Shown: piece by piece, positions 1-54,967 of the stretch
Layout of the letters: each line of letters opens with the position of its first letter
How positions within the stretch are numbered: position 1 is the first letter of the stretch
Assembly: GCA_964367145.1 (NCBI GenBank)
Contig: CAYIWJ010000001.1
Span: 1-54,967 of the forward strand
Direction of reading: 5' to 3'
DNA length: 54,967 nucleotides
From: an uncultured Candidatus Saccharibacteria bacterium
Lineage (GTDB): Bacteria > Patescibacteriota > Minisyncoccia > UBA6257 > 1-14-0-10-40-38
The notes under the pieces: model-generated
The model's input: only the letters and a program-made list of their open reading frames with translations
What the model was told of the DNA's origin: nothing
The model's database searches: none
Made by a program: the position numbers and the translations under genes

Positions 1-54
1 ATGAAGTCGTAACAAGGCACGTGTAGCGGAAGCTGTGCGTGGATCAATTAAACT
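1..54 (+). rRNA. rrs: 3'-terminal fragment of a 16S rRNA gene (end of helix 44, helix 45, 3' tail)
   Basis: GAAGTCGTAACAAGG at 3-17 (universal 1492 region). Helix-45 hairpin 18-41 with GGAA loop at 28-31. GGATCA at 41-46. The tail reads ATTAAACT (47-54) instead of CCTCCTTA. The mature 3' end cannot be fixed from sequence. Confidence 0.85.
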
Positions 55-318
55 TACACTTTCTCACCTTGCTTCGGCAGGAGAAAAAGTGGAGTGTCGA
101 TCTATAAAAAAAAGAAGGTGTTGGCCGATGAACCTTAAGTCTCGGTCCGTCAGTCGCTTCGGCGACCGCGTAAGGTTTGGAAGTTTTGCTGAGCGCTTGC
201 GTTCGGCAACCTGCCAGACTATTGGGGCAACTATAAAGTGTTTGGACTCAAGCGGAAATCAATCAATAATCGGAAAGTTTTGCCAACAAAGCGGCCTAGA
301 CAACAAAGCCGTCTTTTT

Positions 319-327
319 TGTTATAAT
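319..327 (+). promoter_or_regulatory. candidate extended -10 promoter element (TGTTATAAT) upstream of the response regulator
   Basis: TGnTATAAT match at 319-327, about 60 nt upstream of ATG 388. No good -35 seen. Confidence 0.35.
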
Positions 328-387
328 GATTCCATGGGGTTATAATAGAGCGCAGCGGAGTCCGCGCTGACTATTCTTGTAATCAAA

Positions 388-771
388 ATGTCCACAATTT
401 TACTAGTTGAAGACGATCAGTTTCTTTCCTCCTTGCTCAAGAACCGCCTCACCCGCGAGGGCTTTACGGTTTTTCATGCCGACAGTGGTCCGGCCGCCAT
501 CGAGATTTTAAAAACAACCAGACCCGACCTGATGTTGCTGGATCTCATCCTGCCCGAAAAGTCCGGCTTTGAAATTTTAGAAGAAATCAAAAGCGATCCG
601 CGCCTTCAAGGCACCAAAAGTATTCCGGTTATTATCACTTCCAACCTCGGACAAGAAAGCGATCTGGCCAAGGGTAAAGACTTAGGCGTGGTGGATTATT
701 TTGTTAAAGCCCGCATCTCCATTGACGAAATTATTACTAAGATTAGAAAGATCTTAGCGGCGCAGAAATAA
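388..771 (+). CDS. stand-alone response-regulator receiver domain (CheY-like)
   Basis: 127 aa. N-terminal EDD acidic pair, phospho-acceptor context LMLLDLILP, conserved T/S (ITSN) and K (YFVKA). No output domain. Confidence 0.9.
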   Translation: MSTILLVEDDQFLSSLLKNRLTREGFTVFHADSGPAAIEILKTTRPDLMLLDLILPEKSGFEILEEIKSDPRLQGTKSIPVIITSNLGQESDLAKGKDLGVVDYFVKARISIDEIITKIRKILAAQK

Positions 772-967
772 CCCCTCCAAAAAAGGCGACAATTTTTTGA
801 TAAGTAAAACTTAGCGACGGTTGGCCAAGCAACAATGAACCAACTGAATGCTTTTTGACCTGCAAACGCGACTTCTTTGTGTTGGACTAAGCCAGACTGT
901 TGTTGGAATGGATCTCTTGCCTGTTTTAAGCGCCACCCACTTATCCACATTCCCTCTTTAAAAAAAG

Positions 968-976
968 TGCTATAAT
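968..976 (+). promoter_or_regulatory. candidate extended -10 promoter (TGCTATAAT) for pilin gene 1
   Basis: TG at 968-969 plus TATAAT at 971-976. This would give a ~90-nt 5' UTR before ATG 1073. Confidence 0.4.
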
Positions 977-1072
977 CAAACCAGCTTTTGTGAGCGCACC
1001 TTGAACTGCAGAGCGCGGTTTAGGGGAATAACGGTCGATGAAATAAAGATTAATGAAAAATTAATTGAAATT

Positions 1073-1714
1073 ATGCAGACACGAAAAGGTTTTACTCTGA
1101 TTGAACTTCTAATTGTTATCGGTATCTTGGCTGTTTTAGCCACAACAGTAGTTTTGGTCTTGAATCCGGCGCAAATTTTGGCCGAAACCCGCGACACGCA
1201 AAGAATCTCCGACTTGGGCTCGGTCAACAGCGCGATTGGTTTGTATTTGGCAACGGTATCAAATCCAACGTTTGGAAGCGGTACAACTTGTGGATCCTTG
1301 GCGCTTTGGCGCTCAAGTGGCGCAGGCGCTACAATTGCGGCGGTTGCGGCAACGCTTAGCCCATTCGCTGGTACCTATACAGCGGCTTCGCTTCCTGCTT
1401 CTGGCTTTCGAAATGTTGATGGCACCGGCTGGGTTTCAGCGAACCTAGGAGGTATTAGCGGTGGATCTCCATTGTCTAATCTTCCAACGGATCCCTCTGC
1501 CGCCAATGCGTCAGCAGTGGCTGCGCTCTCTGCGGCCGGGCATTTCTATGGCTTTCAGTGCGGTGGTTCTGGGGCTCCTTTGACCTACGAACTCAATGCC
1601 AACATGGAAAGCGATAAGTTCAGCAATACCGGAAGCGCGGATGTTGAATCTACCGATGGAGGCAGCGTTGCCTCAGTCTATGAAGTTGGTAATGATCCGA
1701 GTCTTGATTTGTAG
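1073..1714 (+). CDS. type IV (pre)pilin, paralogue 1
   Basis: Start chosen at the internal ATG giving leader MQTRKG followed by FTLIELLIVIGILAVLA (class III signal, G/F cleavage site, Glu+5, hydrophobic helix). 213 aa. The longer ORF from 1001 has no support. Confidence 0.9.
   Translation: MQTRKGFTLIELLIVIGILAVLATTVVLVLNPAQILAETRDTQRISDLGSVNSAIGLYLATVSNPTFGSGTTCGSLALWRSSGAGATIAAVAATLSPFAGTYTAASLPASGFRNVDGTGWVSANLGGISGGSPLSNLPTDPSAANASAVAALSAAGHFYGFQCGGSGAPLTYELNANMESDKFSNTGSADVESTDGGSVASVYEVGNDPSLDL
1084..1268 (+). repeat. 185-nt block identical to 1859-2043 (pilin N-terminal module, copy 1)
   Basis: Base-by-base comparison of the two stretches showed no mismatch. Identity ends at 1269 (c) versus 2044 (a). 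Confidence 0.9.
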
Positions 1715-1740
1715 AATTGTTTAGCGAAAGTAAAAAACAA

Positions 1741-1773
1741 AAAACAGCCTGTGAGGGGCTGTTTTTTGTTTTT
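1741..1773 (+). terminator. rho-independent terminator after pilin 1
   Basis: AAAACAGCC (1741-1749) pairs with GGCTGTTTT (1757-1765) around a 7-nt loop, followed by a T-run. Confidence 0.8.
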
Positions 1774-1841
1774 CAACCAAGCCCGATGTGATATATTAAA
1801 ACTAATCCCAAAAGTCATCTTATTGCATTTTTTTAAAGCAC

Positions 1842-2540
1842 ATGAAAAATATAAAAACAAAAGGTTTTACTCTGATTGAACTTCTAATTGTTATCGGTAT
1901 CTTGGCTGTTTTAGCCACAACAGTAGTTTTGGTCTTGAATCCGGCGCAAATTTTGGCCGAAACCCGCGACACGCAAAGAATCTCCGACTTGGGCTCGGTC
2001 AACAGCGCGATTGGTTTGTATTTGGCAACGGTATCAAATCCAAATCTAGGAAGTATTTTAGGTGGTACCAATGGGAGTTGTGGCGGCGGCAATTTTTATG
2101 CTTGGCGCGCGAGCGGCGCTGGTAGTCCAGTAGCCGCCGTTCCAACGGTCAACAGCCCCTTTGTAACCCCCAGTGGTTTTACCGCCACCAGTGGCTCGGC
2201 TTCTATGCCAGTGTCCGGCTTCAGAAATGTCGACGGAACTGGTTGGATTTCAACTGATCTAAATAACGTCAGCGGTGGCTCTCCTCTCGCTAACTTACCC
2301 TCTGATCCTTCGGCGGCTACCGCATCTGCCGTGGCCCCGCTTGCCGGTGCCGGCTCTCTTGGTCATTTCTATGCGTTTCAATGTGGAGGAGGGGCGGCTA
2401 CGAGCACTCAATTTGAACTTAACGCCAACATGGAAAGCGATAAGTTTAGCAGTAACGGTTCGGCTGATGTTGAGGGTAACGATGGTGGCGATCAAACAAC
2501 AGTCTACGAAGTCGGCAACGCCCCAGGGCTCGCGCTGTAA
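1842..2540 (+). CDS. type IV (pre)pilin, paralogue 2
   Basis: Leader MKNIKTKG followed by FTLIELLIVIGILAVLA. 232 aa. C-terminal motifs shared with paralogue 1 (FRNVDGTGW, ELNANMESDKFS, VYEVGN). Confidence 0.92.
   Translation: MKNIKTKGFTLIELLIVIGILAVLATTVVLVLNPAQILAETRDTQRISDLGSVNSAIGLYLATVSNPNLGSILGGTNGSCGGGNFYAWRASGAGSPVAAVPTVNSPFVTPSGFTATSGSASMPVSGFRNVDGTGWISTDLNNVSGGSPLANLPSDPSAATASAVAPLAGAGSLGHFYAFQCGGGAATSTQFELNANMESDKFSSNGSADVEGNDGGDQTTVYEVGNAPGLAL
1859..2043 (+). repeat. 185-nt block identical to 1084-1268 (pilin N-terminal module, copy 2)
   Basis: See copy 1. The offset between copies is 775 nt. Confidence 0.9.
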
Positions 2541-2549
2541 AAGATCTCA

Positions 2550-3155
2550 ATGATTGAAATTATGGATTTTTTGATTGCCCATATTTTTGCGCTTCCGCTG
2601 TATTTTAAGCTTTTAATTTTAGCTCTAGTCTTTGGCGCCCAAATTCTAAAACCGCAGTGGCTCAAAAAGTGGTCGCCGGCAATTTTTGTTGGCGCGGTTA
2701 TGGTAGTTGGTCTATATTTGTTTGAGCTTTCCATCCTCCAGTATCAATCGTTTCTCAGTGGTCTCCTATCACGGGTTCTAAATCAGAAGCAGGGTCTCGA
2801 CTGGTTTCTAAACTATGTCCGCCTCCATTTCTGGGACCAATATCTTATTAGTCTCATTGGCGCCTTGCTTTTCTATTTAGCGGCCAAATATATGAACGAC
2901 AAGAAAGGGGAGCGGTTCTTTGAGCGCGAAGAAGTTTGGCTCGGAATGTTGGGCATTTTTCTGGTTGGTTATCCAGGTTGGTTTTTCTACGTAGCCCTAA
3001 TACTCTTGCTTCCGGCAGTGCTTTCTCTAGTTTTTTTAAAGAGAAACGAGCGTTTGCCGCTATATTATTTTTGGTTGCCGACAGCGGTATTTGTTATACT
3101 TATAGTGCATTTTGTTTTAGCCAAGCAATCCTGGTGGGGGAGGTTTATCTTCTGA
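2550..3155 (+). CDS. polytopic membrane protein of unknown function inside the pilus cluster
   Basis: 201 aa with about 6 hydrophobic segments. No GxGD or paired-Asp signature of A24 prepilin peptidases recognised. Confidence 0.6.
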   Translation: MIEIMDFLIAHIFALPLYFKLLILALVFGAQILKPQWLKKWSPAIFVGAVMVVGLYLFELSILQYQSFLSGLLSRVLNQKQGLDWFLNYVRLHFWDQYLISLIGALLFYLAAKYMNDKKGERFFEREEVWLGMLGIFLVGYPGWFFYVALILLLPAVLSLVFLKRNERLPLYYFWLPTAVFVILIVHFVLAKQSWWGRFIF

Positions 3156-3175
3156 AGAAGAACTCGACACTAATC

Positions 3176-3256
3176 TACGAATAGCACACGAATGGTACGA
3201 ATAGGACTCTTCGTGAGATAGTATGCATTATTCGTAAATTAGGGTGTCATTCGTAA
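3176..3256 (+). promoter_or_regulatory. array of TACGAATA / TATTCGTA motifs upstream of pilB
   Basis: Direct copies: TACGAATA at 3176-3183 and 3196-3203, ACGAAT at 3188-3193. Inverted copies: TATTCGTA at 3229-3236, ATTCGTAA at 3249-3256, degenerate CTTCGT at 3209-3214. Confidence 0.5.
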
Positions 3257-3273
3257 TTGGTGTTGCTACCTTC

Positions 3274-4989
3274 ATGCTTAAAGTTCCTCAAAATAAATTA
3301 AAAGAAATCTTGGTCGGCGACGGCTTGATTACTCCAGAGGATTTTGACCACGCCGCTTTAGAATCTGCCCGCATGGGTCAAGACATTGCCGACACCCTTC
3401 TGGGGCGCAATGTTATCACTAAGGATTATTATAATGGAGTCATTACTCGTTTCTATAAAATAGAGCGGGCAAGTCTCGGTGGCAATATAGACGAGGCCGT
3501 TTTAGATCTCATCACTCAAGACGTTGCCCGTAGCAAACGAGTTTTACCGTTTAAAGAAGAGGCCGATGGAGCGATCGCCTTGGCGATGGCCGACCCGACC
3601 GACCTTGCGACTATTGATTTTTTAAGAAAATATCTCAAGCGCGAAGTTCGCCCTTTTTTGGCTTCGGAAGATGATCTAAACAAAGGTCTGGCGCTCTACA
3701 GCAAAAAGTCCGCCGAAAGCTTTGGCGAGCTCATTACCGCGAACATCCAAGAATCTCTCAAGATTATCGGCAAAGAGGCGCGCGATGCCGCCGTCGATCT
3801 TCCCGTGGTGGCGATTATGGACAATATGCTGTCCTATGCCATCGCAGTCGGCGCTTCCGATATCCACCTTGAAGTTTTGGAATCGGAAGTTATCGTCCGC
3901 TTCCGCATTGATGGCATTCTGCACGAAATTGTTCGCATGCAAAAAGAAATTCATCCGGCGCTCACGGCGCGCATTAAACTCTTGGCCGGATTAAAACTAG
4001 ACGAGCACTACAATCCGCAAGACGGCCGTTTTCGTTTCGCGACTGGCCCCGGGGGCACTGAATTTGTTGACGTTCGCGTTTCGGTAATGCCGACCTTCTA
4101 CGGCGAAAAAGCCGAAATGCGCCTACTCACCGCCTCCAAACAGCATTTGTCCTTTGAAGAGTTGGGACTTCTGCCGGATATGATGAAGTCTTTAAAAGAA
4201 AATATCATCAAAAGTTATGGCATGATCTTAGTCACCGGCCCGACCGGTTCCGGCAAAACCACCCTCATGTATTCCATTATGGGCGTGCTCAACCGTCCCG
4301 AGGTCAACATTGTAACTATCGAAGACCCGATTGAATACGATATGAAATATATTAACCAAACCCAGGTCAACACTCTGGCCGGTATCACTTTTGCCAATGG
4401 TCTGCGGGCGCTCCTGCGTCAGGATCCAAACGTAGTTATGATCGGTGAAATTCGCGACAATGAAACGGTGGACATCGCGGTTAACGCCGCGCTAACCGGA
4501 CACTTGGTCATCTCCAGCTTGCATACCAACGATGCCGTATCGGCGATTCCGCGTCTATTCGATATGAAGGTTCAGCCATTTTTAATCGCGGCGGTTTTAA
4601 ACGCCATTACCGCCCAGCGCTTGGTGCGTCGAATCTGTCTCCATTGCATTGTCTCCTATACGCCGACCAAAGAAGAATCCGCCGACTTTGAGCGCCAGAT
4701 TAAAAGAATGAATTCCAGTTTTGAGTTTCAAGTTCCCAAAACCATGTTTCGCGGTCAGGGTTGCGCCGCCTGCGGGCACACCGGCTATCGTGGCCGTATC
4801 GGAATCTACGAAATTTTAAACGTTACCGAGAATATTCGGAAGACCATTACCGAACCAAACTTCAGTATTGATCGAGTCACCAACATCGCGCGCCAAGAGG
4901 GTTTCATCTCCATGTCCGAAGACGGCTTGCGCAAAGTTCAGCGTGGCATGACAACTCTAGAAGAGGTTCTTCGGGTCATTAACGAGTAA
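3274..4989 (+). CDS. pilB: type IV pilus assembly ATPase PilB (GspE family)
   Basis: Walker A GPTGSGKTT, Asp box/Walker B PNVVMIGEIRD, His box GHLVISSLHTN, C-terminal tetracysteine CLHC...CAACGHTG, N-terminal T2SSE_N-like region. ATG 3274 is preferred over GTG 3244. Confidence 0.95.
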   Translation: MLKVPQNKLKEILVGDGLITPEDFDHAALESARMGQDIADTLLGRNVITKDYYNGVITRFYKIERASLGGNIDEAVLDLITQDVARSKRVLPFKEEADGAIALAMADPTDLATIDFLRKYLKREVRPFLASEDDLNKGLALYSKKSAESFGELITANIQESLKIIGKEARDAAVDLPVVAIMDNMLSYAIAVGASDIHLEVLESEVIVRFRIDGILHEIVRMQKEIHPALTARIKLLAGLKLDEHYNPQDGRFRFATGPGGTEFVDVRVSVMPTFYGEKAEMRLLTASKQHLSFEELGLLPDMMKSLKENIIKSYGMILVTGPTGSGKTTLMYSIMGVLNRPEVNIVTIEDPIEYDMKYINQTQVNTLAGITFANGLRALLRQDPNVVMIGEIRDNETVDIAVNAALTGHLVISSLHTNDAVSAIPRLFDMKVQPFLIAAVLNAITAQRLVRRICLHCIVSYTPTKEESADFERQIKRMNSSFEFQVPKTMFRGQGCAACGHTGYRGRIGIYEILNVTENIRKTITEPNFSIDRVTNIARQEGFISMSEDGLRKVQRGMTTLEEVLRVINE

Positions 4990-4996
4990 TAACAAT

Positions 4997-6208
4997 ATGA
5001 AATTTCACTACGTTGCCTACGACAAAGATGGTCGGAAATTGGAAGACGATTTTATCGCCGAAGCGACCTCCGAAGTTATTCACTATTTAACCAACAAAGG
5101 GCTCAAGCCAGTTTCCATCGAAGCCCAAAAAGCGACCGCCGCCGATCCTTCGCGTCGGGTTTTTGGTCAGAAGATAACCATCAACGACAAAATTTTCCTC
5201 ACCAAATATCTGGCATTGATGCTCAAAGTCGGCACCGATATTTTTAAAGCCATAGATATTTTAATTCACGATTTTAACAAGCCGGTTTTGAAATCTCTGC
5301 TCGTGGAAGTTAGAACCAATCTGGAAAAAGGTCAGCCGCTCTATACCACCTTCGCCCGCTATCCCCACTATTTTTCGGCAGTCTTCATCAACTTAATTAA
5401 AGCCGGAGAATCGTCGGGAAACTTGGAACAGGCCTTTGCCGATTTGAATGTTTCTCTGGAAAAAGAAAAGGATCTCAAGGGCAAAATCAAGGCCGCTCTC
5501 ATCTATCCATTACTGCTTCTTGGTTTGTCCTTTGTGATTTTGATTTTCTTAATTACCTTCGCCTTGCCTAAAATCGCCGCCGTCTTTGAGGGTGGCGGCA
5601 TTCAACCACCGGTCTTTTCTAGAATTGTTTTTGCCGTCGGTCTGTATTTGGGTAACCACATCGTCATTATCATTCCCTCGATCGTTGCCGTCCTTGCCTT
5701 AATCGCCATCTTCTTTCTTAAGATGTCGCTCGGCAAAAAAGTCCTGGCTTATTTGGGAGCTCGTTTGCCGGTTTTTAAGGGCGTGGTCGAAAGAGTCGCC
5801 CTTCAGCGTTTTGCGACAACTTTGAGTTCATTGATGAAGTCAGGTCTTCCCATTTTAAACTCTCTCGAAATAACCGCCGGCGCGGTCAATCACGCCGGTA
5901 TTCGCCACGCGCTGGAACGCATCGCTCGCGAACATATCCCCAAAGGTATCACTCTTGGCGAATCTTTTCGTCGCGAACCGGCCTTCCCCTCGGTTGTTTC
6001 TAATCTAATCGGCATTTCGGAGCGAACCGGCCACTTGGACGAAATTTTGCAGACCTTAAGCGGTTTTTACGAAGCCGAGGTTGAATCCTCGCTAAAAACT
6101 CTTGTCGCTTTCATTGAGCCGATGCTCTTACTGGTCATCGCTGTTGTCGTTGGCACCATCGCTCTTTCCATTATCGTGCCGATTTATCAACTCGTCGGTC
6201 AATTTTAA
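4997..6208 (+). CDS. pilC: type IV pilus platform protein PilC (GspF family)
   Basis: 403 aa with a duplicated T2SS-F domain (LIKAGESSGNL / ISERTGHLDE) and three hydrophobic segments. Confidence 0.93.
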   Translation: MKFHYVAYDKDGRKLEDDFIAEATSEVIHYLTNKGLKPVSIEAQKATAADPSRRVFGQKITINDKIFLTKYLALMLKVGTDIFKAIDILIHDFNKPVLKSLLVEVRTNLEKGQPLYTTFARYPHYFSAVFINLIKAGESSGNLEQAFADLNVSLEKEKDLKGKIKAALIYPLLLLGLSFVILIFLITFALPKIAAVFEGGGIQPPVFSRIVFAVGLYLGNHIVIIIPSIVAVLALIAIFFLKMSLGKKVLAYLGARLPVFKGVVERVALQRFATTLSSLMKSGLPILNSLEITAGAVNHAGIRHALERIAREHIPKGITLGESFRREPAFPSVVSNLIGISERTGHLDEILQTLSGFYEAEVESSLKTLVAFIEPMLLLVIAVVVGTIALSIIVPIYQLVGQF

Positions 6209-6212
6209 TAAT

Positions 6213-6710
6213 ATGAACGCGCGTCGCGGTTTTACTCTAATTGAAATCTTACTGGTAGCCGGCATTATGGCGATTTTAAGCACCGGCATATTTCTGGCAC
6301 TTGATCGGTATCAGTTTGGCCGTAATTTGGAGCTTGACGCCAAAGCCTTGCTCTATGCCATTCGCGATGCTCAACAGAGATCTATCACTCAAGAGGTTGT
6401 AACCAGCGACACGCCTTCGCAGTGGGGCGTTAGAGTTACTCGGACTGCCGCGCCGCCATCCTATTTTGAACTTATTGCCCAGGCTACTGGTCGAACTCAA
6501 ACCGTAACCACTTCCATCACTCGCTTTCAACTTCGCAACGGCGTTGAGTTTGCTTCCGCAATCGCGAGCTCAACTATTGTTTTTTCTCGCATTGGCGGTA
6601 TCCCGCTTGCTGGCGGCACTACCACGGTCAGTCTGTACTTAATCAGTAATTCCGGCGAACGCAAAACCATCACTATTGATGCCCAGAATGGCCAAGCTAA
6701 ACTTTTCTGA
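6213..6710 (+). CDS. minor (pseudo)pilin with prepilin-type N-terminus
   Basis: MNARRG followed by FTLIEILLVAGIMAILS. Start placed at ATG 6213, in frame with the longer ORF from 6102 that overlaps pilC. Confidence 0.85.
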   Translation: MNARRGFTLIEILLVAGIMAILSTGIFLALDRYQFGRNLELDAKALLYAIRDAQQRSITQEVVTSDTPSQWGVRVTRTAAPPSYFELIAQATGRTQTVTTSITRFQLRNGVEFASAIASSTIVFSRIGGIPLAGGTTTVSLYLISNSGERKTITIDAQNGQAKLF

Positions 6711-7797
6711 CCAAAACGGACAATCGCTTATCGAAATGCTCCTCGGCCTCACGGTTGGGGCTATTATGATTATTGTCGCCGTCGGAGCCCTATCGGTCAG
6801 CTTGCGAACTAATTATCGCGATAACTTTGCCCAAGACGCGAGCTTTATGAACGAAGCCTTGTTGGAAAATGTTATAAGCACCGCCGAAGGTTTCTGGGGC
6901 CAAGTTGCGGCTTTTGCGACCGGCTGTTCCAGTGTTTTTTGTGGCATTCTTTATCATTTTCCCGAGATCAGTAAATATGGTCAACCGGATTTCAACTATA
7001 GTGAAGTTGTTTATTATATCGTACCTTGTGACATCGCGAATTATTCGGTCAAAATAAATGGAAATGATTATTATCCCTGTTTCCGTGTTCGCCGTGTCTC
7101 CCGTGCGGCGAATGGAGTTATTGAGGCTGTCTATAATGCCGCCAACGACGATCCCTCAACCCTGGAGGCCAGTATCAAAACCCGCTGGGTTAATGGCAGC
7201 ATTTCGCAGGAAACCCCGACTCTAACCCGCGTCGTTACTCGCAAGCAGAATGAGGTTTACCTCCAGAGTAATTGGGAAGGAGGACCCACGACGCCAGCTG
7301 ATTCAGCCTACACAACACCCGTCACAACTTTTTACTCATTAAGCGCTATTAGCTACGGAACTATCGGCGAAATCAAGTTGCAATCGCCCGGATCGGGAGA
7401 AACCGGTATTCTCTTTTCCAACGCCATTTTTGCCCAAAGACAGGTAACGCTCAACTCGGTTATGTGGCAGGGGAGTTTGCCTTCGGGATCCGGCGTTGAA
7501 TTTCAAATTGCCTCCAGTAATTGCGCGAATGGCGCCACGGATGCCCAGTGTCTGGTTGGTAGCTGGGGCAGTAGTAATTGTTTTACGACCGGCGGAACCA
7601 ATAGTTGCTATATTGGACCCGCGGGTACGAGCGATAATGCCGATACTTATACCGCCACCGGCCCCAATATTCAAATGCGGACAAATGGCGCCCACCATGG
7701 CGATAAGCTGTATTTTCGCTACAAAATAATGCTCAAACGAGGCAATGGAAACAATACTCCGAATGTAGCTGACGTTATTCTCAACTGGTCAATTTGA
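6688..7797 (+). CDS. large Cys-rich minor pilin / candidate tip protein
   Basis: Leader MAKLNFSDQNG followed by QSLIEMLLGLTVGAIMIIVAVGAL (prepilin-like, Glu+5). 369 aa with multiple Cys pairs in the C-terminal part. The start is uncertain (TTG 6676, ATG 6679 or ATG 6688). Confidence 0.7.
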   Translation: MAKLNFSDQNGQSLIEMLLGLTVGAIMIIVAVGALSVSLRTNYRDNFAQDASFMNEALLENVISTAEGFWGQVAAFATGCSSVFCGILYHFPEISKYGQPDFNYSEVVYYIVPCDIANYSVKINGNDYYPCFRVRRVSRAANGVIEAVYNAANDDPSTLEASIKTRWVNGSISQETPTLTRVVTRKQNEVYLQSNWEGGPTTPADSAYTTPVTTFYSLSAISYGTIGEIKLQSPGSGETGILFSNAIFAQRQVTLNSVMWQGSLPSGSGVEFQIASSNCANGATDAQCLVGSWGSSNCFTTGGTNSCYIGPAGTSDNADTYTATGPNIQMRTNGAHHGDKLYFRYKIMLKRGNGNNTPNVADVILNWSI

Positions 7798-7807
7798 ATA
7801 AAAAAAC

Positions 7808-8248
7808 ATGGCCCAAAACCCTCTAACTTCCGGAGTCGCTTCCTTGCTAGTTACTCTTTTGCTTGGCGGAATCATCGTAGAAATGAGTCTCATCGGGATG
7901 CTTCTTATTACTAAAACACAAAGTGCCAACAGCGGCATTCGACAGAGTCAAGATACTTTAGCCGGCGCGCAATCTGGTCTCGACGACGGCATCTTAAGCA
8001 TTATTCGCAATAAGAACGGCCCTTACAGCGATAAAAATTTTTCAATCGGCGTGGCGGCGGTTGAGGTAAGTTTTTGCAAAAACGCCTACAGTAAAAATTC
8101 TGATTGCGACACCGCAGTCGCCGGAGTTTACGAGGTGACTTCTATCGCTAGCGCCAGCTTGAAGCGCCGTAAAATGGTAGCGCAGTTAAGAGTGAACGCC
8201 ACAACCGGATTAGTTGTAGTAGAATCAATCAAAGAGGTTGTTTTCTAA
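7808..8248 (+). CDS. PilX-like minor pilin (N-terminal hydrophobic anchor)
   Basis: 146 aa. SGVASLLVTLLLGGIIVEMSLIGMLLI resembles PilX_N-type anchors. Position in the minor-pilin block supports the call. Confidence 0.55.
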   Translation: MAQNPLTSGVASLLVTLLLGGIIVEMSLIGMLLITKTQSANSGIRQSQDTLAGAQSGLDDGILSIIRNKNGPYSDKNFSIGVAAVEVSFCKNAYSKNSDCDTAVAGVYEVTSIASASLKRRKMVAQLRVNATTGLVVVESIKEVVF

Positions 8249-8264
8249 TAAGCAACGACCAATT

Positions 8265-9776
8265 ATGAATATTTTGGAAAAAATTAAAACAGCGCTAAGG
8301 ATCATTAATCCCATACCGGCAGTTGGCGGGCTTGAAATTAATGATACCGACATTAAATTTTTTTTGGTGAAAGGACTAAGTTTCAAAAAAGCTGGCTTGA
8401 GATTGCCCCCCGGAATTGTGGAAAACGGTAAAGTCAAAGACCTTCGCAACCTCGCCTTGGCCTTAAAATCACTCCACGCCAAATTCGCCAGCCAGAAAGA
8501 GGTCGTTCCGGTTGTCTTTCTAATGCCCGCGGAAAATCTTTATGTTCAGACCTTTACAGTTCCCCAAGTGGATGCGACGCGACTTGAAGAGACCGCTCGC
8601 TTAAATCTGGAAGTCATCTCCCCGCTTGAATTTTCTAAAGTTTATGCCAGTTGGCAAAAAATCGAGACTGCCAGCGAGGCGATTAACAGTCAGGAACTTC
8701 TTGGCGCTTTTGTGGAAAAAACAGTTGCCGATGAATTTTCTCTTGCCGCCACCGAAGCCGGCTTCGCTTTTGTTGCCGTTGGATTCTCGGCGCTCGCTCT
8801 TACTCGGGTTATTTGCCAAGAAGGTGTCGGTATCGATCAAAAGAAATCGTATTTAGTCCTCTTTTTCGGTCCCAATGGTCTTGAGATTTTTATCATCAAA
8901 AACAGTCACCTACACTTTCATCACTTTACCTCTTGGCGTACTCTGCAAGCCGAGGCACGCAAAGGAGAAATCGGCCTGCCAGAAATAAAAAAGTTTCTCA
9001 CCGAAGAAGTCCAGCGGATTATTAATTTTTATGCTAGCAAATGGGGTGGGGTTTTGGACGCGGCTATTTTGCTTACCCCGGGTCTGACCTCAGAAGTCTC
9101 GGCTGTCGTACAAGATGAATTTGGTCTCAAAATTCAGAATCTAACACTTGAACATTTTCCCAATATGAGCGAGGGCTGGCTGCCGACTTTAGGCGCCGCC
9201 CTTCGCGGACTAATTCCCCGTTCTTCAGATAAAATCATCAGTCTGGCCAGCACTTCGGCGCAAATGCATTATATTCAGGCGCGGGTCATAAAATTCGCCA
9301 GCTTTTGGCGTAAAGTATTGATTGCCGCTTTTGGTTTTTTTCTAATCGCCGAACTTGGAGTTTGTCTTATCGTTGCGCGGGAAGCGGCAGATATAAGCCT
9401 TCTAGTCACGCCTCGCTTGGAATCCGAAGAAGTCGCGATCTTATCTGATCTTCAAGAAAAGTCACTGAATTTAAATAGTTTGGCGGCAAAAGTTGTCGCG
9501 GTTAAAGAATCAAATGTTGATTGGGCGGATGGGCTTAAAAGAATTCGGGAAATTGGGGCGGGCTTGGTTCGTCTTAGAACTATCGCTATGAATATCGATT
9601 CAATCGTCATCGGTGCCACCGCGATAAATCAGGAGGCGGTAATTGAATTTCGCAATTCGCTTGAGCGCGATTCCAGGTGGCAGGAAGTGCGTCTACCGCT
9701 CGCGAATCTAAAAATAGCCGACGATGAGAGTGCCGAATTCATTCTTAATCTCAAGATTCGCCCAAAGGCAAATTAA
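8265..9776 (+). CDS. pilM: PilM-like actin-fold ATPase fused to a PilN/PilO-like membrane-anchored part
   Basis: 503 aa. N-terminal ~330 aa are PilM-like (GLEINDTDIKFFLV...). A single TM follows (FWRKVLIAAFGFFLIAELGVCLIVA), then a ~150-aa periplasmic coiled region. It is the last gene of the pilus cluster. Confidence 0.75.
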   Translation: MNILEKIKTALRIINPIPAVGGLEINDTDIKFFLVKGLSFKKAGLRLPPGIVENGKVKDLRNLALALKSLHAKFASQKEVVPVVFLMPAENLYVQTFTVPQVDATRLEETARLNLEVISPLEFSKVYASWQKIETASEAINSQELLGAFVEKTVADEFSLAATEAGFAFVAVGFSALALTRVICQEGVGIDQKKSYLVLFFGPNGLEIFIIKNSHLHFHHFTSWRTLQAEARKGEIGLPEIKKFLTEEVQRIINFYASKWGGVLDAAILLTPGLTSEVSAVVQDEFGLKIQNLTLEHFPNMSEGWLPTLGAALRGLIPRSSDKIISLASTSAQMHYIQARVIKFASFWRKVLIAAFGFFLIAELGVCLIVAREAADISLLVTPRLESEEVAILSDLQEKSLNLNSLAAKVVAVKESNVDWADGLKRIREIGAGLVRLRTIAMNIDSIVIGATAINQEAVIEFRNSLERDSRWQEVRLPLANLKIADDESAEFILNLKIRPKAN

Positions 9777-10267
9777 GGAGTTTTAAGAGCGGCGATTATC
9801 TCATCCGCTATTTTTTTAAAAACCTCTTTAAAGATCGGCAATTCTTCGGGGGGGATTGGCTGGAGTACAAATTCCAACGATTTTCGCTCTTCGTTTGCCG
9901 ACCGAATACCAATGCGTGCCCGCCAAAAAGAATTGCTTTGCGCGGCGTCAAAAACACTTTGCACGCCATTGTGTCCCGCCGCGCCGCGTTCACGGATTAA
10001 TTGATAGCCAGCCAAGGAAATGTCGCTATCATCATGCGCCAGTAAAGTGGTTTCCGACGTCGCTCCCAAACGCTTCATTTCGGCTAAAATCAACTGCCCA
10101 CTCTCGTTCATAAAGCCTTGCGGAGGTAGTAAAACAATTCTTTCAAGCCAAGGGGTAAACTCGGCATAAGTTTGCAAAAAATTAACAAAACTAGCTCCGA
10201 TATTGTGGTAAATACCGGCATATTTATCTCCATAGTTGCCCAAGCCGGCAATTAATTTAAGTTTCAT
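9773..10267 (-). CDS. pth: peptidyl-tRNA hydrolase
   Basis: MKLKLIAGLGNYGDKYAGIYHNIG matches the GLGNPG..Y..TRHNxG N-terminus. 164 aa (short). Stop overlaps the pilM stop region by 4 nt in convergent orientation. Confidence 0.85.
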   Translation of the reverse strand: MKLKLIAGLGNYGDKYAGIYHNIGASFVNFLQTYAEFTPWLERIVLLPPQGFMNESGQLILAEMKRLGATSETTLLAHDDSDISLAGYQLIRERGAAGHNGVQSVFDAAQSNSFWRARIGIRSANEERKSLEFVLQPIPPEELPIFKEVFKKIADEIIAALKTP

Positions 10268-10340
10268 TGTTGTTCTTTAAAAATAAGTATAGTAGAATGG
10301 CTGGCAATAGACCACAGCGCGCTCAATCAAAGAATTCAAC

Positions 10341-10928
10341 ATGCCCGGTAGACTTAAAAAGTTTTTATTATCAGTTTGGGAAGTGGTAGAGGTGGTGTTT
10401 GTGGCTACCGCGACCGTTTTTCTGATTCGTAGCTTCCTGGTCCAGCCGTTTTTGGTGAGCGGCGCCAGCATGGAACCCAATTTTTCTGATGGAAATTATC
10501 TGATTATCGATGAGATTACTTATCGCTTCCGCAGTCCGGAACGCGGCGAAGTTGTGGTTTTTCGTTTTCCCAAAGATCCATCGGTATTTTTCATTAAGCG
10601 CATTATCGGCTTACCCGGAGAGCGGATTGCGAATAGCGGCAATGGCATTATTGTCTATCACGACATTAAAGACACTACCGGAAAAGCCTTGACTGAATCT
10701 TACCTGTCCCGCGATAGCGTCAAGGATCGTTTTGATGTCTGGCTCAATAACGATGAATATTTTGTTCTCGGCGACAATCGTAACGCCAGTTTTGACTCCC
10801 GAAGTTGGGGCCCGATCAAGCGCGAAGCTATTGTCGGCGTCGTCAGAATTCGAGTTTTTCCGCTCCAAAAATTTAACAGCTTCACTCCTCCGCGATACGA
10901 AACAGCCGGCCAATCTTCAGCTCTATAA
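10341..10928 (+). CDS. lepB: signal peptidase I
   Basis: N-terminal TM. Boxes SGASMEPN (Ser), KRIIGLPGE (Lys) and GDNRNASFDSR. Confidence 0.93.
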   Translation: MPGRLKKFLLSVWEVVEVVFVATATVFLIRSFLVQPFLVSGASMEPNFSDGNYLIIDEITYRFRSPERGEVVVFRFPKDPSVFFIKRIIGLPGERIANSGNGIIVYHDIKDTTGKALTESYLSRDSVKDRFDVWLNNDEYFVLGDNRNASFDSRSWGPIKREAIVGVVRIRVFPLQKFNSFTPPRYETAGQSSAL

Positions 10929-10931
10929 CCC

Positions 10932-12212
10932 ATGGGATCCGCGAAAAAAAGACCAAATAGTGTCAAAGCGCCAGAAGGAATGTACGATATTCTGCCGCAG
11001 GAATATTTAATTTGGGATCGGATGCGCAAGGTCGTTCGGGATTTTGCTGATTTTTATAATTTTTTTCGCATTGAAACGACCTTGATTGAACGAGAAGAAT
11101 TAATGGAGCGAGGTTTTGAAGACGATGACGAAATGCGGAACCGATCCTTGGTAATTCAGGAACGCGGGGAGCGCTTCATCGTCCGTCGCGATCCCGCCCT
11201 TTCAGTAATTCGGGCCTATGTTGAACACGGCCTAAGTTCAGTTAGTCAACCGCTTAAAGTTTTCTATGAAGGTCAGATTTTTGACAAGAACGGCTTTAAT
11301 GACGCGCCCGAATTTCGCGAAGCCCATTGCGCCGGGTTTGAAGTTATTGATGGCGAATCGGATCCGGTTTACGACGCCCAGATTATTTTGACCCTCTATC
11401 GCATTCTTGAAGAGCTAAAGGTGGATGGGATTTCTATCGGACTGAATACTCTCTGCTGTCGTCATTGCCGCATGGGTTACCGGAAGCAAATCAACGAGTA
11501 CATCAAAGGCAAAAAAAGCGATCTTTGCGTGCAGTGCGAAAAACATCTTACTGGAAAACCAGAAAAGATTTTAATCTGTGAAAACGAAAAGGATAAAGCT
11601 GTGCGTGAAGCTTATCCAGCCTCGGTTGACTATCTGTGTACTTATTGCCGGAGCAATTTTAAAAATATTTTTGAGTATCTTGAAGAGCTTGGATTGCAAT
11701 ATTCACTGTCCCCGCGACTCAAGAGCGAATGTGGTTATACGACTGGAACTTTGTTTGAAATCTACGGCGCGGATTTACCGTATCCTCTCGCCTCCGGCGG
11801 TCGGCACGATTATCTCGTTGAGTCTGTCGGCGGTAAAAACACGCCGGCGGTTGGCGGCGTAATCTATCTTGATCGTGTTGCTCGCTGGCTCAAGGCCAAG
11901 GGGGTGACTATCGCTCCGCATCGGGCTAAACCTAAAATATTCCTGATTCACATCGGCGCCTTGGCTCGTAAGAAGGCCCTGGGACTTATTGAACAACTTC
12001 GCGAAGCCAATGTCAGTGTCTGGGAATCTCTGGGTCGCGACGCGCTGAACATTCAGCTTAAGTTGGCGACTAAGATGGAATCTCCGCTAGCTTTGATTTT
12101 TGGCCAAAAAGAAGCCTTTGAAGACAGTATTATTATCCGCGACATGAAGAGCGGCATGCAGGAAACAGTACTCCTTAAAAAAGTAGTGGAGAATATCAAG
12201 AAGCGATTATGA
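10932..12212 (+). CDS. hisS: histidyl-tRNA synthetase-like protein (class IIa fold plus anticodon-binding domain) with divergent catalytic motifs
   Basis: N-terminal GMYDILPQE..W, HisB-like SGGRHDYL....GG..TPAVGG, Cys-rich LC.QC...ILICEN region like the HisRS insertion, C-terminal alpha/beta anticodon-binding-like domain. Motif 2 (FRxERPQ.GR) and HisA (RGLDYY) are not conserved (IFDKNGFNDAPEF; KSECGYT). Confidence 0.75.
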   Translation: MGSAKKRPNSVKAPEGMYDILPQEYLIWDRMRKVVRDFADFYNFFRIETTLIEREELMERGFEDDDEMRNRSLVIQERGERFIVRRDPALSVIRAYVEHGLSSVSQPLKVFYEGQIFDKNGFNDAPEFREAHCAGFEVIDGESDPVYDAQIILTLYRILEELKVDGISIGLNTLCCRHCRMGYRKQINEYIKGKKSDLCVQCEKHLTGKPEKILICENEKDKAVREAYPASVDYLCTYCRSNFKNIFEYLEELGLQYSLSPRLKSECGYTTGTLFEIYGADLPYPLASGGRHDYLVESVGGKNTPAVGGVIYLDRVARWLKAKGVTIAPHRAKPKIFLIHIGALARKKALGLIEQLREANVSVWESLGRDALNIQLKLATKMESPLALIFGQKEAFEDSIIIRDMKSGMQETVLLKKVVENIKKRL

Positions 12213-12556
12213 CCAAACCGACTCAATCCTGTGTTTTTTGTCGGATTGCCCAAAAGGAAGTTCCTTCTGAGATTTTGTTGGAAAACGATCTCGCTCTAGT
12301 CTTTGCCGACATCCACCCCTCGGCTCCGGTTCATTACTTAGTGGTCCCCAAAGAGCACATTGAAACCGTTTCTCATCTAACCCGAAGTCACGCCCCGATT
12401 GCCGGCGAGTTAATCCTGCTCGCCAAAGAAGCGGCGCATCAGCTTGGTCTTTCGGGCTATAAATTGGTTTTTAATGTCGGTCGTGCCGGCGGACAAATAG
12501 TGGATCATATTCACCTTCATCTACTTGGTGGCTGGAAGCAAGTTGACTCCAACTAA
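12209..12556 (+). CDS. HIT-family (histidine triad) nucleotide hydrolase
   Basis: C-terminal HIHLHLLGG triad and N-terminal CVFCRI. ATGA overlap with the hisS stop. Confidence 0.9.
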   Translation: MTKPTQSCVFCRIAQKEVPSEILLENDLALVFADIHPSAPVHYLVVPKEHIETVSHLTRSHAPIAGELILLAKEAAHQLGLSGYKLVFNVGRAGGQIVDHIHLHLLGGWKQVDSN

Positions 12557-12565
12557 AAGCGCCCC

Positions 12566-12595
12566 TAGACAAGTCACAGCTAAAAAAGCTAGAAT
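12566..12595 (+). promoter_or_regulatory. candidate promoter of rpsU (TAGACA-18 nt-TAGAAT)
   Basis: -35-like hexamer at 12566-12571 and -10-like at 12590-12595. ATG at 12608 implies a leader of only ~6 nt. Confidence 0.45.
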
Positions 12596-12607
12596 AAACG
12601 ACAATCT

Positions 12608-12823
12608 ATGGGTATCGAAATACGCAAAAAAGAAGGGGAGTCCGTCAACGCGCTAATCTATCGTTTTACCAAAAAAACTCAACAGAGTGGCATCTTGCGC
12701 GAATCCAAAAAACGCTTTTATCATAAGCGGGAGGTGAGTCGCATTAAGCGCAAAGCTTCGGCCTTGCACCGAGCCAAGAAACGCGAAGAATTTACTCGTG
12801 CCAGAAAGAACGGACTCGTATGA
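12608..12823 (+). CDS. rpsU: 30S ribosomal protein S21
   Basis: 71 aa, very basic. ESVNALIYRFTKK...GILRE.KKR.FY.K pattern typical of bS21. Confidence 0.9.
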   Translation: MGIEIRKKEGESVNALIYRFTKKTQQSGILRESKKRFYHKREVSRIKRKASALHRAKKREEFTRARKNGLV

Positions 12824-13272
12824 ATCCTCTCCAGGCCCTAATGGCTGATTTGAAAGCGGCCATGAAAGAAAAGCGCGAAGGCGATATACAAACCGCGCGT
12901 CTTCTGATTGCCGCTATTAAAAATCTGGAGATTCAGAAAAGAACCGACGGTAGAATAGGTGAACTGACCGAAGAAGAAATAATTCAACTGCTCCGAACCG
13001 AAGCCAAGAAGCGTAAAGATTCCATTACTGTTTTTTCAGCCAATAATCGCGAAGATCTTGCCGCCAAAGAACGAACTGAATTGGCTTACGTCGAAAAATA
13101 TTTACCTCAACTTTTAAACCGCGAAGCCACCGAAGAACTTGTCGCGAAAATCATTCACCAGAGCAAGCCGGTTGATTTTGGCTCGGCCATGAAAGAAGTT
13201 ATGAATCAGCTTAAAGGCAAAGTTGATAACGCCCTCGTCGCTCAAATTATCAAGCGCTTACTGCAAAAATAA
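12820..13272 (+). CDS. GatB/YqeY domain protein
   Basis: 150 aa. LKAAMKEKRE..L..LR.L.AAIKN.EI....L.EEE...L...AKKRKDSI pattern of the YqeY family. ATGA overlap with rpsU. Confidence 0.85.
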   Translation: MNPLQALMADLKAAMKEKREGDIQTARLLIAAIKNLEIQKRTDGRIGELTEEEIIQLLRTEAKKRKDSITVFSANNREDLAAKERTELAYVEKYLPQLLNREATEELVAKIIHQSKPVDFGSAMKEVMNQLKGKVDNALVAQIIKRLLQK

Positions 13273-13285
13273 TTTTGCCGACTTT

Positions 13286-13735
13286 ATGGGAGCCATCCAA
13301 AGACGATCTTCATCGGTAAGCAATCGCATTGTTGTCATTGGGCTCCAAAAGAAAACATCGTCGCGTTTTCTTTCGTGCCTAAAAAAAGCAGCAGAATCTG
13401 TCGCTGGATTTCACGGCGCTCAAGGCGTTGAGTTTGAGGTCTATGTGGTTGATGACAAGATTTTACCCAAAAATGTCTTGGCCTATCCCTGGCCCATCAA
13501 TTTTCCGCGTCCCGAAACCAGTAAAAAATTTCTCGGAGAAATTTTTATCAATCCTCAATATATTCGCGCCGAAGGGCAAAATATTCTTTTTATGCTCATT
13601 CACGGTTTTTTGCACCTCTTGGGATATGACCACCAGAAAAAAAATGATACAATAGCGATGGAGAAGGAGGAACAAAGACTCCTTAAAGCATTTAGCAATC
13701 AAGCGCCCGCGAGTCTTGTTAAAACACTCGCTTAA
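13286..13735 (+). CDS. ybeY: rRNA maturation endoribonuclease YbeY
   Basis: Zinc motif HGFLHLLGYDH. Start placed at ATG 13286 to avoid overlapping YqeY. Confidence 0.88.
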   Translation: MGAIQRRSSSVSNRIVVIGLQKKTSSRFLSCLKKAAESVAGFHGAQGVEFEVYVVDDKILPKNVLAYPWPINFPRPETSKKFLGEIFINPQYIRAEGQNILFMLIHGFLHLLGYDHQKKNDTIAMEKEEQRLLKAFSNQAPASLVKTLA

Positions 13736-13752
13736 TCGGTGCATCCACCGCA

Positions 13753-14985
13753 ATGTCACCCCGCCACATTCTTGGACTCGATGTTGGAACTCATACCATC
13801 AAAGCCGCCGTCGCCGAAGTTAAAAAAAACGGCGAGCTGAATCTTGTCTATCTTTCCAAATCGCCTTCGGCTGGCTTGCGTCGCGGCGCGGTTCACGATA
13901 TTACCGAGGCTACGCAAAAAATCGGCATCGTTCTTTCGGAAATTAAAAAAAACTATAAAGACGCGCTGGATAATATTGTACTTTCCGTTGGTACCGCCGA
14001 TGTCAAAATTCAGCCCTCGATTGGGGTAGTGGCCGTCTCTCGCGCCGACTACGAAATTTTTCGAGACGACATTGAACGAGCTGTTCAAAGTTCACAGGCA
14101 ATAAATTTGCCGCCCAACCGGATGGTTTTGCATCACTTAATCAGCGAATATATTGTTGATGGGGTTCGCGATATTCGCGATCCACTTGGCATGATCGGCA
14201 ATCGTCTGGAAGTTGGTAGTTTGATTATTGACGCCTTCGCGCCAATGGTAAAGAATCTTACCAGATGCGTGGAAGTTCTCGGCGGTAACCTTAGTGGCAT
14301 TATTTTGGGAACCATTGCCGCCGCGGAAGCCGTTCTTAGCCGCCGTCAAAAAGAACTTGGCGTGGTAGTCGTGGATATTGGTTTTGCCACCACCGGCATG
14401 GTAGTTTATGAGGAAGGAAAGCTTTTACATACGGCCATTCTTCCCTTTGGTTCTGGGCACATTACCAACGATCTGGCGATTGGACTCAAGGCTCCCATTG
14501 AAGTCGCGGAGGCGATTAAGCTTTCTTTTGGCTCGGCCATTGTCAAAGACAGCGGCAGTCGTGATAGCATTGATGTTGCCCGAATTGACCCGCGTCTCAA
14601 AGGTATCGTCTCCAAAAAACTGGTTTCCGAGATTATTGAGACGCGACTTGCGGAAATCTTCGAGCTTGTGAATAATGAGCTCAAAAGCATAGAACGAGCT
14701 GGAAAGCTTCCCGCCGGTGTAGTGCTGGTTGGCGGTGGCGCCAAAATGCCTGGAATCGTGGAATTAGCCAAGCAAGAGCTAAAACTTCCGGCGCAAGTGG
14801 CGATACCGGATATGAGCAAACTAACTGTGGTGAACGGCGAACTGGGGTTACAAGTTGAAGATCCGGAATACGCCCCCGTTCTCGGTCTTCTTCTTTATAG
14901 CCGAGAAATAAATCCGACTAATCGCAAATTAACCAACGGCTTTACAAATCTCTTCCGAAAAATATTTAAATATCTCATCCCTTAA
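13753..14985 (+). CDS. ftsA: cell division protein FtsA
   Basis: Actin-fold motifs LGLDVGTHTIKAAVAE, VVDIGFATTG, VLVGGGAKMPGI. Lies directly upstream of ftsZ. Confidence 0.93.
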   Translation: MSPRHILGLDVGTHTIKAAVAEVKKNGELNLVYLSKSPSAGLRRGAVHDITEATQKIGIVLSEIKKNYKDALDNIVLSVGTADVKIQPSIGVVAVSRADYEIFRDDIERAVQSSQAINLPPNRMVLHHLISEYIVDGVRDIRDPLGMIGNRLEVGSLIIDAFAPMVKNLTRCVEVLGGNLSGIILGTIAAAEAVLSRRQKELGVVVVDIGFATTGMVVYEEGKLLHTAILPFGSGHITNDLAIGLKAPIEVAEAIKLSFGSAIVKDSGSRDSIDVARIDPRLKGIVSKKLVSEIIETRLAEIFELVNNELKSIERAGKLPAGVVLVGGGAKMPGIVELAKQELKLPAQVAIPDMSKLTVVNGELGLQVEDPEYAPVLGLLLYSREINPTNRKLTNGFTNLFRKIFKYLIP

Positions 14986-14996
14986 GTTTTCCCGTT

Positions 14997-16247
14997 ATGA
15001 CCCAAAAAAACATCACAACCACGGCGGCGAAAAGATCCGCACCCTCAAGTTATAACGCCAGAATCAAGGTCGTCGGCATTGGCGGTGGCGGCGGACACGC
15101 CGTTTCCAGAATGTACGACAATCTCGGTGTTCGCGGCGTGGAGTTTATCGCAATCAATACCGATATTCAAGATCTGGAATATTGTCAGGCTAAACGAAAA
15201 ATTCAAATCGGAAAAAATCTTACTCGTGGTTTGGGAGCTGGCATGAATCCCGAGATCGGACGCCAGGCCGCAGAAGAAAACCGTGCCGAAATTTCCGAAA
15301 CTCTCAAAGGCGCTGATCTAGTTTTCTTAACCGCCGGTTTAGGCGGTGGCTCGGGTTCGGGCGGAATTTTAACCGTCGCCGACACCGCCAAAGAGAACGG
15401 AATTTTAACCGTCGCCGTTGTTACCAAGCCCTTTGCCTTTGAAGGAGCTCAAAGAGCTAAAATTGCCCAAGATGCTTTGGCTAAATTAAAAGAAAAAGTA
15501 GATACGCTAATCGTAGTCCCAAACGACAAAATTTTTGACATCATTAAAAAAGACACTCCGCTACTTAAAGCCTTTGAGCACATTGACGACGTTTTGCGTA
15601 GCGCTGTTCAGGGTATCGCCGAACTTATCGCCATGCCCGGCATCGTTAATGTGGACTTCGCCGATATTAAAGCGATTATGCAAAATTCGGGACCGGCTCT
15701 GGTGGGTATCGGTATCGCGAGCGGTCAAGAGCGAGCCACATCAGCCGCCAATCAAGCCATTCACTCGCCACTTTTAGAGATATCCGTTGACGGCGCCAAA
15801 GGTGTGCTTTTTGGCATCTCTGGCGGGCGCGACATGAGAATGACGGAGATAAACGAAATCGCCAAAATTATCTCCCAGACCATTGACCCCTCAGCCAAAA
15901 TTATCTTTGGCGCCTATCATGACCGTAAGCTAAAACCAGGGCAGATTAAGGTGGTCTTGATTGCTACCGGATTCGGGCCTCACTTTGGTCGTGATGCTGA
16001 ATCAGTGGCGCCATCGCTCTTTAATCCGGAGGCCAATTTTGGTCTTAACAAAGTTGAACATGCCAATCTAAACAGCGTCGCGCCCAAAGAAGTTCCGTCT
16101 CCAGCCAAAGAATTCAAAGAAAAGAACGAAAAACTACTCAAAGAAGTTAAGGATGATGGAAAAAAAAGTGGAGCCCATATTCCTCCCAAAAAAGAAGACG
16201 ACCTTTGGGACATACCGGCTTTTTTAAGAAAACGCCGTCGAGAATAA
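14997..16247 (+). CDS. ftsZ: cell division GTPase FtsZ
   Basis: VVGIGGGGGHAV, tubulin signature GLGGGSGSGG, NVDFADI, C-terminal DIPAFLRK peptide. Confidence 0.97.
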   Translation: MTQKNITTTAAKRSAPSSYNARIKVVGIGGGGGHAVSRMYDNLGVRGVEFIAINTDIQDLEYCQAKRKIQIGKNLTRGLGAGMNPEIGRQAAEENRAEISETLKGADLVFLTAGLGGGSGSGGILTVADTAKENGILTVAVVTKPFAFEGAQRAKIAQDALAKLKEKVDTLIVVPNDKIFDIIKKDTPLLKAFEHIDDVLRSAVQGIAELIAMPGIVNVDFADIKAIMQNSGPALVGIGIASGQERATSAANQAIHSPLLEISVDGAKGVLFGISGGRDMRMTEINEIAKIISQTIDPSAKIIFGAYHDRKLKPGQIKVVLIATGFGPHFGRDAESVAPSLFNPEANFGLNKVEHANLNSVAPKEVPSPAKEFKEKNEKLLKEVKDDGKKSGAHIPPKKEDDLWDIPAFLRKRRRE

Positions 16248-16261
16248 AAACGCCACCCCCA

Positions 16262-17308
16262 CTAAGCCGCTCCTTGAATCTCTCGTTGCTGATGCAAGCG
16301 ATAAGTCTCTAAGAGTACTAGAAAAATCGCCGCAATCAGTGGCCCATAAATAACCCCCAAGATTCCAAAAATTTTTAAGCCCCCCAAAATGGCGATAAAT
16401 ATAAAAAGCGGATGAGCGTCAATTTTGTTGGCGATGATTTTTGGTCTGATGATGTTGTCAATTGTTGATACTATTAAAAAATTGTAAAAGAAAAACCCCA
16501 AAGCCAACGCCGGCGACTTAATTGTTAATAGGTAGATCGTGGCTGGAATATAGATAATATAAGGACCCAAGAGGGGAATAAGTGATAGAAAAGCCATGAC
16601 CGCGCCCCACAGCACCGGCGTTTCTAAGCCAAAAATATAAAAACCAAAACCGGCCAAAATACCTTGGGCTAGCGCTGTTAAAAAGATGCCATAGATAATC
16701 GCCTTACCGGTTTCACGAAAAGTGCGAAACAGGTGAGCCCCTTCATTGTTTTTAAAGAGTTGAAGGTTAAGGAAAAACTTCCCAAATAAATCGCCGTCGC
16801 GAAGAAGATAGAAAATCGTAAAAAGCATAATAAAAAAAGAAACCAATAAACTAAAAACTCCGGACAGCAAGGTGCCGGTTTTTTGATAAATCGAAAGACT
16901 GAAACTCTTTAGCCAAGGAGCTACTTGCTCCTGAATGAAGTTTTCAACGTTAACATTGAGGTTGAGTTTCTGCGAAGCAATTTCCAGCTTATCGGCCAGA
17001 TTTTGATCAAGGGCGATATTATCTTTGGTGCTCAAAAATAGATTGAAAGCCTCACTACCCAAAAGCGTGGTGATGCCGATAAAGGGCAAGATAATACCAA
17101 CGACAATCACAAAAATAGTAACCAAAGCAGCTAGGTTTTTCTGGTCGCGAAAAAAAATACGAAGTTTATTATAGAGCGGAAAGGTCAGTGTGGCGAGCAA
17201 CGCCCCTAAAATAACCGGAGCATGAAAACCGCTTATCAAAAGCAGAGTTAAGCCAAGGAAAACAATCAATAACACTACCAAAATCCGTTCCGAGCCTTGA
17301 GGAGTCAT
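16262..17308 (-). CDS. AI-2E/PerM (UPF0118) family membrane transporter
   Basis: 348 aa with 7-8 TM segments. Conserved C-terminal part ...STIDNIIRPKII.....HPL.IFIAILGG...G..G...GP. Confidence 0.85.
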   Translation of the reverse strand: MTPQGSERILVVLLIVFLGLTLLLISGFHAPVILGALLATLTFPLYNKLRIFFRDQKNLAALVTIFVIVVGIILPFIGITTLLGSEAFNLFLSTKDNIALDQNLADKLEIASQKLNLNVNVENFIQEQVAPWLKSFSLSIYQKTGTLLSGVFSLLVSFFIMLFTIFYLLRDGDLFGKFFLNLQLFKNNEGAHLFRTFRETGKAIIYGIFLTALAQGILAGFGFYIFGLETPVLWGAVMAFLSLIPLLGPYIIYIPATIYLLTIKSPALALGFFFYNFLIVSTIDNIIRPKIIANKIDAHPLFIFIAILGGLKIFGILGVIYGPLIAAIFLVLLETYRLHQQREIQGAA

Positions 17309-17443
17309 CAAGCTAAAGTATAAAACATATAAAACCCACCGGCAACGTGAGATCTTTTCTAAAAAACGGCCAAGACATCAAGCGCAAACCGCTGTCGCCA
17401 TCACAACTACAACGAGCTAGAAGTTGATTTTGTTAGCACTAAT

Positions 17444-17923
17444 TTAGTGCTTGATTTTGAGCAATTCGACCGCAAAGATAAGCGTCGCTGAAGGAGGAAT
17501 CGGCCCTTGACCAGAAGCTCCATAGCCGAGATCCGGTGGAATGGTTAGTGTTCGCTTTCCGCCAACTTTCATTCCAATCAAACCCTGATCCCAGCCTTTA
17601 ATCACCTGACCGGCTCCAATGGTAAATTCAAACGGGGTCCCGCGAGGAATGGAGCTGTCAAAAATCTTTCCATCGGTCAGCTTGCCCGTATAATGAACGG
17701 TCAAAGTATCGCCACTCACTGCCGGGTCGCCGGTGCCCAGTACCTCATCTTTGATCCCAAGTTCGCTTGATGGTTGATTGATCATATTATCTTCTGGTGT
17801 TGAATTTATTGTCTTGTCTGCGTCCGCCGTACTCAAATTTCCAGTCTGATCGTTTTTAAGAAATGCCATAACCAGCAAAACACCCACCACCGCCAATATT
17901 GAGTAAAATATTTTTGAACCCAT
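17444..17923 (-). CDS. membrane-anchored FKBP-type peptidyl-prolyl cis-trans isomerase
   Basis: N-terminal TM followed by an FKBP domain ([43 protein letters not shown]). Confidence 0.92.
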
Positions 17924-17983
17924 ATAATTTGATTATAGTAGATAATAAAAAGTCCGCAAGGCATCAAATCCGCGATTGATGTT

Positions 17984-18934
17984 CTAATAAAAAACGGTCT
18001 TAGTTCTATGATGCGGCAAGTTAAGATTGATTTTTTGACTAGCTTGCCACAAGAGCCAATCAATCTGATAGCTTTGGAAAATTACGCCTTGCTTTTGGAG
18101 CTCGCGGCGCATGTACTCCACAGCCCAAATTGTAGTCGCGCGAATCTCTAATTCCATGGGCGAACCGGCGCGGATCGGAGTCCTTTTTTGAAGCAATCTG
18201 CGAAGTTTTGGCGCGTAAACCAAAATCTTCAGAGATTCCAGAACCTGGGGAACGCGATAATCAGCAAACGCGGTCAGATATTCTGGGTCAAGAAACTTAC
18301 CCGGGCCGCGATAAGCAAAAGCACCGGCAATGTCTCCGGCTAAAATTTGGGCTCGCTTCCAGAAATAAATTTTCTCCGCGTGATAGCTTGCCTCATCGGC
18401 AAACGATGGGAGTCGCGCGATTTGTGGAACTAAGTTAGAGAACTTGCCTTTAGCCGAGTCTATTAAAGATAAAATCCCGCCTAATTTGATTATCTCTTGA
18501 GCCACGCCTCGTGCCGCCCGGTAGCGTTGCGGCATCAGCATTAGACGCCGCCCGCCCTGAAAAATCCTTTCAAAGTCCGCGAACTTCATCTCGGCAAAAG
18601 TTTGTAAATTCGCCTTTTTGTGTTTTAGAAAAAAAACTTTTAATGCCAAGGCCAAGGCATAATAGCCGCTGTAAGATTTTCCCCGATAAGAAAACTCCCA
18701 GCGTCCCCCCCGAGGCGACCAAAAGCAAAAATTGAGCGTATCGAGCATCACTAAATAACTCAAACTCCGCTCGGGATTTTTTTTGTCAAAAAAATGCTTT
18801 TTTGCCTCCCACTTCGGTTTTGTTCGATGTTTTTTCCCAAACCTTTCTGCCCACTCCAAAACAGCGGTCTGGTTGATTTTGACCGAGCGCCCCCCAAGCG
18901 CGATTTCTCTGGTGCTTTCAAGAACCGGATTCAT
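17984..18934 (-). CDS. queuosine-salvage protein, DUF2419/QNG1 family
   Basis: 316 aa. FADYRVPQVL motif and overall pattern of the DUF2419 family. 4-nt overlap with the end of tgt. Confidence 0.75.
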   Translation of the reverse strand: MNPVLESTREIALGGRSVKINQTAVLEWAERFGKKHRTKPKWEAKKHFFDKKNPERSLSYLVMLDTLNFCFWSPRGGRWEFSYRGKSYSGYYALALALKVFFLKHKKANLQTFAEMKFADFERIFQGGRRLMLMPQRYRAARGVAQEIIKLGGILSLIDSAKGKFSNLVPQIARLPSFADEASYHAEKIYFWKRAQILAGDIAGAFAYRGPGKFLDPEYLTAFADYRVPQVLESLKILVYAPKLRRLLQKRTPIRAGSPMELEIRATTIWAVEYMRRELQKQGVIFQSYQIDWLLWQASQKINLNLPHHRTKTVFY

Positions 18935-20082
18935 AAAATTCCTTTTTTAATCCGCTCTCTTAGCGTAGCGACGAACTGGTTAAAGTAAAAAAGATTGTGT
19001 TGAGTTAAAAGAACGAGGCCGGTAATCTCTCGCGCTCGAATCAAGTGGGAGATATAAGTTCTCCGATATCCCAAACACGTTGGGCATTGGCATCGAGGGT
19101 CAAGCGCTTTTTGATCGTTCAAAAAAATTGCCGAGGCCAGGTTTAAACGACCGGCGCTCGTAAAAGCGATACCGCGTCGCGCATAATGCGTTGGAATCGT
19201 GCAGTCAAAAGTATCAATACCGGCGGCGATAATACGCGGTATGTCTTCAAGCGAGCCGATGCCCAAAAGATGTCTTGGCTTCGCCTCGTCTAACAGTGGC
19301 AGAGTCCAGTCCAGAATTTTTTGCATTGAATTCTTACTGCTTCCCAAATCGCCGCCGATACCAAAGCCATCAAAACCAAGTCGGTTAATCAGGCGAGCGC
19401 TTAACTCTCTAAGCGGCTTAAACCGTGATCCTTGTACAATACCGAACAAAGCCTGTTTACCAGTTCGCGAATTAAGTGACGTCTGCGCCCAACGATGGGT
19501 GCGAGCGAGAGAGGCTTCGATGTAAGCCCGAGTGGCGGTCGGCGGAGTACATTCGTCAAAAGCAAACATAATATCAGCACCAAGTTTTTCCTGGATAGCA
19601 ATTGATTCTCGCGGCCCGATAAAGATTTCTCTTCCGTCAATCGGCGACTTAAAGAAAACACCAGTCTCTAGAATTTTAATTGAGTTCGGTTGGCGACCTT
19701 CGGCGACTTTCAGGTTAGCGCTTGGTCGTCCATCAAAATATTTTAATATCTTACCGACATTCAAATCACGTCCGAAGCCAAGACTAAAAATTTGAAACCC
19801 GCCGGAATCGGTCATGATTGGCCGCCGCCAGTTCATGAATTTATGCAAGCCCCGACTTTTAGCCACTACCGCTTCACCGGGTTTTAAATGAAGATGAAAG
19901 GTGTTAGCGATAATGACTTGAGTCCCGGTTCCTGCGAGCATCTCGCTGGTTAGGGTTTTCGCGCTCGCCTGGGTCGCGACGGGAACCAAGCTTGGAGTTT
20001 CCACCTCGCCATTTGGCGTGGTTAAGATGCCGAGTCGCGCTCGACTAACGCCGGAACGCTGAATTATTTTGAAGGAAATCAT
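18931..20082 (-). CDS. tgt: tRNA-guanine transglycosylase (queuine/preQ1 tRNA-ribosyltransferase)
   Basis: MTDSGGFQ, LFGIVQGS, zinc site CQCPTC...H. 383 aa. Confidence 0.95.
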   Translation of the reverse strand: MISFKIIQRSGVSRARLGILTTPNGEVETPSLVPVATQASAKTLTSEMLAGTGTQVIIANTFHLHLKPGEAVVAKSRGLHKFMNWRRPIMTDSGGFQIFSLGFGRDLNVGKILKYFDGRPSANLKVAEGRQPNSIKILETGVFFKSPIDGREIFIGPRESIAIQEKLGADIMFAFDECTPPTATRAYIEASLARTHRWAQTSLNSRTGKQALFGIVQGSRFKPLRELSARLINRLGFDGFGIGGDLGSSKNSMQKILDWTLPLLDEAKPRHLLGIGSLEDIPRIIAAGIDTFDCTIPTHYARRGIAFTSAGRLNLASAIFLNDQKALDPRCQCPTCLGYRRTYISHLIRAREITGLVLLTQHNLFYFNQFVATLRERIKKGIL

Positions 20083-20121
20083 AGGATAATAAAAGATGCT
20101 TACTTGCTACAAGGGGATTAA

Positions 20122-20156
20122 CAAAAAAAGCCCACGTTGGGTATAACCCAAGTGGA
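20122..20156 (-). terminator. rho-independent terminator downstream of the 83-aa ORF
   Basis: 9-bp stem with one bulge (20132-20141 / 20147-20155). On the minus strand it is followed by a run of 7 T (A-run 20123-20129 on plus). Confidence 0.7.
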
Positions 20157-20175
20157 CTTTTTTCGCAAATAAATC

Positions 20176-20427
20176 CTACAAAGTCTTGAGGGCGTCATCA
20201 ACCTCTTTTAAGTCGGCTTCGATATCAGGAAGAATTTGCTCGGCGTCTTGAGAGAGTCTCTCCGGCGCGTCATCTTCTGAAGCTACTACCGCCGATTGAT
20301 CTTGAGTTGTGAGAGCCGGTTCTTGATTGTAGTCAGAACTTCGTCCCGCGTAAAAGAAAATCAATCCCAAAGCCACAACCACCACCAAAGCCCCCACGAT
20401 AATTCCTCGTTGCGATTTTTGTTCCAT
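20176..20427 (-). CDS. small N-terminally anchored acidic protein, unknown function
   Basis: 83 aa. One TM (GIIVGALVVVVALGLIFFYA) followed by an acidic tail. Confidence 0.55.
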   Translation of the reverse strand: MEQKSQRGIIVGALVVVVALGLIFFYAGRSSDYNQEPALTTQDQSAVVASEDDAPERLSQDAEQILPDIEADLKEVDDALKTL

Positions 20428-20445
20428 AGTTGATATTTGGAGAAA

Positions 20446-21180
20446 CTAATTAATGGGAGCCGGTTGAGCTGGGTTCTCATTAGGAACCGTCTCCGCGATG
20501 GCCTTTACTAAATTGCGAACCGCTTCACGCGCCGCAAGCACCGACTGATGAACAACCATCAAATCTTTGCGCAATCCGCTAATCGCGGCCCCCAGTTGTT
20601 TTTTCGCGGTTGATTCGATGAAAGTAGTATCGTAAACCTTGGCTGATTGAGCATCAATAGCTCGATTCGCCGCTTCCACTTCTTGAGTCGCTTTTTCGCG
20701 AAGAGTCTTTAACGAGGCAACATTCACCCCAGCCCCATCAATTTTAGCAATTCTGGAATCGGCTCGCTCCAAAAGTTTTTGCAGATTTTCAGTTACCGCC
20801 ACAAATCGCTTCAGCAAGTTCTGGTTGATTTTATTCAAGTTTTCCACGATCTTCAGGCTTTTATCGGCCTTCGACTTGTCCTTAAAATTTTCCATTCGGC
20901 CACGATTCATTTCAAGCTTCTTATCAATCAACTCTTGAGTTTTGACCATCTTGCCTTCGCGCTCTCTGCGCATCATCATCAGCTTATCCTCACTGGCGGC
21001 CATCTTGGCCTTTCTCTCCATTATATCGGAAACAGAGTCAGCTTTTCTTGCCTCCAAAGCCGCTCGTTTCAATACTGGTCCATCTACATTCTTAACCTCT
21101 TCGGCTTGGGCAGAACCGGTCATTGCCACGACAGAAAACAGGGCAACAGCCACCAAAAAAGCATTTTTCTTAGTCATCAT
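20446..21180 (-). CDS. secreted alpha-helical/coiled-coil protein, unknown function
   Basis: Signal peptide ...VAMTGSAQA/EE. The remaining ~215 aa are rich in K/E/A/L heptad-like sequence. Confidence 0.6.
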   Translation of the reverse strand: MMTKKNAFLVAVALFSVVAMTGSAQAEEVKNVDGPVLKRAALEARKADSVSDIMERKAKMAASEDKLMMMRREREGKMVKTQELIDKKLEMNRGRMENFKDKSKADKSLKIVENLNKINQNLLKRFVAVTENLQKLLERADSRIAKIDGAGVNVASLKTLREKATQEVEAANRAIDAQSAKVYDTTFIESTAKKQLGAAISGLRKDLMVVHQSVLAAREAVRNLVKAIAETVPNENPAQPAPIN

Positions 21181-21269
21181 ATGTTTGTAATTGAACTGTT
21201 AAATTAACGGCCCGACGCGTGCATTATGGCACACCACGGGGAAAAACACCAGACACAGAGTAAACGAAG

Positions 21270-21494
21270 TTAGACCGGAAGCCGTTTCTTGCGGTATTCA
21301 AGCCACCAAGGCCAAAGGAAGATATAGAGAATTTCCAAAACACCTATTGTGTTCAGCAACAACAAAGCCACAAACCAAAGCTTGCTTCCGGCGCGAGCCG
21401 CCTTCCATAAGGCGACCCCCTTCCAGGAGATCGTCCACAAGACAGCCACGGCAAAAGCGATTTCTTTATTGGTCAAGGGAATGGGACTAATCAA
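21270..21494 (-). CDS. small integral membrane protein
   Basis: 74 aa with 2-3 hydrophobic segments and a W/K-rich loop (WKGVALWKAARAGSKLWF). Confidence 0.5.
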   Translation of the reverse strand: MISPIPLTNKEIAFAVAVLWTISWKGVALWKAARAGSKLWFVALLLLNTIGVLEILYIFLWPWWLEYRKKRLPV

Positions 21495-21509
21495 AATGGG
21501 TAACCCGAC

Positions 21510-22133
21510 TTAAAGAGCCATAAAAGACACCATCATCGGTAAACCTTTAGCATCCAAGAGTGGTGGGTTTTTCTTGGTGTCAAAAATACGATTCTCGGCC
21601 GCGACATGCAACATGGCGGTATAGCGTCTTCCGGCTACCGTCTCGCGCAACAATTCAACCATACCCGAATAAACGCCAAGATCAAAAAGTTTTGCCCCCA
21701 AAATCCTGCCGACCGTCGCGTCGACATTCATTTCGTGAATCACAACCCAGGTTGGAGCAACTAGCGTTCCGGCAACTTGAACCTTGCTTCCGGCTGTTTG
21801 ATCTTTGGCTGTAACCGTTACCCCGCCGTCCTTGGCCATCATTTGACCATCATCTTTTTTGGTCAAAACCGAAGATTCTATGTTGGCCTGGCTATTGGTT
21901 GTTTTTTCCTCGATTCCTTTGGTCGCGACATTTAGGTCCTTATCCACCCCCTCGGTTTCAATGCCTTGCGCTGTCGCGTCCAAATCGTTCTGTGCTACCA
22001 AGCTATCGCTTTGCGGCCCAAGACCCTTGCCCAAAAAGAAACCAATTAAACCAGCAAGCAATGCGATAACTAATGTCGACCAAATTGAACGACCTTCCGA
22101 CTGTCCCGCGCCCTGTTGATTGTTTGTATCCAT
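21510..22133 (-). CDS. N-terminally anchored extracytoplasmic protein, unknown function
   Basis: 207 aa. TM (IWSTLVIALLAGLIGFFLG), a low-complexity linker, then a ~100-aa beta-looking C-terminal domain. Confidence 0.55.
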   Translation of the reverse strand: MDTNNQQGAGQSEGRSIWSTLVIALLAGLIGFFLGKGLGPQSDSLVAQNDLDATAQGIETEGVDKDLNVATKGIEEKTTNSQANIESSVLTKKDDGQMMAKDGGVTVTAKDQTAGSKVQVAGTLVAPTWVVIHEMNVDATVGRILGAKLFDLGVYSGMVELLRETVAGRRYTAMLHVAAENRIFDTKKNPPLLDAKGLPMMVSFMAL

Positions 22134-22254
22134 ACGACTTGTAAATTTAAAATTAGTTTATAAAAAGCACGCCATCGGTGCCAAGAACTGCCCCAATTAT
22201 AAAGTTCAGAAAATAAAAAAGCAATCGTTGAATCCTCAAGGCTTCGCGTGCCGA

Positions 22255-22617
22255 TTATTCAGGGCGCCGCGACAAAATAAATAAAGCTCCAGCGGCCAAG
22301 GCTAGAGCTAAATCGCGGAAAACAATATCCAGCAAGAGCAGGTTGGGTGCTACGATTCCCACCAGGGTTAGTGTCGCCATTAAAGCCGCCCAACGTGATG
22401 TTCTGGGATAAAGTAGAGCTCCGCCAAGTATCAATTCATAGATCGAAAAAATAGCGAGTAAAAGATTTTGCGGAACCAAAGCCCTCATAAATAAAGGAAA
22501 ATAGCCAATCCATGAATTCGGGTCGGTAAAGGAAGCAATCGCGGCATAGAAAAAAACACCGGCTAAGGCAATGCGCAACAACCAGATTGCCAAGACTAAG
22601 CGTTTTTTTTCGGGCAT
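22255..22617 (-). CDS. DoxX-like 4-TM membrane protein
   Basis: 120 aa with four hydrophobic segments. LLRIALAGVFFYA start typical of DoxX-type proteins. Weak call. Confidence 0.45.
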   Translation of the reverse strand: MPEKKRLVLAIWLLRIALAGVFFYAAIASFTDPNSWIGYFPLFMRALVPQNLLLAIFSIYELILGGALLYPRTSRWAALMATLTLVGIVAPNLLLLDIVFRDLALALAAGALFILSRRPE

Positions 22618-22625
22618 ATTAAGAA

Positions 22626-23099
22626 CTATCGCACAATAACTATACCGCCACGACTCGGATTAAGGTGGTCATGATATTTCCAAGTCCCCGGAGTTGTAAA
22701 AGTAAAGGTGTAGCTTTCGCCCGTGCCAAAACCCCTATCCGCGTCAAACTCTTTCAAGGTTGTATGGGCCGGATGTGGATTGGAAGCCACCCACATCTTA
22801 TCCTCCGTCTGATTGGTAAAGGCAATCGGCGTTCCTAGTGGAACAGTGATCGTCTCGGGCTTAAAGCCATCTTTAGTATAGGACACGGCTTTAATTTCCG
22901 ACGCGCCCGAAGTCGTATCCAAATTTTTGATCGTTTCCTCGGTGGGCGTCACCGGAACTTGCGGATTAACATCTTCTGCTTCTGGAGACGGTTGGTTATC
23001 GGTTTGAGCCCTCCTCCGCACCGAGCCCCCGGCAAAAAAAGAGGTCACGGTAGATATTGCCACAATCGCCACTACAAAAATCGTAAAAAATTTTTTCAT
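22626..23099 (-). CDS. anchored/secreted cupredoxin-like domain protein (no Cys copper ligand)
   Basis: 157 aa. N-terminal TM or signal peptide. C-terminal VPLGTPIAFTN......GESYTFTFTTPGTWKYHDHLNP..GGIVIV resembles EfeO-type cupredoxin-like domains. No Cys is present in the domain. Confidence 0.45.
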   Translation of the reverse strand: MKKFFTIFVVAIVAISTVTSFFAGGSVRRRAQTDNQPSPEAEDVNPQVPVTPTEETIKNLDTTSGASEIKAVSYTKDGFKPETITVPLGTPIAFTNQTEDKMWVASNPHPAHTTLKEFDADRGFGTGESYTFTFTTPGTWKYHDHLNPSRGGIVIVR

Positions 23100-23162
23100 A
23101 TTAAAAAAGTTTATAAACCTTTACTCATCCTATGCCGGAGCAAAAAATAGTCAATCAAATAG

Positions 23163-24941
23163 CTAGCTTCGCCCACGATAAGTGGCGTCCTCATCTTCGG
23201 TGGCAAGCATCAAACGCTTCTTTCTCATTAACGCATGGGAACGAAAAGCGAAGAAAGAGCCGACTCCCAAGCCGATCAAGGTTAAGCTTCCATAGTAAGG
23301 TAAGCCACGGCGCAAGCGATCCCAAATCAAAGACTTTACAATTGTCACTCGAATCGGCGCCTGTAATTTTTCCCAAGTTCCTTTATTGCGATAATAGGCG
23401 ATTAGGTAATAATTTCCCGGAGAAAATCCGTCAAGCCGAACTTCGCCATTTCCTTTTTTGACTATAATCTGCCGCGCCAAGCGAAAATTTTCGTCAAAAA
23501 CATCAACTCGATACTCCTCCGCGGAGTCGGGAATGGCCATTTCCAAAAAAGAAATAATAATACTTCCAGTTCCACTAAAACCGGCTGTCGCTACGTTAAC
23601 GACGACTGGTGAAGTCGTGGCGCCAGTCGACGGATTAACTGCGTTTTGGTTGGAATTTTCTGGCGGCGGTGTAGCGCCCGGTGGAGGAGGTGGCGCGACC
23701 TCTGGTGGTGGCGTCAAATTTGGTGGCGGGGGAGTTGTTGGTGAAGACGAGGCCGTAAGCGTCGTAAATATTAAAGTTGAGGAGGCCGCGTTTCCTTGTG
23801 GATCAGTGGTGAGCAAAGTTGCTGTGTAGGTGGTTGCTGGAGTCATGCCATAAACGCTAACCGAGTGCTCCAATTCATAAGTCGGGTCAAAGGCGTTGGC
23901 GCTAAAAACACCGGCGCGGGAAACCGTAACCCAAGAGTTAGCGGCTTCATTGGTTGTCCAGATAAAACCCGCGCTTACGGCGCTAAGATTGTTAATCATA
24001 GCTCCAATAATTTGTGGTGGAGCAACATCTCCCGATGGTGGTGGAGGAGGTGGCGGCGGAGGAGGAGGTAATCCCGTGCCGGGTGGCGGAGGCGGTGTGA
24101 TTATAGAAAAATCTTGTGGTGTCAAAAACGAACCAGTAGTTGAAGCCTGGTTTCCCCAAGAGTCATAGGCCGTCAGGATAAAATTATAGTTTACGCCCGG
24201 TAAAGTAGTTAGAGTCAGACCGCAATTTATAATTCCCATGGGACAGGTCGCGTAAGAACCGTAGGGGCCGGCAACTTGCGGTGTTTGTCCGGCTGGACCA
24301 TAAGCCACTTCAAAATCAACCGGCTCGTTGGCATTAAAATATAAAGCGGTGGCATAAGGCGAAAACGGCGAAGTTGTAGCATTGGTAATTAAAGGCGGGG
24401 CAGTTTCCGCGGTCTCATAAAGTGCAAACTTAAAACTAAATGGTTGTTCTATGGCACCCAAATAAGCGGTACCCAAAAGATATTCGGGATAGGCTTGAGA
24501 ATTGTGGGGCAGAATCTGAAAACGGTTTACGTGGTGCAACCATAGCTCCGATGGAAAACTCAAAACTTTGATCTTGTAAGTCGCTCCCGGATTGATTGGA
24601 ATGAGTGAGGAAAAATCGGCATGCAAACGAGTCCCGCCCCACACCGGAGGAGTCGTTGGAACGGTAATCGTTACCGCCGCAAGCTGAACGTCGTTGGCGT
24701 TATAGAGTCCAAAAGTTGCCCCTCCCGCCTCGCCAAGATTATCAATCCAAAAATCAAAACCGCGTAAAAAATCATTATATACCGGAAACTCTTGCGCCGA
24801 AGTGTCATACGCCGCCACTTTAAGTCGCTCGTCATAATTTTCCGGCGCGAACTCAAAAAAACGAGTTCCGTGCGCCAAACTTTGGGCGGGAAAAAGCATC
24901 AACCCAAGCATTAAAAAAAGAAGACTTACAAAAAACCTCAT
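23163..24941 (-). CDS. large secreted, C-terminally anchored surface protein with FN3-like modules and poly-proline linkers
   Basis: Signal peptide ...FPAQSLA/HG. Two or three FN3-like beta modules. 11 consecutive Pro codons (24036-24068) and a second P-rich linker. C-terminal TM (SLTLIGLGVGSFFAF) followed by a basic tail. Confidence 0.75.
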   Translation of the reverse strand: MRFFVSLLFLMLGLMLFPAQSLAHGTRFFEFAPENYDERLKVAAYDTSAQEFPVYNDFLRGFDFWIDNLGEAGGATFGLYNANDVQLAAVTITVPTTPPVWGGTRLHADFSSLIPINPGATYKIKVLSFPSELWLHHVNRFQILPHNSQAYPEYLLGTAYLGAIEQPFSFKFALYETAETAPPLITNATTSPFSPYATALYFNANEPVDFEVAYGPAGQTPQVAGPYGSYATCPMGIINCGLTLTTLPGVNYNFILTAYDSWGNQASTTGSFLTPQDFSIITPPPPPGTGLPPPPPPPPPPPSGDVAPPQIIGAMINNLSAVSAGFIWTTNEAANSWVTVSRAGVFSANAFDPTYELEHSVSVYGMTPATTYTATLLTTDPQGNAASSTLIFTTLTASSSPTTPPPPNLTPPPEVAPPPPPGATPPPENSNQNAVNPSTGATTSPVVVNVATAGFSGTGSIIISFLEMAIPDSAEEYRVDVFDENFRLARQIIVKKGNGEVRLDGFSPGNYYLIAYYRNKGTWEKLQAPIRVTIVKSLIWDRLRRGLPYYGSLTLIGLGVGSFFAFRSHALMRKKRLMLATEDEDATYRGRS

Positions 24942-24993
24942 TTGTCTTTCAGTATATCATTCGCCGAGCCGAAGCACCGTACACAGGCCATCT

Positions 24994-25221
24994 TTAATCC
25001 AGGCCAAAAATCTCTACCAGCTTCCGGCGCGAAGCGTGTCCCGAAAGAATTTGAATCTGACTCGGGGCGATTTTAAAATGCATGGCCAGGGCTCGAATAA
25101 TGCCCATATTCGCCTGACCCTTAACCGGCGGCTCGGTAACCCAAACGCCAAACGTGTTCGGCTCTATCTCCATAACTCTGACTTCCCGTGCCGATGGATG
25201 TGCCTGAACTAAAATCTTCAT
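24994..25221 (-). CDS. DUF167 (YggU-like) protein
   Basis: 75 aa. V.A.P.A......E..........V...PP.KG.AN..I...LA..F...........G..SR.K.VEI pattern. Confidence 0.75.
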   Translation of the reverse strand: MKILVQAHPSAREVRVMEIEPNTFGVWVTEPPVKGQANMGIIRALAMHFKIAPSQIQILSGHASRRKLVEIFGLD

Positions 25222-25224
25222 AAT

Positions 25225-26445
25225 TTATTGCAAAGACTTTGCCGCCCGAAGTTTTCGGTGGTAGCCGATGGCAAAACGGTGCGCCTCATCACGAACTCTA
25301 ATTAGCACCTGGCCCAAGTCTGTCGACGGCTTCATCCCAATAAACTCATTCTTGTCTCGACGCGGACCTTTGGCAATGCCAACTATGGGAATATGTAGCC
25401 CGACCTCATTTAATACGCTCTTCGCAATGTTGACTTGAGGAGTACCGCCATCAATTAAAATTAAATCCGGCAAAGTCCACTTGGTCTCAAAGCGCCGAGC
25501 AAGAACCTCACGCAACATGCCCGTGTCATCTGGCGTAGTTAGACTTTGAATCCGAAATTTTCGATACTCATTTTTGTCCGGTTGGCCGCGTCTAAAAACC
25601 ACCATGGATCCAGTAGCCGAAGTACCGGAGGTGTTAGAAATGTCATAACCCTCAATTCGTTGGGGCATGGTGGAAGTTGCTGGTGGAATCAACGGATCTT
25701 CGGAGAGTACCGCCACATCGCGAATGTGTTGCAGAGCAAAAATCCGGCGCTTTATTATTTCCGCCTTCTCATAATCAAGTTTTCTACTGGCCACAAGCAT
25801 CTCTCTTTCGCTTTGTTTGATTAGAAAAGCTTTCTTGCCCTCAAAAAAACGGCAGATATTTTTAATCGTCAGCAGATACTCGGCGTGGCTTATTAAACCG
25901 GCGCATGTTCCCGGACACAGGCCAATCTCATAATCAAAACAAGGGTGGGGCCGATTCATTGATTTCCGCCGAGCCAAATCTTCGGAGGTGTGAGTGGAAT
26001 ATGGAAAGATTCGCCGGACGATTTTAAGCGCCTCGCGAACGCTGGTCGCCGAGGTGAATGGCCCAAAACGCCGCCGCGGTGTCCCGCCGGTACCTCGCAC
26101 TAAAATTATCCGCGGCCAAGCCTCTTTGGTAATTTCCACATATAAAAAACTTTTATCGTCCTTTTCTCGAATGTTGAACGGGGGACGATAAAGTTTAATC
26201 AAAACCGCCTCGCGGATCAGGGCTTCAATCGCAGTCTCGGTTTTTTCGTGATCAATCTTCGCAACATTTTGAACGAGACTTTCAATGCGAAGATCATGCG
26301 CGCGGCTAAAATAACTGGCGACTCGTCGCCTTAGATTGACCGCCTTGCCCACGTAAAGTATCTCGCCGCGCCGCCCGCGCATAATATAAACCCCGGGCGT
26401 TTCCGGAAAAGACTGTATTTTTTTAAGGATAGCTTCCTTTGCCAT
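25225..26445 (-). CDS. uvrC: excinuclease ABC subunit C, short form
   Basis: GIY-YIG (PGVYIMRGRRGEILYVGKAVNLRRRV), Cys-rich CFDYEIGLCPGTC, UVR-like helix, C-terminal endonuclease domain (RIEGYDISNTSG, PDLILIDGG, DEAHRFAI). 406 aa and ends before any (HhH)2 domain. Confidence 0.9.
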   Translation of the reverse strand: MAKEAILKKIQSFPETPGVYIMRGRRGEILYVGKAVNLRRRVASYFSRAHDLRIESLVQNVAKIDHEKTETAIEALIREAVLIKLYRPPFNIREKDDKSFLYVEITKEAWPRIILVRGTGGTPRRRFGPFTSATSVREALKIVRRIFPYSTHTSEDLARRKSMNRPHPCFDYEIGLCPGTCAGLISHAEYLLTIKNICRFFEGKKAFLIKQSEREMLVASRKLDYEKAEIIKRRIFALQHIRDVAVLSEDPLIPPATSTMPQRIEGYDISNTSGTSATGSMVVFRRGQPDKNEYRKFRIQSLTTPDDTGMLREVLARRFETKWTLPDLILIDGGTPQVNIAKSVLNEVGLHIPIVGIAKGPRRDKNEFIGMKPSTDLGQVLIRVRDEAHRFAIGYHRKLRAAKSLQ

Positions 26446-26518
26446 ATTGGTTAGCTAATCGTAAATCCAAAACGCGAACTGACTAGATTAATAAAGAATT
26501 GCCGACACCAAAAGATGG

Positions 26519-27247
26519 TTACAGCAACTCGTAAAGCGCCTTAAAGAATTTCTTTTGGAGCTGGGCAAACATTGCGTTCTCGATAATAAATCCGTTATTA
26601 GCTTCAAAGTCAGTAACCGCTACCTTGTCCCCATAAATTACCTGGGTGATTTTATCATTGATAAAATCATATTTAGTGGGAATGATTTTAACCGCCAGTG
26701 TTAGATCGGATTTTTTCTGAAAATCGGCAAGTTCGTCAGTGATTACAAATCTTTCTATCTGTTTTGTTAATCTCCCCCTGTGAAAACTTTTTGGCAAATA
26801 TTTGTTAGTAATGATCGAAGCGCGCTTCGTGGTATATACATAATAAGCATCACCGCGTTTCAGGGTGGCTAAAAGATCTGAAGCGACAAAAGCCAGACCG
26901 CGACGACCTTCCAAAAATTTGATCAAGGGTTTATTTTTCTTGGCTGCATATGTTTCCTGTAAGTCGCCAAGTAGTTTCTCAAAGTTTTTATTATAATAAT
27001 CAAACAGCGAGCGGAGTTTTTCTGGGTTTTCAGCCACATATCGGTTCTGTTTTCCACCTGAAGCGACAACTGAAACCAATCCTCGAGCCTGCAGTATCGG
27101 CAAAGCGCGGTAAACGGTGGGGCGATGCATTCCGGTGTGGTGAGCGATATGCGAAATCAATAAAGGCCCGCGTCCCAAAAGGGTTAAATAGATGCGAGAT
27201 TCATCGCGACTAAAGCCAAGATTTTGAATAACTTCTCGTGCTTTCAT
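26519..27247 (-). CDS. TrmB-family transcriptional regulator
   Basis: N-terminal winged HTH LGFSRDESRIYLTLLGRGPLLISHIAHHTGMHRPTVYRALPILQARGLV plus a ~150-aa C-terminal domain. Transcribed divergently from the cassette at 27469. Confidence 0.85.
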   Translation of the reverse strand: MKAREVIQNLGFSRDESRIYLTLLGRGPLLISHIAHHTGMHRPTVYRALPILQARGLVSVVASGGKQNRYVAENPEKLRSLFDYYNKNFEKLLGDLQETYAAKKNKPLIKFLEGRRGLAFVASDLLATLKRGDAYYVYTTKRASIITNKYLPKSFHRGRLTKQIERFVITDELADFQKKSDLTLAVKIIPTKYDFINDKITQVIYGDKVAVTDFEANNGFIIENAMFAQLQKKFFKALYELL

Positions 27248-27276
27248 GTATATATGTAATTATTTAATACACTATT

Positions 27277-27294
27277 TATAGCCAATATATAGCC
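27277..27294. promoter_or_regulatory. direct repeat TATAGCC-N4-TATAGCC (11-bp phasing) upstream of the TrmB-type gene
   Basis: TATAGCC at 27277-27283 and 27288-27294, 30-47 nt upstream of the regulator start (27247, minus strand). Confidence 0.4.
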
Positions 27295-27352
27295 GTAAAA
27301 TAAGGACTTCCTGCTTATCAGCCAACACCAGTTACAAAGAAGTGTAGTCCTA

Positions 27353-27370
27353 ATTGACATAAATGTCAAT
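27353..27370. promoter_or_regulatory. 18-bp perfect palindrome ATTGACAT-AA-ATGTCAAT (candidate operator)
   Basis: The 8-bp arms are exact reverse complements. It contains a TTGACA hexamer and lies in the 221-bp divergent intergenic region. Confidence 0.6.
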
Positions 27371-27468
27371 CCTAGATTAACCTAAAGTCGTGTACTGGAT
27401 GTTCCAGCGCACTTTCAGAACTTTGACAACTGAATTCCGGCAGTCGGAATTTAGAGGAGGTAGCTAGC

Positions 27469-28284
27469 ATGAAGATGCTGATCTGTGTGATCGTCGCGCT
27501 CGCGACGGTCGGCGTTTCCGCTTCTGCCCAGCAGGGCAAGAAAAAGCCGGCTCCCAAGAAAGACGTGGGGATCGAAGTTCCTCAGTCGAAGCCCGCCGAG
27601 GCGCTCGCTCCGATGGTGGACGATCAAGACCTGCGTCAGAAGACGGAGCAGTTCGAGAAGCTCATGGAGCCGTTCGAAAAGAACGGCACGGACATTCAGA
27701 AGGAACTCAACACCTTCCTCGATGAACGCAACAAGGCCGGAAGCATTGAGAACCTCACGCCCATGAGGATTTCCGAGCTCCAGATCCAACTGGGTCGGAT
27801 CGCCAAGAAGGCGCGTGAACAGATGACCTCCTTCGTCGAGAAGAAGAGGGAATTTGGTGATCTTCTCGTTGGATACGAGCGCAATAGCCAAGTTAGCGAG
27901 GTGAACGCGACTCGTGATCTCGAAGATGCCAAAAAGCTTCGCGCGCGCATCGAGGGCGATACCCTGATCAAGGACGACCCTGCTCAGCAGGCACTGCTTG
28001 CGGCGGTTGATGCGAACCTGTTCTCCCACAACGCGAGAATTCAATCCATTCGGACTTGGAATTCGGTGCGGGGATCGGTGAAAGAGCGCTCGGAAAAGCT
28101 TTTCGCGGTCGCGGGATACTGCGTGGAGATTCTCTCCGATTGCGAGAAGATTCTTCTTGAACCTTCAAACGTCGGTACCGCGCTCGCGCGACTCGAGGCT
28201 CACGTGTCCAATCTTCAGGCGTTCACCTTCAAGCTCGCCGAAGAGACGAAACGGATCGCCGGTTCGCTCGTGCCCAAGACTTGA
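27469..28284 (+). CDS. secreted alpha-helical protein P1, unknown function
   Basis: SD GAGGAGG (27454-27460), 8 nt upstream of the ATG. Signal peptide MKMLICVIVALATVGVSASA/QQ. 271 aa, K/E/L-rich. G/C-ending codon preference. Confidence 0.8.
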   Translation: MKMLICVIVALATVGVSASAQQGKKKPAPKKDVGIEVPQSKPAEALAPMVDDQDLRQKTEQFEKLMEPFEKNGTDIQKELNTFLDERNKAGSIENLTPMRISELQIQLGRIAKKAREQMTSFVEKKREFGDLLVGYERNSQVSEVNATRDLEDAKKLRARIEGDTLIKDDPAQQALLAAVDANLFSHNARIQSIRTWNSVRGSVKERSEKLFAVAGYCVEILSDCEKILLEPSNVGTALARLEAHVSNLQAFTFKLAEETKRIAGSLVPKT

Positions 28285-28313
28285 ATCACGCTTGCGCGTC
28301 GAGCAAGGCTCTC

Positions 28314-28343
28314 AACCCCAGCTCGTTGGAGCTGGGGTTTTCT
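28314..28343 (+). terminator. rho-independent terminator after P1
   Basis: ACCCCAGCTC (28315-28324) pairs with GAGCTGGGGT (28329-28338) around a GTTG loop, followed by TTTT. Confidence 0.75.
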
Positions 28344-28368
28344 ATAACCTCACCAAGGGAGAAGATGT

Positions 28369-28845
28369 ATGTTGTCTAAACGACTTGGTTGGCGCCAGAT
28401 TACTCTGGTTGGAATCTATCTTCTTGTTTCGGCGCTCGTTTCATGTGTTGATCCTGATAGAGTACCTCGTTTTAGGGAAAATTGGTCTGGGAAATGGGCT
28501 GGGGAGATAAGGGAAGTTGCTGACAGAACCACTCAAGAGTTTACTCTTGTCTTGGCGCTAGAAAAAGATCAGGTAAGTGGCTCCATGAGAGATGCAGATG
28601 GTTCGTTGGCCAACATTGCTGGATATATCAAGTTCATCGACAAGGAAAAAGTACCGTGGAAAAAGAAGTATGAGCTTGAGTTTATAAAAGATTACGGCAA
28701 TGGCATCAAGGTCAAATGGATCTCTAGCGGGATTGGTAGGGATGATTGTTGTATCGAGATTAATGGAACTTGGTGCAGAGAAGATGGTGAGGGAAGTGAG
28801 AAAACTATTGCGATGGGCACCTGGCGAATGTGGCCAGTAAAATAG
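28369..28845 (+). CDS. putative lipoprotein P2 with WSGKW/DxDGS/GxWRMW domain
   Basis: SD AAGGGAGA (28355-28362), 6 nt spacing. Lipobox LVS/C. 158 aa. Paralogue of P3 and of the P4 C-terminal half. Confidence 0.8.
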   Translation: MLSKRLGWRQITLVGIYLLVSALVSCVDPDRVPRFRENWSGKWAGEIREVADRTTQEFTLVLALEKDQVSGSMRDADGSLANIAGYIKFIDKEKVPWKKKYELEFIKDYGNGIKVKWISSGIGRDDCCIEINGTWCREDGEGSEKTIAMGTWRMWPVK

Positions 28846-28912
28846 CCACGATTCATTTTAGCCGATCATTTTTATCGCTCAATTTCCCTAGTCTTACCAA
28901 AGGGGGCGAAGA

Positions 28913-29485
28913 ATGAGACTCAATCAACCCAGTGTTTTCAAGATATTCTTTGGTATTCTTATTTTCTCGACGATGACCGCTTGTGACGGTACGGAAGATA
29001 AACACGAACTGGCTGAAGTCGCTGACAACAATAACGACAAGCCCGCTTCTTCTCCGGCAACCACCTTGAGTTCTAACACTGAAAGCGGTTGGTCTGGGAA
29101 ATGGGGCGGGGTGATGGAGGATGAAGTTAACCCCGATGGCATAATGAAGATTCAGGAATTTATTCTCCACTTGGACATAAAGGGCAGTAACGTAACTGGT
29201 TTCATGGAAGATCAGGACGGCTCACGGGCCGATGTATCCGGAAAGATTATATTTGTCGGTAAAGATCCTTTCGAACTAAGATTTGTAAAAGATTACCGCA
29301 ACGGCACAACCTTGTCTTGGTTTGCCGAAATCAGCAATTCAAATTTTAGTTCGTCGGGTCATGGTTACATCTTCGGCCATTGGCGTCGCGAAGAAGACAA
29401 AGAAAATGACATCAGTGCGGGAACTGGTGGTTGGTCAATGCGGTCTATCGATGATACTACCTTCCGGAATCACCAAAGGAGGTGA
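28913..29485 (+). CDS. putative lipoprotein P3 with WSGKW/DxDGS domain
   Basis: SD AAGGGGG (28900-28906), 6 nt spacing. Lipobox-like MTA/C. An S/T/N/P linker is followed by the paralogous domain. 190 aa. Confidence 0.8.
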   Translation: MRLNQPSVFKIFFGILIFSTMTACDGTEDKHELAEVADNNNDKPASSPATTLSSNTESGWSGKWGGVMEDEVNPDGIMKIQEFILHLDIKGSNVTGFMEDQDGSRADVSGKIIFVGKDPFELRFVKDYRNGTTLSWFAEISNSNFSSSGHGYIFGHWRREEDKENDISAGTGGWSMRSIDDTTFRNHQRR

Positions 29486-29488
29486 AAG

Positions 29489-30340
29489 ATGATGTTCTAC
29501 AGAATCAACTTCTCTCGGAACGTTTCGTTTGTGCTCTTCGTCTTCTTCGCCGCCGCAAATGTGTCAGCGCAGGAGGCGTCCATCAAGGACAAGCTTTCAG
29601 CCGCGAAGGAGGCAACGGTTCGCAAGTGCATCGAGCTTCGGGAGATGGCTAAAGAGGCCTATAACAAGGTCTTGAATGCCGCCGAAACCAAGTATCAAGA
29701 AATTGACCGATGGGTCAACGAGCGCGGCGGTTGGGAAAAGCTTTCGGGCCAGACCCTCCAGGATGTTAGGAAACAACTTGGCGTCGTCGCGAAAGAATCA
29801 ATCGAAAAGACGCGCGAAGTGACCGATGGTATTTTGGCAAAGGCGCAGAAGGATGCTCTCGAACTTGGCCCAGCCGCGCTCCTCGCAGTTGGAACCCCGC
29901 CCCAGAGCGAAAACCTGGATTTTAGACTCAATGATTCTGGCTGGTCCGGAAAGTGGGTTGGTTATTGGGACGATGCCACTACCTCCACCATGCAATGGTT
30001 CCACCTCATAATCAACGTCAACAAAGATTGCTCGGTCAGCGGGGTTATGAAGGATGCCGATGGCTCATTGGCAAATGTTTCGGGAAGCATCAAGTGGGTT
30101 GAGTGCACGCTAAAGGACCAATTTGGATTTCCCACTGGAGACGGCAAGTTTTGGGAAATCCAACTCCTGAAGAAATACCCCGAGAGCGGAGTCGAGGTAC
30201 GTTGGTCAGCTCAGCTGTCTCAAGACCGCAAGAGTTACCGCTTCCCAGAGATCATCAAGGGAACGTGGTGTCGAGTTGAAAAAGTGGATGCCGGCATCGT
30301 TCCAGACATGGGAGTCTGGCGAATGTGGCCCGTAAAGTAA
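29489..30340 (+). CDS. secreted protein P4: helical N-terminal module plus WSGKW/DxDGS/GxWRMW domain
   Basis: SD AAGGAGG (29476-29482), 6 nt spacing, overlapping the end of P3. Signal peptide ...FFAAANVSA/QE. 283 aa. The C-terminus GVWRMWPVK matches the P2 ending GTWRMWPVK at 8 of 9 residues. Confidence 0.82.
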   Translation: MMFYRINFSRNVSFVLFVFFAAANVSAQEASIKDKLSAAKEATVRKCIELREMAKEAYNKVLNAAETKYQEIDRWVNERGGWEKLSGQTLQDVRKQLGVVAKESIEKTREVTDGILAKAQKDALELGPAALLAVGTPPQSENLDFRLNDSGWSGKWVGYWDDATTSTMQWFHLIINVNKDCSVSGVMKDADGSLANVSGSIKWVECTLKDQFGFPTGDGKFWEIQLLKKYPESGVEVRWSAQLSQDRKSYRFPEIIKGTWCRVEKVDAGIVPDMGVWRMWPVK

Positions 30341-30354
30341 GTAGACAAGCAATC

Positions 30355-30387
30355 TGCCCCGCTATTTAGATAGCAGGGCATTTTTTT
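30355..30387 (+). terminator. rho-independent terminator closing the P2-P4 operon
   Basis: TGCCC.GCTAT / ATAGC.GGGCA stem (30355-30380) with a TTAG loop, followed by 7 T. uvrA ends convergently at 30397. Confidence 0.8.
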
Positions 30388-30396
30388 ATTCAAGAA

Positions 30397-32922
30397 TCAG
30401 ACCACCTTTCGCAGATATTCGCCCGTATAACTTCCTTTTTTGCGGGCAATCTCTTCTGGTGTGCCGGTCGCCACTATCGTTCCACCCTTGTTGCCCCCCT
30501 CGGGGCCTAGGTCAATCACCCAGTCGGCGGTTTTGATCACGTCCAAGTTGTGCTCAATCACCACAATCGTATTGCCGCGATCCACTAAACGCTGAAGTAC
30601 AATCAACAGATTTTCAATATCAGCAAAATGAAGCCCCGTTGTTGGCTCATCTAAAAGATAAAGCGTCTTGCGGGTATCGCGTTTGCCTAGCTCCGCCGAA
30701 AGTTTAATTCTTTGTGCCTCGCCCCCCGAAAGCGTCGTTGCCGATTGCCCCAACTCCAAATAACCCAATCCAACCTCGTTGAGAATTTTAAGCCGATCCT
30801 CCAGCCAGGGAATGTCGGCAAAGAAAGGCAGTGCTTCTTCCACCGTCATCCGCAAAACGTCATAGATATTTTTTCCCTTATATTCCACCGCTAAAGTTTC
30901 CCGATCAAATCTCTTGCCCTTGCATACGTCGCAAACCACATAGACCGTCGGCAAAAAGTGCATTTCAATCGCAATCGTGCCGTGTCCCTCGCAATGCTCA
31001 CATCGCCCGCCCGGCACGTTAAAACTAAACCGTCCTAGCTTATACCCTCGCACTCGCGCGTCTTCGGTGGAGCTGAATAGTTCGCGGATAAAAGTCCAGG
31101 CGCCGACATAAGTCGCCGGATTGGATCGTGGCGTCCTCCCGATGGGCGACTGATCAATGTTGATCACGCGGTTAATATATTCCAAGCCCGAAATTGACTT
31201 CACCGTGCCCGCCTTGTAATCCGAAAAATTAAATTTATTGGAGGCGGTTTTATAAAGCACGTCATAGACGAGCGTACTCTTGCCCGAACCGGAAACCCCG
31301 GTTACAGCCGTCAATCGCCGCAGGGGAATATCCACGTTTATTCCCCTTAGATTGTTTTCGGTCGCCCCGCGGATTTTTATATGCTCATGGTCTTTCTTAA
31401 TCTGTCGTCTCTTCTCCGGCACCGCGACTTTTTTGGTGCCGTTCAAAAAATCTATTGTCAGCGAACGGGGCATATTTTTCCCCGTGGTTTTATTGAGAAT
31501 CTGCGGAATCGGACCGGCCGCCACAATCTGGCCACCATGAATTCCGGCGCCAGGGCCAACGTCAACCAGATAATCGGAAGCGCGGATGGTTTCTTCGTCG
31601 TGTTCCACCACCAGCACCGTGTTTCCAAGATCGCGAAGTTCGTGCAGGGTTTTAATCAGTTTGGCGTTGTCCCGCTGATGCAAACCAATCGTCGGCTCAT
31701 CTAAAATATAAAGTGTCCCAACCAGCCGTGAACCAATCTGCGAAGCCAGCCTGATTCGCTGTGATTCACCGCCCGAGAGCGTCCCCGAGGCGCGTCCGAG
31801 TGTAAGATATTCAAAACCGACATTCATCAAAAACGCCAATCGGTTTTTGATTTCCTTGAGCGGCGCCTCGAGTACTCCGCCCAAGTTTTTATTTTCCAAA
31901 GTTAGTCCGCTAAAGAACTTCACCGCTTCTTCAATGGAAAAAGCGGTTATCGCCGCGATGCTTTTGTTTTTTATCAGAATATTTAGACTCTCGCGCTTCA
32001 AGCGGTTGCCGTTGCACGCCGGACAAACTTTTTCCGACCAAGCCTCTTCGGTGCCCAAACCATGACACTGTGCGCAAGCTCCAAAAGGACTGTTAAAAGA
32101 AAAAAGCCGCGGCTCAATTTCGGGAAAAGAAAATCCGTCTCGCGGGCAAGTGAACTTGGCCGACAAAGAAACCTCTCGGCCGTCATGAACGATTGTTACT
32201 ACATCGTTGCCGTACTTGAGCGCGCTCTCCACTGCTTCTGCCAAGCGAAGTCTATTTTCTGCCGTCTTAAAATCCAAAAGCGAGGGAATTCGATCCACCA
32301 CCAGATCAATCGTGTGCGTCTTATAGCGCGATAGCTCTATCCGGTTTCTCAAGGAGCTCATCACGCCATCAATTCTCGCCTCGCCAAATCCGGCGTTCAA
32401 AAAATCATAAAGCATCTGATAATATTCTCCCTTGCGTCCGCGCACCACTGGCGCGAATATCAGCAAGTTTTTGTCCGATCCACGATTCTCAATCAACTGC
32501 AGAACTGTATCCACGATTTCTTCTTTGGTTAGTTTGCGAATTTCCTGTCCACACTCCGGACAAAATGGAGTTCCGAGTCGAGCGAATAAAACCCGCAGAT
32601 AATCATAGATTTCGGTGATGGTCGCGACGGTGGAGCGGGGATTGCCCGATCGACTTTTCTGGTCAATGGAAATAGCCGGAGAAAGACCTTCAATTTCGTC
32701 CACATCCGGCTTGTCCAGTTTATCCAAAAATTGGCGGGCGTAAGCCGAGAGCGATTCCATGTATCGGCGCTGGCCCTCGGCAAAAATGGTATCAAACGCC
32801 AAGGATGATTTTCCGGAACCGGACAGTCCGGTAAAAACCACCATCTTGTCGCGCGGAATTTCTAAACTGATATTTTTCAGATTGTGTTCGCGCGCGCCTT
32901 TGATTTTAATTTTATCGTGCAT
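30397..32922 (-). CDS. uvrA: excinuclease ABC subunit A (841 aa, apparently without the insertion domain)
   Basis: Two ABC modules (Walker [10 protein letters not shown] and GVSGSGKST; LSGGE signature twice). Zinc modules present. Only 9 residues separate [10 protein letters not shown] from CPACNGNRL. Confidence 0.95.
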
Positions 32923-32933
32923 ATTTTGGTAAA

Positions 32934-34919
32934 TTACTTTTTAGATTTTTTCTCCAGTGCCTTAATCTCGTCTCTTAATAAGGCGGCCAGTTCAAAATCA
33001 AGTTCATCGGCGGCCTTACGCATTTCTCTCTGCTTTTCGCGCAAGAGAGCCTGCAAGCCGGAGCGTGATTTTGGAACCGGCGCCAACTCCAGATTTAAAA
33101 TCTTCTCCGCGGGCAAAATATCTCTAATTTCCTTAATAATAGTCGTTGGAGTAATGCCGTGTTCGGCATTATACGCCAACTGCAATTTACGTCGCCGATT
33201 GGTCTCTTTAACCGCGCGTTCAATTGATCCGGTCATCTGATCGGCGTAAAGCAAGACCTCACCGCGCACGTTGCGCGCCGCTCGTCCGATGGTTTGAATC
33301 AAAGAAGTCTCGCTCCGCAAAAAACCCTCTTTATCCGCATCCAAAATTGCCACCAGCGATACTTCCGGCAAGTCCAAGCCTTCTCGCAAAAGGTTCACGC
33401 CGATTAAAACATCAAACATACCCCTGCGCAGATTGGTCAAGATTCGAATTCTGTCCAGGGTTTTGACATCGCTATGAAGATAATTAACCTTCATGCCAAG
33501 TCCCTCCAAGTGCGCGCTCAAATCCTCCGCCATTCGCTTGGTAAGCGTCGTTACCAAAACTCGCTCTTTTTTATCCACCCTCTCTTTGAGTCGTGGCACC
33601 AAGTCATGCACTTGTCCGGTAGCCGGCAGGATGGTAATTATCGGATCCACCAATCCGGTCGGCCGAATAATTTGCTCCACGATGGCGGAGCTGATATTTT
33701 TTTCGTAATTAGCCGGAGTAGCCGAGACATAAATCACCTGGCCGATTCTGGCGTTAAACTCCTCGGCGGTTAGAGGGCGATTATCAGCGGCCGATGGCAG
33801 ACGAAACCCGTATTCAATCAAAGTCTTTTTGCGGGCGGCGTCTCCGGCGTACATACCGCCGATTTGCGGAACCGTCACGTGTGATTCGTCAATCACCGTC
33901 AAAAAGTCTTCAGGAAAATAATCCAAAAGAGTTTCCGGCGGCGCGCCGGCTTCACGGCCGGAAAGATGACGAGAATAATTTTCAATCCCGTGGCAGTAGC
34001 CGATTTCTTCCATCATCGCCAAGTCAAACTTAGTGCGCCGCTCCAGACGTTCCGCCTCTAATAGTTTTCCGTTCTTCTCAAAATACGCGAGCTGACCTTG
34101 AAGCTCGCGTCGAATATCGGCCACGGCGCGGGTTCGAGCCGCTTTGGTGGTGATAAAATGCTTGGCCGGCGCAATTAAAACATGGGGGACTGTCGGAGTC
34201 TGCTCCGGAACAAAACCCTGCACCGGATCAACTTCATAAAGCGCCACGATTTTTTTTGATTCGGAATTTCCATCAATCGCCCCCAACTCAAAGCGATAAA
34301 TAATTTCCCGATCCGGCGGCATGATTTCCCAATTGTCGCCTCGCACTCTAAAAGTCCCGCGGCGCAAATCGGCGTTCGTGCGGGTAAAGTGGAGCGCCAC
34401 CAACTTACGCATCAACTCACTTCGCCGAATAATCGTTCCGGCCTTAAAATCAAAAATGTTTTCGCGGTATTCTTCCGGAGCTCCCAAACCATAAATACAA
34501 GAAACCGAAGCCACTACAATCACGTCCCGCCGCGTCAGCAAGGCGGCGGTTGCCGCGTGGCGCAACTTGTCGATTTCTTCATTAATTAAGGCCTCCTTAT
34601 CTATATAGGTATCGCTGGACGGCATATAAGCCTCTGGCTGGTAGTAATCATAATAAGAAACAAAATAATGCACCGCGTTTTGCGGAAATAATTCGCGAAA
34701 CTCGTTGCACAGTTGCGCGGCAAGCGTTTTGTTGTGCGCGATGACCAAAGTTGGACGATTGAGGTTGGCTATCACGTTGGCGACGGTGAAAGTTTTGCCC
34801 GAGCCGGTTACGCCGAGCAAAGTTTGTCGCTCCATTTTTTCTTCAACGCCACGAGTTAAAGCCGCGATGGCTTGCGGCTGGTCTCCGGCTGGAATATTTT
34901 GCGAAACCAATTTGAACAT
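32934..34919 (-). CDS. uvrB: excinuclease ABC subunit B
   Basis: GDQPQAI, Walker A GVTGSGKT, DESH box, helicase C motifs, C-terminal UVR domain (ELDFELAALLRDEI). Start placed at MFKLVSQ (34919). Confidence 0.96.
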   Translation of the reverse strand: MFKLVSQNIPAGDQPQAIAALTRGVEEKMERQTLLGVTGSGKTFTVANVIANLNRPTLVIAHNKTLAAQLCNEFRELFPQNAVHYFVSYYDYYQPEAYMPSSDTYIDKEALINEEIDKLRHAATAALLTRRDVIVVASVSCIYGLGAPEEYRENIFDFKAGTIIRRSELMRKLVALHFTRTNADLRRGTFRVRGDNWEIMPPDREIIYRFELGAIDGNSESKKIVALYEVDPVQGFVPEQTPTVPHVLIAPAKHFITTKAARTRAVADIRRELQGQLAYFEKNGKLLEAERLERRTKFDLAMMEEIGYCHGIENYSRHLSGREAGAPPETLLDYFPEDFLTVIDESHVTVPQIGGMYAGDAARKKTLIEYGFRLPSAADNRPLTAEEFNARIGQVIYVSATPANYEKNISSAIVEQIIRPTGLVDPIITILPATGQVHDLVPRLKERVDKKERVLVTTLTKRMAEDLSAHLEGLGMKVNYLHSDVKTLDRIRILTNLRRGMFDVLIGVNLLREGLDLPEVSLVAILDADKEGFLRSETSLIQTIGRAARNVRGEVLLYADQMTGSIERAVKETNRRRKLQLAYNAEHGITPTTIIKEIRDILPAEKILNLELAPVPKSRSGLQALLREKQREMRKAADELDFELAALLRDEIKALEKKSKK

Positions 34920-35087
34920 AATAAGGAAATAGCTCCCCGCTCGGCGATAGAGGGGAGTATAGGGCGGATTATAACTCACTCAAATCCCAAAAGCCAGCGA
35001 AAAAAAAGTTTTCCACCGTTGACACAAACCGCCTCTGGAGCGATGCTAGAAAACGTGCGTCAGCTCTTTTAAAAGGGAGGTGACTTG

Positions 35088-35633
35088 ATGACTGTTATTG
35101 ACACGCTCAAATCAGCGATCAACGCCGAACGTCAGAAAAGGGACAAGATTCGTGAGATGCTCTCCGGAGTAAGAACTCTGGAAGACGCGGAGCTGTGTAC
35201 CGGTTTCGTCGTTCTCCACAATCATGTGACGCGCGCCGTGCGCAACGAGATGCTCAAGTTTTTCATCAGCGATACTTTGCGCGATGATCCCAAACGTTGG
35301 CAAGGATCGCTGGGATTCTATATGGAGCGTCTTTGGCACGATGGCCACGTTAAACTGGCCAAGCGTTGCGCCAAAGCCTTGATTGAAGAAGATGCGCGTT
35401 ACGAACGCTCCGACGGCACTAAGAAGGTGGTTTCTCTGTTTGCGATTTTTGGGCGTTGGAATGATCGGCCGGAAGACTTTGGTGTTGTAAAGCGTGTTCT
35501 CCTTAAGGCGCCTTGGATCAAGGCTCCGGTTTATCGAACCGCCGCCGCCTTAGTCTTAAAAGCGCCCTTCAAGTCCAAAAAAGAATATGTCGCCTGGTGT
35601 CTTAAAAAACGGCATCAAGCCAACGGCTCCTAA
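35088..35633 (+). CDS. orphan hypothetical protein (181 aa)
   Basis: SD GGGAGG (35075-35080), 7 nt upstream of ATG 35088. Followed by its own terminator. No recognisable motif. Confidence 0.7.
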   Translation: MTVIDTLKSAINAERQKRDKIREMLSGVRTLEDAELCTGFVVLHNHVTRAVRNEMLKFFISDTLRDDPKRWQGSLGFYMERLWHDGHVKLAKRCAKALIEEDARYERSDGTKKVVSLFAIFGRWNDRPEDFGVVKRVLLKAPWIKAPVYRTAAALVLKAPFKSKKEYVAWCLKKRHQANGS

Positions 35634-35634
35634 A

Positions 35635-35664
35635 ACCCTCCGCCAACTCGCGGAGGTTTTTTTA
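35635..35664 (+). terminator. rho-independent terminator after the 181-aa orphan
   Basis: CCTCCGC (35637-35643) pairs with GCGGAGG (35650-35656), followed by 7 T. bcp ends convergently here. Confidence 0.75.
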
Positions 35665-36138
35665 TTTGGCTAAAATCGCGAGGTCGCGCAAAACCTCTTG
35701 AGCGTGCTCCATCGGCTTAACTTTCTCGTAGATTTTAACGATTTTTCCCTTGGGGTCAATTAGAAACGAAGTCCGAACCGTTCCCATATATTCCCGTCCC
35801 ATCATTTTCTTTCTTTGCCAAACCCCATAAAGATTGACCACTTTTTTTTCGGTGTCGGCCAATAGGGGAAACGGAAGTTGATACTTTTCGGCAAACGCCG
35901 CATGACTCTTAACCGAGTCGGTGCTAACCCCAAGCACCGTAGCTTTGATTTTTTTAAAACCATGAAAATCGTCGCGAATGGCGCAGGCCTCGGCCGTGCA
36001 TCCCGAAGTATTGTCTTTGGGATAAAAATACAGCAAAACCCACTGACCCAAAAAATCAACGAGCGATCGGGGAGTATTCTTTTGGTCGGATAAAGTAAAT
36101 AAAGGCGCCGAAGAACCAACTAAAATTTTAGTTTTCAT
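35662..36138 (-). CDS. bcp: thiol peroxidase Bcp (peroxiredoxin Q type)
   Basis: FYPKDNTSGCTAEAC with a peroxidatic/resolving Cys pair. 158 aa. Confidence 0.93.
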   Translation of the reverse strand: MKTKILVGSSAPLFTLSDQKNTPRSLVDFLGQWVLLYFYPKDNTSGCTAEACAIRDDFHGFKKIKATVLGVSTDSVKSHAAFAEKYQLPFPLLADTEKKVVNLYGVWQRKKMMGREYMGTVRTSFLIDPKGKIVKIYEKVKPMEHAQEVLRDLAILAK

Positions 36139-36212
36139 AAATTAATTTTAACACAATCTAAAACGACAAAAAAACCAGTCTAGCGACATTATTTGGCCAT
36201 AAAAATCCTCTA

Positions 36213-36242
36213 TTGACAAATAGAGAACTCCCATGTTATACT
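36213..36242 (+). promoter_or_regulatory. near-consensus sigma70-type promoter TTGACA-18 nt-TATACT
   Basis: -35 at 36213-36218 and -10 at 36237-36242, about 50 nt upstream of the TTG start at 36292. Confidence 0.6.
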
Positions 36243-36291
36243 CCGAGCAGTTCCTCGATTTTCAGGCATTTCTCATTTTAAGGAGCAGAAC

Positions 36292-36597
36292 TTGAGACAA
36301 CTCAAGCCTTCGTATGCCGAACTGGCCAAAATGGTGGCCGATCGGATGCGCGGTCCTTGTGGTCTTCTCTTCCGTCCAGCAGTCTTTACCGTGCTAAAGG
36401 AAAAATTTCTGGAGGCGGATCGGACCTACTTCGTGGAGATCGGCAAGATCCTCGGCGGGCGACGCAGGAATCCTCGACCGAAGATTCAACGTCAACGGGC
36501 CGAAGCGACAACGAACTCTTTCTCTTTTACTCGCTACGCTCGCGATGCGGAACGCGTCTGCCGCCTCCGGCGCGACGAACTTCTGCGTGATCCCTAA
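36292..36597 (+). CDS. orphan basic hypothetical protein (101 aa, TTG start)
   Basis: SD AAGGAG (36280-36285), 6 nt upstream of TTG 36292. Has its own promoter and terminator. Arg-rich. No recognisable motif. Confidence 0.6.
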   Translation: MRQLKPSYAELAKMVADRMRGPCGLLFRPAVFTVLKEKFLEADRTYFVEIGKILGGRRRNPRPKIQRQRAEATTNSFSFTRYARDAERVCRLRRDELLRDP

Positions 36598-36608
36598 CGC
36601 AGACCACC

Positions 36609-36637
36609 CCCCCGACTAACCATCGGGGGATTTTTTT
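36609..36637 (+). terminator. rho-independent terminator after the 101-aa orphan
   Basis: CCCCCGA (36609-36615) pairs with TCGGGGG (36623-36629), followed by 7 T. Confidence 0.8.
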
Positions 36638-36661
36638 ATTCCCCTTCTCGTAATTTTAGCC

Positions 36662-37510
36662 TTATTCAAAGCACGATTTCAAAATATCCATATTCTTTTT
36701 ATCCGGTCCCAAATTGTCAAATCCCGGAACTTCCAACAGCCACGCCTTATCATACAACTCCTTAAATTTCGCAAGCGCCTCAAATCCTTTTAATCCGATA
36801 AACCCCTCGCCCAAATTTTCGTGCCGGTCATGCTTGGAATTAAACTCGGTTTTGGAATCGTTTACGTGGAGCGCTACGATGTTTTTTAAGCCAATGCTTT
36901 TGTCTAGGCGCTCGAGCAACGCCTCAATTTCACTCTTGGTGTAGTGCTCAATAAGCCCCGCCTCAAAAGCGTGCGCGGTGTCAAAACAAGATTTCACTCG
37001 ATGCGAACCAATTAGTTTTATAAGTTCGCCAATCTCCTCCGGCCGCGAACCGATTTTTTCGCCGCCACCGGCTGCGTTTTCAATAACCAATTCCGCCTTT
37101 CCCGTCGCCGTCTCCAAAACCGAAGTCATCGCCCGCGCCGCTTGATTGATTGCGCCGCCGTTGTTTCCCTTGGACGAACCGGCGTGGAAAATCAAACCCC
37201 GCGCCCCGATCTGCTCGGCAATCATAAGGTGCGCCGTTAGATTACTTATGGACTTGGTAAGCAGATCCGCCTCGGGAGTTCCCAGATTGATCAAATAGCT
37301 CGCGTGAAGATAAACCGACTTAACCGCGCTTTCCTTTGCCACCGTTTTAAATTTTTCCACCTCATCCTTCATTGGTACGCGCGCGTTCCAGGCGCGCGGC
37401 GAAGCGCCAAAAATCTGAATCGTCTCGGCGCCGATCTGGGTTGCGTTTTCTATTGACTTGTATAATCCGCCAGCCGTGGAAACGTGGGCGCCTAAATTAG
37501 GTTTATTCAT
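36662..37510 (-). CDS. nfo: deoxyribonuclease IV (endonuclease IV, AP endonuclease family 2)
   Basis: GAHVSTAGG, HASYLINL, HAGS, ALHVNDSK...G...DRHENLGEG. Confidence 0.93.
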   Translation of the reverse strand: MNKPNLGAHVSTAGGLYKSIENATQIGAETIQIFGASPRAWNARVPMKDEVEKFKTVAKESAVKSVYLHASYLINLGTPEADLLTKSISNLTAHLMIAEQIGARGLIFHAGSSKGNNGGAINQAARAMTSVLETATGKAELVIENAAGGGEKIGSRPEEIGELIKLIGSHRVKSCFDTAHAFEAGLIEHYTKSEIEALLERLDKSIGLKNIVALHVNDSKTEFNSKHDRHENLGEGFIGLKGFEALAKFKELYDKAWLLEVPGFDNLGPDKKNMDILKSCFE

Positions 37511-38466
37511 GATTGAACGCTTAATGCACCAACAATAACATGCCGCAGTTCTTTTAGCGTAGAGGTCGTAAGCAATCGCACCCGCAGGTCTTTGGCGCCT
37601 TCAACTCCCGACACGTAAGCCGCCGCGTGTTTTCTCATGTCTAAAAAGTTTTTCGTCTTCCCAAAAAGATTGTCAAAAAGCGTTGCGTGATAGAGCAGGG
37701 CATCCAGTCGCTCTCTCAAATCCCTCGGATGCTCCTCGCCCGTAAAAAACCATGGCTGACCCAAAACCGCCCGCCCCACCATCACGCCGTCCAACTTATA
37801 GCGCTCCGTTTTTTCTTTAGCTTCCGCAAGCGTCCTCACATCTCCATTTCCGATGACTAAAGTCTCGGGACTAAGTCGCCGCGCTATTTTCGCGGCCCGG
37901 GCGATTTCTTCCCAGCGCGCTGGAACTTTGGATAATTCTTTCCGCGTCCTTCCATGAATTGTAATGGCCTCGAGTCCAGACTTTAGCAACGCTGGAATCC
38001 AAGTTTCTATCTCTACCTCGTTAAATCCCAGTCGTGTTTTTACCGAGATCGGCAGATCTGGCGCCCCGCGTCGCGCCGCCAAAATAATTTCTTGCGCCAC
38101 CTCTGGAGTCTTAATCATTGCCGCTCCCGCGCCTTGCGCCTCTACTCCGCGGTCTGGGCACCCCATGTTGATGTCGATGCCATCAAACCCCAGCGAAGCG
38201 CACAAGGAAGATGCTCTTTCCATCGCCCCCGCCTTCGCTCCAAAAAGTTGAGCCACAATCGGCCGTTCACTCGGAGCAAAATAAAGATCGGGTAAAAGTT
38301 TTTCCTTGCCCGCGGAGCACAATCCGTCAGCCGAAACAAACTCGGTAAAAAACACGGTCGGTCGCTTATATTTCATCACCGTTTGCCGGAAGGAAGAGTT
38401 AGTAATGTTGGCCATCGGCGCCAAAATCAAAACCGGCCTCGGCAGTGTCAGCCAAAAATTCTGCAT
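37507..38466 (-). CDS. dus: tRNA-dihydrouridine synthase
   Basis: LAPMANITN, GFDGIDINMGCP, HGRTR. 4-nt overlap with nfo. Confidence 0.9.
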   Translation of the reverse strand: MQNFWLTLPRPVLILAPMANITNSSFRQTVMKYKRPTVFFTEFVSADGLCSAGKEKLLPDLYFAPSERPIVAQLFGAKAGAMERASSLCASLGFDGIDINMGCPDRGVEAQGAGAAMIKTPEVAQEIILAARRGAPDLPISVKTRLGFNEVEIETWIPALLKSGLEAITIHGRTRKELSKVPARWEEIARAAKIARRLSPETLVIGNGDVRTLAEAKEKTERYKLDGVMVGRAVLGQPWFFTGEEHPRDLRERLDALLYHATLFDNLFGKTKNFLDMRKHAAAYVSGVEGAKDLRVRLLTTSTLKELRHVIVGALSVQS

Positions 38467-38502
38467 AATTTCCTACTTATAGCACGAGTTAGCGCCAGAG
38501 AG

Positions 38503-40185
38503 CTAGCCAAAAATTCGCCGCCATTTTTTAAGCGACAGCAAGTCATTTTTTTTGAGCTTGGCGAGCATTTTTAATTCTTGATCGGCGACAATCGTCTTAC
38601 CCAAATATTGTCCGGCGGTAAAATTGGGCAACAGAACATAATCGGCTCCGGCTTCATATAAAGATTCTGCGTCTGGTTCAGTCTCGGCGCGCAAGATAAG
38701 CTTTGGTCGCGGCCGAAAACGATAGGCGTAGGCAAGCAAAGCCAGGTTATTTTCCAAATCCGGCGAGGTGGAAATTACAACCCTTGCCGTATTAAACGGT
38801 AGTTTGTCCAAAATTCCGGCATCGGAAATATCGCCCAAAATACCGGCGATTTTTTTGCTTGCCGCTTCTTTAATTACCTGCGGATCAAAATCAACCACCA
38901 ATAAATCCTGCGCCGGCAATTCCAGAGCGATATTCTGCCCAGTTCGCTGAAAGCCGATTAGGATAATAGGCCGCTCAATTTCCGCGCTATTAAAACGCTC
39001 TTCGTGCAGATCGCGGGCGCGTTCAAAGAAGCCAAGCAGTTTGGTGAGTTTCGGAAAAATGGTGTTGGCATGGAGCATCAGATGGGTAGAAATCATAATG
39101 GTAATAATTCCAACGGCGGCGATCAGTCCCGTCTCCGTACTTCCTAAGTGCCCCAACTTAGCTCCTAAAGCGGCCAGGATTAGACTGAACTCCGAAATTT
39201 GCGCCATGGTAAGACTGGTCATAAAACTGGTTCGCTTGCGATAACCCATGAGTCCCATGATGGCGAGTATGATGAGCGGATTGCCGATTAGCACAAAAAG
39301 GGAAAATCCAAGGATAGGCCAGCCGAGTCCCTGAAGATTAGAAAAGACCAGCGAGGAACCCAAAATTACGAAAAAGACCAAAATAAAAAAGTCCCGCAAC
39401 GGCCTCACTCGGCTGGCAATCTCAAAATGCTCTCCCGCGCGAGCTAAGGCAATACCGGCCAAGAAACCGCCAATCGCGAGTGAAAATCCCAAACTCTGCG
39501 CCATCGTGGAAACCAAAAAAACCCAAGCCAGACTAACTAGAAATAACATCTCGGATGACGAAGCCACAAAATCCAAAATACGCGGCATCAGCGTCCTGCC
39601 AATCCAGAGAATGATTACCAATAAGGCAACGCCAGAAATAATGAGTAACGGGAGACCTAGAGGAGCGCTAATCGCCGGATGAGTGCTGTTCAAAAAAAGC
39701 AAAATACTTACCGCTACCACATCCTGCACCAGCAGAATTCCCAAACTCATCTTGCCATAAAGACTATGCAAGTCACGTTTTTCCGACAAAATTTTAACGA
39801 TAATCGCCGTGCTGGAAAAAGTGAGAGCCACCCCGATATAAAGAGCCGGCAATAACGGAAAGGCAAAAAATCTGGCCAGAAAAAAGCCAATCGTTGAAGT
39901 GAAGGCAATCTGCGAAATGCCGATTATGATGGCGTGTTTGCCGACTAGGCGCAGTGAATCATAATTAATTTCCAATCCAACTAAAAATAACAAAAACATG
40001 ATTCCCAGATCGGAAAAAAGAGCAAATACCCCTTGATTGCCGAGATTAAAAAAACCGAAGTGTCCGGCAATAACTCCAGCGGCCAAATAGCCTAGAATTG
40101 CCGGCTGTTTGAAAAACCGCGCGAGTAAGGCCAAAAGCGCCGCCGCTAAAAAAACCAAAGTCAGCTGAGTCAAAAAAGTAATCAT
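38503..40185 (-). CDS. CPA2-family cation:proton antiporter with C-terminal RCK/TrkA-N domain (Kef-like)
   Basis: About 12 TM Na+/H+ exchanger core followed by ILIGFQRTGQNIA (Rossmann-like RCK). 560 aa. Confidence 0.88.
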   Translation of the reverse strand: MITFLTQLTLVFLAAALLALLARFFKQPAILGYLAAGVIAGHFGFFNLGNQGVFALFSDLGIMFLLFLVGLEINYDSLRLVGKHAIIIGISQIAFTSTIGFFLARFFAFPLLPALYIGVALTFSSTAIIVKILSEKRDLHSLYGKMSLGILLVQDVVAVSILLFLNSTHPAISAPLGLPLLIISGVALLVIILWIGRTLMPRILDFVASSSEMLFLVSLAWVFLVSTMAQSLGFSLAIGGFLAGIALARAGEHFEIASRVRPLRDFFILVFFVILGSSLVFSNLQGLGWPILGFSLFVLIGNPLIILAIMGLMGYRKRTSFMTSLTMAQISEFSLILAALGAKLGHLGSTETGLIAAVGIITIMISTHLMLHANTIFPKLTKLLGFFERARDLHEERFNSAEIERPIILIGFQRTGQNIALELPAQDLLVVDFDPQVIKEAASKKIAGILGDISDAGILDKLPFNTARVVISTSPDLENNLALLAYAYRFRPRPKLILRAETEPDAESLYEAGADYVLLPNFTAGQYLGKTIVADQELKMLAKLKKNDLLSLKKWRRIFG

Positions 40186-40937
40186 TGGCTTTCAACTTGT
40201 AGGGCGTTTTGTCGATAACTACAGTATTCGCAATCCGATTCCGCTACGGGCGGCAAATCTTCTTCTAGACAAGCTCGAGCTTTAACCAGCGTTTCCGAAA
40301 TCCAGCCGTCATTGCCGGTATATGGAATAAGTTTAATATCAAACTCCAACTTGCCATCAAAAGCTTCGCGATCGGTCTTGCCGTTGCAGTAAACAAAATA
40401 TCCGGTATCCGAAACTTTTAAACCGCGACCGCGCAAGAGCCACTGGTAAAACTCCATCTGTCGCTTGTAGCTTATCTGCCATTCGGCATCCAAATTAACT
40501 TCGGTTAGTTTACTGGTCGCCTTGTAGTCAACGACAATATAATTTCCCACTTCATCCTTCCACAGATCATCAATGGCGCCATAAACGATAAAATTAGTCG
40601 GCTCATGATTAACTCGAATTCCGGTAAAATTATGCCGCCAATTGGGAAGTTCAGGATGTTGAGCCGGAACCGCGGTCAAACCGTAATGCTTCAAGAGGGG
40701 ATGAACCGTACCTGCCGCTCGGTGAATATCAAATTCTTTTTTGAGTAAAGTGTCCACGGCGCTGTTCAAGGTAAACGGCGGTCCCGAAGGTCGGCCGATA
40801 CCATGTCTGCGATCCAAATAAAAACAGCGTGAACAATCCAAGAACAATTCCACCTTGCTCCGGCTTAGTTCAAAAGCTTCTTCGGCGCCCGGCACGTAAA
40901 GTTTTCGCGGCCGCCGAAAGGTCTTAAATTTTCCCAT
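40182..40937 (-). CDS. PD-(D/E)XK nuclease-superfamily protein with Cas4-like cysteines
   Basis: GAIDDLW ... IVVDYKATS (D...D-x-K core). N-terminal CSRCFY and C-terminal CEYCSY cysteines. 4-nt overlap with the downstream antiporter gene. Confidence 0.7.
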   Translation of the reverse strand: MGKFKTFRRPRKLYVPGAEEAFELSRSKVELFLDCSRCFYLDRRHGIGRPSGPPFTLNSAVDTLLKKEFDIHRAAGTVHPLLKHYGLTAVPAQHPELPNWRHNFTGIRVNHEPTNFIVYGAIDDLWKDEVGNYIVVDYKATSKLTEVNLDAEWQISYKRQMEFYQWLLRGRGLKVSDTGYFVYCNGKTDREAFDGKLEFDIKLIPYTGNDGWISETLVKARACLEEDLPPVAESDCEYCSYRQNALQVESQ

Positions 40938-40978
40938 CTTATAATTATATCACGACAAGAAAATAAGCGGCGCAAAAC

Positions 40979-41017
40979 AAAAATCCGGCGGCGCGTAATT
41001 CGCGCCGCCGGATTTTG
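40979..41017. terminator. bidirectional rho-independent terminator
   Basis: 13-bp perfect stem ATCCGGCGGCGCG (40983-40995) / CGCGCCGCCGGAT (41001-41013), with an A-run on one side and a T-run on the other. Confidence 0.8.
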
Positions 41018-41033
41018 TTCTTAATTGCAATTA

Positions 41034-43133
41034 TTAAACCTGTTCGCCAAGCGGATCCGGACGATCATCAAAGTAACGTCTTTTTGCTAAATAGGCTACC
41101 GCGAGCAATAAGATAATCGTGAGCCACGGACTGGTAATAAAAGCGAGTAGGCTGGCTAAAGCTAGTGCCAGAGCACCCTCTCCAGTTGCAGCCCTAAAAG
41201 ATTCTTCGGAGCTAACACTCATCAGACTACCGGATTTTGCCACGGCGCGGAGGTAATAATCCTCGCCATTCTTTAAATTACTCAAAGTCACCGAATGATT
41301 TCGGCTTAAGTTGGTATTCTCGTCAGTCAAAAATTGGTAATTATAATTTTGATCTTTCCGATTGGAGTGAGACTCGGTGTCATAAATAACCCGCGAACGA
41401 GCCGGAATATCGGTTTCCCAACTGATAATTGCCTCGCCATTTTTTCGCGTTTCAACTTCCAGATTAGAAATCTGGGGCGCCGATTCCAAATTCTGTCGCG
41501 GGGTAACATCAACAATCGCATCGGCGTCAAGTACGCTTAGCGAAAAAGTTCTGGTAGTTTCGGCGTAGGTATCTGAAGCTCCAACTTTTATTTGGTAAGG
41601 ACGCGATCGTCCTTGAGACGATCCGGGCGTCCAAGTTAGGTCCCCAGTTCGACTATCAATCAACATGCCAGCCGGTCCCTCTATTAAACGATAGGTCACG
41701 GAATGGCCACTGCTCAACGCCTGAACGGTATAGAGATAAAAATTACCCTCGGTTATTACGAGCGGTGGGTTAAAGTTTAAGAAAGTCGGGCCATTGGTAG
41801 TCGGAGCATACACCGTTTGTCCGGTAACGGTTACCGTTACGCGCATATCGGTGCTGGAATATCCGTCACTTGCGCGGAATAACAGATCAGTGTTGCCAAT
41901 CTGATTATTATTTGGCCGCCAGCTAAAAAAGTTGTTATTGGGGGTGTATTCGGAGCCGGAAGGAACTTGAATCGCGGAGTAGGTAACTTGATTACCGTCC
42001 GGATCATTGGCCGAAAGCGAAAACTGCAAAAGTTGCCCCTGCTGAATCGTCTGACTGGGAACTTGGTTCCAAACCGGCGGACGGTTATAGGTGTTATTGT
42101 AGGTGTAGCCGGAAACATTAAAACCAACACTCATGTCGGCACTTGCGGTGCCGTCATAAGCTCGGAAAGTAATTGAAAAGAATCCCTGATTTTGCGGGGT
42201 CCAAGTAAAAAGTCGCGCGACCGGATCAAATGAAGCACCCGAAGGCAAGTTGATCACGCTATAACTGATCGGGAAATTGTGCCCGCTCGTTGCCGATAAG
42301 GTAAGACTCACAACTTGTCCAGCCGAAACGTTTTGCGTGGGAACCTGTTGCCAGAAAATTCCCTGGCCATAACCCGGATTGTAGTTATTATTTGCGACAG
42401 AGATTGTCACAGTCATGGTTGCGGTCTGAACGTTGTCAGAAGCTTTAAAAGCCACGGTAAAAGTACCGGATTGAGAACTTGTCGGCGTCCAAGAAAAAAG
42501 CCGAGTCACCGAATTAAAATTGGCGCCAGTTGGCAAGCTTTCCGCCGCGTAAGTAAGTACCTGACCCTCCGGATCGGTTGCTAAAACCGTAAATTGGATC
42601 GTCTGCCCGGTCGTCACATATTGTGTTGGAATCTGTCCCGACCAAACTGGGGCTAGGTTTTGAGTTGTTCCACCACCGCTCGTTGCCGAACAGATAACCA
42701 AGAGATTTTTCTCGTAAGCTATTTCACCGGCGTTAAAACGCAAAAAACCGTTTTGCGTGATCGTGGTATCGGCATCATTGGTGTACAAAAACGACTGAAT
42801 TAGGTTGGAAGACGAGTCGAGTAAATCAAAGCGCAGAGCATCTTGATTTTCATATCTACGATAACCCAAAATTTCACCGGCGCTGACTGGGATAGTTACC
42901 GTATTCGGCCAAGCTACATAATGATCCTGAATCTGTGGCAGATTAAAAATAGTGCTACCATTACGATCTTTTAAAATCGCATGGTCATCCGGACTCGGGG
43001 TGAAAAGTGGCAAATCTTGCGCGTAAATCAAAGTCTCGTTAGCGCAAGAATTGACATAACTCGCGGAAGCTAAATTAGTGCCGCCAACAAGCAGAATAAA
43101 GCTAAAAATCGTTATTAAGCCTAGTTTTTTCAT
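41034..43133 (-). CDS. large secreted, C-terminally anchored protein with four tandem Ig-like (He_PIG/cadherin-like) repeats and an FN3-like module
   Basis: Signal peptide ...GGTNLASA/SY. Four ~85-aa repeats of the type P.W..(I/V)P.Q.V..GQ...F.L.A.DP(D/E)G..(L/V)TY.....P.GA.F.......F.W.P. Then an FN3-like domain and a C-terminal TM. Confidence 0.8.
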   Translation of the reverse strand: MKKLGLITIFSFILLVGGTNLASASYVNSCANETLIYAQDLPLFTPSPDDHAILKDRNGSTIFNLPQIQDHYVAWPNTVTIPVSAGEILGYRRYENQDALRFDLLDSSSNLIQSFLYTNDADTTITQNGFLRFNAGEIAYEKNLLVICSATSGGGTTQNLAPVWSGQIPTQYVTTGQTIQFTVLATDPEGQVLTYAAESLPTGANFNSVTRLFSWTPTSSQSGTFTVAFKASDNVQTATMTVTISVANNNYNPGYGQGIFWQQVPTQNVSAGQVVSLTLSATSGHNFPISYSVINLPSGASFDPVARLFTWTPQNQGFFSITFRAYDGTASADMSVGFNVSGYTYNNTYNRPPVWNQVPSQTIQQGQLLQFSLSANDPDGNQVTYSAIQVPSGSEYTPNNNFFSWRPNNNQIGNTDLLFRASDGYSSTDMRVTVTVTGQTVYAPTTNGPTFLNFNPPLVITEGNFYLYTVQALSSGHSVTYRLIEGPAGMLIDSRTGDLTWTPGSSQGRSRPYQIKVGASDTYAETTRTFSLSVLDADAIVDVTPRQNLESAPQISNLEVETRKNGEAIISWETDIPARSRVIYDTESHSNRKDQNYNYQFLTDENTNLSRNHSVTLSNLKNGEDYYLRAVAKSGSLMSVSSEESFRAATGEGALALALASLLAFITSPWLTIILLLAVAYLAKRRYFDDRPDPLGEQV

Positions 43134-43206
43134 AAGTTTCTACATTATAATCTATCAATGATAAACTGTCAAGAAAACCCACAAACATTCCACTAAAGGA
43201 AGCCAA

Positions 43207-43626
43207 CTATAGCGCAATTAAGAGCGCTCCGGCAACCAGCAACACCGCCCCAGAAATAACCTTTAAGCTCAAGGTTTCGCCCAAGAATAAAGCCGCAAGA
43301 AACACCACAAATATTACACTCAGGCGATCAATCGCCACCACCTGTGTTGTTACACCCTTCTGGATGGCTAAAAAATAAAAAAGCCACGATAAGGCCCCAG
43401 CCACGCCGGACAGTGCAATAAAAATCCATTCACGATTGGACAACCCACTAAAAGAAAAACCATTAAACTTTTTAAGCGCCAGTGAAGTCAGCACCAAAAA
43501 CCCCGCCATAATCACCGAGCGAATCGTGGTCGCGAGCGTGGCGTCAATCGACTTTAAACCGAGTTTGCCAAAAATCGCTACTGCCGCGGCGCTTAGTGCC
43601 GAAAGGAGAGCATAACCAAGCCACAT
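43207..43626 (-). CDS. EamA-domain (DMT superfamily) small membrane transporter
   Basis: 139 aa with 4-5 TM segments. LSALSAAAVAIFGK.GL... pattern of single EamA domains. Confidence 0.65.
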   Translation of the reverse strand: MWLGYALLSALSAAAVAIFGKLGLKSIDATLATTIRSVIMAGFLVLTSLALKKFNGFSFSGLSNREWIFIALSGVAGALSWLFYFLAIQKGVTTQVVAIDRLSVIFVVFLAALFLGETLSLKVISGAVLLVAGALLIAL

Positions 43627-43660
43627 TTGATTATTTTAGCCCGTTAACGTCGGGTGAGCA

Positions 43661-45259
43661 ATGGCGTATAGTGAATATATGAACGGTTGGCTTAGTCCTC
43701 GGATTTTTTCACCAAAAGTAGTCGGCGTTTTTTTACTGCTTTTTATTTTGCCCTTGCTTGTGATATTGAGTGCAGACAAAGTGGCCGATCCCGACGCTCT
43801 CTATCACATCCGCCACGCGTGGGTCTATCGAACTCAAAGTCTCACCGATTCCGCTTTCCCTTGGGTTCAGTTTTCCGTAATCAAAACCGCTGGCGCTGAT
43901 CTTTGGTATGGCTTCCATATTTTGCTCACGCCATTTACTTACGGCAATAATCTCGGGCTTAACATAAAAATCGCCGGAGGTATTTTTGCCGGCCTCATGC
44001 TTTTTTCTTTTTATCATTTTCTCCGGCGACAAACCATCAAATGGCCGCTTGTCTGGACATTGATTCTCTACGTCTCTTCCGCCGACTTTTTTTTGCGCAA
44101 TAACAGCTCTCGTCCGCAGACGCTTTCTCTAGCCTTGCTTAGTTTGTTGATGTTGATTTTTAGCCTTCCCGAAAAGTCTAAAAATAAGTGGCGCCACCTC
44201 TTGGCGGTTTCCGCTATGGGTTTTGTCGCCACTTGGATTCACGCCGCGTTTTTTTGGATTTTTCTTCTTTTGGGTCTAATCTATGCCGCCTCCTCTTTTG
44301 TTGTAAAAAAAAGACTGCCGTTTGCCGAAATAGGCGCCTTGATTTTTGGGAATGCGGTTGGGATCGCCCTCCGCCCCAATCCATTGGCGGCGGCCAATCT
44401 GCTCTACACTCAACTGTTTCGTCTAGCCGTGGAAAAACAGCGAGTCTCGTTACTTCTCGGGCAAGATATTCTGCCACTCGATTTCGTGAGTTTTCTTCGC
44501 CAGCTAATCCCATTTGCGGTCTTGATCTTGGTTGCATTTTTTCTAGCTTGGAAATTAAGGAAGAAATCCGATTCCAAGCTATCGGACAATAAAAAGATCC
44601 TTCAATACACCTCCCTAGTCATGTTGGTTATTTTTAGTCTTCTTGCTCTAACCACGGCTCGTCGCGCCTCCGATATTGCCATCTTCTATGGTATCATCCT
44701 CGCCGCCCTTGTTATGGAAAAAGCTCTTGAATATTTTCGCCGCCCGCGCCTTTTTCTCGGAGTTCTTTTAGCCTTTCTTCTGATTACCGCCACTCGGCAC
44801 ATCTACACCCTTCGCGAACACTTACGCTCGTTTTCCGCGGTTCCGGTAAATCGATTTCAAGAAGTCGCGCTCTGGCTCAAAGCCAACACCGTCCCCAGGA
44901 CTATAGTTTTTCATCCGGTTTGGGATTCATTCCCTAGTCTTTTTTTCTGGAATCAAAACAATTATTACATTAACGGCATGGATCCGATTTTCACCTATGC
45001 GCTGAATCAGGAATTGTATTGGCAACAACACAACATCGCGATCGGCGGGAAGATGTACGCTTGCAAAACCCCGCCCCCTTGCGATCCGATCAAAAGCGTG
45101 GACATTATTCAAATTATTCAAAAAGACTTTCACTCCAACTATATTGCGCTGGATCTGGTTCGCAATTCCGGATTAGCGCGCAATCTAATTGTCGACCCAC
45201 GCGCTCGTCTTATGGTTAGAGGTGCTGACACCGCCTTATTTAAAATCGGTGGCGAATAA
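43661..45259 (+). CDS. polytopic membrane protein, GT-C-like glycosyltransferase candidate
   Basis: 532 aa with more than 10 TM segments. First extracytoplasmic loop has an acidic ADPDALYH motif, and the C-terminal domain is soluble. Neighbouring GT2 genes support a polyprenol-linked glycosylation role. Confidence 0.45.
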   Translation: MAYSEYMNGWLSPRIFSPKVVGVFLLLFILPLLVILSADKVADPDALYHIRHAWVYRTQSLTDSAFPWVQFSVIKTAGADLWYGFHILLTPFTYGNNLGLNIKIAGGIFAGLMLFSFYHFLRRQTIKWPLVWTLILYVSSADFFLRNNSSRPQTLSLALLSLLMLIFSLPEKSKNKWRHLLAVSAMGFVATWIHAAFFWIFLLLGLIYAASSFVVKKRLPFAEIGALIFGNAVGIALRPNPLAAANLLYTQLFRLAVEKQRVSLLLGQDILPLDFVSFLRQLIPFAVLILVAFFLAWKLRKKSDSKLSDNKKILQYTSLVMLVIFSLLALTTARRASDIAIFYGIILAALVMEKALEYFRRPRLFLGVLLAFLLITATRHIYTLREHLRSFSAVPVNRFQEVALWLKANTVPRTIVFHPVWDSFPSLFFWNQNNYYINGMDPIFTYALNQELYWQQHNIAIGGKMYACKTPPPCDPIKSVDIIQIIQKDFHSNYIALDLVRNSGLARNLIVDPRARLMVRGADTALFKIGGE

Positions 45260-45920
45260 CCGCCCAAATTCCACGGATGCCATCCCAAAATCGTATCTTC
45301 TTACCTTCGGCAAAAGTACGAGGCTTATAGCTAATGGGAATTTCTCTAATCGAAATTCCGGCCCGCGCGAGGCGCGCCGTAACTTCTTCGCAAAAATCAA
45401 AACCGGTGGCCGTAAGTTTTAACGCTAGCAAAGTTTCCCGAGAAAAAAGTTTATAACCGGTGTTAATGTCGGTTAGTTTTGTACCGTAAAGCAGGTTAAA
45501 AATTGAAGTAATCAGCTTGCCGCCCAAAAAATAAGCCCAATATCCTCTTTTGGTTCGGCCTAGGTTTCGCGAACCATAGACTGCTGGCAGATTTTCCCCC
45601 CGAGCTACCGTCAGAAGTTTTGGAATCTCTTGTGGATTATATTCCAAATCGGCGTCTTGAATGATTATATAATCGCCGGTCGCGCGTTTAAGCGCGGTAG
45701 AAATTGCAGCTCCCTTACCGAGGTTCTGGGCGTGGTAGAGCGTTTTATATTGATTCTCAAAATTTTTTACCATTCCAGTCGTCCCGTCATTGGATCCGTC
45801 ATCAATCAAGATGATTTCCTTTTCCGCGTCGGGAATGACTATGGCGTCTAATGATTTTAAGAGCGCATCAATGGTTTCCTGTTCGTTGTATATCGGAACG
45901 ATAATCGAGAGCTTAGTCAT
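45240..45920 (-). CDS. family 2 glycosyltransferase
   Basis: LSIIVPIYNEQETI, LIDDGSNDGT, IIIQDADLEY (DxD). Convergent 20-nt overlap with the previous gene. Confidence 0.88.
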   Translation of the reverse strand: MTKLSIIVPIYNEQETIDALLKSLDAIVIPDAEKEIILIDDGSNDGTTGMVKNFENQYKTLYHAQNLGKGAAISTALKRATGDYIIIQDADLEYNPQEIPKLLTVARGENLPAVYGSRNLGRTKRGYWAYFLGGKLITSIFNLLYGTKLTDINTGYKLFSRETLLALKLTATGFDFCEEVTARLARAGISIREIPISYKPRTFAEGKKIRFWDGIRGIWAVIRHRF

Positions 45921-45923
45921 ATA

Positions 45924-47222
45924 TCAAAGTTTTGAAATGTCGCGCGGCATAAACAACCCCAAAGTCCATTCGAGAGCGGTTCGGAATTTAGCCCGCCATC
46001 CAAAGAGTTTAAACAAGTAGGCGGTGCGGTACACAAACCAGGCCAGCGGCCCCGACCATCGTATGCCAAAGACTCGCGCCAAGGCCCTGCCATATCCAAG
46101 CGAAAGAATAAAACCACTATCTCGCCAAGCAAAGGAGCGAAGTGATTCTTTCTGTAAAAGGCTGGAGATGTTCTTTGCCGCGATAACTCCCTCCCGCACG
46201 GCAAACTGCGCCCGCATCGGATATGGCGCTTGATTTACAACGTCGCAAATCAAGGCTTGGTCGCCAGCCAAGAAGACTTGGGGATATTCTGGTAGTTGCA
46301 GATATTGATTAACCGCGATTCTTTCCGTAACCGGTTCATGTTTGATTTCATTCGCGCTAAGCATATCAAGATGGCGCGCCTTAACTCCGGCAGTCCAAAT
46401 CGTAGTTTGAGATTGAAAAACTCCGGAATCCAAAACAACTTCATCGGGGCGCACTTCCAATACCTTGGTATTAAGCCGCACCTCAACTCCAATTTTTGCC
46501 AAAATTGCCGCCGCCCTTGTGGCGAACCAAGATTCAACTTGAGGTACCAAACGTGATCCAGCGTGAATTAGCGTGATGCGCGCTTGAGGTGTTGAAGTGG
46601 GAAAATTACTACTGGCGCTTTTGATTAAATCCGCCAATTCCGCCGCCAACTCAACTCCGGTTGGACCGCCACCAACTACGGCAAAAGAAAGCAATCTCTT
46701 TTGTTCCGAAGCATCGTGCGTCGCCTCGGCTTGGTTTAGAGAATTAATGACTCGCGCCTTAATCGCCAAAGCGTCGGCCAGATTTCTAAGTCTAAAACTA
46801 TATTCTTCCGCCCCGGGAGTCTTAAAAAAGTTAGTATCCGAACCCAAAGCCAAAAGTAGGTAATCATAAGAGATTGATTCAAGTTCAGCCTTCGCGGGTG
46901 AGTCGCCAGTTTTAATAAAAATCTCTTGGTTGATCAGATCAACCTTCTTCGCGGTACCTTCTATGAATCTCGAGATGCAACAGCGGGGGAGCGACCGCAG
47001 TGCTTGAGTCACATTGGTCGCGAGTAGTCCTCCGGTCGCGACCTCGTGGATCATCGGTGTAAAAAGAAAATAATCTTTTTCACTGACTAAAAAAACTTCC
47101 ACGTCCTTTGCTCCGTGGAGTTGGCGGTGAAGTTCCAGGTAACCGTTTATTCCGGCAAAACCGCCGCCCACGATTACGATGCGTTTTTTTGTTTTTAGAT
47201 CGCGCATCTTTTTGCTTATCAT
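45924..47222 (-). CDS. ndh: type II NADH dehydrogenase-like FAD/NAD(P)-dependent oxidoreductase
   Basis: Two dinucleotide folds (RIVIVGGGFAGI and FAVVGGGPTGVELAAELA). Start placed at MISKKM (47222). The upstream ORF extension would overlap the preceding gene. Confidence 0.85.
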   Translation of the reverse strand: MISKKMRDLKTKKRIVIVGGGFAGINGYLELHRQLHGAKDVEVFLVSEKDYFLFTPMIHEVATGGLLATNVTQALRSLPRCCISRFIEGTAKKVDLINQEIFIKTGDSPAKAELESISYDYLLLALGSDTNFFKTPGAEEYSFRLRNLADALAIKARVINSLNQAEATHDASEQKRLLSFAVVGGGPTGVELAAELADLIKSASSNFPTSTPQARITLIHAGSRLVPQVESWFATRAAAILAKIGVEVRLNTKVLEVRPDEVVLDSGVFQSQTTIWTAGVKARHLDMLSANEIKHEPVTERIAVNQYLQLPEYPQVFLAGDQALICDVVNQAPYPMRAQFAVREGVIAAKNISSLLQKESLRSFAWRDSGFILSLGYGRALARVFGIRWSGPLAWFVYRTAYLFKLFGWRAKFRTALEWTLGLFMPRDISKL

Positions 47223-47281
47223 ACTGTGCTTTGCCCGCGATTCAAAACACCGAAGAAAACACCAGAATAAATAAAACCGAT

Positions 47282-48865
47282 TTAAGGCTTCGTAACTTTT
47301 TCGGAAGAAATCAAAATTTGATCGCCGTCTTTTAATCCCGAAACAACTTCCCAAACTCCATCAGTGCCGCGTAAACCGATACTCACCGGAACTTCCACCA
47401 AGGCGGCGCGTTGCAGAAGATTTACAAAAAACTCCTTATCTCGCTCATGAATGGCATAGCGAGGAATGCCTAAAACATTGACCTTGCTCGCCGTAATAAT
47501 GCTCAAATTCGCCGTTAGCCCGCTCTTCAATCGAGAATCTTCGGCTGGTATGTTTCGCAGAGCGATCGTCACCTTAAAGTTGACCACACCATCAATAATT
47601 TTTTCCGCCGGATCAACGGCGATAACGGTACCGTCAAAAGATTCCTCGGGCAACGCCTCAAAAACAACCCGAACTAGATTCTGTAGGGCAATTTTCCCCA
47701 CACTGATTTCCGGAACAAAAGCTTCAATTTTTAAGGTTTTTGGCGAGATTAAAGAAACTACCGGAATATTGGGCGAGATGATTTGTCCTTTTTTAGCCTC
47801 TTGTACCGTAACGATGCCAGAAAACGGAGCGACCAGCGTCATCTTAGCCAATTGGGCGCGGATCAGATTAGCTTGAGATCGCGCTTCAAGTACTCGCGCC
47901 GCCTCGGCTTCAATTTTTTCGGGGGCAGATCCAGCAAGCGCCAGCAAAAGTCGATTTTTTTCAATCGTCAGCGTCGTTTCCGCGGAGCGCAACTTTTCCT
48001 CGGTTGAAGATAATGTGTTAAGCGAGATTGTTATGGCGCTCCTGGCGCTGGCCACATCAGCGCGCCAACTATCAAGTGTAGTTTGTGAAACATTACTGCC
48101 GCCGATGGCGCCATTAATCGCTGTCGCGGCTTGATCAAGAAACGAGGCAATCGCGGCGACTTGGACTTTAGCTGAATCAAGTGTCGCCACAACATCACTC
48201 GCCGAATCAAGAGATGCTATTTCCATTTGCCAAGACGAGAAAAGCTGTTCCAGCGAAGCCCGCTTTGTCTCCAAGTCGGTTTTAGCTTGAGGATTATTTA
48301 GGGTCAGTACTACTTGCGGATTATTGCTTCGCGGATTGCTAAAAAAACGATCAGCCTTGTTGTGAACCGCATCGTCGGCAGTCGTGTAGGCATTGCTAAC
48401 TTCATTAAAGGCCTTTTGCTGGGCATCTTTGAGTGAAGTTTCGGCGCGAGCCACCGTGGCCTCTTGAACCGCCAATTCTTCGGGTCGGGTTCCACGTTCT
48501 AATTCGCGCAGTATCGCTTCATGATTCGCCACTCGAGCCAAAGCCTCATCAAGCTGGGCGCGCGCCTCGCGGGTGTCAAGGCGAACCAAAGGAGCTCCCT
48601 CGGCTACTCGATCGCCAACATTCGCCAAGATTTCATTAACCGTGCCGCCCCGCTCAAAAGCCAAATCCACTTTTTCCAAAGGCGTGGCTTTTCCGGTTAC
48701 GGTTATGTTTTGGTTTATGGTCTGATAACTGACCCGTATCGGCAATTGCGCTCCGGATTTATTACCCGAAGAAAACAAAATAATCAAAATCAAGATTATT
48801 CCCAGTAAAACCGCCACTCCCCAAGGGCGCTTAAAAAACCGCGCTAAATTCTTTAATTGATCCAT
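47282..48865 (-). CDS. HlyD/membrane-fusion-protein family efflux adaptor
   Basis: N-terminal TM, lipoyl-like half (VDLAFERGGTVNEILANVGDRVAEGAPLVRLD), long coiled coil, second lipoyl half (LVAPFSGIVT) and beta-barrel domain. Confidence 0.85.
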   Translation of the reverse strand: MDQLKNLARFFKRPWGVAVLLGIILILIILFSSGNKSGAQLPIRVSYQTINQNITVTGKATPLEKVDLAFERGGTVNEILANVGDRVAEGAPLVRLDTREARAQLDEALARVANHEAILRELERGTRPEELAVQEATVARAETSLKDAQQKAFNEVSNAYTTADDAVHNKADRFFSNPRSNNPQVVLTLNNPQAKTDLETKRASLEQLFSSWQMEIASLDSASDVVATLDSAKVQVAAIASFLDQAATAINGAIGGSNVSQTTLDSWRADVASARSAITISLNTLSSTEEKLRSAETTLTIEKNRLLLALAGSAPEKIEAEAARVLEARSQANLIRAQLAKMTLVAPFSGIVTVQEAKKGQIISPNIPVVSLISPKTLKIEAFVPEISVGKIALQNLVRVVFEALPEESFDGTVIAVDPAEKIIDGVVNFKVTIALRNIPAEDSRLKSGLTANLSIITASKVNVLGIPRYAIHERDKEFFVNLLQRAALVEVPVSIGLRGTDGVWEVVSGLKDGDQILISSEKVTKP

Positions 48866-48954
48866 GGCTAAATTAAGTTCTAAGAAAATAACAGATAACA
48901 AGGAAAAAAGCAAGTCTAAGGGCTAATCTCTCCATTTCTTTGTTGACTCTCCAA

Positions 48955-48983
48955 TAAAAAACCCGCATTTTTTCTGCGGGTTA
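48955..48983 (-). terminator. rho-independent terminator of the gam-like gene
   Basis: AACCCGCA (48960-48967) pairs with TGCGGGTT (48975-48982). On the minus strand it is followed by TTTTTTATT. Confidence 0.8.
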
Positions 48984-48989
48984 CTCAAA

Positions 48990-49559
48990 CTATTCTTCCT
49001 TGTCGGCATCCTTCTTGGCCTTCATGAACTTCTGTTTTTGCGGATCAATGCAAACTTCCGCTTCGTTGGTTTTCACAAAAAAGAGTTCCACGCCGGTCTT
49101 GATGGTTACGCCCTGAACGCTCTCCGCGAGTTCGGGGTTGGCAAGCATTGCGGCCTTGTTGACCTCAACCTTGCGGCGCAAGAAATCTTCCAGCTTTCGT
49201 CTTTCGCAAATTCCAATTACCTGCTCAACGTCTTTCAGTGAAACCGAGGGCGGATTGGTTCGCCAGCCAAAAGTTCCCGCCGGAATCTTGATGCTCTTTT
49301 CGTCCTTGACCAAGTCAGCGCGATTGCGTTCGGCGAATTCAGCCACCGAGAGAGAATCAAGAAGCATGTCCGCGTTGAATGGCTCTGCTTTTTCAACTGC
49401 CGCGGCTTGAAGCTTGGCGATCTCCTCATCAAGCTCAATGCGGATCGTGTCTAAAGCTCTCTGACTCGCGGCTATTTTTTCCAGTAAGGTGTTCGCCTCG
49501 TCGAGATTCTCAATCAGCGGGATTTTAATCCGCTTCGCTTCTGCTTTTTTTGGTGCCAC
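48990..49559 (-). CDS. gam: phage Mu Gam-like host-nuclease inhibitor (Ku-like DNA-end-binding) protein
   Basis: 189 aa, GTG start with AGGAG 6 nt upstream. Collinear with remembered Mu Gam features: N-terminal AKRIK, coiled region, NRADL, KSIK.P.GTFGWR.NPPSVS, EDFLRRK.EVNKAAML, GV.I..G.E.F. Confidence 0.85.
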   Translation of the reverse strand: MAPKKAEAKRIKIPLIENLDEANTLLEKIAASQRALDTIRIELDEEIAKLQAAAVEKAEPFNADMLLDSLSVAEFAERNRADLVKDEKSIKIPAGTFGWRTNPPSVSLKDVEQVIGICERRKLEDFLRRKVEVNKAAMLANPELAESVQGVTIKTGVELFFVKTNEAEVCIDPQKQKFMKAKKDADKEE

Positions 49560-49623
49560 CGAAAACTCCTGCTACATAGAAAGAACTTTCAGACTTGTCA
49601 GCGAAATGCCGACAGTCAAAAGA

Positions 49624-49653
49624 AATATAGTCTTTTTATCCGATATATGTCAA
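49624..49653 (-). promoter_or_regulatory. sigma70-type promoter TTGACA-18 nt-TATATT for the gam-like gene
   Basis: On the minus strand, -35 is at 49653-49648 and -10 at 49629-49624. Predicted 5' UTR is ~58 nt. Confidence 0.6.
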
Positions 49654-49664
49654 TAAGGAAAGTG

Positions 49665-50387
49665 TCAGCGAGAAGTTTTATCGGAGCGCAATTTTATGAC
49701 CCGCCAAAACGCCTCCAAGACTATTCCCAGACGAAACTTTGATCCGCCTCGCGCCCGCTCGGTAAAAATTATCGGAACTTCACCGACAGAAAAACCGGCG
49801 CGATGGCTTTTATAAACAGTCTCAATTTGGAAATTATATCCCAGCGAATCCAAAGGATGTGAAATCAGATTTTCCACAACCTCGCGCCGATAACACTTGA
49901 AGCCGCTCGTAAGATCACGGTAAGGCAAGTCAAGAACCAACCTCGCGTACCAGTTGCCGAAACGGCTGACTAATCGGCGAAAAAAATTCCAATGGCGAAT
50001 ACTCCCGCCCAAAACATATCGCGAGCCGATGACCACGTCATAATTTTGCGCCGCCGCAACCAGCTTCGGAATAGAATTTGGGTCATGCGACAAATCGGCA
50101 TCCATTTCCACGATCAAGGCTTTTTCTTCCGGCTTAAGTACGGAAAGTACATAACCAAATCCGTGAACATAGGCCGGTCCCAGCCCTTGCTTATTGGGTC
50201 GCCGCAATACCGTTATTGGGAAATCAGAATTCAATCCTTCGGCAACCCCCGCGGTGCAATCCGGAGAATTATCATCAACCACGATGAGTGATAACTCTGG
50301 TAAGCGCAAAGCAAAAATTTTTCTAGTCAGCTCGGCGATATTTTCCCGCTCGTTGTAGGTCGGGGTAACGACAAAAATTTTTGGCAT
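49665..50387 (-). CDS. family 2 glycosyltransferase, polyprenol-phosphate mannose synthase-like
   Basis: IFVVTPTYNEREN, LIVVDDNSPDCT, VEMDADLSHDP (Dpm1-type DAD). Start placed at MPKIF (50387). Confidence 0.88.
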   Translation of the reverse strand: MPKIFVVTPTYNERENIAELTRKIFALRLPELSLIVVDDNSPDCTAGVAEGLNSDFPITVLRRPNKQGLGPAYVHGFGYVLSVLKPEEKALIVEMDADLSHDPNSIPKLVAAAQNYDVVIGSRYVLGGSIRHWNFFRRLVSRFGNWYARLVLDLPYRDLTSGFKCYRREVVENLISHPLDSLGYNFQIETVYKSHRAGFSVGEVPIIFTERARGGSKFRLGIVLEAFWRVIKLRSDKTSR

Positions 50388-50397
50388 ACGGAAAGTC

Positions 50398-51516
50398 TTA
50401 GCCGAATGTAAAGGTAAATGCCCTAAGGCCAGGACTCTCAATGATTATTTCCAAAGTGTGCTCGCCGTAATCGTCGCCCTTGATCAATTTATAAAGACGC
50501 TCGGCTTGAATAGTTGCCCGGCTGTCGCTTTGATTAACATCCTCACCGGCTAAATTTCCCAGTGGCTGACCGTCGCGTAAAACTCGAATCGAAAGGGGAT
50601 TTTTGGAGCTGGCCACAAAATAAACATCTTTCGCCTGGTAGCGAAAAACAATTCTCCCCAACGTTTTATTCTCGGCATTCTCACCGGCAAAATCCCAAGT
50701 TCCGTCAAGATAAAGGATGTTGGTTTTGATACCCGTTGGCAACGAAAGTGTTTGCGCGCCGAACCATTCCGATTTTCCATTGCCCAAATAGGTATTTCTC
50801 GCCGACCCAAAATAAATTTCGGGGCTTTGAACTTTTGCCGCGTCAGTTTCCAGGATATTTTTCGGTGCCACCAGTTCCGCCGGTGCCGTAAATTGTGTTT
50901 TTAATCTTTCGGCGCGTTCCGCGAGCAGTTCTTGGATCTTCTTTTCGGTTTCGTCGTAGGCCCCCTCGCCGATGTGGTCGTAGACTATAAAGCCATCAAT
51001 ATCAATCAGATACTTCCTCGGCCAATAACGATTTCCGTAAGCCGTCCAGGTTTCATAGCGATTGTCCAAAAGTACCGGATATTGAATCCCGTATTTTTTC
51101 ACCGCTTGAGTTACGTTATTTAATTCTTGCTCAAACTTAAATTCCGGCGTATGAACTCCCACTATTTCCAAACCCTGATCTTTATATTTTTCATACCAGG
51201 CATTCAAATAGGGCAGTGTTCGTTGGCAATTGATGCAACTATAAGTCCAAAAATCCACCAAAATAACTTTCTTGCCGACGAGGTCAGCAAGTTTAAGTCC
51301 TGTAGTATTGATAAATCCCTGTGGGTTAACAATCTCATGGACTCGCCCGTAACGACTGGCTTTTTCCTTAGTGGTCATATTCTCAACCAAGGGCTTGATT
51401 GTAGTATCAGTCGGCGCATCCGCTTGGCTAGTCGGCGCAATTTTAGTTGACTGCAGATAAAAAATAGAGCCACCGATAAGAAGCAACGCCGCGATTAAAA
51501 TAAAATTGCGCGCCAT
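50398..51516 (-). CDS. membrane-anchored thioredoxin-like (TlpA/DipZ C-terminal type) protein
   Basis: N-terminal TM. Redoxin domain with FWTYSCINCQ (CxxC). A ~170-aa beta-rich C-terminal domain resembles that of DipZ-type proteins. Confidence 0.85.
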   Translation of the reverse strand: MARNFILIAALLLIGGSIFYLQSTKIAPTSQADAPTDTTIKPLVENMTTKEKASRYGRVHEIVNPQGFINTTGLKLADLVGKKVILVDFWTYSCINCQRTLPYLNAWYEKYKDQGLEIVGVHTPEFKFEQELNNVTQAVKKYGIQYPVLLDNRYETWTAYGNRYWPRKYLIDIDGFIVYDHIGEGAYDETEKKIQELLAERAERLKTQFTAPAELVAPKNILETDAAKVQSPEIYFGSARNTYLGNGKSEWFGAQTLSLPTGIKTNILYLDGTWDFAGENAENKTLGRIVFRYQAKDVYFVASSKNPLSIRVLRDGQPLGNLAGEDVNQSDSRATIQAERLYKLIKGDDYGEHTLEIIIESPGLRAFTFTFG

Positions 51517-51519
51517 AGA

Positions 51520-52230
51520 TTAGCGAAGTAAAAACTTGTTCAAGAGCTCAAAATTAGCGATTCGGTTTAAATTTTGAGTAAATACCAAAACGCCAAGGAT
51601 AATCAACAGAATGCCAAAAATTACGCTTGCCACATGAAGCGTCTTTCCGTAGCGCGCGATTATTCCCGAAGCACGATCGGCAAAAAAACCGATTACCAGA
51701 AAAGGGACTCCCAGCCCCAGGGCATACATCAAAAGTAGATACAGGGCCGTGCTCGGCTGACTTGCCGCTAGTCCCAAGATTGCTCCCAACGCCGCGCCGA
51801 CGCAGGGAGTCCAACCGGCGGCGAAGGCCGCGCCGAAAAGAGTTGAGGTCACCAAGCGTGATTTAAAACGCGAAGTCACGGCGATCTGGTGTTGACGCTC
51901 CAAAAAACCGATTTTCAAAAGTCCCGTTAGATACAATCCAAAAAAGATGATAATCGCGCCGCCGATTCTAGAAAGCCAGATTTGAGCGTCATAAGCCACG
52001 GATTCCAAGATGGTATTAAGCGCCACGCCGAGTAAGGCAAATACACCGGCAAATCCAAGCACAAAAAATAAACTGTTTAAAAAAATTGACCAGCGCTTGG
52101 ATCCGGCGTCTTTAGTAGACGCTCCGGCCAGATAAGCCAAAAATCCGGGAATAATTGGCAAAACACAGGGCGACAAAAAAGAAACGACTCCCGCAGTAAA
52201 AGCTATATAGAAGTTGATACTCCCATCCAT
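51520..52230 (-). CDS. ccdA: CcdA/DsbD-family thiol:disulfide electron-transfer membrane protein
   Basis: Six TM segments with the two conserved Cys motifs FLSPCVLPIIPGF and GWTPCVGAALG. Confidence 0.9.
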   Translation of the reverse strand: MDGSINFYIAFTAGVVSFLSPCVLPIIPGFLAYLAGASTKDAGSKRWSIFLNSLFFVLGFAGVFALLGVALNTILESVAYDAQIWLSRIGGAIIIFFGLYLTGLLKIGFLERQHQIAVTSRFKSRLVTSTLFGAAFAAGWTPCVGAALGAILGLAASQPSTALYLLLMYALGLGVPFLVIGFFADRASGIIARYGKTLHVASVIFGILLIILGVLVFTQNLNRIANFELLNKFLLR

Positions 52231-52260
52231 TCAACGATTATATCACAAAAAACCTCTTTA

Positions 52261-52872
52261 CTACTCCTTATTATTCTCCGACCGGTTGCGATAAAATTTG
52301 CGGTGAGCCACAACACTCATCCAAACACCAAGCGCTATCAGAAACGCCACAAACAGAGCGTGTCGCACGACTCGTAGTTCACTCAAAAGAAGCGCTAGTT
52401 GGCTCCCAAAATGATAGCCAAAAAAAATCAAAATCGGAGCGTAGATCAAGACCGCCAAGGCGTCATACCAAATAAATTTTCGCCAAGAAACACCAAGCGA
52501 CGCGGCCATTATGGGGCTCAAAAAACGCAGAGTTGGCACAAAGCGCAGGCCAAACACATATCGCCCCAAGTGATTTTTAGCTCTAGATTCATAGCGCTCA
52601 AGTCGCGTCGGACTTATTTTATTCTTAAAACGCTCAATAAATCTGGCTCCGTGCAAGCTCAAAAAGAAGATGATCCCGTCTCCCATAAGCAAACCAAGAA
52701 TACTGGCTAGAGTCATTAAGTGTGGATTACCAATCCCAAGCGAAGCCAGATACCCGATAGAAATCAACATAACCTCCTCGGGAATAGGGATCAAATAGCC
52801 GGTCAAAGTCACTCCGGTCAAAACAATCAGATATAACAGCCAGGCATTGGCAAAAAAGAAAGAAGCGTTCAT
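52261..52872 (-). CDS. DedA-family (SNARE-associated) membrane protein
   Basis: 203 aa. IPIPEE..L...G pattern, GR.V..LRF.P.LR. motif, about 5 TM segments. Confidence 0.8.
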   Translation of the reverse strand: MNASFFFANAWLLYLIVLTGVTLTGYLIPIPEEVMLISIGYLASLGIGNPHLMTLASILGLLMGDGIIFFLSLHGARFIERFKNKISPTRLERYESRAKNHLGRYVFGLRFVPTLRFLSPIMAASLGVSWRKFIWYDALAVLIYAPILIFFGYHFGSQLALLLSELRVVRHALFVAFLIALGVWMSVVAHRKFYRNRSENNKE

Positions 52873-52892
52873 CTAAATCTTATTTAGAGCGA

Positions 52893-53105
52893 CTAAGCAT
52901 CTTGTCCAATGTGCGGATTTTTCGGCAACACCAAAGTGGCTATGGCATAAACAACAATTTCAGGAACAAGGTGGGTAAAAAGAGTCAGCAAAATAAAACC
53001 CAGGCGCAGTAATACCGGATCAACGCCCCAATATTCTCCCAAGCCACCAAAAACTCCGGCTATCACCTTATTGTGCCTGCTTCTATAAAGTTTTTTCATA
53101 ATCAA
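52893..53105 (-). CDS. PspC-domain membrane protein
   Basis: LYRSRHNKVIAGVFGGLGEYWGVDPVLLRLGFILLTLF is a canonical PspC domain. 70 aa. Confidence 0.88.
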   Translation of the reverse strand: MIMKKLYRSRHNKVIAGVFGGLGEYWGVDPVLLRLGFILLTLFTHLVPEIVVYAIATLVLPKNPHIGQDA

Positions 53106-53155
53106 ACTAATTCTACCACGTCGCCCCGTGGGATAAAATAAACCACCTCGCTAGC

Positions 53156-53184
53156 TTGATCTTTACCCGTTTTATCGGTAAGAT
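53156..53184 (+). promoter_or_regulatory. candidate promoter TTGATC-17 nt-TAAGAT
   Basis: -35-like at 53156-53161 and -10-like at 53179-53184, about 50 nt upstream of ATG 53235. Confidence 0.45.
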
Positions 53185-53234
53185 ATTTCCGGATTGCGAA
53201 CCAGTCCTTTAAAAAGAGAAAAGGAGAGTCGGTT

Positions 53235-53933
53235 ATGAAAGATGGTCTGGCGCAAGCCCACGAAGAAGGCGTCATGATAGACAGAGACGATCTCGTCGCG
53301 ATCCTTAGGCTCCAACACCTTCGCTTGGTTAAAGAAAGAAAGTATCACATCAAGGGCGGTCTGGATAAAGCTTGGCTGGAAGATGAACTGAAGCGATTAG
53401 AACTCCAGCTGTCCATGCCGAATCCATTACCACTCAAAACAAGTCAAGTTCCGGCATTGCTGGTCGTAACCAAGGCCCATCTCACCATCCGCCAACTTCT
53501 TGCGGGAATCTCCGGTAAAAAATGGCATGCTGGCGAAGTCTCGTCAAGCGTTAATTTAGATTCTTTGGAATTGGAGAAAAAAATAGAAACTGGTCGCGGT
53601 ATTTACGCGATTGGTGATCTAAGGTCCGGACATGAATTGGGTGGGTTTTCTTTGTCCGAGGCCAAAGAAACTTTAAGCCGAGAATTCCGCCGCGGTCTGA
53701 CCGTGGAAGAAGCGATAGCCTTCCTAACGCACTTCCCAGAATTTTTTAGTTCCGGAGATGTCATAAAGTGTTTGTGTTCGCGGCATTCCGATCAGGAAGT
53801 GGAGAGTGCCGAGCCTAGCGTTGAGATCTGGATTTTAGGCCGATCGCCAACCCTTCGCGCCATAACCCATAGCGTCAGGGAAAGTTATAAGCGCGACATT
53901 TTTCCTTCCTGCAAAGACTCTCTCTTGTGGTAG
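53235..53933 (+). CDS. orphan hypothetical protein (232 aa)
   Basis: SD AAGGAG (53221-53226), 8 nt upstream of the ATG. Hairpin downstream. No recognisable motif. Confidence 0.7.
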   Translation: MKDGLAQAHEEGVMIDRDDLVAILRLQHLRLVKERKYHIKGGLDKAWLEDELKRLELQLSMPNPLPLKTSQVPALLVVTKAHLTIRQLLAGISGKKWHAGEVSSSVNLDSLELEKKIETGRGIYAIGDLRSGHELGGFSLSEAKETLSREFRRGLTVEEAIAFLTHFPEFFSSGDVIKCLCSRHSDQEVESAEPSVEIWILGRSPTLRAITHSVRESYKRDIFPSCKDSLLW

Positions 53934-53952
53934 TAAGCGAGACCATCAACCA

Positions 53953-53990
53953 AAACGCCCCGATTTTAATCGGGGCGTTAATATTTTTCA
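53953..53990 (+). terminator. probable terminator hairpin after the 232-aa orphan
   Basis: 10-bp stem ACGCCCCGAT (53955-53964) / ATCGGGGCGT (53969-53978) with a TTTA loop. The T-tract is interrupted (TAATATTTTT). Confidence 0.55.
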
Positions 53991-54004
53991 GTCACGCCAA
54001 AAAA

Positions 54005-54226
54005 CTAACAACAGGTACAACGTCGCTCGTTCAGTTTTGTTAGACCGGCGATGCCCACCAAAATCGGCCAGGTAATGGAAACCGTCCGAGCTTCCACGAC
54101 CTCAAAAGCGCCCAACAAGAAGACGATGGCAAAAAGCACCATTAAAAAGGGGATTACCGAATGGTGTTTACAGACGCACTTCATACCCGAATCTTTTTTA
54201 ATTTCATCCATAGTTAAATTATCCAA
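54005..54226 (-). CDS. small Cys-rich membrane protein
   Basis: 73 aa or shorter from internal Met codons. CVCKHH ... two hydrophobic segments ... RRCTCC at the C-terminus. No SD. Confidence 0.45.
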   Translation of the reverse strand: MDNLTMDEIKKDSGMKCVCKHHSVIPFLMVLFAIVFLLGAFEVVEARTVSITWPILVGIAGLTKLNERRCTCC

Positions 54227-54291
54227 AATAAAGCGCGACCTTTAGTCCATCTACTGCGTAATAATTTTGTGTAGTAGATCTATAGTATACC

Positions 54292-54323
54292 AGAAATAAA
54301 AAAGCGGACACCAAGGTGTCCGC
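54292..54323 (-). terminator. rho-independent terminator of the 145-aa orphan
   Basis: GCGGACAC (54304-54311) pairs with GTGTCCGC (54316-54323). On the minus strand it is followed by TTTTTTATTT. Confidence 0.7.
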
Positions 54324-54332
54324 GAAAAAGCG

Positions 54333-54770
54333 CTAAACCAACTCAACTTGCCAATCAGGATTTTTCATGCGCTCCACAACCGCTTCGGGGTTGATGTGTT
54401 CGCCGTAAGCAAGCGGCACAAAGAGCTCAAAATTCCGCGAGCCAAGTTCCGGTTGTCGCAGTCTGGGGCAGAGCTTGTAAATTGCGGCCGGCAATAGACC
54501 TTGAATTTGAGTCATGTCGGGACAGGACATGTGTTCACCAAGCGACAGCCAAACCTCGCCGCCCATGGTAACAATCACCGTTCTGCCGTTGTGATGATGC
54601 CAAGAACCGCGCCAAGTCTCCGGCAGGAACTCACCAATCGTATACTCGCGTCCGCGAACATTCTTTAGCGGCAAACCGGTGGCGTGAAAAAAACCAGCCA
54701 ATTTCAGCAGTTGACGCTCAAAAGACGTTGTCTTTTGCCTACTCGACACTGTCTCATTCTCCGCGCTCAT
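54333..54770 (-). CDS. orphan hypothetical protein (145 aa)
   Basis: Start placed at MSAENE (54770) because GGAGGA (54782-54777 on the minus strand) lies 6 nt upstream. The longer ORF to 54869 would run through a terminator and promoter. No recognisable motif. Confidence 0.65.
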   Translation of the reverse strand: MSAENETVSSRQKTTSFERQLLKLAGFFHATGLPLKNVRGREYTIGEFLPETWRGSWHHHNGRTVIVTMGGEVWLSLGEHMSCPDMTQIQGLLPAAIYKLCPRLRQPELGSRNFELFVPLAYGEHINPEAVVERMKNPDWQVELV

Positions 54771-54840
54771 CAGTAATCCTCCAAAAAAGGTTTTCAACGA
54801 ACTAGAAATAAAAAGATAGCAAAATAAGTTTAAAAGGTCA

Positions 54841-54872
54841 AAAAAAGCGGTGGGAATTAATATTCCCACCGC
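54841..54872 (-). terminator. rho-independent terminator overlapping the stop of the partial ORF
   Basis: 11-bp perfect stem GCGGTGGGAAT (54847-54857) / ATTCCCACCGC (54862-54872). On the minus strand it is followed by TTTTTT, which runs into a TTGACC -35-like hexamer (54841-54836). Confidence 0.75.
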
Positions 54873-54967
54873 TCGATGATTCGCGAAATGGTCTGGATCG
54901 GAACGCCGTGAACCGTTCGCGCCGCCGCCTCATCCGGACTGGGGTGGGGCAGAAAAACGATGGCCAC
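54857..54967 (-). CDS. 3' end of an ORF running off the window (36 codons), unknown function
   Basis: The minus-strand frame is open from the window edge: ...VAIVFLPHPSPDEAAARTVHGVPIQTISRIIERWEY-stop (TAA at 54859-54857). GC-rich. Possibly HTH-like (GVPIQTISRII). Confidence 0.4.
   Translation of the reverse strand: MAIVFLPHPSPDEAAARTVHGVPIQTISRIIERWEY

Follow-up and report, generated by a model that had tools for sequence, protein, structure and literature searches.

Nine Shine-Dalgarno-led genes, probably acquired as six transcription units, in a Parcubacteria chromosome lacking the anti-SD

Nine open reading frames of the window (the whole stretch of DNA analysed, 54,967 nucleotides in length) probably represent six horizontally acquired accessory transcription units in a CPR chromosome whose own genes dispense with Shine-Dalgarno (SD)/anti-SD pairing. 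Each unit would have imported a standard bacterial kit, consisting of a consensus-like -35/-10 promoter, a leader in which a GGAGG-type SD precedes the start codon by 6-8 nt, and an intrinsic terminator. By its best UvrA and UvrB matches (Ca. Wolfebacteria, 76% and 71%, and Colwellbacteria MAGs; best hits rather than a phylogeny), the host, a tiny groundwater bacterium, belongs to the Parcubacteria (CPR) and is Wolfebacteria-like.

The 16S rRNA reaches into the window with its 3' end:

1-54, plus strand, last 54 nt of the 16S rRNA (Rfam RF00177 SSU_rRNA_bacteria, model positions 1480-1533, E = 1.3e-8)

Its tail reads GGAUCAAUUAAACU where GGAUCACCUCCUUU is expected, and past GGAUCA the Rfam alignment places AUUAAACU opposite the consensus CCUCCUUU. 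Tail and alignment bear out the original prediction of a 16S rRNA without the CCUCC anti-SD. CCTCC does not occur in the 350 nt downstream of the 16S end (one rRNA copy of this genome). The missing anti-SD is already known for this group and is not new here: PMC9297842 describes the loss for a subgroup amounting to about half of Parcubacteria, with co-occurring loss of ribosomal protein uL1.

SD-led genes against an SD-less background

The gene set comprises 54 called genes in the 55 kb window, or 60 including small ones. SD strength was scored as the hybridisation energy of positions -20 to -1 to ACCUCCUUA, and an SD was called strong at ΔG <= -6.9 kcal/mol. Exactly 9 of the 54 genes pass this threshold, all of them predicted originally and each motif at the position first given for it; the other 45 have energies >= -6.4 kcal/mol, mostly about 0. 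(Energies <= -8 are found in 8 of 54 genes, as compared with 2.3% of random 20-mers; binomial p = 3e-5.) The nine genes, designated by their start positions, are the following:

27469, plus strand, SD GAGGAGG at 27454-27460
28369, plus strand, SD AAGGGAGA at 28355-28362
28913, plus strand, SD AAGGGGG at 28900-28906
29489, plus strand, SD AAGGAGGTGA at 29476-29485
35088, plus strand, SD GGGAGGTGA at 35075-35083
36292, plus strand, SD AAGGAG at 36280-36285
49559, minus strand, SD AGGAG at 49566-49570
53235, plus strand, SD AAGGAG at 53221-53226
54770, minus strand, SD GGAGGA at 54777-54782

The near-optimal spacing claimed for all nine holds at 6-8 nt by the motif boundaries first used, and becomes 4-10 nt when counted from 5-mer cores. 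The host's own genes in the window are SD-less, as had been claimed: no strong SD precedes the core genes Pth, LepB, HisRS, bS21, YbeY, FtsA, FtsZ, PilB/C and UvrABC, nor the additional small genes (bS21, YbeY, PspC, a pilin and others). The nine genes are real but are not nine separate cases, forming one four-gene cassette and five solitary genes; because 28369, 28913 and 29489 are paralogs with paralogous leaders, the number of independent units is about six. The units and the features adjoining them are:

26519-27247, minus strand, TrmB-family regulator gene (Pfam PF01978, E = 2.2e-12), with promoter TTGACA-17-TACACT at 27369-27341
27354-27369, no strand assigned, palindrome TTGACATAAATGTCAA, situated between TrmB gene and cassette and holding two -35 boxes face to face
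27454-28284, plus strand, cassette gene 1 with its SD, encoding a 271-aa secreted helical protein (GC3 0.71; homologue on contig L082)
28314-28339, hairpin after cassette gene 1
28355-28845, plus strand, cassette gene 2 with its SD, encoding a 158-aa lipoprotein that carries the shared beta-barrel domain
28900-29485, plus strand, cassette gene 3 with its SD, encoding a 190-aa lipoprotein paralog
29476-30340, plus strand, cassette gene 4 with its SD, encoding 283 aa (helical N-domain and beta-barrel domain)
30355-30380, no strand assigned, hairpin terminator serving both the cassette and the convergent uvrA
35019-35656, plus strand, unit X: -35 box TTGACA at 35019-35024, 181-aa orphan at 35088-35633, terminator at 35637-35656
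36213-36629, plus strand, unit Y: promoter TTGACA-18-TATACT at 36213-36242, TTG-start gene for a 101-aa Arg-rich orphan at 36292-36597, terminator at 36609-36629
48960-49653, minus strand, Gam unit: promoter TTGACA-18-TATATT at 49653-49624, SD at 49570-49566, GTG-start gene at 49559-48990, terminator at 48982-48960
53221-53979, plus strand, DUF5701 unit: gene at 53235-53933 (Pfam PF18959, E = 6.8e-11), terminator at 53954-53979
54304-54841, minus strand, unit 9: promoter TTGACC-17-TATCTT at 54841-54813, SD at 54782-54777, 145-aa orphan at 54770-54333, terminator at 54323-54304

The last codons of cassette gene 3 (CAA AGG AGG TGA) constitute the SD of gene 4, which together with the preceding A makes 11 nt (AAAGGAGGTGA) that we take, judging from known tails, to be complementary to the canonical 16S tail. 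For gene 36292 the SD is present, as predicted, but the TTG start is uncertain (101 aa from the TTG with SD; 88 aa from an internal ATG in the ENA gene call; a gene of ~96 aa at this position in the sister species). Unit 9 is insulated upstream by a terminator at 54874-54845.

It is extremely unlikely that this pattern is an artefact of chance motifs, wrong starts or a chimeric contig joining a CPR bacterium to an SD-using organism. The contig is metagenome-assembled, and the start of 36292 is in doubt; but the binomial excess of SDs speaks against chance, CPR genes lie on both flanks of every SD unit, and unit X stands beside uvrB in a second species. Moreover, independent assemblies of the same population (several from Hainich H43 and one from Logan) contain, at >= 99.6% identity, the junctions tgt..uvrC-TrmB-cassette, cassette-uvrA and uvrB-X-AhpC-Y-Nfo.

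Promoters, leaders and composition

A TTGAC[AC] -35 box lies upstream of 5 of the 6 SD units, as compared with 3 of 51 host genes (Fisher p = 8e-5), the DUF5701 unit having no clear one. An intrinsic terminator closes all six, and their leaders are 35-95 nt long. The -35 boxes and private terminators ascribed to several of the SD genes stand, but the statement that host genes show at most a -10 box has an exception in 41034-43133, a host gene with the full promoter TTGACA-17-TATAAT. In about eight host genes a -10 box precedes the start by 5-11 nt, and the same arrangement is seen in the relative at locus L087. Judged from these signals, the host genes are leaderless or have AT-rich (68% A+T), unstructured, SD-free leaders. 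The predicted MFE of the start region is -7.0 for host genes, as against -11.4 for internal 60-mers, with the nine SD genes intermediate at -9.8. (Leaderless mRNA initiation is familiar from Actinobacteria, Deinococcus and archaea; the likeness to those systems, read from sequence alone, lies in the -10 box close to the ATG and concerns the background genes, not the nine SD genes.)

Contrary to the statement that GC content alone does not separate the two classes of gene, GC3 (0.56 for the nine SD genes and 0.48 for the host; p = 0.004) and codon-usage fit (0.005 and 0.075; p = 4e-5) do so on average. Gene 35088, at 0.05, comes close to the host value. A significant family match is lacking for 7 of the 9 SD genes in four family libraries, as compared with 4 of 46 host proteins searched against Pfam only (p = 5e-5). 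The nine are therefore mostly orphans, as was first noted, but the Mu Gam homologue is not the sole exception, the product of 53235 being recognisable as a DUF5701 protein.

Origin and age of the units

The cassette and the adjacent TrmB gene together form a segment of 3.9 kb that would have been inserted recently between uvrA and uvrC. In the sister species uvrC lies directly beside uvrA with a 13-nt gap, and neither cassette nor TrmB gene intervenes; at another Patescibacteria locus (L006) the two genes are likewise adjacent, 51 nt apart. The segment may be a mosaic because the TrmB gene is SD-less and host-like in codon usage. The palindrome between TrmB gene and cassette is possibly an operator. 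A search of 1.84 billion representatives shows the cassette family to be nearly unique, with only two, remote, homologues on short contigs of 56% and 65% GC, one of them with a GGAGGA SD. The C-terminal domain of the cassette may be an avidin/streptavidin-like calycin barrel, a fold with eight up-and-down strands: its predicted structure (pLDDT 78.5) has 8 strands, and its best PDB matches are avidins, at TM 0.55-0.68 but with E >= 1.8e-3 and 13-16% identity. Neither an integrase nor terminal repeats nor a target-site duplication turned up at the borders of the cassette.

Unit X has a different history. Gene 35088 occupies the same position beside uvrB in the sister species (82% aa identity), from which it has diverged to the same extent as its neighbour (76.6% nt identity, and 76.7% for uvrB, by blastn; 47% and 51% of four-fold sites identical, respectively). 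Between these two species the GGAGGTGACTTG-ATG block and a 25-nt -35 block are 100% conserved in a spacer that is otherwise scrambled. By this comparison the SD/start and -35 blocks are under purifying selection and not merely leftovers that have yet to decay. (What is selected may, on the other hand, be the start region in general, not the SD motif itself: in the same species pair host uvrB also has a conserved 10-nt block beside its start.) Since 35088 has kept its signals across the species split, mere decay after import does not describe the SD units. Acquisition of 35088, and probably of 36292, would predate that split. In terms of the original prediction of recent imports, composition and the cassette insertion argue for import, but not for recent import of all nine, 35088 being present in the sister species and the position of 36292 being occupied there. 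(Presence or absence in the sister species was compared at the cassette, 35088 and 36292 positions.) The cassette is supported as a lineage-specific import, and the reading of a recent relic would fit it alone.

The proposed phage origin is not supported. The product of 48990-49559 belongs to the Mu Gam family (PF07352, E = 4.5e-29, 101.8 bits against a cut-off of 28.3, profile 2-148/149; PHROG 491, E = 1e-33), but is only 32-33% identical to the Gam proteins of Mu-like phages. It is the sole match to PHROGs among the nine SD genes, and IMG/VR yielded no relatives. A prophage context is absent, the neighbours of the SD units being housekeeping genes; no tRNA was found in the window and no integrase among the scanned neighbours. 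No donor lineage was identified for any SD unit.

Acquisition has to be weighed against vertical descent, in which the nine would be old lineage-specific genes retaining ancestral SDs that predate loss of the anti-SD. Gene 35088 is indeed shared vertically with the sister species and is near the host in codon usage. However, it is not apparent why orphans alone should have kept their SDs when the core genes, on which selection is strongest, lost all of theirs. Codon usage and GC3 of the nine are atypical, the sister species lacks the cassette, and three Wolfebacteria/Colwellbacteria loci (L001, L002 and L087; 8-21 kb each, around the uvr genes) contain no match to any of the nine. SD-less leaders are common to these three lineages, so that loss of the anti-SD must be much older than the nine genes. 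Old vertical inheritance is accordingly a very doubtful account.

Acquired as separate units, the genes can be compared with phage morons, which Hendrix and colleagues reportedly described as autonomous units, each bringing a promoter and a terminator of its own. Like such islets or morons, they are solitary genes of atypical composition with private promoters and terminators, vary in presence between relatives and include one phage-family protein (Gam); unlike them, they have neither prophage context nor mobility genes, and what sets them apart is a signal for translation which the recipient ought to be unable to read. Transferred genes are also said, by Lawrence and Ochman, to ameliorate; unlike genes on that course, one unit here has kept its SD past saturation of synonymous sites.

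Initiation on a ribosome without the anti-SD

In the favored account, the host sigma-70 polymerase would transcribe the units from their own promoters, and translation would start without SD/anti-SD pairing, by the host's SD-independent route, the 30S subunit loading on a purine- or A-rich, weakly structured start region. The conserved SD block would then persist as an element of a start region that works, not for pairing with 16S rRNA.

Alternatively, the SDs might function as such. The ribosome would still pair with them, through an extended or alternatively processed 16S tail, a second 16S gene with CCUCC or some other C-rich rRNA, and the SD genes would constitute a separate and specialised initiation channel. 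The conservation of the SD/start block of 35088 amid neutral sites that are about 50% identical is what one would then expect, and the start regions of the nine, being more structured than the host's, would seem to need help. Segment 60-74 of the 16S trailer, UUUCUCACCUUGC, resembles canonical UCACCUCCUU minus UCC and pairs with the nine leaders at a mean of -8.6 kcal/mol, as compared with -3.5 for host leaders. But the fit of the nine to canonical CCUCC is far better (-11.9 kcal/mol), a predicted hairpin buries the trailer segment, and one rRNA operon is the usual number in CPR genomes. The occurrence of the SD in 0 core genes is also hard to reconcile with a usable anti-SD. Function of this kind is unlikely. 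A similarly slim chance attaches to a broader proposal: that SD leaders on acquired genes are actively maintained in anti-SD-less Parcubacteria and are read either by a protein factor or by a cryptic segment resembling an anti-SD, located in a 16S rRNA whose 3' end is extended. The acquired genes would then have a separate and possibly regulated channel, apart from the leaderless or unstructured route of the core genes.

Finally, the GGAGG-type blocks might be kept for a role outside translation (a site for a regulatory protein or small RNA, or a leader structure), their SD likeness being inherited from the donor and incidental. One orthologue pair is conserved, the SD of cassette gene 4 lies (by eye) inside a potential 5-bp hairpin, TCACC-AAAGGA-GGTGA, and the cassette has its palindromic, operator-like site and adjacent regulator gene. 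On the other side, nine different genes share the SD core alone, at the canonical 6-8 nt spacing that is a translational signature; beyond the SD no common motif was seen, and an Rfam scan of the window matched no family apart from the 16S end. This possibility is rather improbable.

Loss of the anti-SD is also on record for reduced genomes, in Tsurumaki et al. 2022 (PMC9297842) and Nikolaeva et al. 2020 (PMC7782861; Lim 2012 and Amin 2018 are cited there). The present genome resembles the anti-SD-less Parcubacteria of these papers in its lineage and in a 16S tail without CCUCC, SD helices being presumed not to form. The portions consulted treat rRNA only and make no mention of a minority of strong-SD genes such as is present here, and full-text searches of the literature yielded no report of such a minority. 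A further likeness is to Bacteroidia, whose SD-blind ribosomes have a sequestered anti-SD and whose rare functional SDs include that of rpsU (PMC7797042, PMC9976891, PMC13000453): there too, the genome is essentially SD-free, leaders are unstructured and A-rich, and a handful of genes bear SDs. The Bacteroidia gene, though, is core bS21 and autoregulated, while here the anti-SD is absent altogether, the bS21 gene (12608-12823) is SD-less and the SD genes are foreign orphans.

Anti-SD loss is usually seen as the last step by which a lineage abandons initiation that depends on the SD. In this one 55 kb stretch, native genes that appear to be leaderless or are SD-free stand against probably imported genes with a full promoter/SD/terminator kit. 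In anti-SD-less lineages a strong SD may thus mark horizontally acquired genes cheaply and from sequence alone. For CPR bacteria, composition-based detection of transfer is weak and orphans make up most genes. The conserved SD of gene 35088 lets the role of the SD on a ribosome without an anti-SD be tested directly on natural sequences; if it matters for expression, that would point to SD recognition without the canonical 16S tail.

The 16S tail and the start signals of host genes

The organism is a Parcubacterium (CPR/Patescibacteria), because the closest UvrA and UvrB found in GTDB species representatives and in public metagenomes belong to Candidatus Wolfebacteria (76%, 71%) and Colwellbacteria (69%). 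Contigs identical or near-identical to the window come from Hainich groundwater well H43. No complete RNA gene is found in the window (Rfam at gathering thresholds, ARAGORN); by a permissive Rfam search, bases 1-54 constitute the final 54 nt of a bacterial 16S rRNA (model positions 1480-1533, E = 1.3e-8). Past the conserved GGAUCA the tail reads AUUAAACU, where the consensus is CCUCCUUU, and CCTCC is absent from the following 350 nt, bearing out the original prediction of a 16S without an anti-Shine-Dalgarno (anti-SD) motif. This background is real and already known: an anti-SD motif is detected in only 48% of Parcubacteria, with subgroup loss published (Tsurumaki et al. 2022, PMC9297842), and anti-SD loss is documented for reduced genomes generally (PMC7782861). 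Neither a 23S nor a tRNA gene directly follows the 16S gene (window 1-130), and the first gene past it encodes a response regulator, so that the 16S gene is unlinked to a 23S gene.

The 16S trailer (about 52-95) is predicted to fold into a hairpin, the 3' arm of which carries AGGAGA and the 5' arm of which, UUUCUCACCUUGC at 60-74, resembles the canonical UCACCUCCUU tail minus UCC. Elsewhere (window 12608-13735) an SD-less gene for bS21 is followed by genes for YqeY and for YbeY, the 16S 3'-end maturation endoribonuclease; bS21 and YbeY both bear on the making and positioning of the unusual 16S 3' tail.

The genes of the window fall into two classes of expression signal. Computed for 54 called genes, the energy with which the 20 nt before the start hybridise to ACCUCCUUA is -6.9 to -13.3 kcal/mol for nine genes (starts at 27469, 28369, 28913, 29489, 35088, 36292, 49559 (Gam), 53235 (DUF5701) and 54770) and -6.4 or weaker, mostly near zero, for the other 45. 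All nine SD motifs are found where they had been predicted. Energies of -8 or below occur in 8 of 54 genes; for random 20-mers drawn from the window the share is 2.3% (binomial p = 3e-5), and a chance origin of the excess is rejected. In the window, no SD is found on the core genes for Pth, LepB, HisRS, HIT, YqeY, FtsA, FtsZ, PilB, PilC, pilins, Tgt, UvrA/B/C, Nfo and Dus, nor on six further small genes (bS21, YbeY, PspC-like, PF02594, pilin and a LiaF-like membrane peptide).

Leaders of these remaining (host) genes are 68% A+T, and their affinity for the canonical anti-SD is reduced if anything. Pairing of these leaders with the real 16S tail is no stronger than that of control regions (-1.80, against -1.69 and -1.77 kcal/mol), and a co-evolved replacement SD is therefore rejected. 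A TATAAT-like -10 box, in several cases with an extended TG, sits 5-11 nt ahead of the ATG in about eight host genes that come first in their operons:

Host gene starts, all on the minus strand, with a -10 box close upstream
Start at 17311
Start at 17923
Start at 24941
Start at 36138
Start at 40937
Start at 43133
Start at 43626
Start at 52230

What this layout implies is that about eight host operons would yield leaderless or near-leaderless mRNAs. (At 9868 and 10319, L087, a locus of a relative, shows this layout too, as TATAAT+6 and TATACT+7.) The remaining operon-first host genes have SD-less leaders of 18-49 nt. Host start regions (-30 to +30) are unstructured, with a mean minimum free energy of -7.0 kcal/mol against -11.4 for internal 60-mers; those of the nine are intermediate (-9.8; p = 0.04 vs host) and therefore not tuned to the SD-independent mode of the host.

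Transcription units and composition of the nine

The nine genes constitute six transcription units, one four-gene cassette and five monocistronic genes. Four of the five solitary genes have consensus-like promoters (36292, TTGACA-18-TATACT; Gam, TTGACA-18-TATATT; 54770, TTGACC-17-TATCTT; 35088, with a TTGACA box) and leaders of about 35-60 nt. An intrinsic terminator lies no more than about 25 nt past the stop in all five, as the proposal of private terminators had it. TTGAC[AC] occurs within 150 nt upstream of 5/6 SD units and 3/51 host genes (Fisher p = 8e-5). Thus the -35 boxes ascribed to SD-led genes are there, while the corollary that host genes show at most a -10 box does not stand. One host gene (41034-43133) has a full TTGACA-17-TATAAT promoter, which suggests that the host polymerase reads -35 boxes.

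At the edge of the window (54845-54967, minus strand) lies the GC-rich 3' end of another gene, the rest of which is beyond the window. Immediately upstream of the 54770 promoter, a strong terminator hairpin (54874-54845) overlaps the stop of this gene, which may be a further foreign unit.

The composition of the nine is foreign. Codon usage sets them apart (fit to host usage 0.005 vs 0.075; Mann-Whitney p = 4e-5), as do GC3 (0.56 vs 0.48; p = 0.004) and GC (0.51 vs 0.47). The earlier view that GC content alone does not separate the classes fails on average, with overlap between individual genes. Significant family matches (Pfam, PHROGs, PADLOC, NCBIfam) are confined to Gam (PF07352, 101.8 bits) and DUF5701 (E = 6.8e-11), with PADLOC and NCBIfam matching none of the nine; a Pfam family is matched by 42 of 46 host proteins (Fisher p = 5e-5 vs the nine). 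Seven genes are accordingly orphans as predicted, and the DUF5701 gene joins Gam as recognisable. Several host orphans lack an SD, so orphan status alone does not go with SD.

A phage origin is not borne out: IMG/VR scans return nothing for Gam, DUF5701, 54770 or 35088. A plasmid search with DUF5701 gives no match, and a metagenome scan with the 35088 alignment finds nothing; the corresponding scan with UvrB yields L087 as its only useful relative. (The large-database homologue searches, of one query each, were run on genes other than 36292, Gam, DUF5701, 54770 and the first gene of the cassette.)

The four-gene cassette between uvrA and uvrC

The cassette begins with gene 27469. Its other members, 28369, 28913 and 29489, are paralogs with a common C-terminal domain, WSGKW...GTWRMWPVK, some 130 aa long (BLASTP E = 1e-13 to 1e-21); the leaders of genes 3 and 4 are paralogous too. 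All four products have signal peptides, and two have a lipobox (read by eye). The common domain is modelled as an eight-stranded barrel (pLDDT 78.5), for which the best PDB matches are avidins (TM 0.55-0.68, E at least 1.8e-3), a likeness to be taken as a lead at the level of fold. Gene 3 carries a C-terminal extension missing from its paralogs, which end WRMWPVK. It extends into the leader of gene 4 (window 29465-29492), where its final codons, CAA AGG AGG TGA, are the SD AAGGAGGTGA of gene 4. Between the cassette and the divergent TrmB regulator gene is a perfect palindrome, TTGACATAAATGTCAA (27354-27369), in which two -35 hexamers face each other; it may serve TrmB as an operator.

The cassette is nearly without parallel. 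Among 5.8 billion proteins, a word-indexed search returns the protein itself only, and to the three paralogs a profile search of 1.84 billion representatives adds only two remote homologues, P0006 and P0007, encoded on short contigs with GC contents of 65% and 56%. GGAGGA stands 7 nt ahead of the start of one of them, and a gene homologous to cassette gene 1 precedes the other.

In the sister species the order is 586 aa - PF02594 - uvrC - uvrA - uvrB - (181 aa) - ahpC - (96 aa) - nfo - dus. The uvrC-uvrA gap is 13 nt there and 51 nt in Patescibacteria locus L006, and other Parcubacteria keep the two genes close; in the window they are separated by 3.9 kb (TrmB gene and cassette). The cassette is therefore a lineage-specific insertion. 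Neither repeats, target-site duplication nor mobility genes are found at its boundaries. Chimeric assembly is rejected, the same junctions being seen in separate assemblies at 99.6% identity or more. Across Wolfebacteria-like genomes (L087, L002, L003, L004) the junctions of uvrB, uvrA and uvrC are sites of variable insertion: in L087 (3289-6592 and 9103-10300), uvrB and uvrA are separated by three unrelated genes, and uvrA and uvrC by two ORFs.

Conservation of the gene 35088 start region

An 82%-identical orthologue of 35088 (P0010) occupies the same position beside uvrB in the sister species, which also has a 96-aa gene at the 36292 position. (The structure model of the 35088 product, at pLDDT 51, is unusable.) SD conservation was analysed for 35088 in this one species pair, through the 2.3 kb Logan contig L084. 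The gene has diverged as much as uvrB (76.6% vs 76.7% nt identity, blastn), with four-fold degenerate sites 47% identical in 35088 (70 sites) and 51% in uvrB (190 sites). In the 168/261-nt spacer, two blocks are nevertheless 100% conserved, AAAAAAAGTTTTCCACCGTTGACAC, with the -35 box in it, and GGAGGTGACTTG, immediately preceding the ATG; between them the sequence is scrambled, with a 59-nt indel. The sole difference near the SD block is a G/A that keeps SD character. At about 0.5 identity per neutral site, as the four-fold sites indicate, 12 consecutive matches at a pre-specified place would have a probability of about 2e-4. The import of this unit is therefore not recent, and the start region that holds its SD would, by this one species comparison, be under purifying selection. 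Of the original reading as recent imports, importation stands and uniform recency does not; overall, the observation is confirmed and the import reading partly supported.

The block could have been kept through a general constraint on start regions: the sister species also conserves the 10 nt adjoining the SD-less uvrB start, the pyrimidine block TTTCCTTATT, so that constraint is a general property of start regions. It could instead pair with a cryptic partner such as 16S trailer 60-74, by virtue of the resemblance of that segment to a canonical tail; on the other hand, the segment is predicted to lie within a hairpin and the nine fit it less well than CCUCC. A mature 16S 3' end near GGAUCAAUUAAA would exclude this partner. 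A third option is that the block is a regulator binding site.

About 14 nt upstream of the uvrB start, the leader also contains a hairpin rich in GC, CCCC...GGGG (window 34920-35000, minus strand; L084 1420-1500), kept in the sister species with different loop and stem bases. The sister-species uvrB leader lacks an SD, and the whole family (L001, L002, L087) is SD-poor.

The six units do not belong to canonical SD initiation, because a complementary anti-SD is absent. The closest functional analogy is with Bacteroidia, whose ribosomes are blind to SDs and in which rpsU carries a strong SD, rare there, that is used in autoregulation (PMC7797042, PMC9976891, PMC13000453). There, however, an anti-SD exists and the SD-led gene is a core gene, whereas the bS21 gene of the window has no SD. 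Phage morons are comparable in having a private promoter and terminator, but the units do not lie in a prophage. The literature searched yielded no account of a lineage without anti-SD that conserves a minority of SD-led accessory genes.

Strong-SD genes, with AAGGAG/AGGAG at canonical spacing, occur occasionally in other SD-poor Parcubacteria-like loci; several encode secreted proteins, lipoproteins or orphans.

Strong-SD genes in other SD-poor loci
L005, 9183-9833, minus strand
L156, 3009-3482
L011, 6670-7227, minus strand
L105, 9289-9921
L008, 8618-8908
L008, 8922-9203

The proposal for the window is that the units were probably acquired from SD-using organisms at different times, would be transcribed by host sigma-70 polymerase from their own -35/-10 promoters, and would be translated without SD/anti-SD pairing. 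The scattered strong-SD genes of the other loci hint that an SD-led minority may be general in Parcubacteria-like loci.

Follow-up and report, generated by a model that had tools for sequence, protein, structure and literature searches.

Four plus-strand genes, here called P1 to P4, lie between a divergently transcribed trmB gene and a convergent uvrA gene in a 54,967-nt stretch of DNA (the window) from a Paceibacteria (Harrisonbacteria-like) MAG. The MAG derives from the 0.1-µm fraction of Hainich groundwater, which is dominated by Paceibacteria with minimal metabolism (PMC8672522). An earlier note on this DNA had described these four ORFs, with gaps of 67 nt between P2 and P3 and 3 nt between P3 and P4, and we found all four in place and both gaps correct (Table 1). 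The note had also read the N-termini as export signals. Indeed, P1 and P4 have charged N-termini followed by a hydrophobic core and a cleavage site of AxA-like type, and P2 (IYLLVSALVSC) and P3 (GILIFSTMTAC) both satisfy the PROSITE PS51257 lipobox pattern, including a K or R near the N-terminus and a Cys within the first 35 residues. All four cassette products are predicted to be exported. Neither Lgt nor LspA was found among the scanned ORFs of the 55-kb window. The surroundings of the cassette are rich in surface-machinery genes, among them type IV pilus genes and genes for a Pro-rich protein of 592 aa and an Ig-domain protein of 699 aa.

Table 1. Features of the locus, with positions numbered along the window
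Feature	Position	Strand	Description
Whole island	26448..30402		trmB, four-gene cassette and terminators; no counterpart in the closest relative (L004)
trmB	26519..27247	-	242 aa; TrmB-family winged-helix regulator; divergent from P1; co-oriented with uvrC and 73 nt upstream of it
trmB/P1 intergenic region	27248..27468	.	Divergent control region; holds a 16-nt perfect palindrome, TTGACATAAATGTCAA
P1	27469-28284	+	271 aa; signal peptidase I-type signal; linker rich in Lys and Pro; remainder probably helical (module H)
Terminator after P1	28314..28344	+	Intrinsic; 11-bp GC-rich stem followed by UUUUCU; -25.9 kcal/mol, z -4.5
P2	28369-28845	+	158 aa; lipoprotein by its lipobox (LVS/C, Cys26); barrel domain 28474-28842 after a short linker
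P3	28913-29485	+	190 aa; lipoprotein by its lipobox (MTA/C, Cys24); ~35-aa acidic tether of low complexity; barrel domain 29081-29452
P4	29489-30340	+	283 aa; signal peptidase I-type signal; predicted helical hairpin ~29570-29866; predicted disordered linker; barrel domain 29924-30337
Bidirectional terminator	30355..30387		Common to P4 and convergent uvrA; -14.4 and -19 kcal/mol

Folding confirmed the hairpins after P1 and P4, in agreement with the proposal that gene 1 has its own terminator and genes 2 to 4 end in another; no terminator hairpin was found by folding between P2 and P3. A GGAGG-type Shine-Dalgarno sequence had been assigned to every gene, which is clear for P1 and P4 but only partially so for P2 and P3 (GGGAG and GGGGG). 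The palindrome in the divergent intergenic region (27354-27369) overlaps a -35 hexamer belonging to a promoter-like site of trmB, and it is not conserved upstream of orthologous trmB genes. The same region gave no match to an Rfam riboswitch.

Paralogy and predicted fold of the barrel domain

As recognized before, P2 and P3 are paralogous to each other and to the C-terminal half of P4 (BLASTP E 2e-23 for P2/P4, 3e-18 for P2/P3 and 6e-15 for P3/P4), and an alignment of these three local copies has 32 invariant columns. The common C-terminal nonapeptide of P2 and P4 (GTWRMWPVK and GVWRMWPVK) is also present as described, but the run of identical nucleotides is 15 nt and not 14. The suspected likeness between P1 and the N-terminal half of P4 proved weak but real, with a BLASTP E of 8e-4 and a Smith-Waterman z of 4.3 (0 of 500 shuffles reached the real score). 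Based on this similarity, together with weak coiled-coil Pfam hits, the body of P1 is probably helical, and P1 would represent the stalk module of P4 (module H) as a free-standing paralogue. Between the barrel paralogues, dN/dS is ~0.3 in the two estimable pairs and synonymous sites are otherwise saturated; judged by these two measures, the paralogues are old and look constrained.

The shared domain, which the earlier note could not place in any family, indeed has no match in Pfam, NCBIfam, PADLOC or PHROGs or among PDB sequences, and Pfam gave none even at E up to 10. In a search of 1.84 billion proteins the family matched only itself, and a member in a distant relative (L084) was missed; we found that member by following the orthologous regulator through synteny. 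We take the domain to be a new, Trp/Gly-rich sequence family, though not a new kind of system.

In the AF2 models, which rest on a three-sequence alignment, eight sequential strands form an up-and-down antiparallel barrel, and two separate predictions of the same barrel agree. The P4 barrel alone reached a pLDDT of 78 and a pTM of 0.69, and full mature P4, modelled as an N-terminal helical hairpin, a disordered linker and the barrel, a pLDDT of 63.5. The best PDB matches found with Foldseek were avidin, streptavidin, rhizavidin and de novo designed ligand-binding barrels, with a TM to target of 0.5–0.68 and a probability of 1.0, albeit with weak E values (5e-4 to 7e-2) and an RMSD of 4–6 Å. 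The fold had been called unknown; AF2 and Foldseek now predict an eight-stranded streptavidin/calycin-like barrel, at the level of fold only.

An invariant W-x-G-x-W-x-G opens strand 1 and a short helix spans residues 2–5 of the model, so that the calycin-type combination of a G-x-W opening the first strand with a short barrel-closing helix at the N-terminus is predicted to be present. R117 and R133, candidates for the basic residue that in calycins reaches from a C-terminal strand to pack on the strand-1 Trp, each occur in three of the four sequences, and invariant glycines on six strands are compatible with barrel kinks. Strand alternation, the only guide to orientation here, would turn the invariant W7, W11, W115 and W132 inward, along with M42, I56, F/L26-32 and W94, and on the same basis a ligand pocket may be present in the model. 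The Trp and Gly invariants could be purely structural, leaving a filled core and no pocket. A DxDGS motif, its DG predicted to lie between two strands, had been taken as invariant and as a possible metal or sugar site. Its invariance does not extend beyond the three local copies, as the L084 homologue has HGEDGK, and the binding-site reading is weakened because the motif is not conserved.

Avidin and streptavidin (PF01382; PDB 8asu, 3ew2, 4jnj, 1sws) are the best solved structural matches to the cassette barrel. The predicted barrel shares with them its up-and-down antiparallel eight-stranded layout, a length of ~120–135 residues and the lack of a C-terminal helix, as well as a G-x-W-type first strand, a Trp-rich interior and secretion. 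A sequence relationship, by contrast, is absent. We rejected membership of the avidin family by sequence, since there was no PF01382 match and no PDB sequence match, and hhalign (A3 against avidin and streptavidin reference sequences checked against the PDB) gave a probability of 0.2%. The streptavidin biotin contacts N23, S27, Y43, S45, W79, W92, W108 and D128 have no alignable correspondence in the barrel; in our own strand mapping, N23, S27 and Y43 would fall on G13, D/E17 and M42, which leaves these contacts unconserved. Unlike avidin and streptavidin, the cassette barrels would be lipid-anchored or fused to a helical stalk. The lipocalin Blc, YceI and MliC/PliC are likewise small exported or lipid-anchored eight-stranded envelope barrels, with roles in ligand binding or enzyme inhibition. 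They show no detectable sequence similarity to the cassette barrel, which lacks the lipocalin C-terminal helix, and none was among its top 50 Foldseek matches. De novo ligand-binding barrels (PDB 6d0t, 6ohh, 8ah9) were among the top matches and have in common with the predicted barrel the pairing of inward glycine kinks with large aromatics, but these are artificial, so the likeness is architectural only.

Boundaries, regulator and age of the island

In a blastn comparison with the closest relative, positions 15295-26447 and 30403-34900 of the window are collinear with L004 at 75–80% identity. Between these blocks the window holds 3,955 nt (26448-30402), compared with 20 nt between uvrA and uvrC in L004, and the ORF comparison agrees; trmB and the cassette therefore form a 3,955-nt island. 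The earlier note had placed an inserted cassette beside uvrC and uvrA-uvrB, and the module is missing from L004 at exactly that site. The regulator had been listed as a neighbor of the cassette; it belongs to the island and is absent together with the cassette in L004.

In the distant relative L084 this layout recurs at the same site. There, the gene for a TrmB orthologue lies opposite that for a secreted helical protein, which is followed by a helical-plus-barrel fusion that ends in GTWRMWPVK. Identity to the window genome is 26–32% for the barrel, 57% for TrmB, 56% for UvrC and 72% for UvrA. The 251-aa protein at the position equivalent to P1 has weak similarity to P1 (z 3.4), and the two helical parts of the L084 locus are paralogous (z 10.4), mirroring P1 and the N-terminal half of P4. 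The protein-level pattern of the barrel is kept between the 47% GC genome of the window and the 60% GC genome of L084, the only two organisms with the family among those searched. The family is therefore rare and fast-evolving, and its distribution is lineage-restricted. At Hainich itself, three independent assemblies contain identical cassette sequences, and population variants have only 4 SNPs in the cassette.

The island TrmB has the N-terminal winged-helix domain of its family (PF01978, E 2.2e-12 over residues 8–76, HTH only). No Pfam match, including to the archaeal sugar-binding effector domain, was found beyond ~residue 80, and the NCBIfam TrmB equivalog models scored 24–32 bits against cut-offs of 500–650. 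It is a short bacterial form, syntenic with uvrC and not with sugar transport genes. TrmB orthologues with 57–59% identity adjoin and co-orient with uvrC in L084, L087 and L091-94. This linkage extends over four lineages, and TrmB identity tracks that of UvrC (47–56%). The earlier note had asked whether relatives carry trmB without the cassette. L004 lacks both, and the barrel cassette is absent in two of the three TrmB-uvrC lineages outside the window genome; TrmB is therefore not a regulator devoted to the cassette. Of the earlier description of a regulator-linked module, it holds that trmB lies inside the island, divergent from P1, but its conserved partner is uvrC. Control of the cassette by TrmB is unproven, because uvrC is the conserved neighbor and the palindrome is not conserved.

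The earlier note also regarded the module as foreign-looking and acquired, and its counts of 39/60 G+C in 27481-27540 and 22/60 in 26581-26640 are exact. Indeed, P1 and P4 are compositional outliers, with the two highest GC3 values of the 52 window ORFs (0.71, z +4.0, and 0.63, z +2.5). Bulk GC is 0.48–0.50, against ~0.47 for the window. Recent horizontal transfer of the island from a donor richer in GC, as opposed to long residence in the lineage, would agree with these GC3 values, with the mosaic composition of the island, with its absence from L004 at a clean intergenic junction, and with the 60% GC of the sole other genome containing the family. However, P2 and P3 have ordinary GC3 and trmB the lowest of the 52 ORFs; no flanking repeats at the island boundaries, integrase, tRNA in the window, plasmid or phage match by tblastn, or PHROGs match was found. 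The TrmB-uvrC linkage in four lineages, with its parallel identities, and the synonymous saturation of the paralogues also speak against recent arrival, and loss in L004 would account for the pattern equally well. We therefore regard recent acquisition as somewhat unlikely; the lack of mobility marks, the saturated paralogues and the same-locus layout in L084 leave a recent foreign origin unsupported. An old, fast-evolving and often-lost module fits the evidence at least as well as acquisition.

Possible functions of the cassette

Our preferred reading, held tentatively at a probability of roughly 0.35, is that the island is a lineage-restricted, old and fast-evolving extracytoplasmic binding module composed of trmB and four exported proteins. 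The barrel would be displayed three times, by P2 and P3 through an N-terminal lipid anchor on the outer face of the cytoplasmic membrane and by P4 on its helical-hairpin stalk, with P1 as a secreted paralogue of that stalk, the two probably joining in a helical bundle. A pocket lined with aromatic residues would let the barrels bind a ligand that the metabolically reduced cell must scavenge; the likeliest candidates are a glycan or a small molecule of hydrophobic or aromatic nature, and expression might be set from the divergent trmB/P1 promoter region. Export signals and lipoboxes, the ~35-residue tether of P3, and the stalk and disordered linker of P4 are in line with a binding module, as are the predicted fold, the signs of constraint on the genes, the layout conserved in L084 and the groundwater setting dominated by Paceibacteria of minimal metabolism.

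Nutrient-binding proteins are usually well conserved, and the extreme divergence of the barrel family is more in keeping with surface recognition. Barrels and helical stalks could instead belong to a variable set of adhesins or antigens on an episymbiont, which would use protein-protein or protein-glycan interactions to touch another cell, a phage or a surface and would not trap nutrients. Such a role would suit a barrel that has diverged far beyond TrmB and UvrA, has a lineage-restricted distribution and has expanded into local paralogues, as well as the predicted stalk-plus-head architecture of P4 and the surface-machinery genes nearby. Against it, the cassette proteins lack adhesin-type repeats and known adhesion domains, the dN/dS estimates are not above 1, the Hainich variants hardly differ in the cassette, and small eight-stranded barrels of the calycin/avidin class more often bind small ligands. 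On balance we find partner recognition rather doubtful. A bolder version of binding is improbable, namely that the barrels represent a hitherto unrecognized avidin-like or calycin-like branch of high-affinity receptors, which ultra-small symbiotic Paceibacteria would carry on stalk and lipid tethers to seize a vitamin, cofactor or lipid from the environment or a host or to recognize the host surface, with the P1/P4 pair as a new two-part surface receptor scaffold.

Lysozyme inhibitors (MliC/PliC) and protease inhibitors of the APRin/Omp19 type share the small eight-stranded barrel architecture, SCOP fold b.61 also includes beta-barrel protease inhibitors, and paralogues arrayed in tandem are a typical feature of inhibitor and immunity genes. 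Membrane-anchored barrels in tandem copies, with a predicted streptavidin-like fold class, would fit inhibitors that neutralize competitor or host hydrolases. However, the APRin/Omp19-type families, like MliC/PliC, are absent from the top 50 Foldseek matches and, up to an E of 10, from the Pfam hits, the neighborhood contains no gene for a toxin or an effector, PADLOC gave no match, and the helical modules of P1 and P4 would be left without a role, so we consider inhibition quite improbable. That the cassette consists of chance ORFs or decaying genes, as its occurrence in only two organisms might suggest, is highly implausible given the ribosome-binding sites, export signals and terminators, the dN/dS values, the identical sequences in independent assemblies, and the protein-level conservation, which holds among the paralogues and also between genomes that differ in GC.

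Candidate Phyla Radiation bacteria obtain most of their building blocks from other cells, and to our knowledge their surface proteins for nutrient capture or partner contact are almost entirely unannotated. Should the barrel have no ligand pocket, the finding would shrink to another lineage-specific set of envelope proteins. As it stands, the locus provides a new family of barrels, predicted to fold like streptavidin, and a recurring layout of helical protein, helical-plus-barrel fusion and TrmB at a fixed chromosomal site, and P2, with ~130 residues in its mature form, is a concrete, expressible target. Since regulator synteny recovered the L084 member that the large protein search had missed, many "orphans" in such genomes may likewise be fast-evolving families and not new inventions.

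Genes, products and predicted fold of the cassette

The four plus-strand ORFs reported by the earlier note, P1 to P4, were recovered with exactly the same coordinates, which are listed with other features of the locus in the table below. As had been proposed, the products carry export signals of two kinds: sequence patterns of signal peptidase I type are found on P1 and P4, and lipobox sequences that conform to the PROSITE pattern are present in P2 (Cys26) and P3 (Cys24). BLASTP confirmed paralogy among P2, P3 and the last 138 residues of P4 (E 2e-23, 3e-18 and 6e-15), and 32 columns are invariant among the three copies of this shared domain, here called the barrel (B). The weak similarity between part of P1 and the N-terminal half of P4, here called the helical unit (H), also proved to be above chance (E 8e-4; z 4.3, with 0/500 shuffles reaching the score). 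The module order is H, lipo-B, lipo-B, H'-B. P1 is indeed followed by a strong terminator of its own (-25.9 kcal/mol), and the terminator closing P2-P3-P4 is bidirectional and common to the convergent uvrA. No riboswitch was found upstream of P1 or P2. An antisense ORF of 197 aa overlaps P1, and is most likely a by-product of the G/C-rich codon ends of P1 rather than a gene.

Features of the window and of related loci (L-numbers)
Feature	Sequence	Positions	Strand	Remark
P1 gene	window	27469-28284	+	ORF
P2 gene	window	28369-28845	+	ORF
P3 gene	window	28913-29485	+	ORF
P4 gene	window	29489-30340	+	ORF
Island	window	26448-30402		
trmB-uvrC	window	25225-27247		co-oriented
trmB-uvrC	L084	8001-12651		co-oriented
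trmB-uvrC	L087	8001-10599		co-oriented
trmB-uvrC	L091	345-2407		co-oriented
uvrC	window	25225-26445		
Palindrome	window	27354-27369		candidate operator
Antisense ORF	window	27451-28044	-	overlaps P1
Pro-rich surface protein gene	window	23163-24941		
SNP cluster	window	23394-23514		
Type IV pilus cluster and Ig-domain protein	window	1001-9776 and 41034-43133		joint entry
Mu Gam-like protein	window	48990-49559		
Beta-rich protein	L087	8792-9307		
Ser/Thr protein kinase	L084	8775-10175	-	
Repeat protein	L004	91-1380		

The fold of the shared domain had been left undecided, as faintly calycin/lipocalin-like. AlphaFold2 and Foldseek predict a streptavidin-like barrel of eight strands, in models that rest on a three-sequence alignment with no input from the distant relative described below. 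The P4 barrel domain (pLDDT 78, pTM 0.69) is modelled as a short N-terminal helix followed by eight sequential strands, and the model of mature P4 (pLDDT 63.5) shows the barrel again, together with a pair of long antiparallel helices and a linker of about 25 residues that is disordered. For both models, the top PDB matches in Foldseek were avidin, streptavidin, rhizavidin and agroavidin, alongside ligand-binding barrels designed de novo (probability 1.0, TM to target 0.5–0.68, E 5e-4 to 7e-2). The likeness to avidin and streptavidin is at the level of the fold only: profile-profile comparison gave a probability of 0.2%, with reference sequences checked against the PDB, and our own strand mapping finds no conservation at the positions that contact biotin. 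We reject the reading as a biotin-binding avidin. By strand alternation, the invariant W7, W11, W115 and W132, as well as M42, I56 and W94, would face inward, as would invariant glycines on six strands, a pattern in keeping with glycine kinks and an interior lined by aromatic residues. The DxDGS motif, invariant in the three local copies, had been suggested as a metal or sugar site, an idea now weakened, since DG is the sole conserved part of the motif and is located between two strands.

A rare family with a second instance in a distant relative

In agreement with the earlier failure to assign the shared domain to a family, Pfam, NCBIfam, PADLOC and PHROGs all gave no match for P1-P4. PDB sequence searches returned nanobody/VHH noise only for the barrel profiles, and PE25-type noise for the helical-module profile. 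Among 5.8 billion proteins, word-indexed searches with P4 and P1 as queries found only the query genome's own proteins, HMMER with the three-copy profile against 1.84 billion representatives yielded 3 self proteins and 4 repeat-protein false positives, and a metagenome scan for the barrel with a four-sequence alignment retrieved the Hainich H43 contigs again and nothing else. There was no meaningful match among BFVD viral structures, and the island had no tblastn match in plasmids or phages.

A second instance was reached via the orthologous regulator TrmB in L084, a distant relative with 60% GC and a UvrC 56% identical to that of the window. There, TrmB faces an unannotated opposite-strand gene block between itself and uvrA. 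The first gene of the block, at the position of P1, encodes a 251-aa secreted helical protein, and the second a 415-aa protein that carries the same barrel at its C-terminus (E 3e-9 in BLASTP with P4), ending in GTWRMWPVK, identical to the end of P2. The 251-aa protein is a paralogue of the N-terminal 225 or so residues of the 415-aa protein (z 10.4), which parallels the relation of P1 to the N-terminal half of P4. The module order is H, H-B and then a weakly H-like protein of 167 aa. Although the L084 homologue is present in the 1.84-billion collection, the global search missed it; its score against the three-copy profile is only 34 bits, an E-value of about 0.4 at that database size by our estimate. 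The cassette is a real feature, representing a new sequence family of known structural and functional kind.

The island, its regulator and its age

Contigs identical to the window come from the 0.1-µm filter fraction of Hainich groundwater well H43; Paceibacteria predominate in this fraction (PMC8672522). Metatranscriptomes from H43 have been described as well (PMC12960796). The closest genome found, Candidatus Harrisonbacteria nzgw425 (L004; UvrC 84% and UvrA 95% identical), is collinear with the window on both sides of the locus at 75–80% DNA identity, and has a 20-nt uvrA-uvrC spacer where the window has 3,955 nt. The island therefore takes in the TrmB-type regulator, not the four genes alone. 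L004 also encodes a 429-aa protein consisting nearly entirely of degenerate, His/Asp/Thr-rich (S/T)-D-x-H repeats, without counterpart at the syntenic position of the window.

In most of 80 related loci uvrB-uvrA-uvrC are co-oriented, and the length of the uvrA-uvrC gap varies between 19 nt and 5.8 kb; in Paceibacteria this junction is a variable slot. In most cases the gap is occupied by a patatin-like lipase or thymidine kinase, and no cassette or TrmB homologue was found in it among 61 relatives, so exported proteins do not generally use it as a slot. The patatin-type protein (about 290 aa, motif GLALGGGGA(K/R)GLAHIGV) occurs in many Paceibacteria (L026, L028, L032, L033, L035, L037, L038, L042, L044, L050, L056, L069), and a thymidine-kinase-like gene on the other strand often comes next. 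The window's UvrC is a short form of 406 aa with GIY-YIG, UVR and RNase H-like endonuclease domains, in which no helix-hairpin-helix domain was detected; where ORFs were read, UvrC of the relatives (L004-L083) is of similar length, about 400–440 aa.

TrmB orthologues (57–59% identical) are found just 5' of uvrC and in the same orientation in L084, L087 and L091-94, an arrangement seen in four Paceibacteria lineages including the window. This arrangement, with a gap of 73 nt in the window and 2 nt in L091, points to a trmB-uvrC transcription unit and perhaps to a part for TrmB in the control of excision repair. L087 and L091-94 have trmB-uvrC and lack the barrel. The description of the cassette as regulator-linked is weakened because the constant neighbour of TrmB is uvrC. 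A 16-nt palindrome is a candidate operator; the orthologous trmB loci do not share it, and no conserved TrmB operator was found. Between TrmB and uvrC, L087 encodes a 171-aa membrane-anchored beta-rich protein (GYWKVTDY...) that by eye looks like a lipocalin-like domain and has no detectable relationship to the barrel family, and L084 a 466-aa Ser/Thr protein kinase, whose PD-T4-6-type PADLOC matches (E 4e-17) are probably due to a generic kinase domain.

The island may have been acquired by transfer, or it may be ancestral and have been lost in L004. The cassette had been considered foreign-looking, and P1 (GC3 0.71, z +4.0) and P4 (0.63, z +2.5) are the top two of 52 ORFs, favouring transfer of at least these two genes; high GC3 is not found in P2, P3 or trmB. 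Age, on the other hand, is favoured by the TrmB-uvrC synteny and by the paralogues: synonymous sites are saturated between barrel copies and dN/dS is about 0.3 where estimable, so the triplication is old and the genes are apparently constrained. Age is also favoured by the lack of mobility marks: a mobile element left no sign in the form of flanking repeats, tRNA, integrase, or phage or plasmid relatives. Between the window and L084, barrel identity is 26–32%, against 57% for TrmB and 72% for UvrA, pointing to much faster evolution of the cassette than of its neighbours. Only 4 SNPs fall in the cassette among Hainich variants.

Elsewhere in the window, a phage Mu Gam-like protein (PF07352, E 4.5e-29), with the third-highest GC3 (0.589), may be a mobile-element remnant. 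One contig from H43 replicate 2 (L090, about 3x coverage) matches the window up to P4 codon 20, after which its positions 9067-9388 are unrelated to the window from 29548 onward and match nothing in the window or L001-L083; this break reflects either a chimeric assembly at the GAAGAAGAC repeat or a strain without P4.

Surface neighbourhood and likely function

The window also encodes a 592-aa Pro-rich surface protein with poly-Pro linkers and an FN3/Ig-like stretch (76% identical in L004). In its gene, 14 of the 23 SNPs separating L090 from the window, mostly synonymous, fall within 121 nt, which looks like a short recombination tract. A type IV pilus cluster (two prepilin-type proteins, a PilB-like ATPase and a PilC-like platform protein) and a 699-aa He_PIG/Big_9 Ig-domain surface protein fit a cell-attachment lifestyle.

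For the cassette, our leading reading, with a probability of roughly one in three, is that the barrel captures a small ligand. Recognition of a partner or surface by the cassette proteins is an only slightly less probable reading, and an inhibitor role for the barrel proteins is possible at long odds. An anti-phage defence system is without support. What is shown here amounts to an exported module that is rare and evolves fast, composed of a helical unit and a predicted streptavidin-like barrel. Its function is most likely extracytoplasmic binding, in which the barrel would do the binding and the helical parts would form a stalk that oligomerises.
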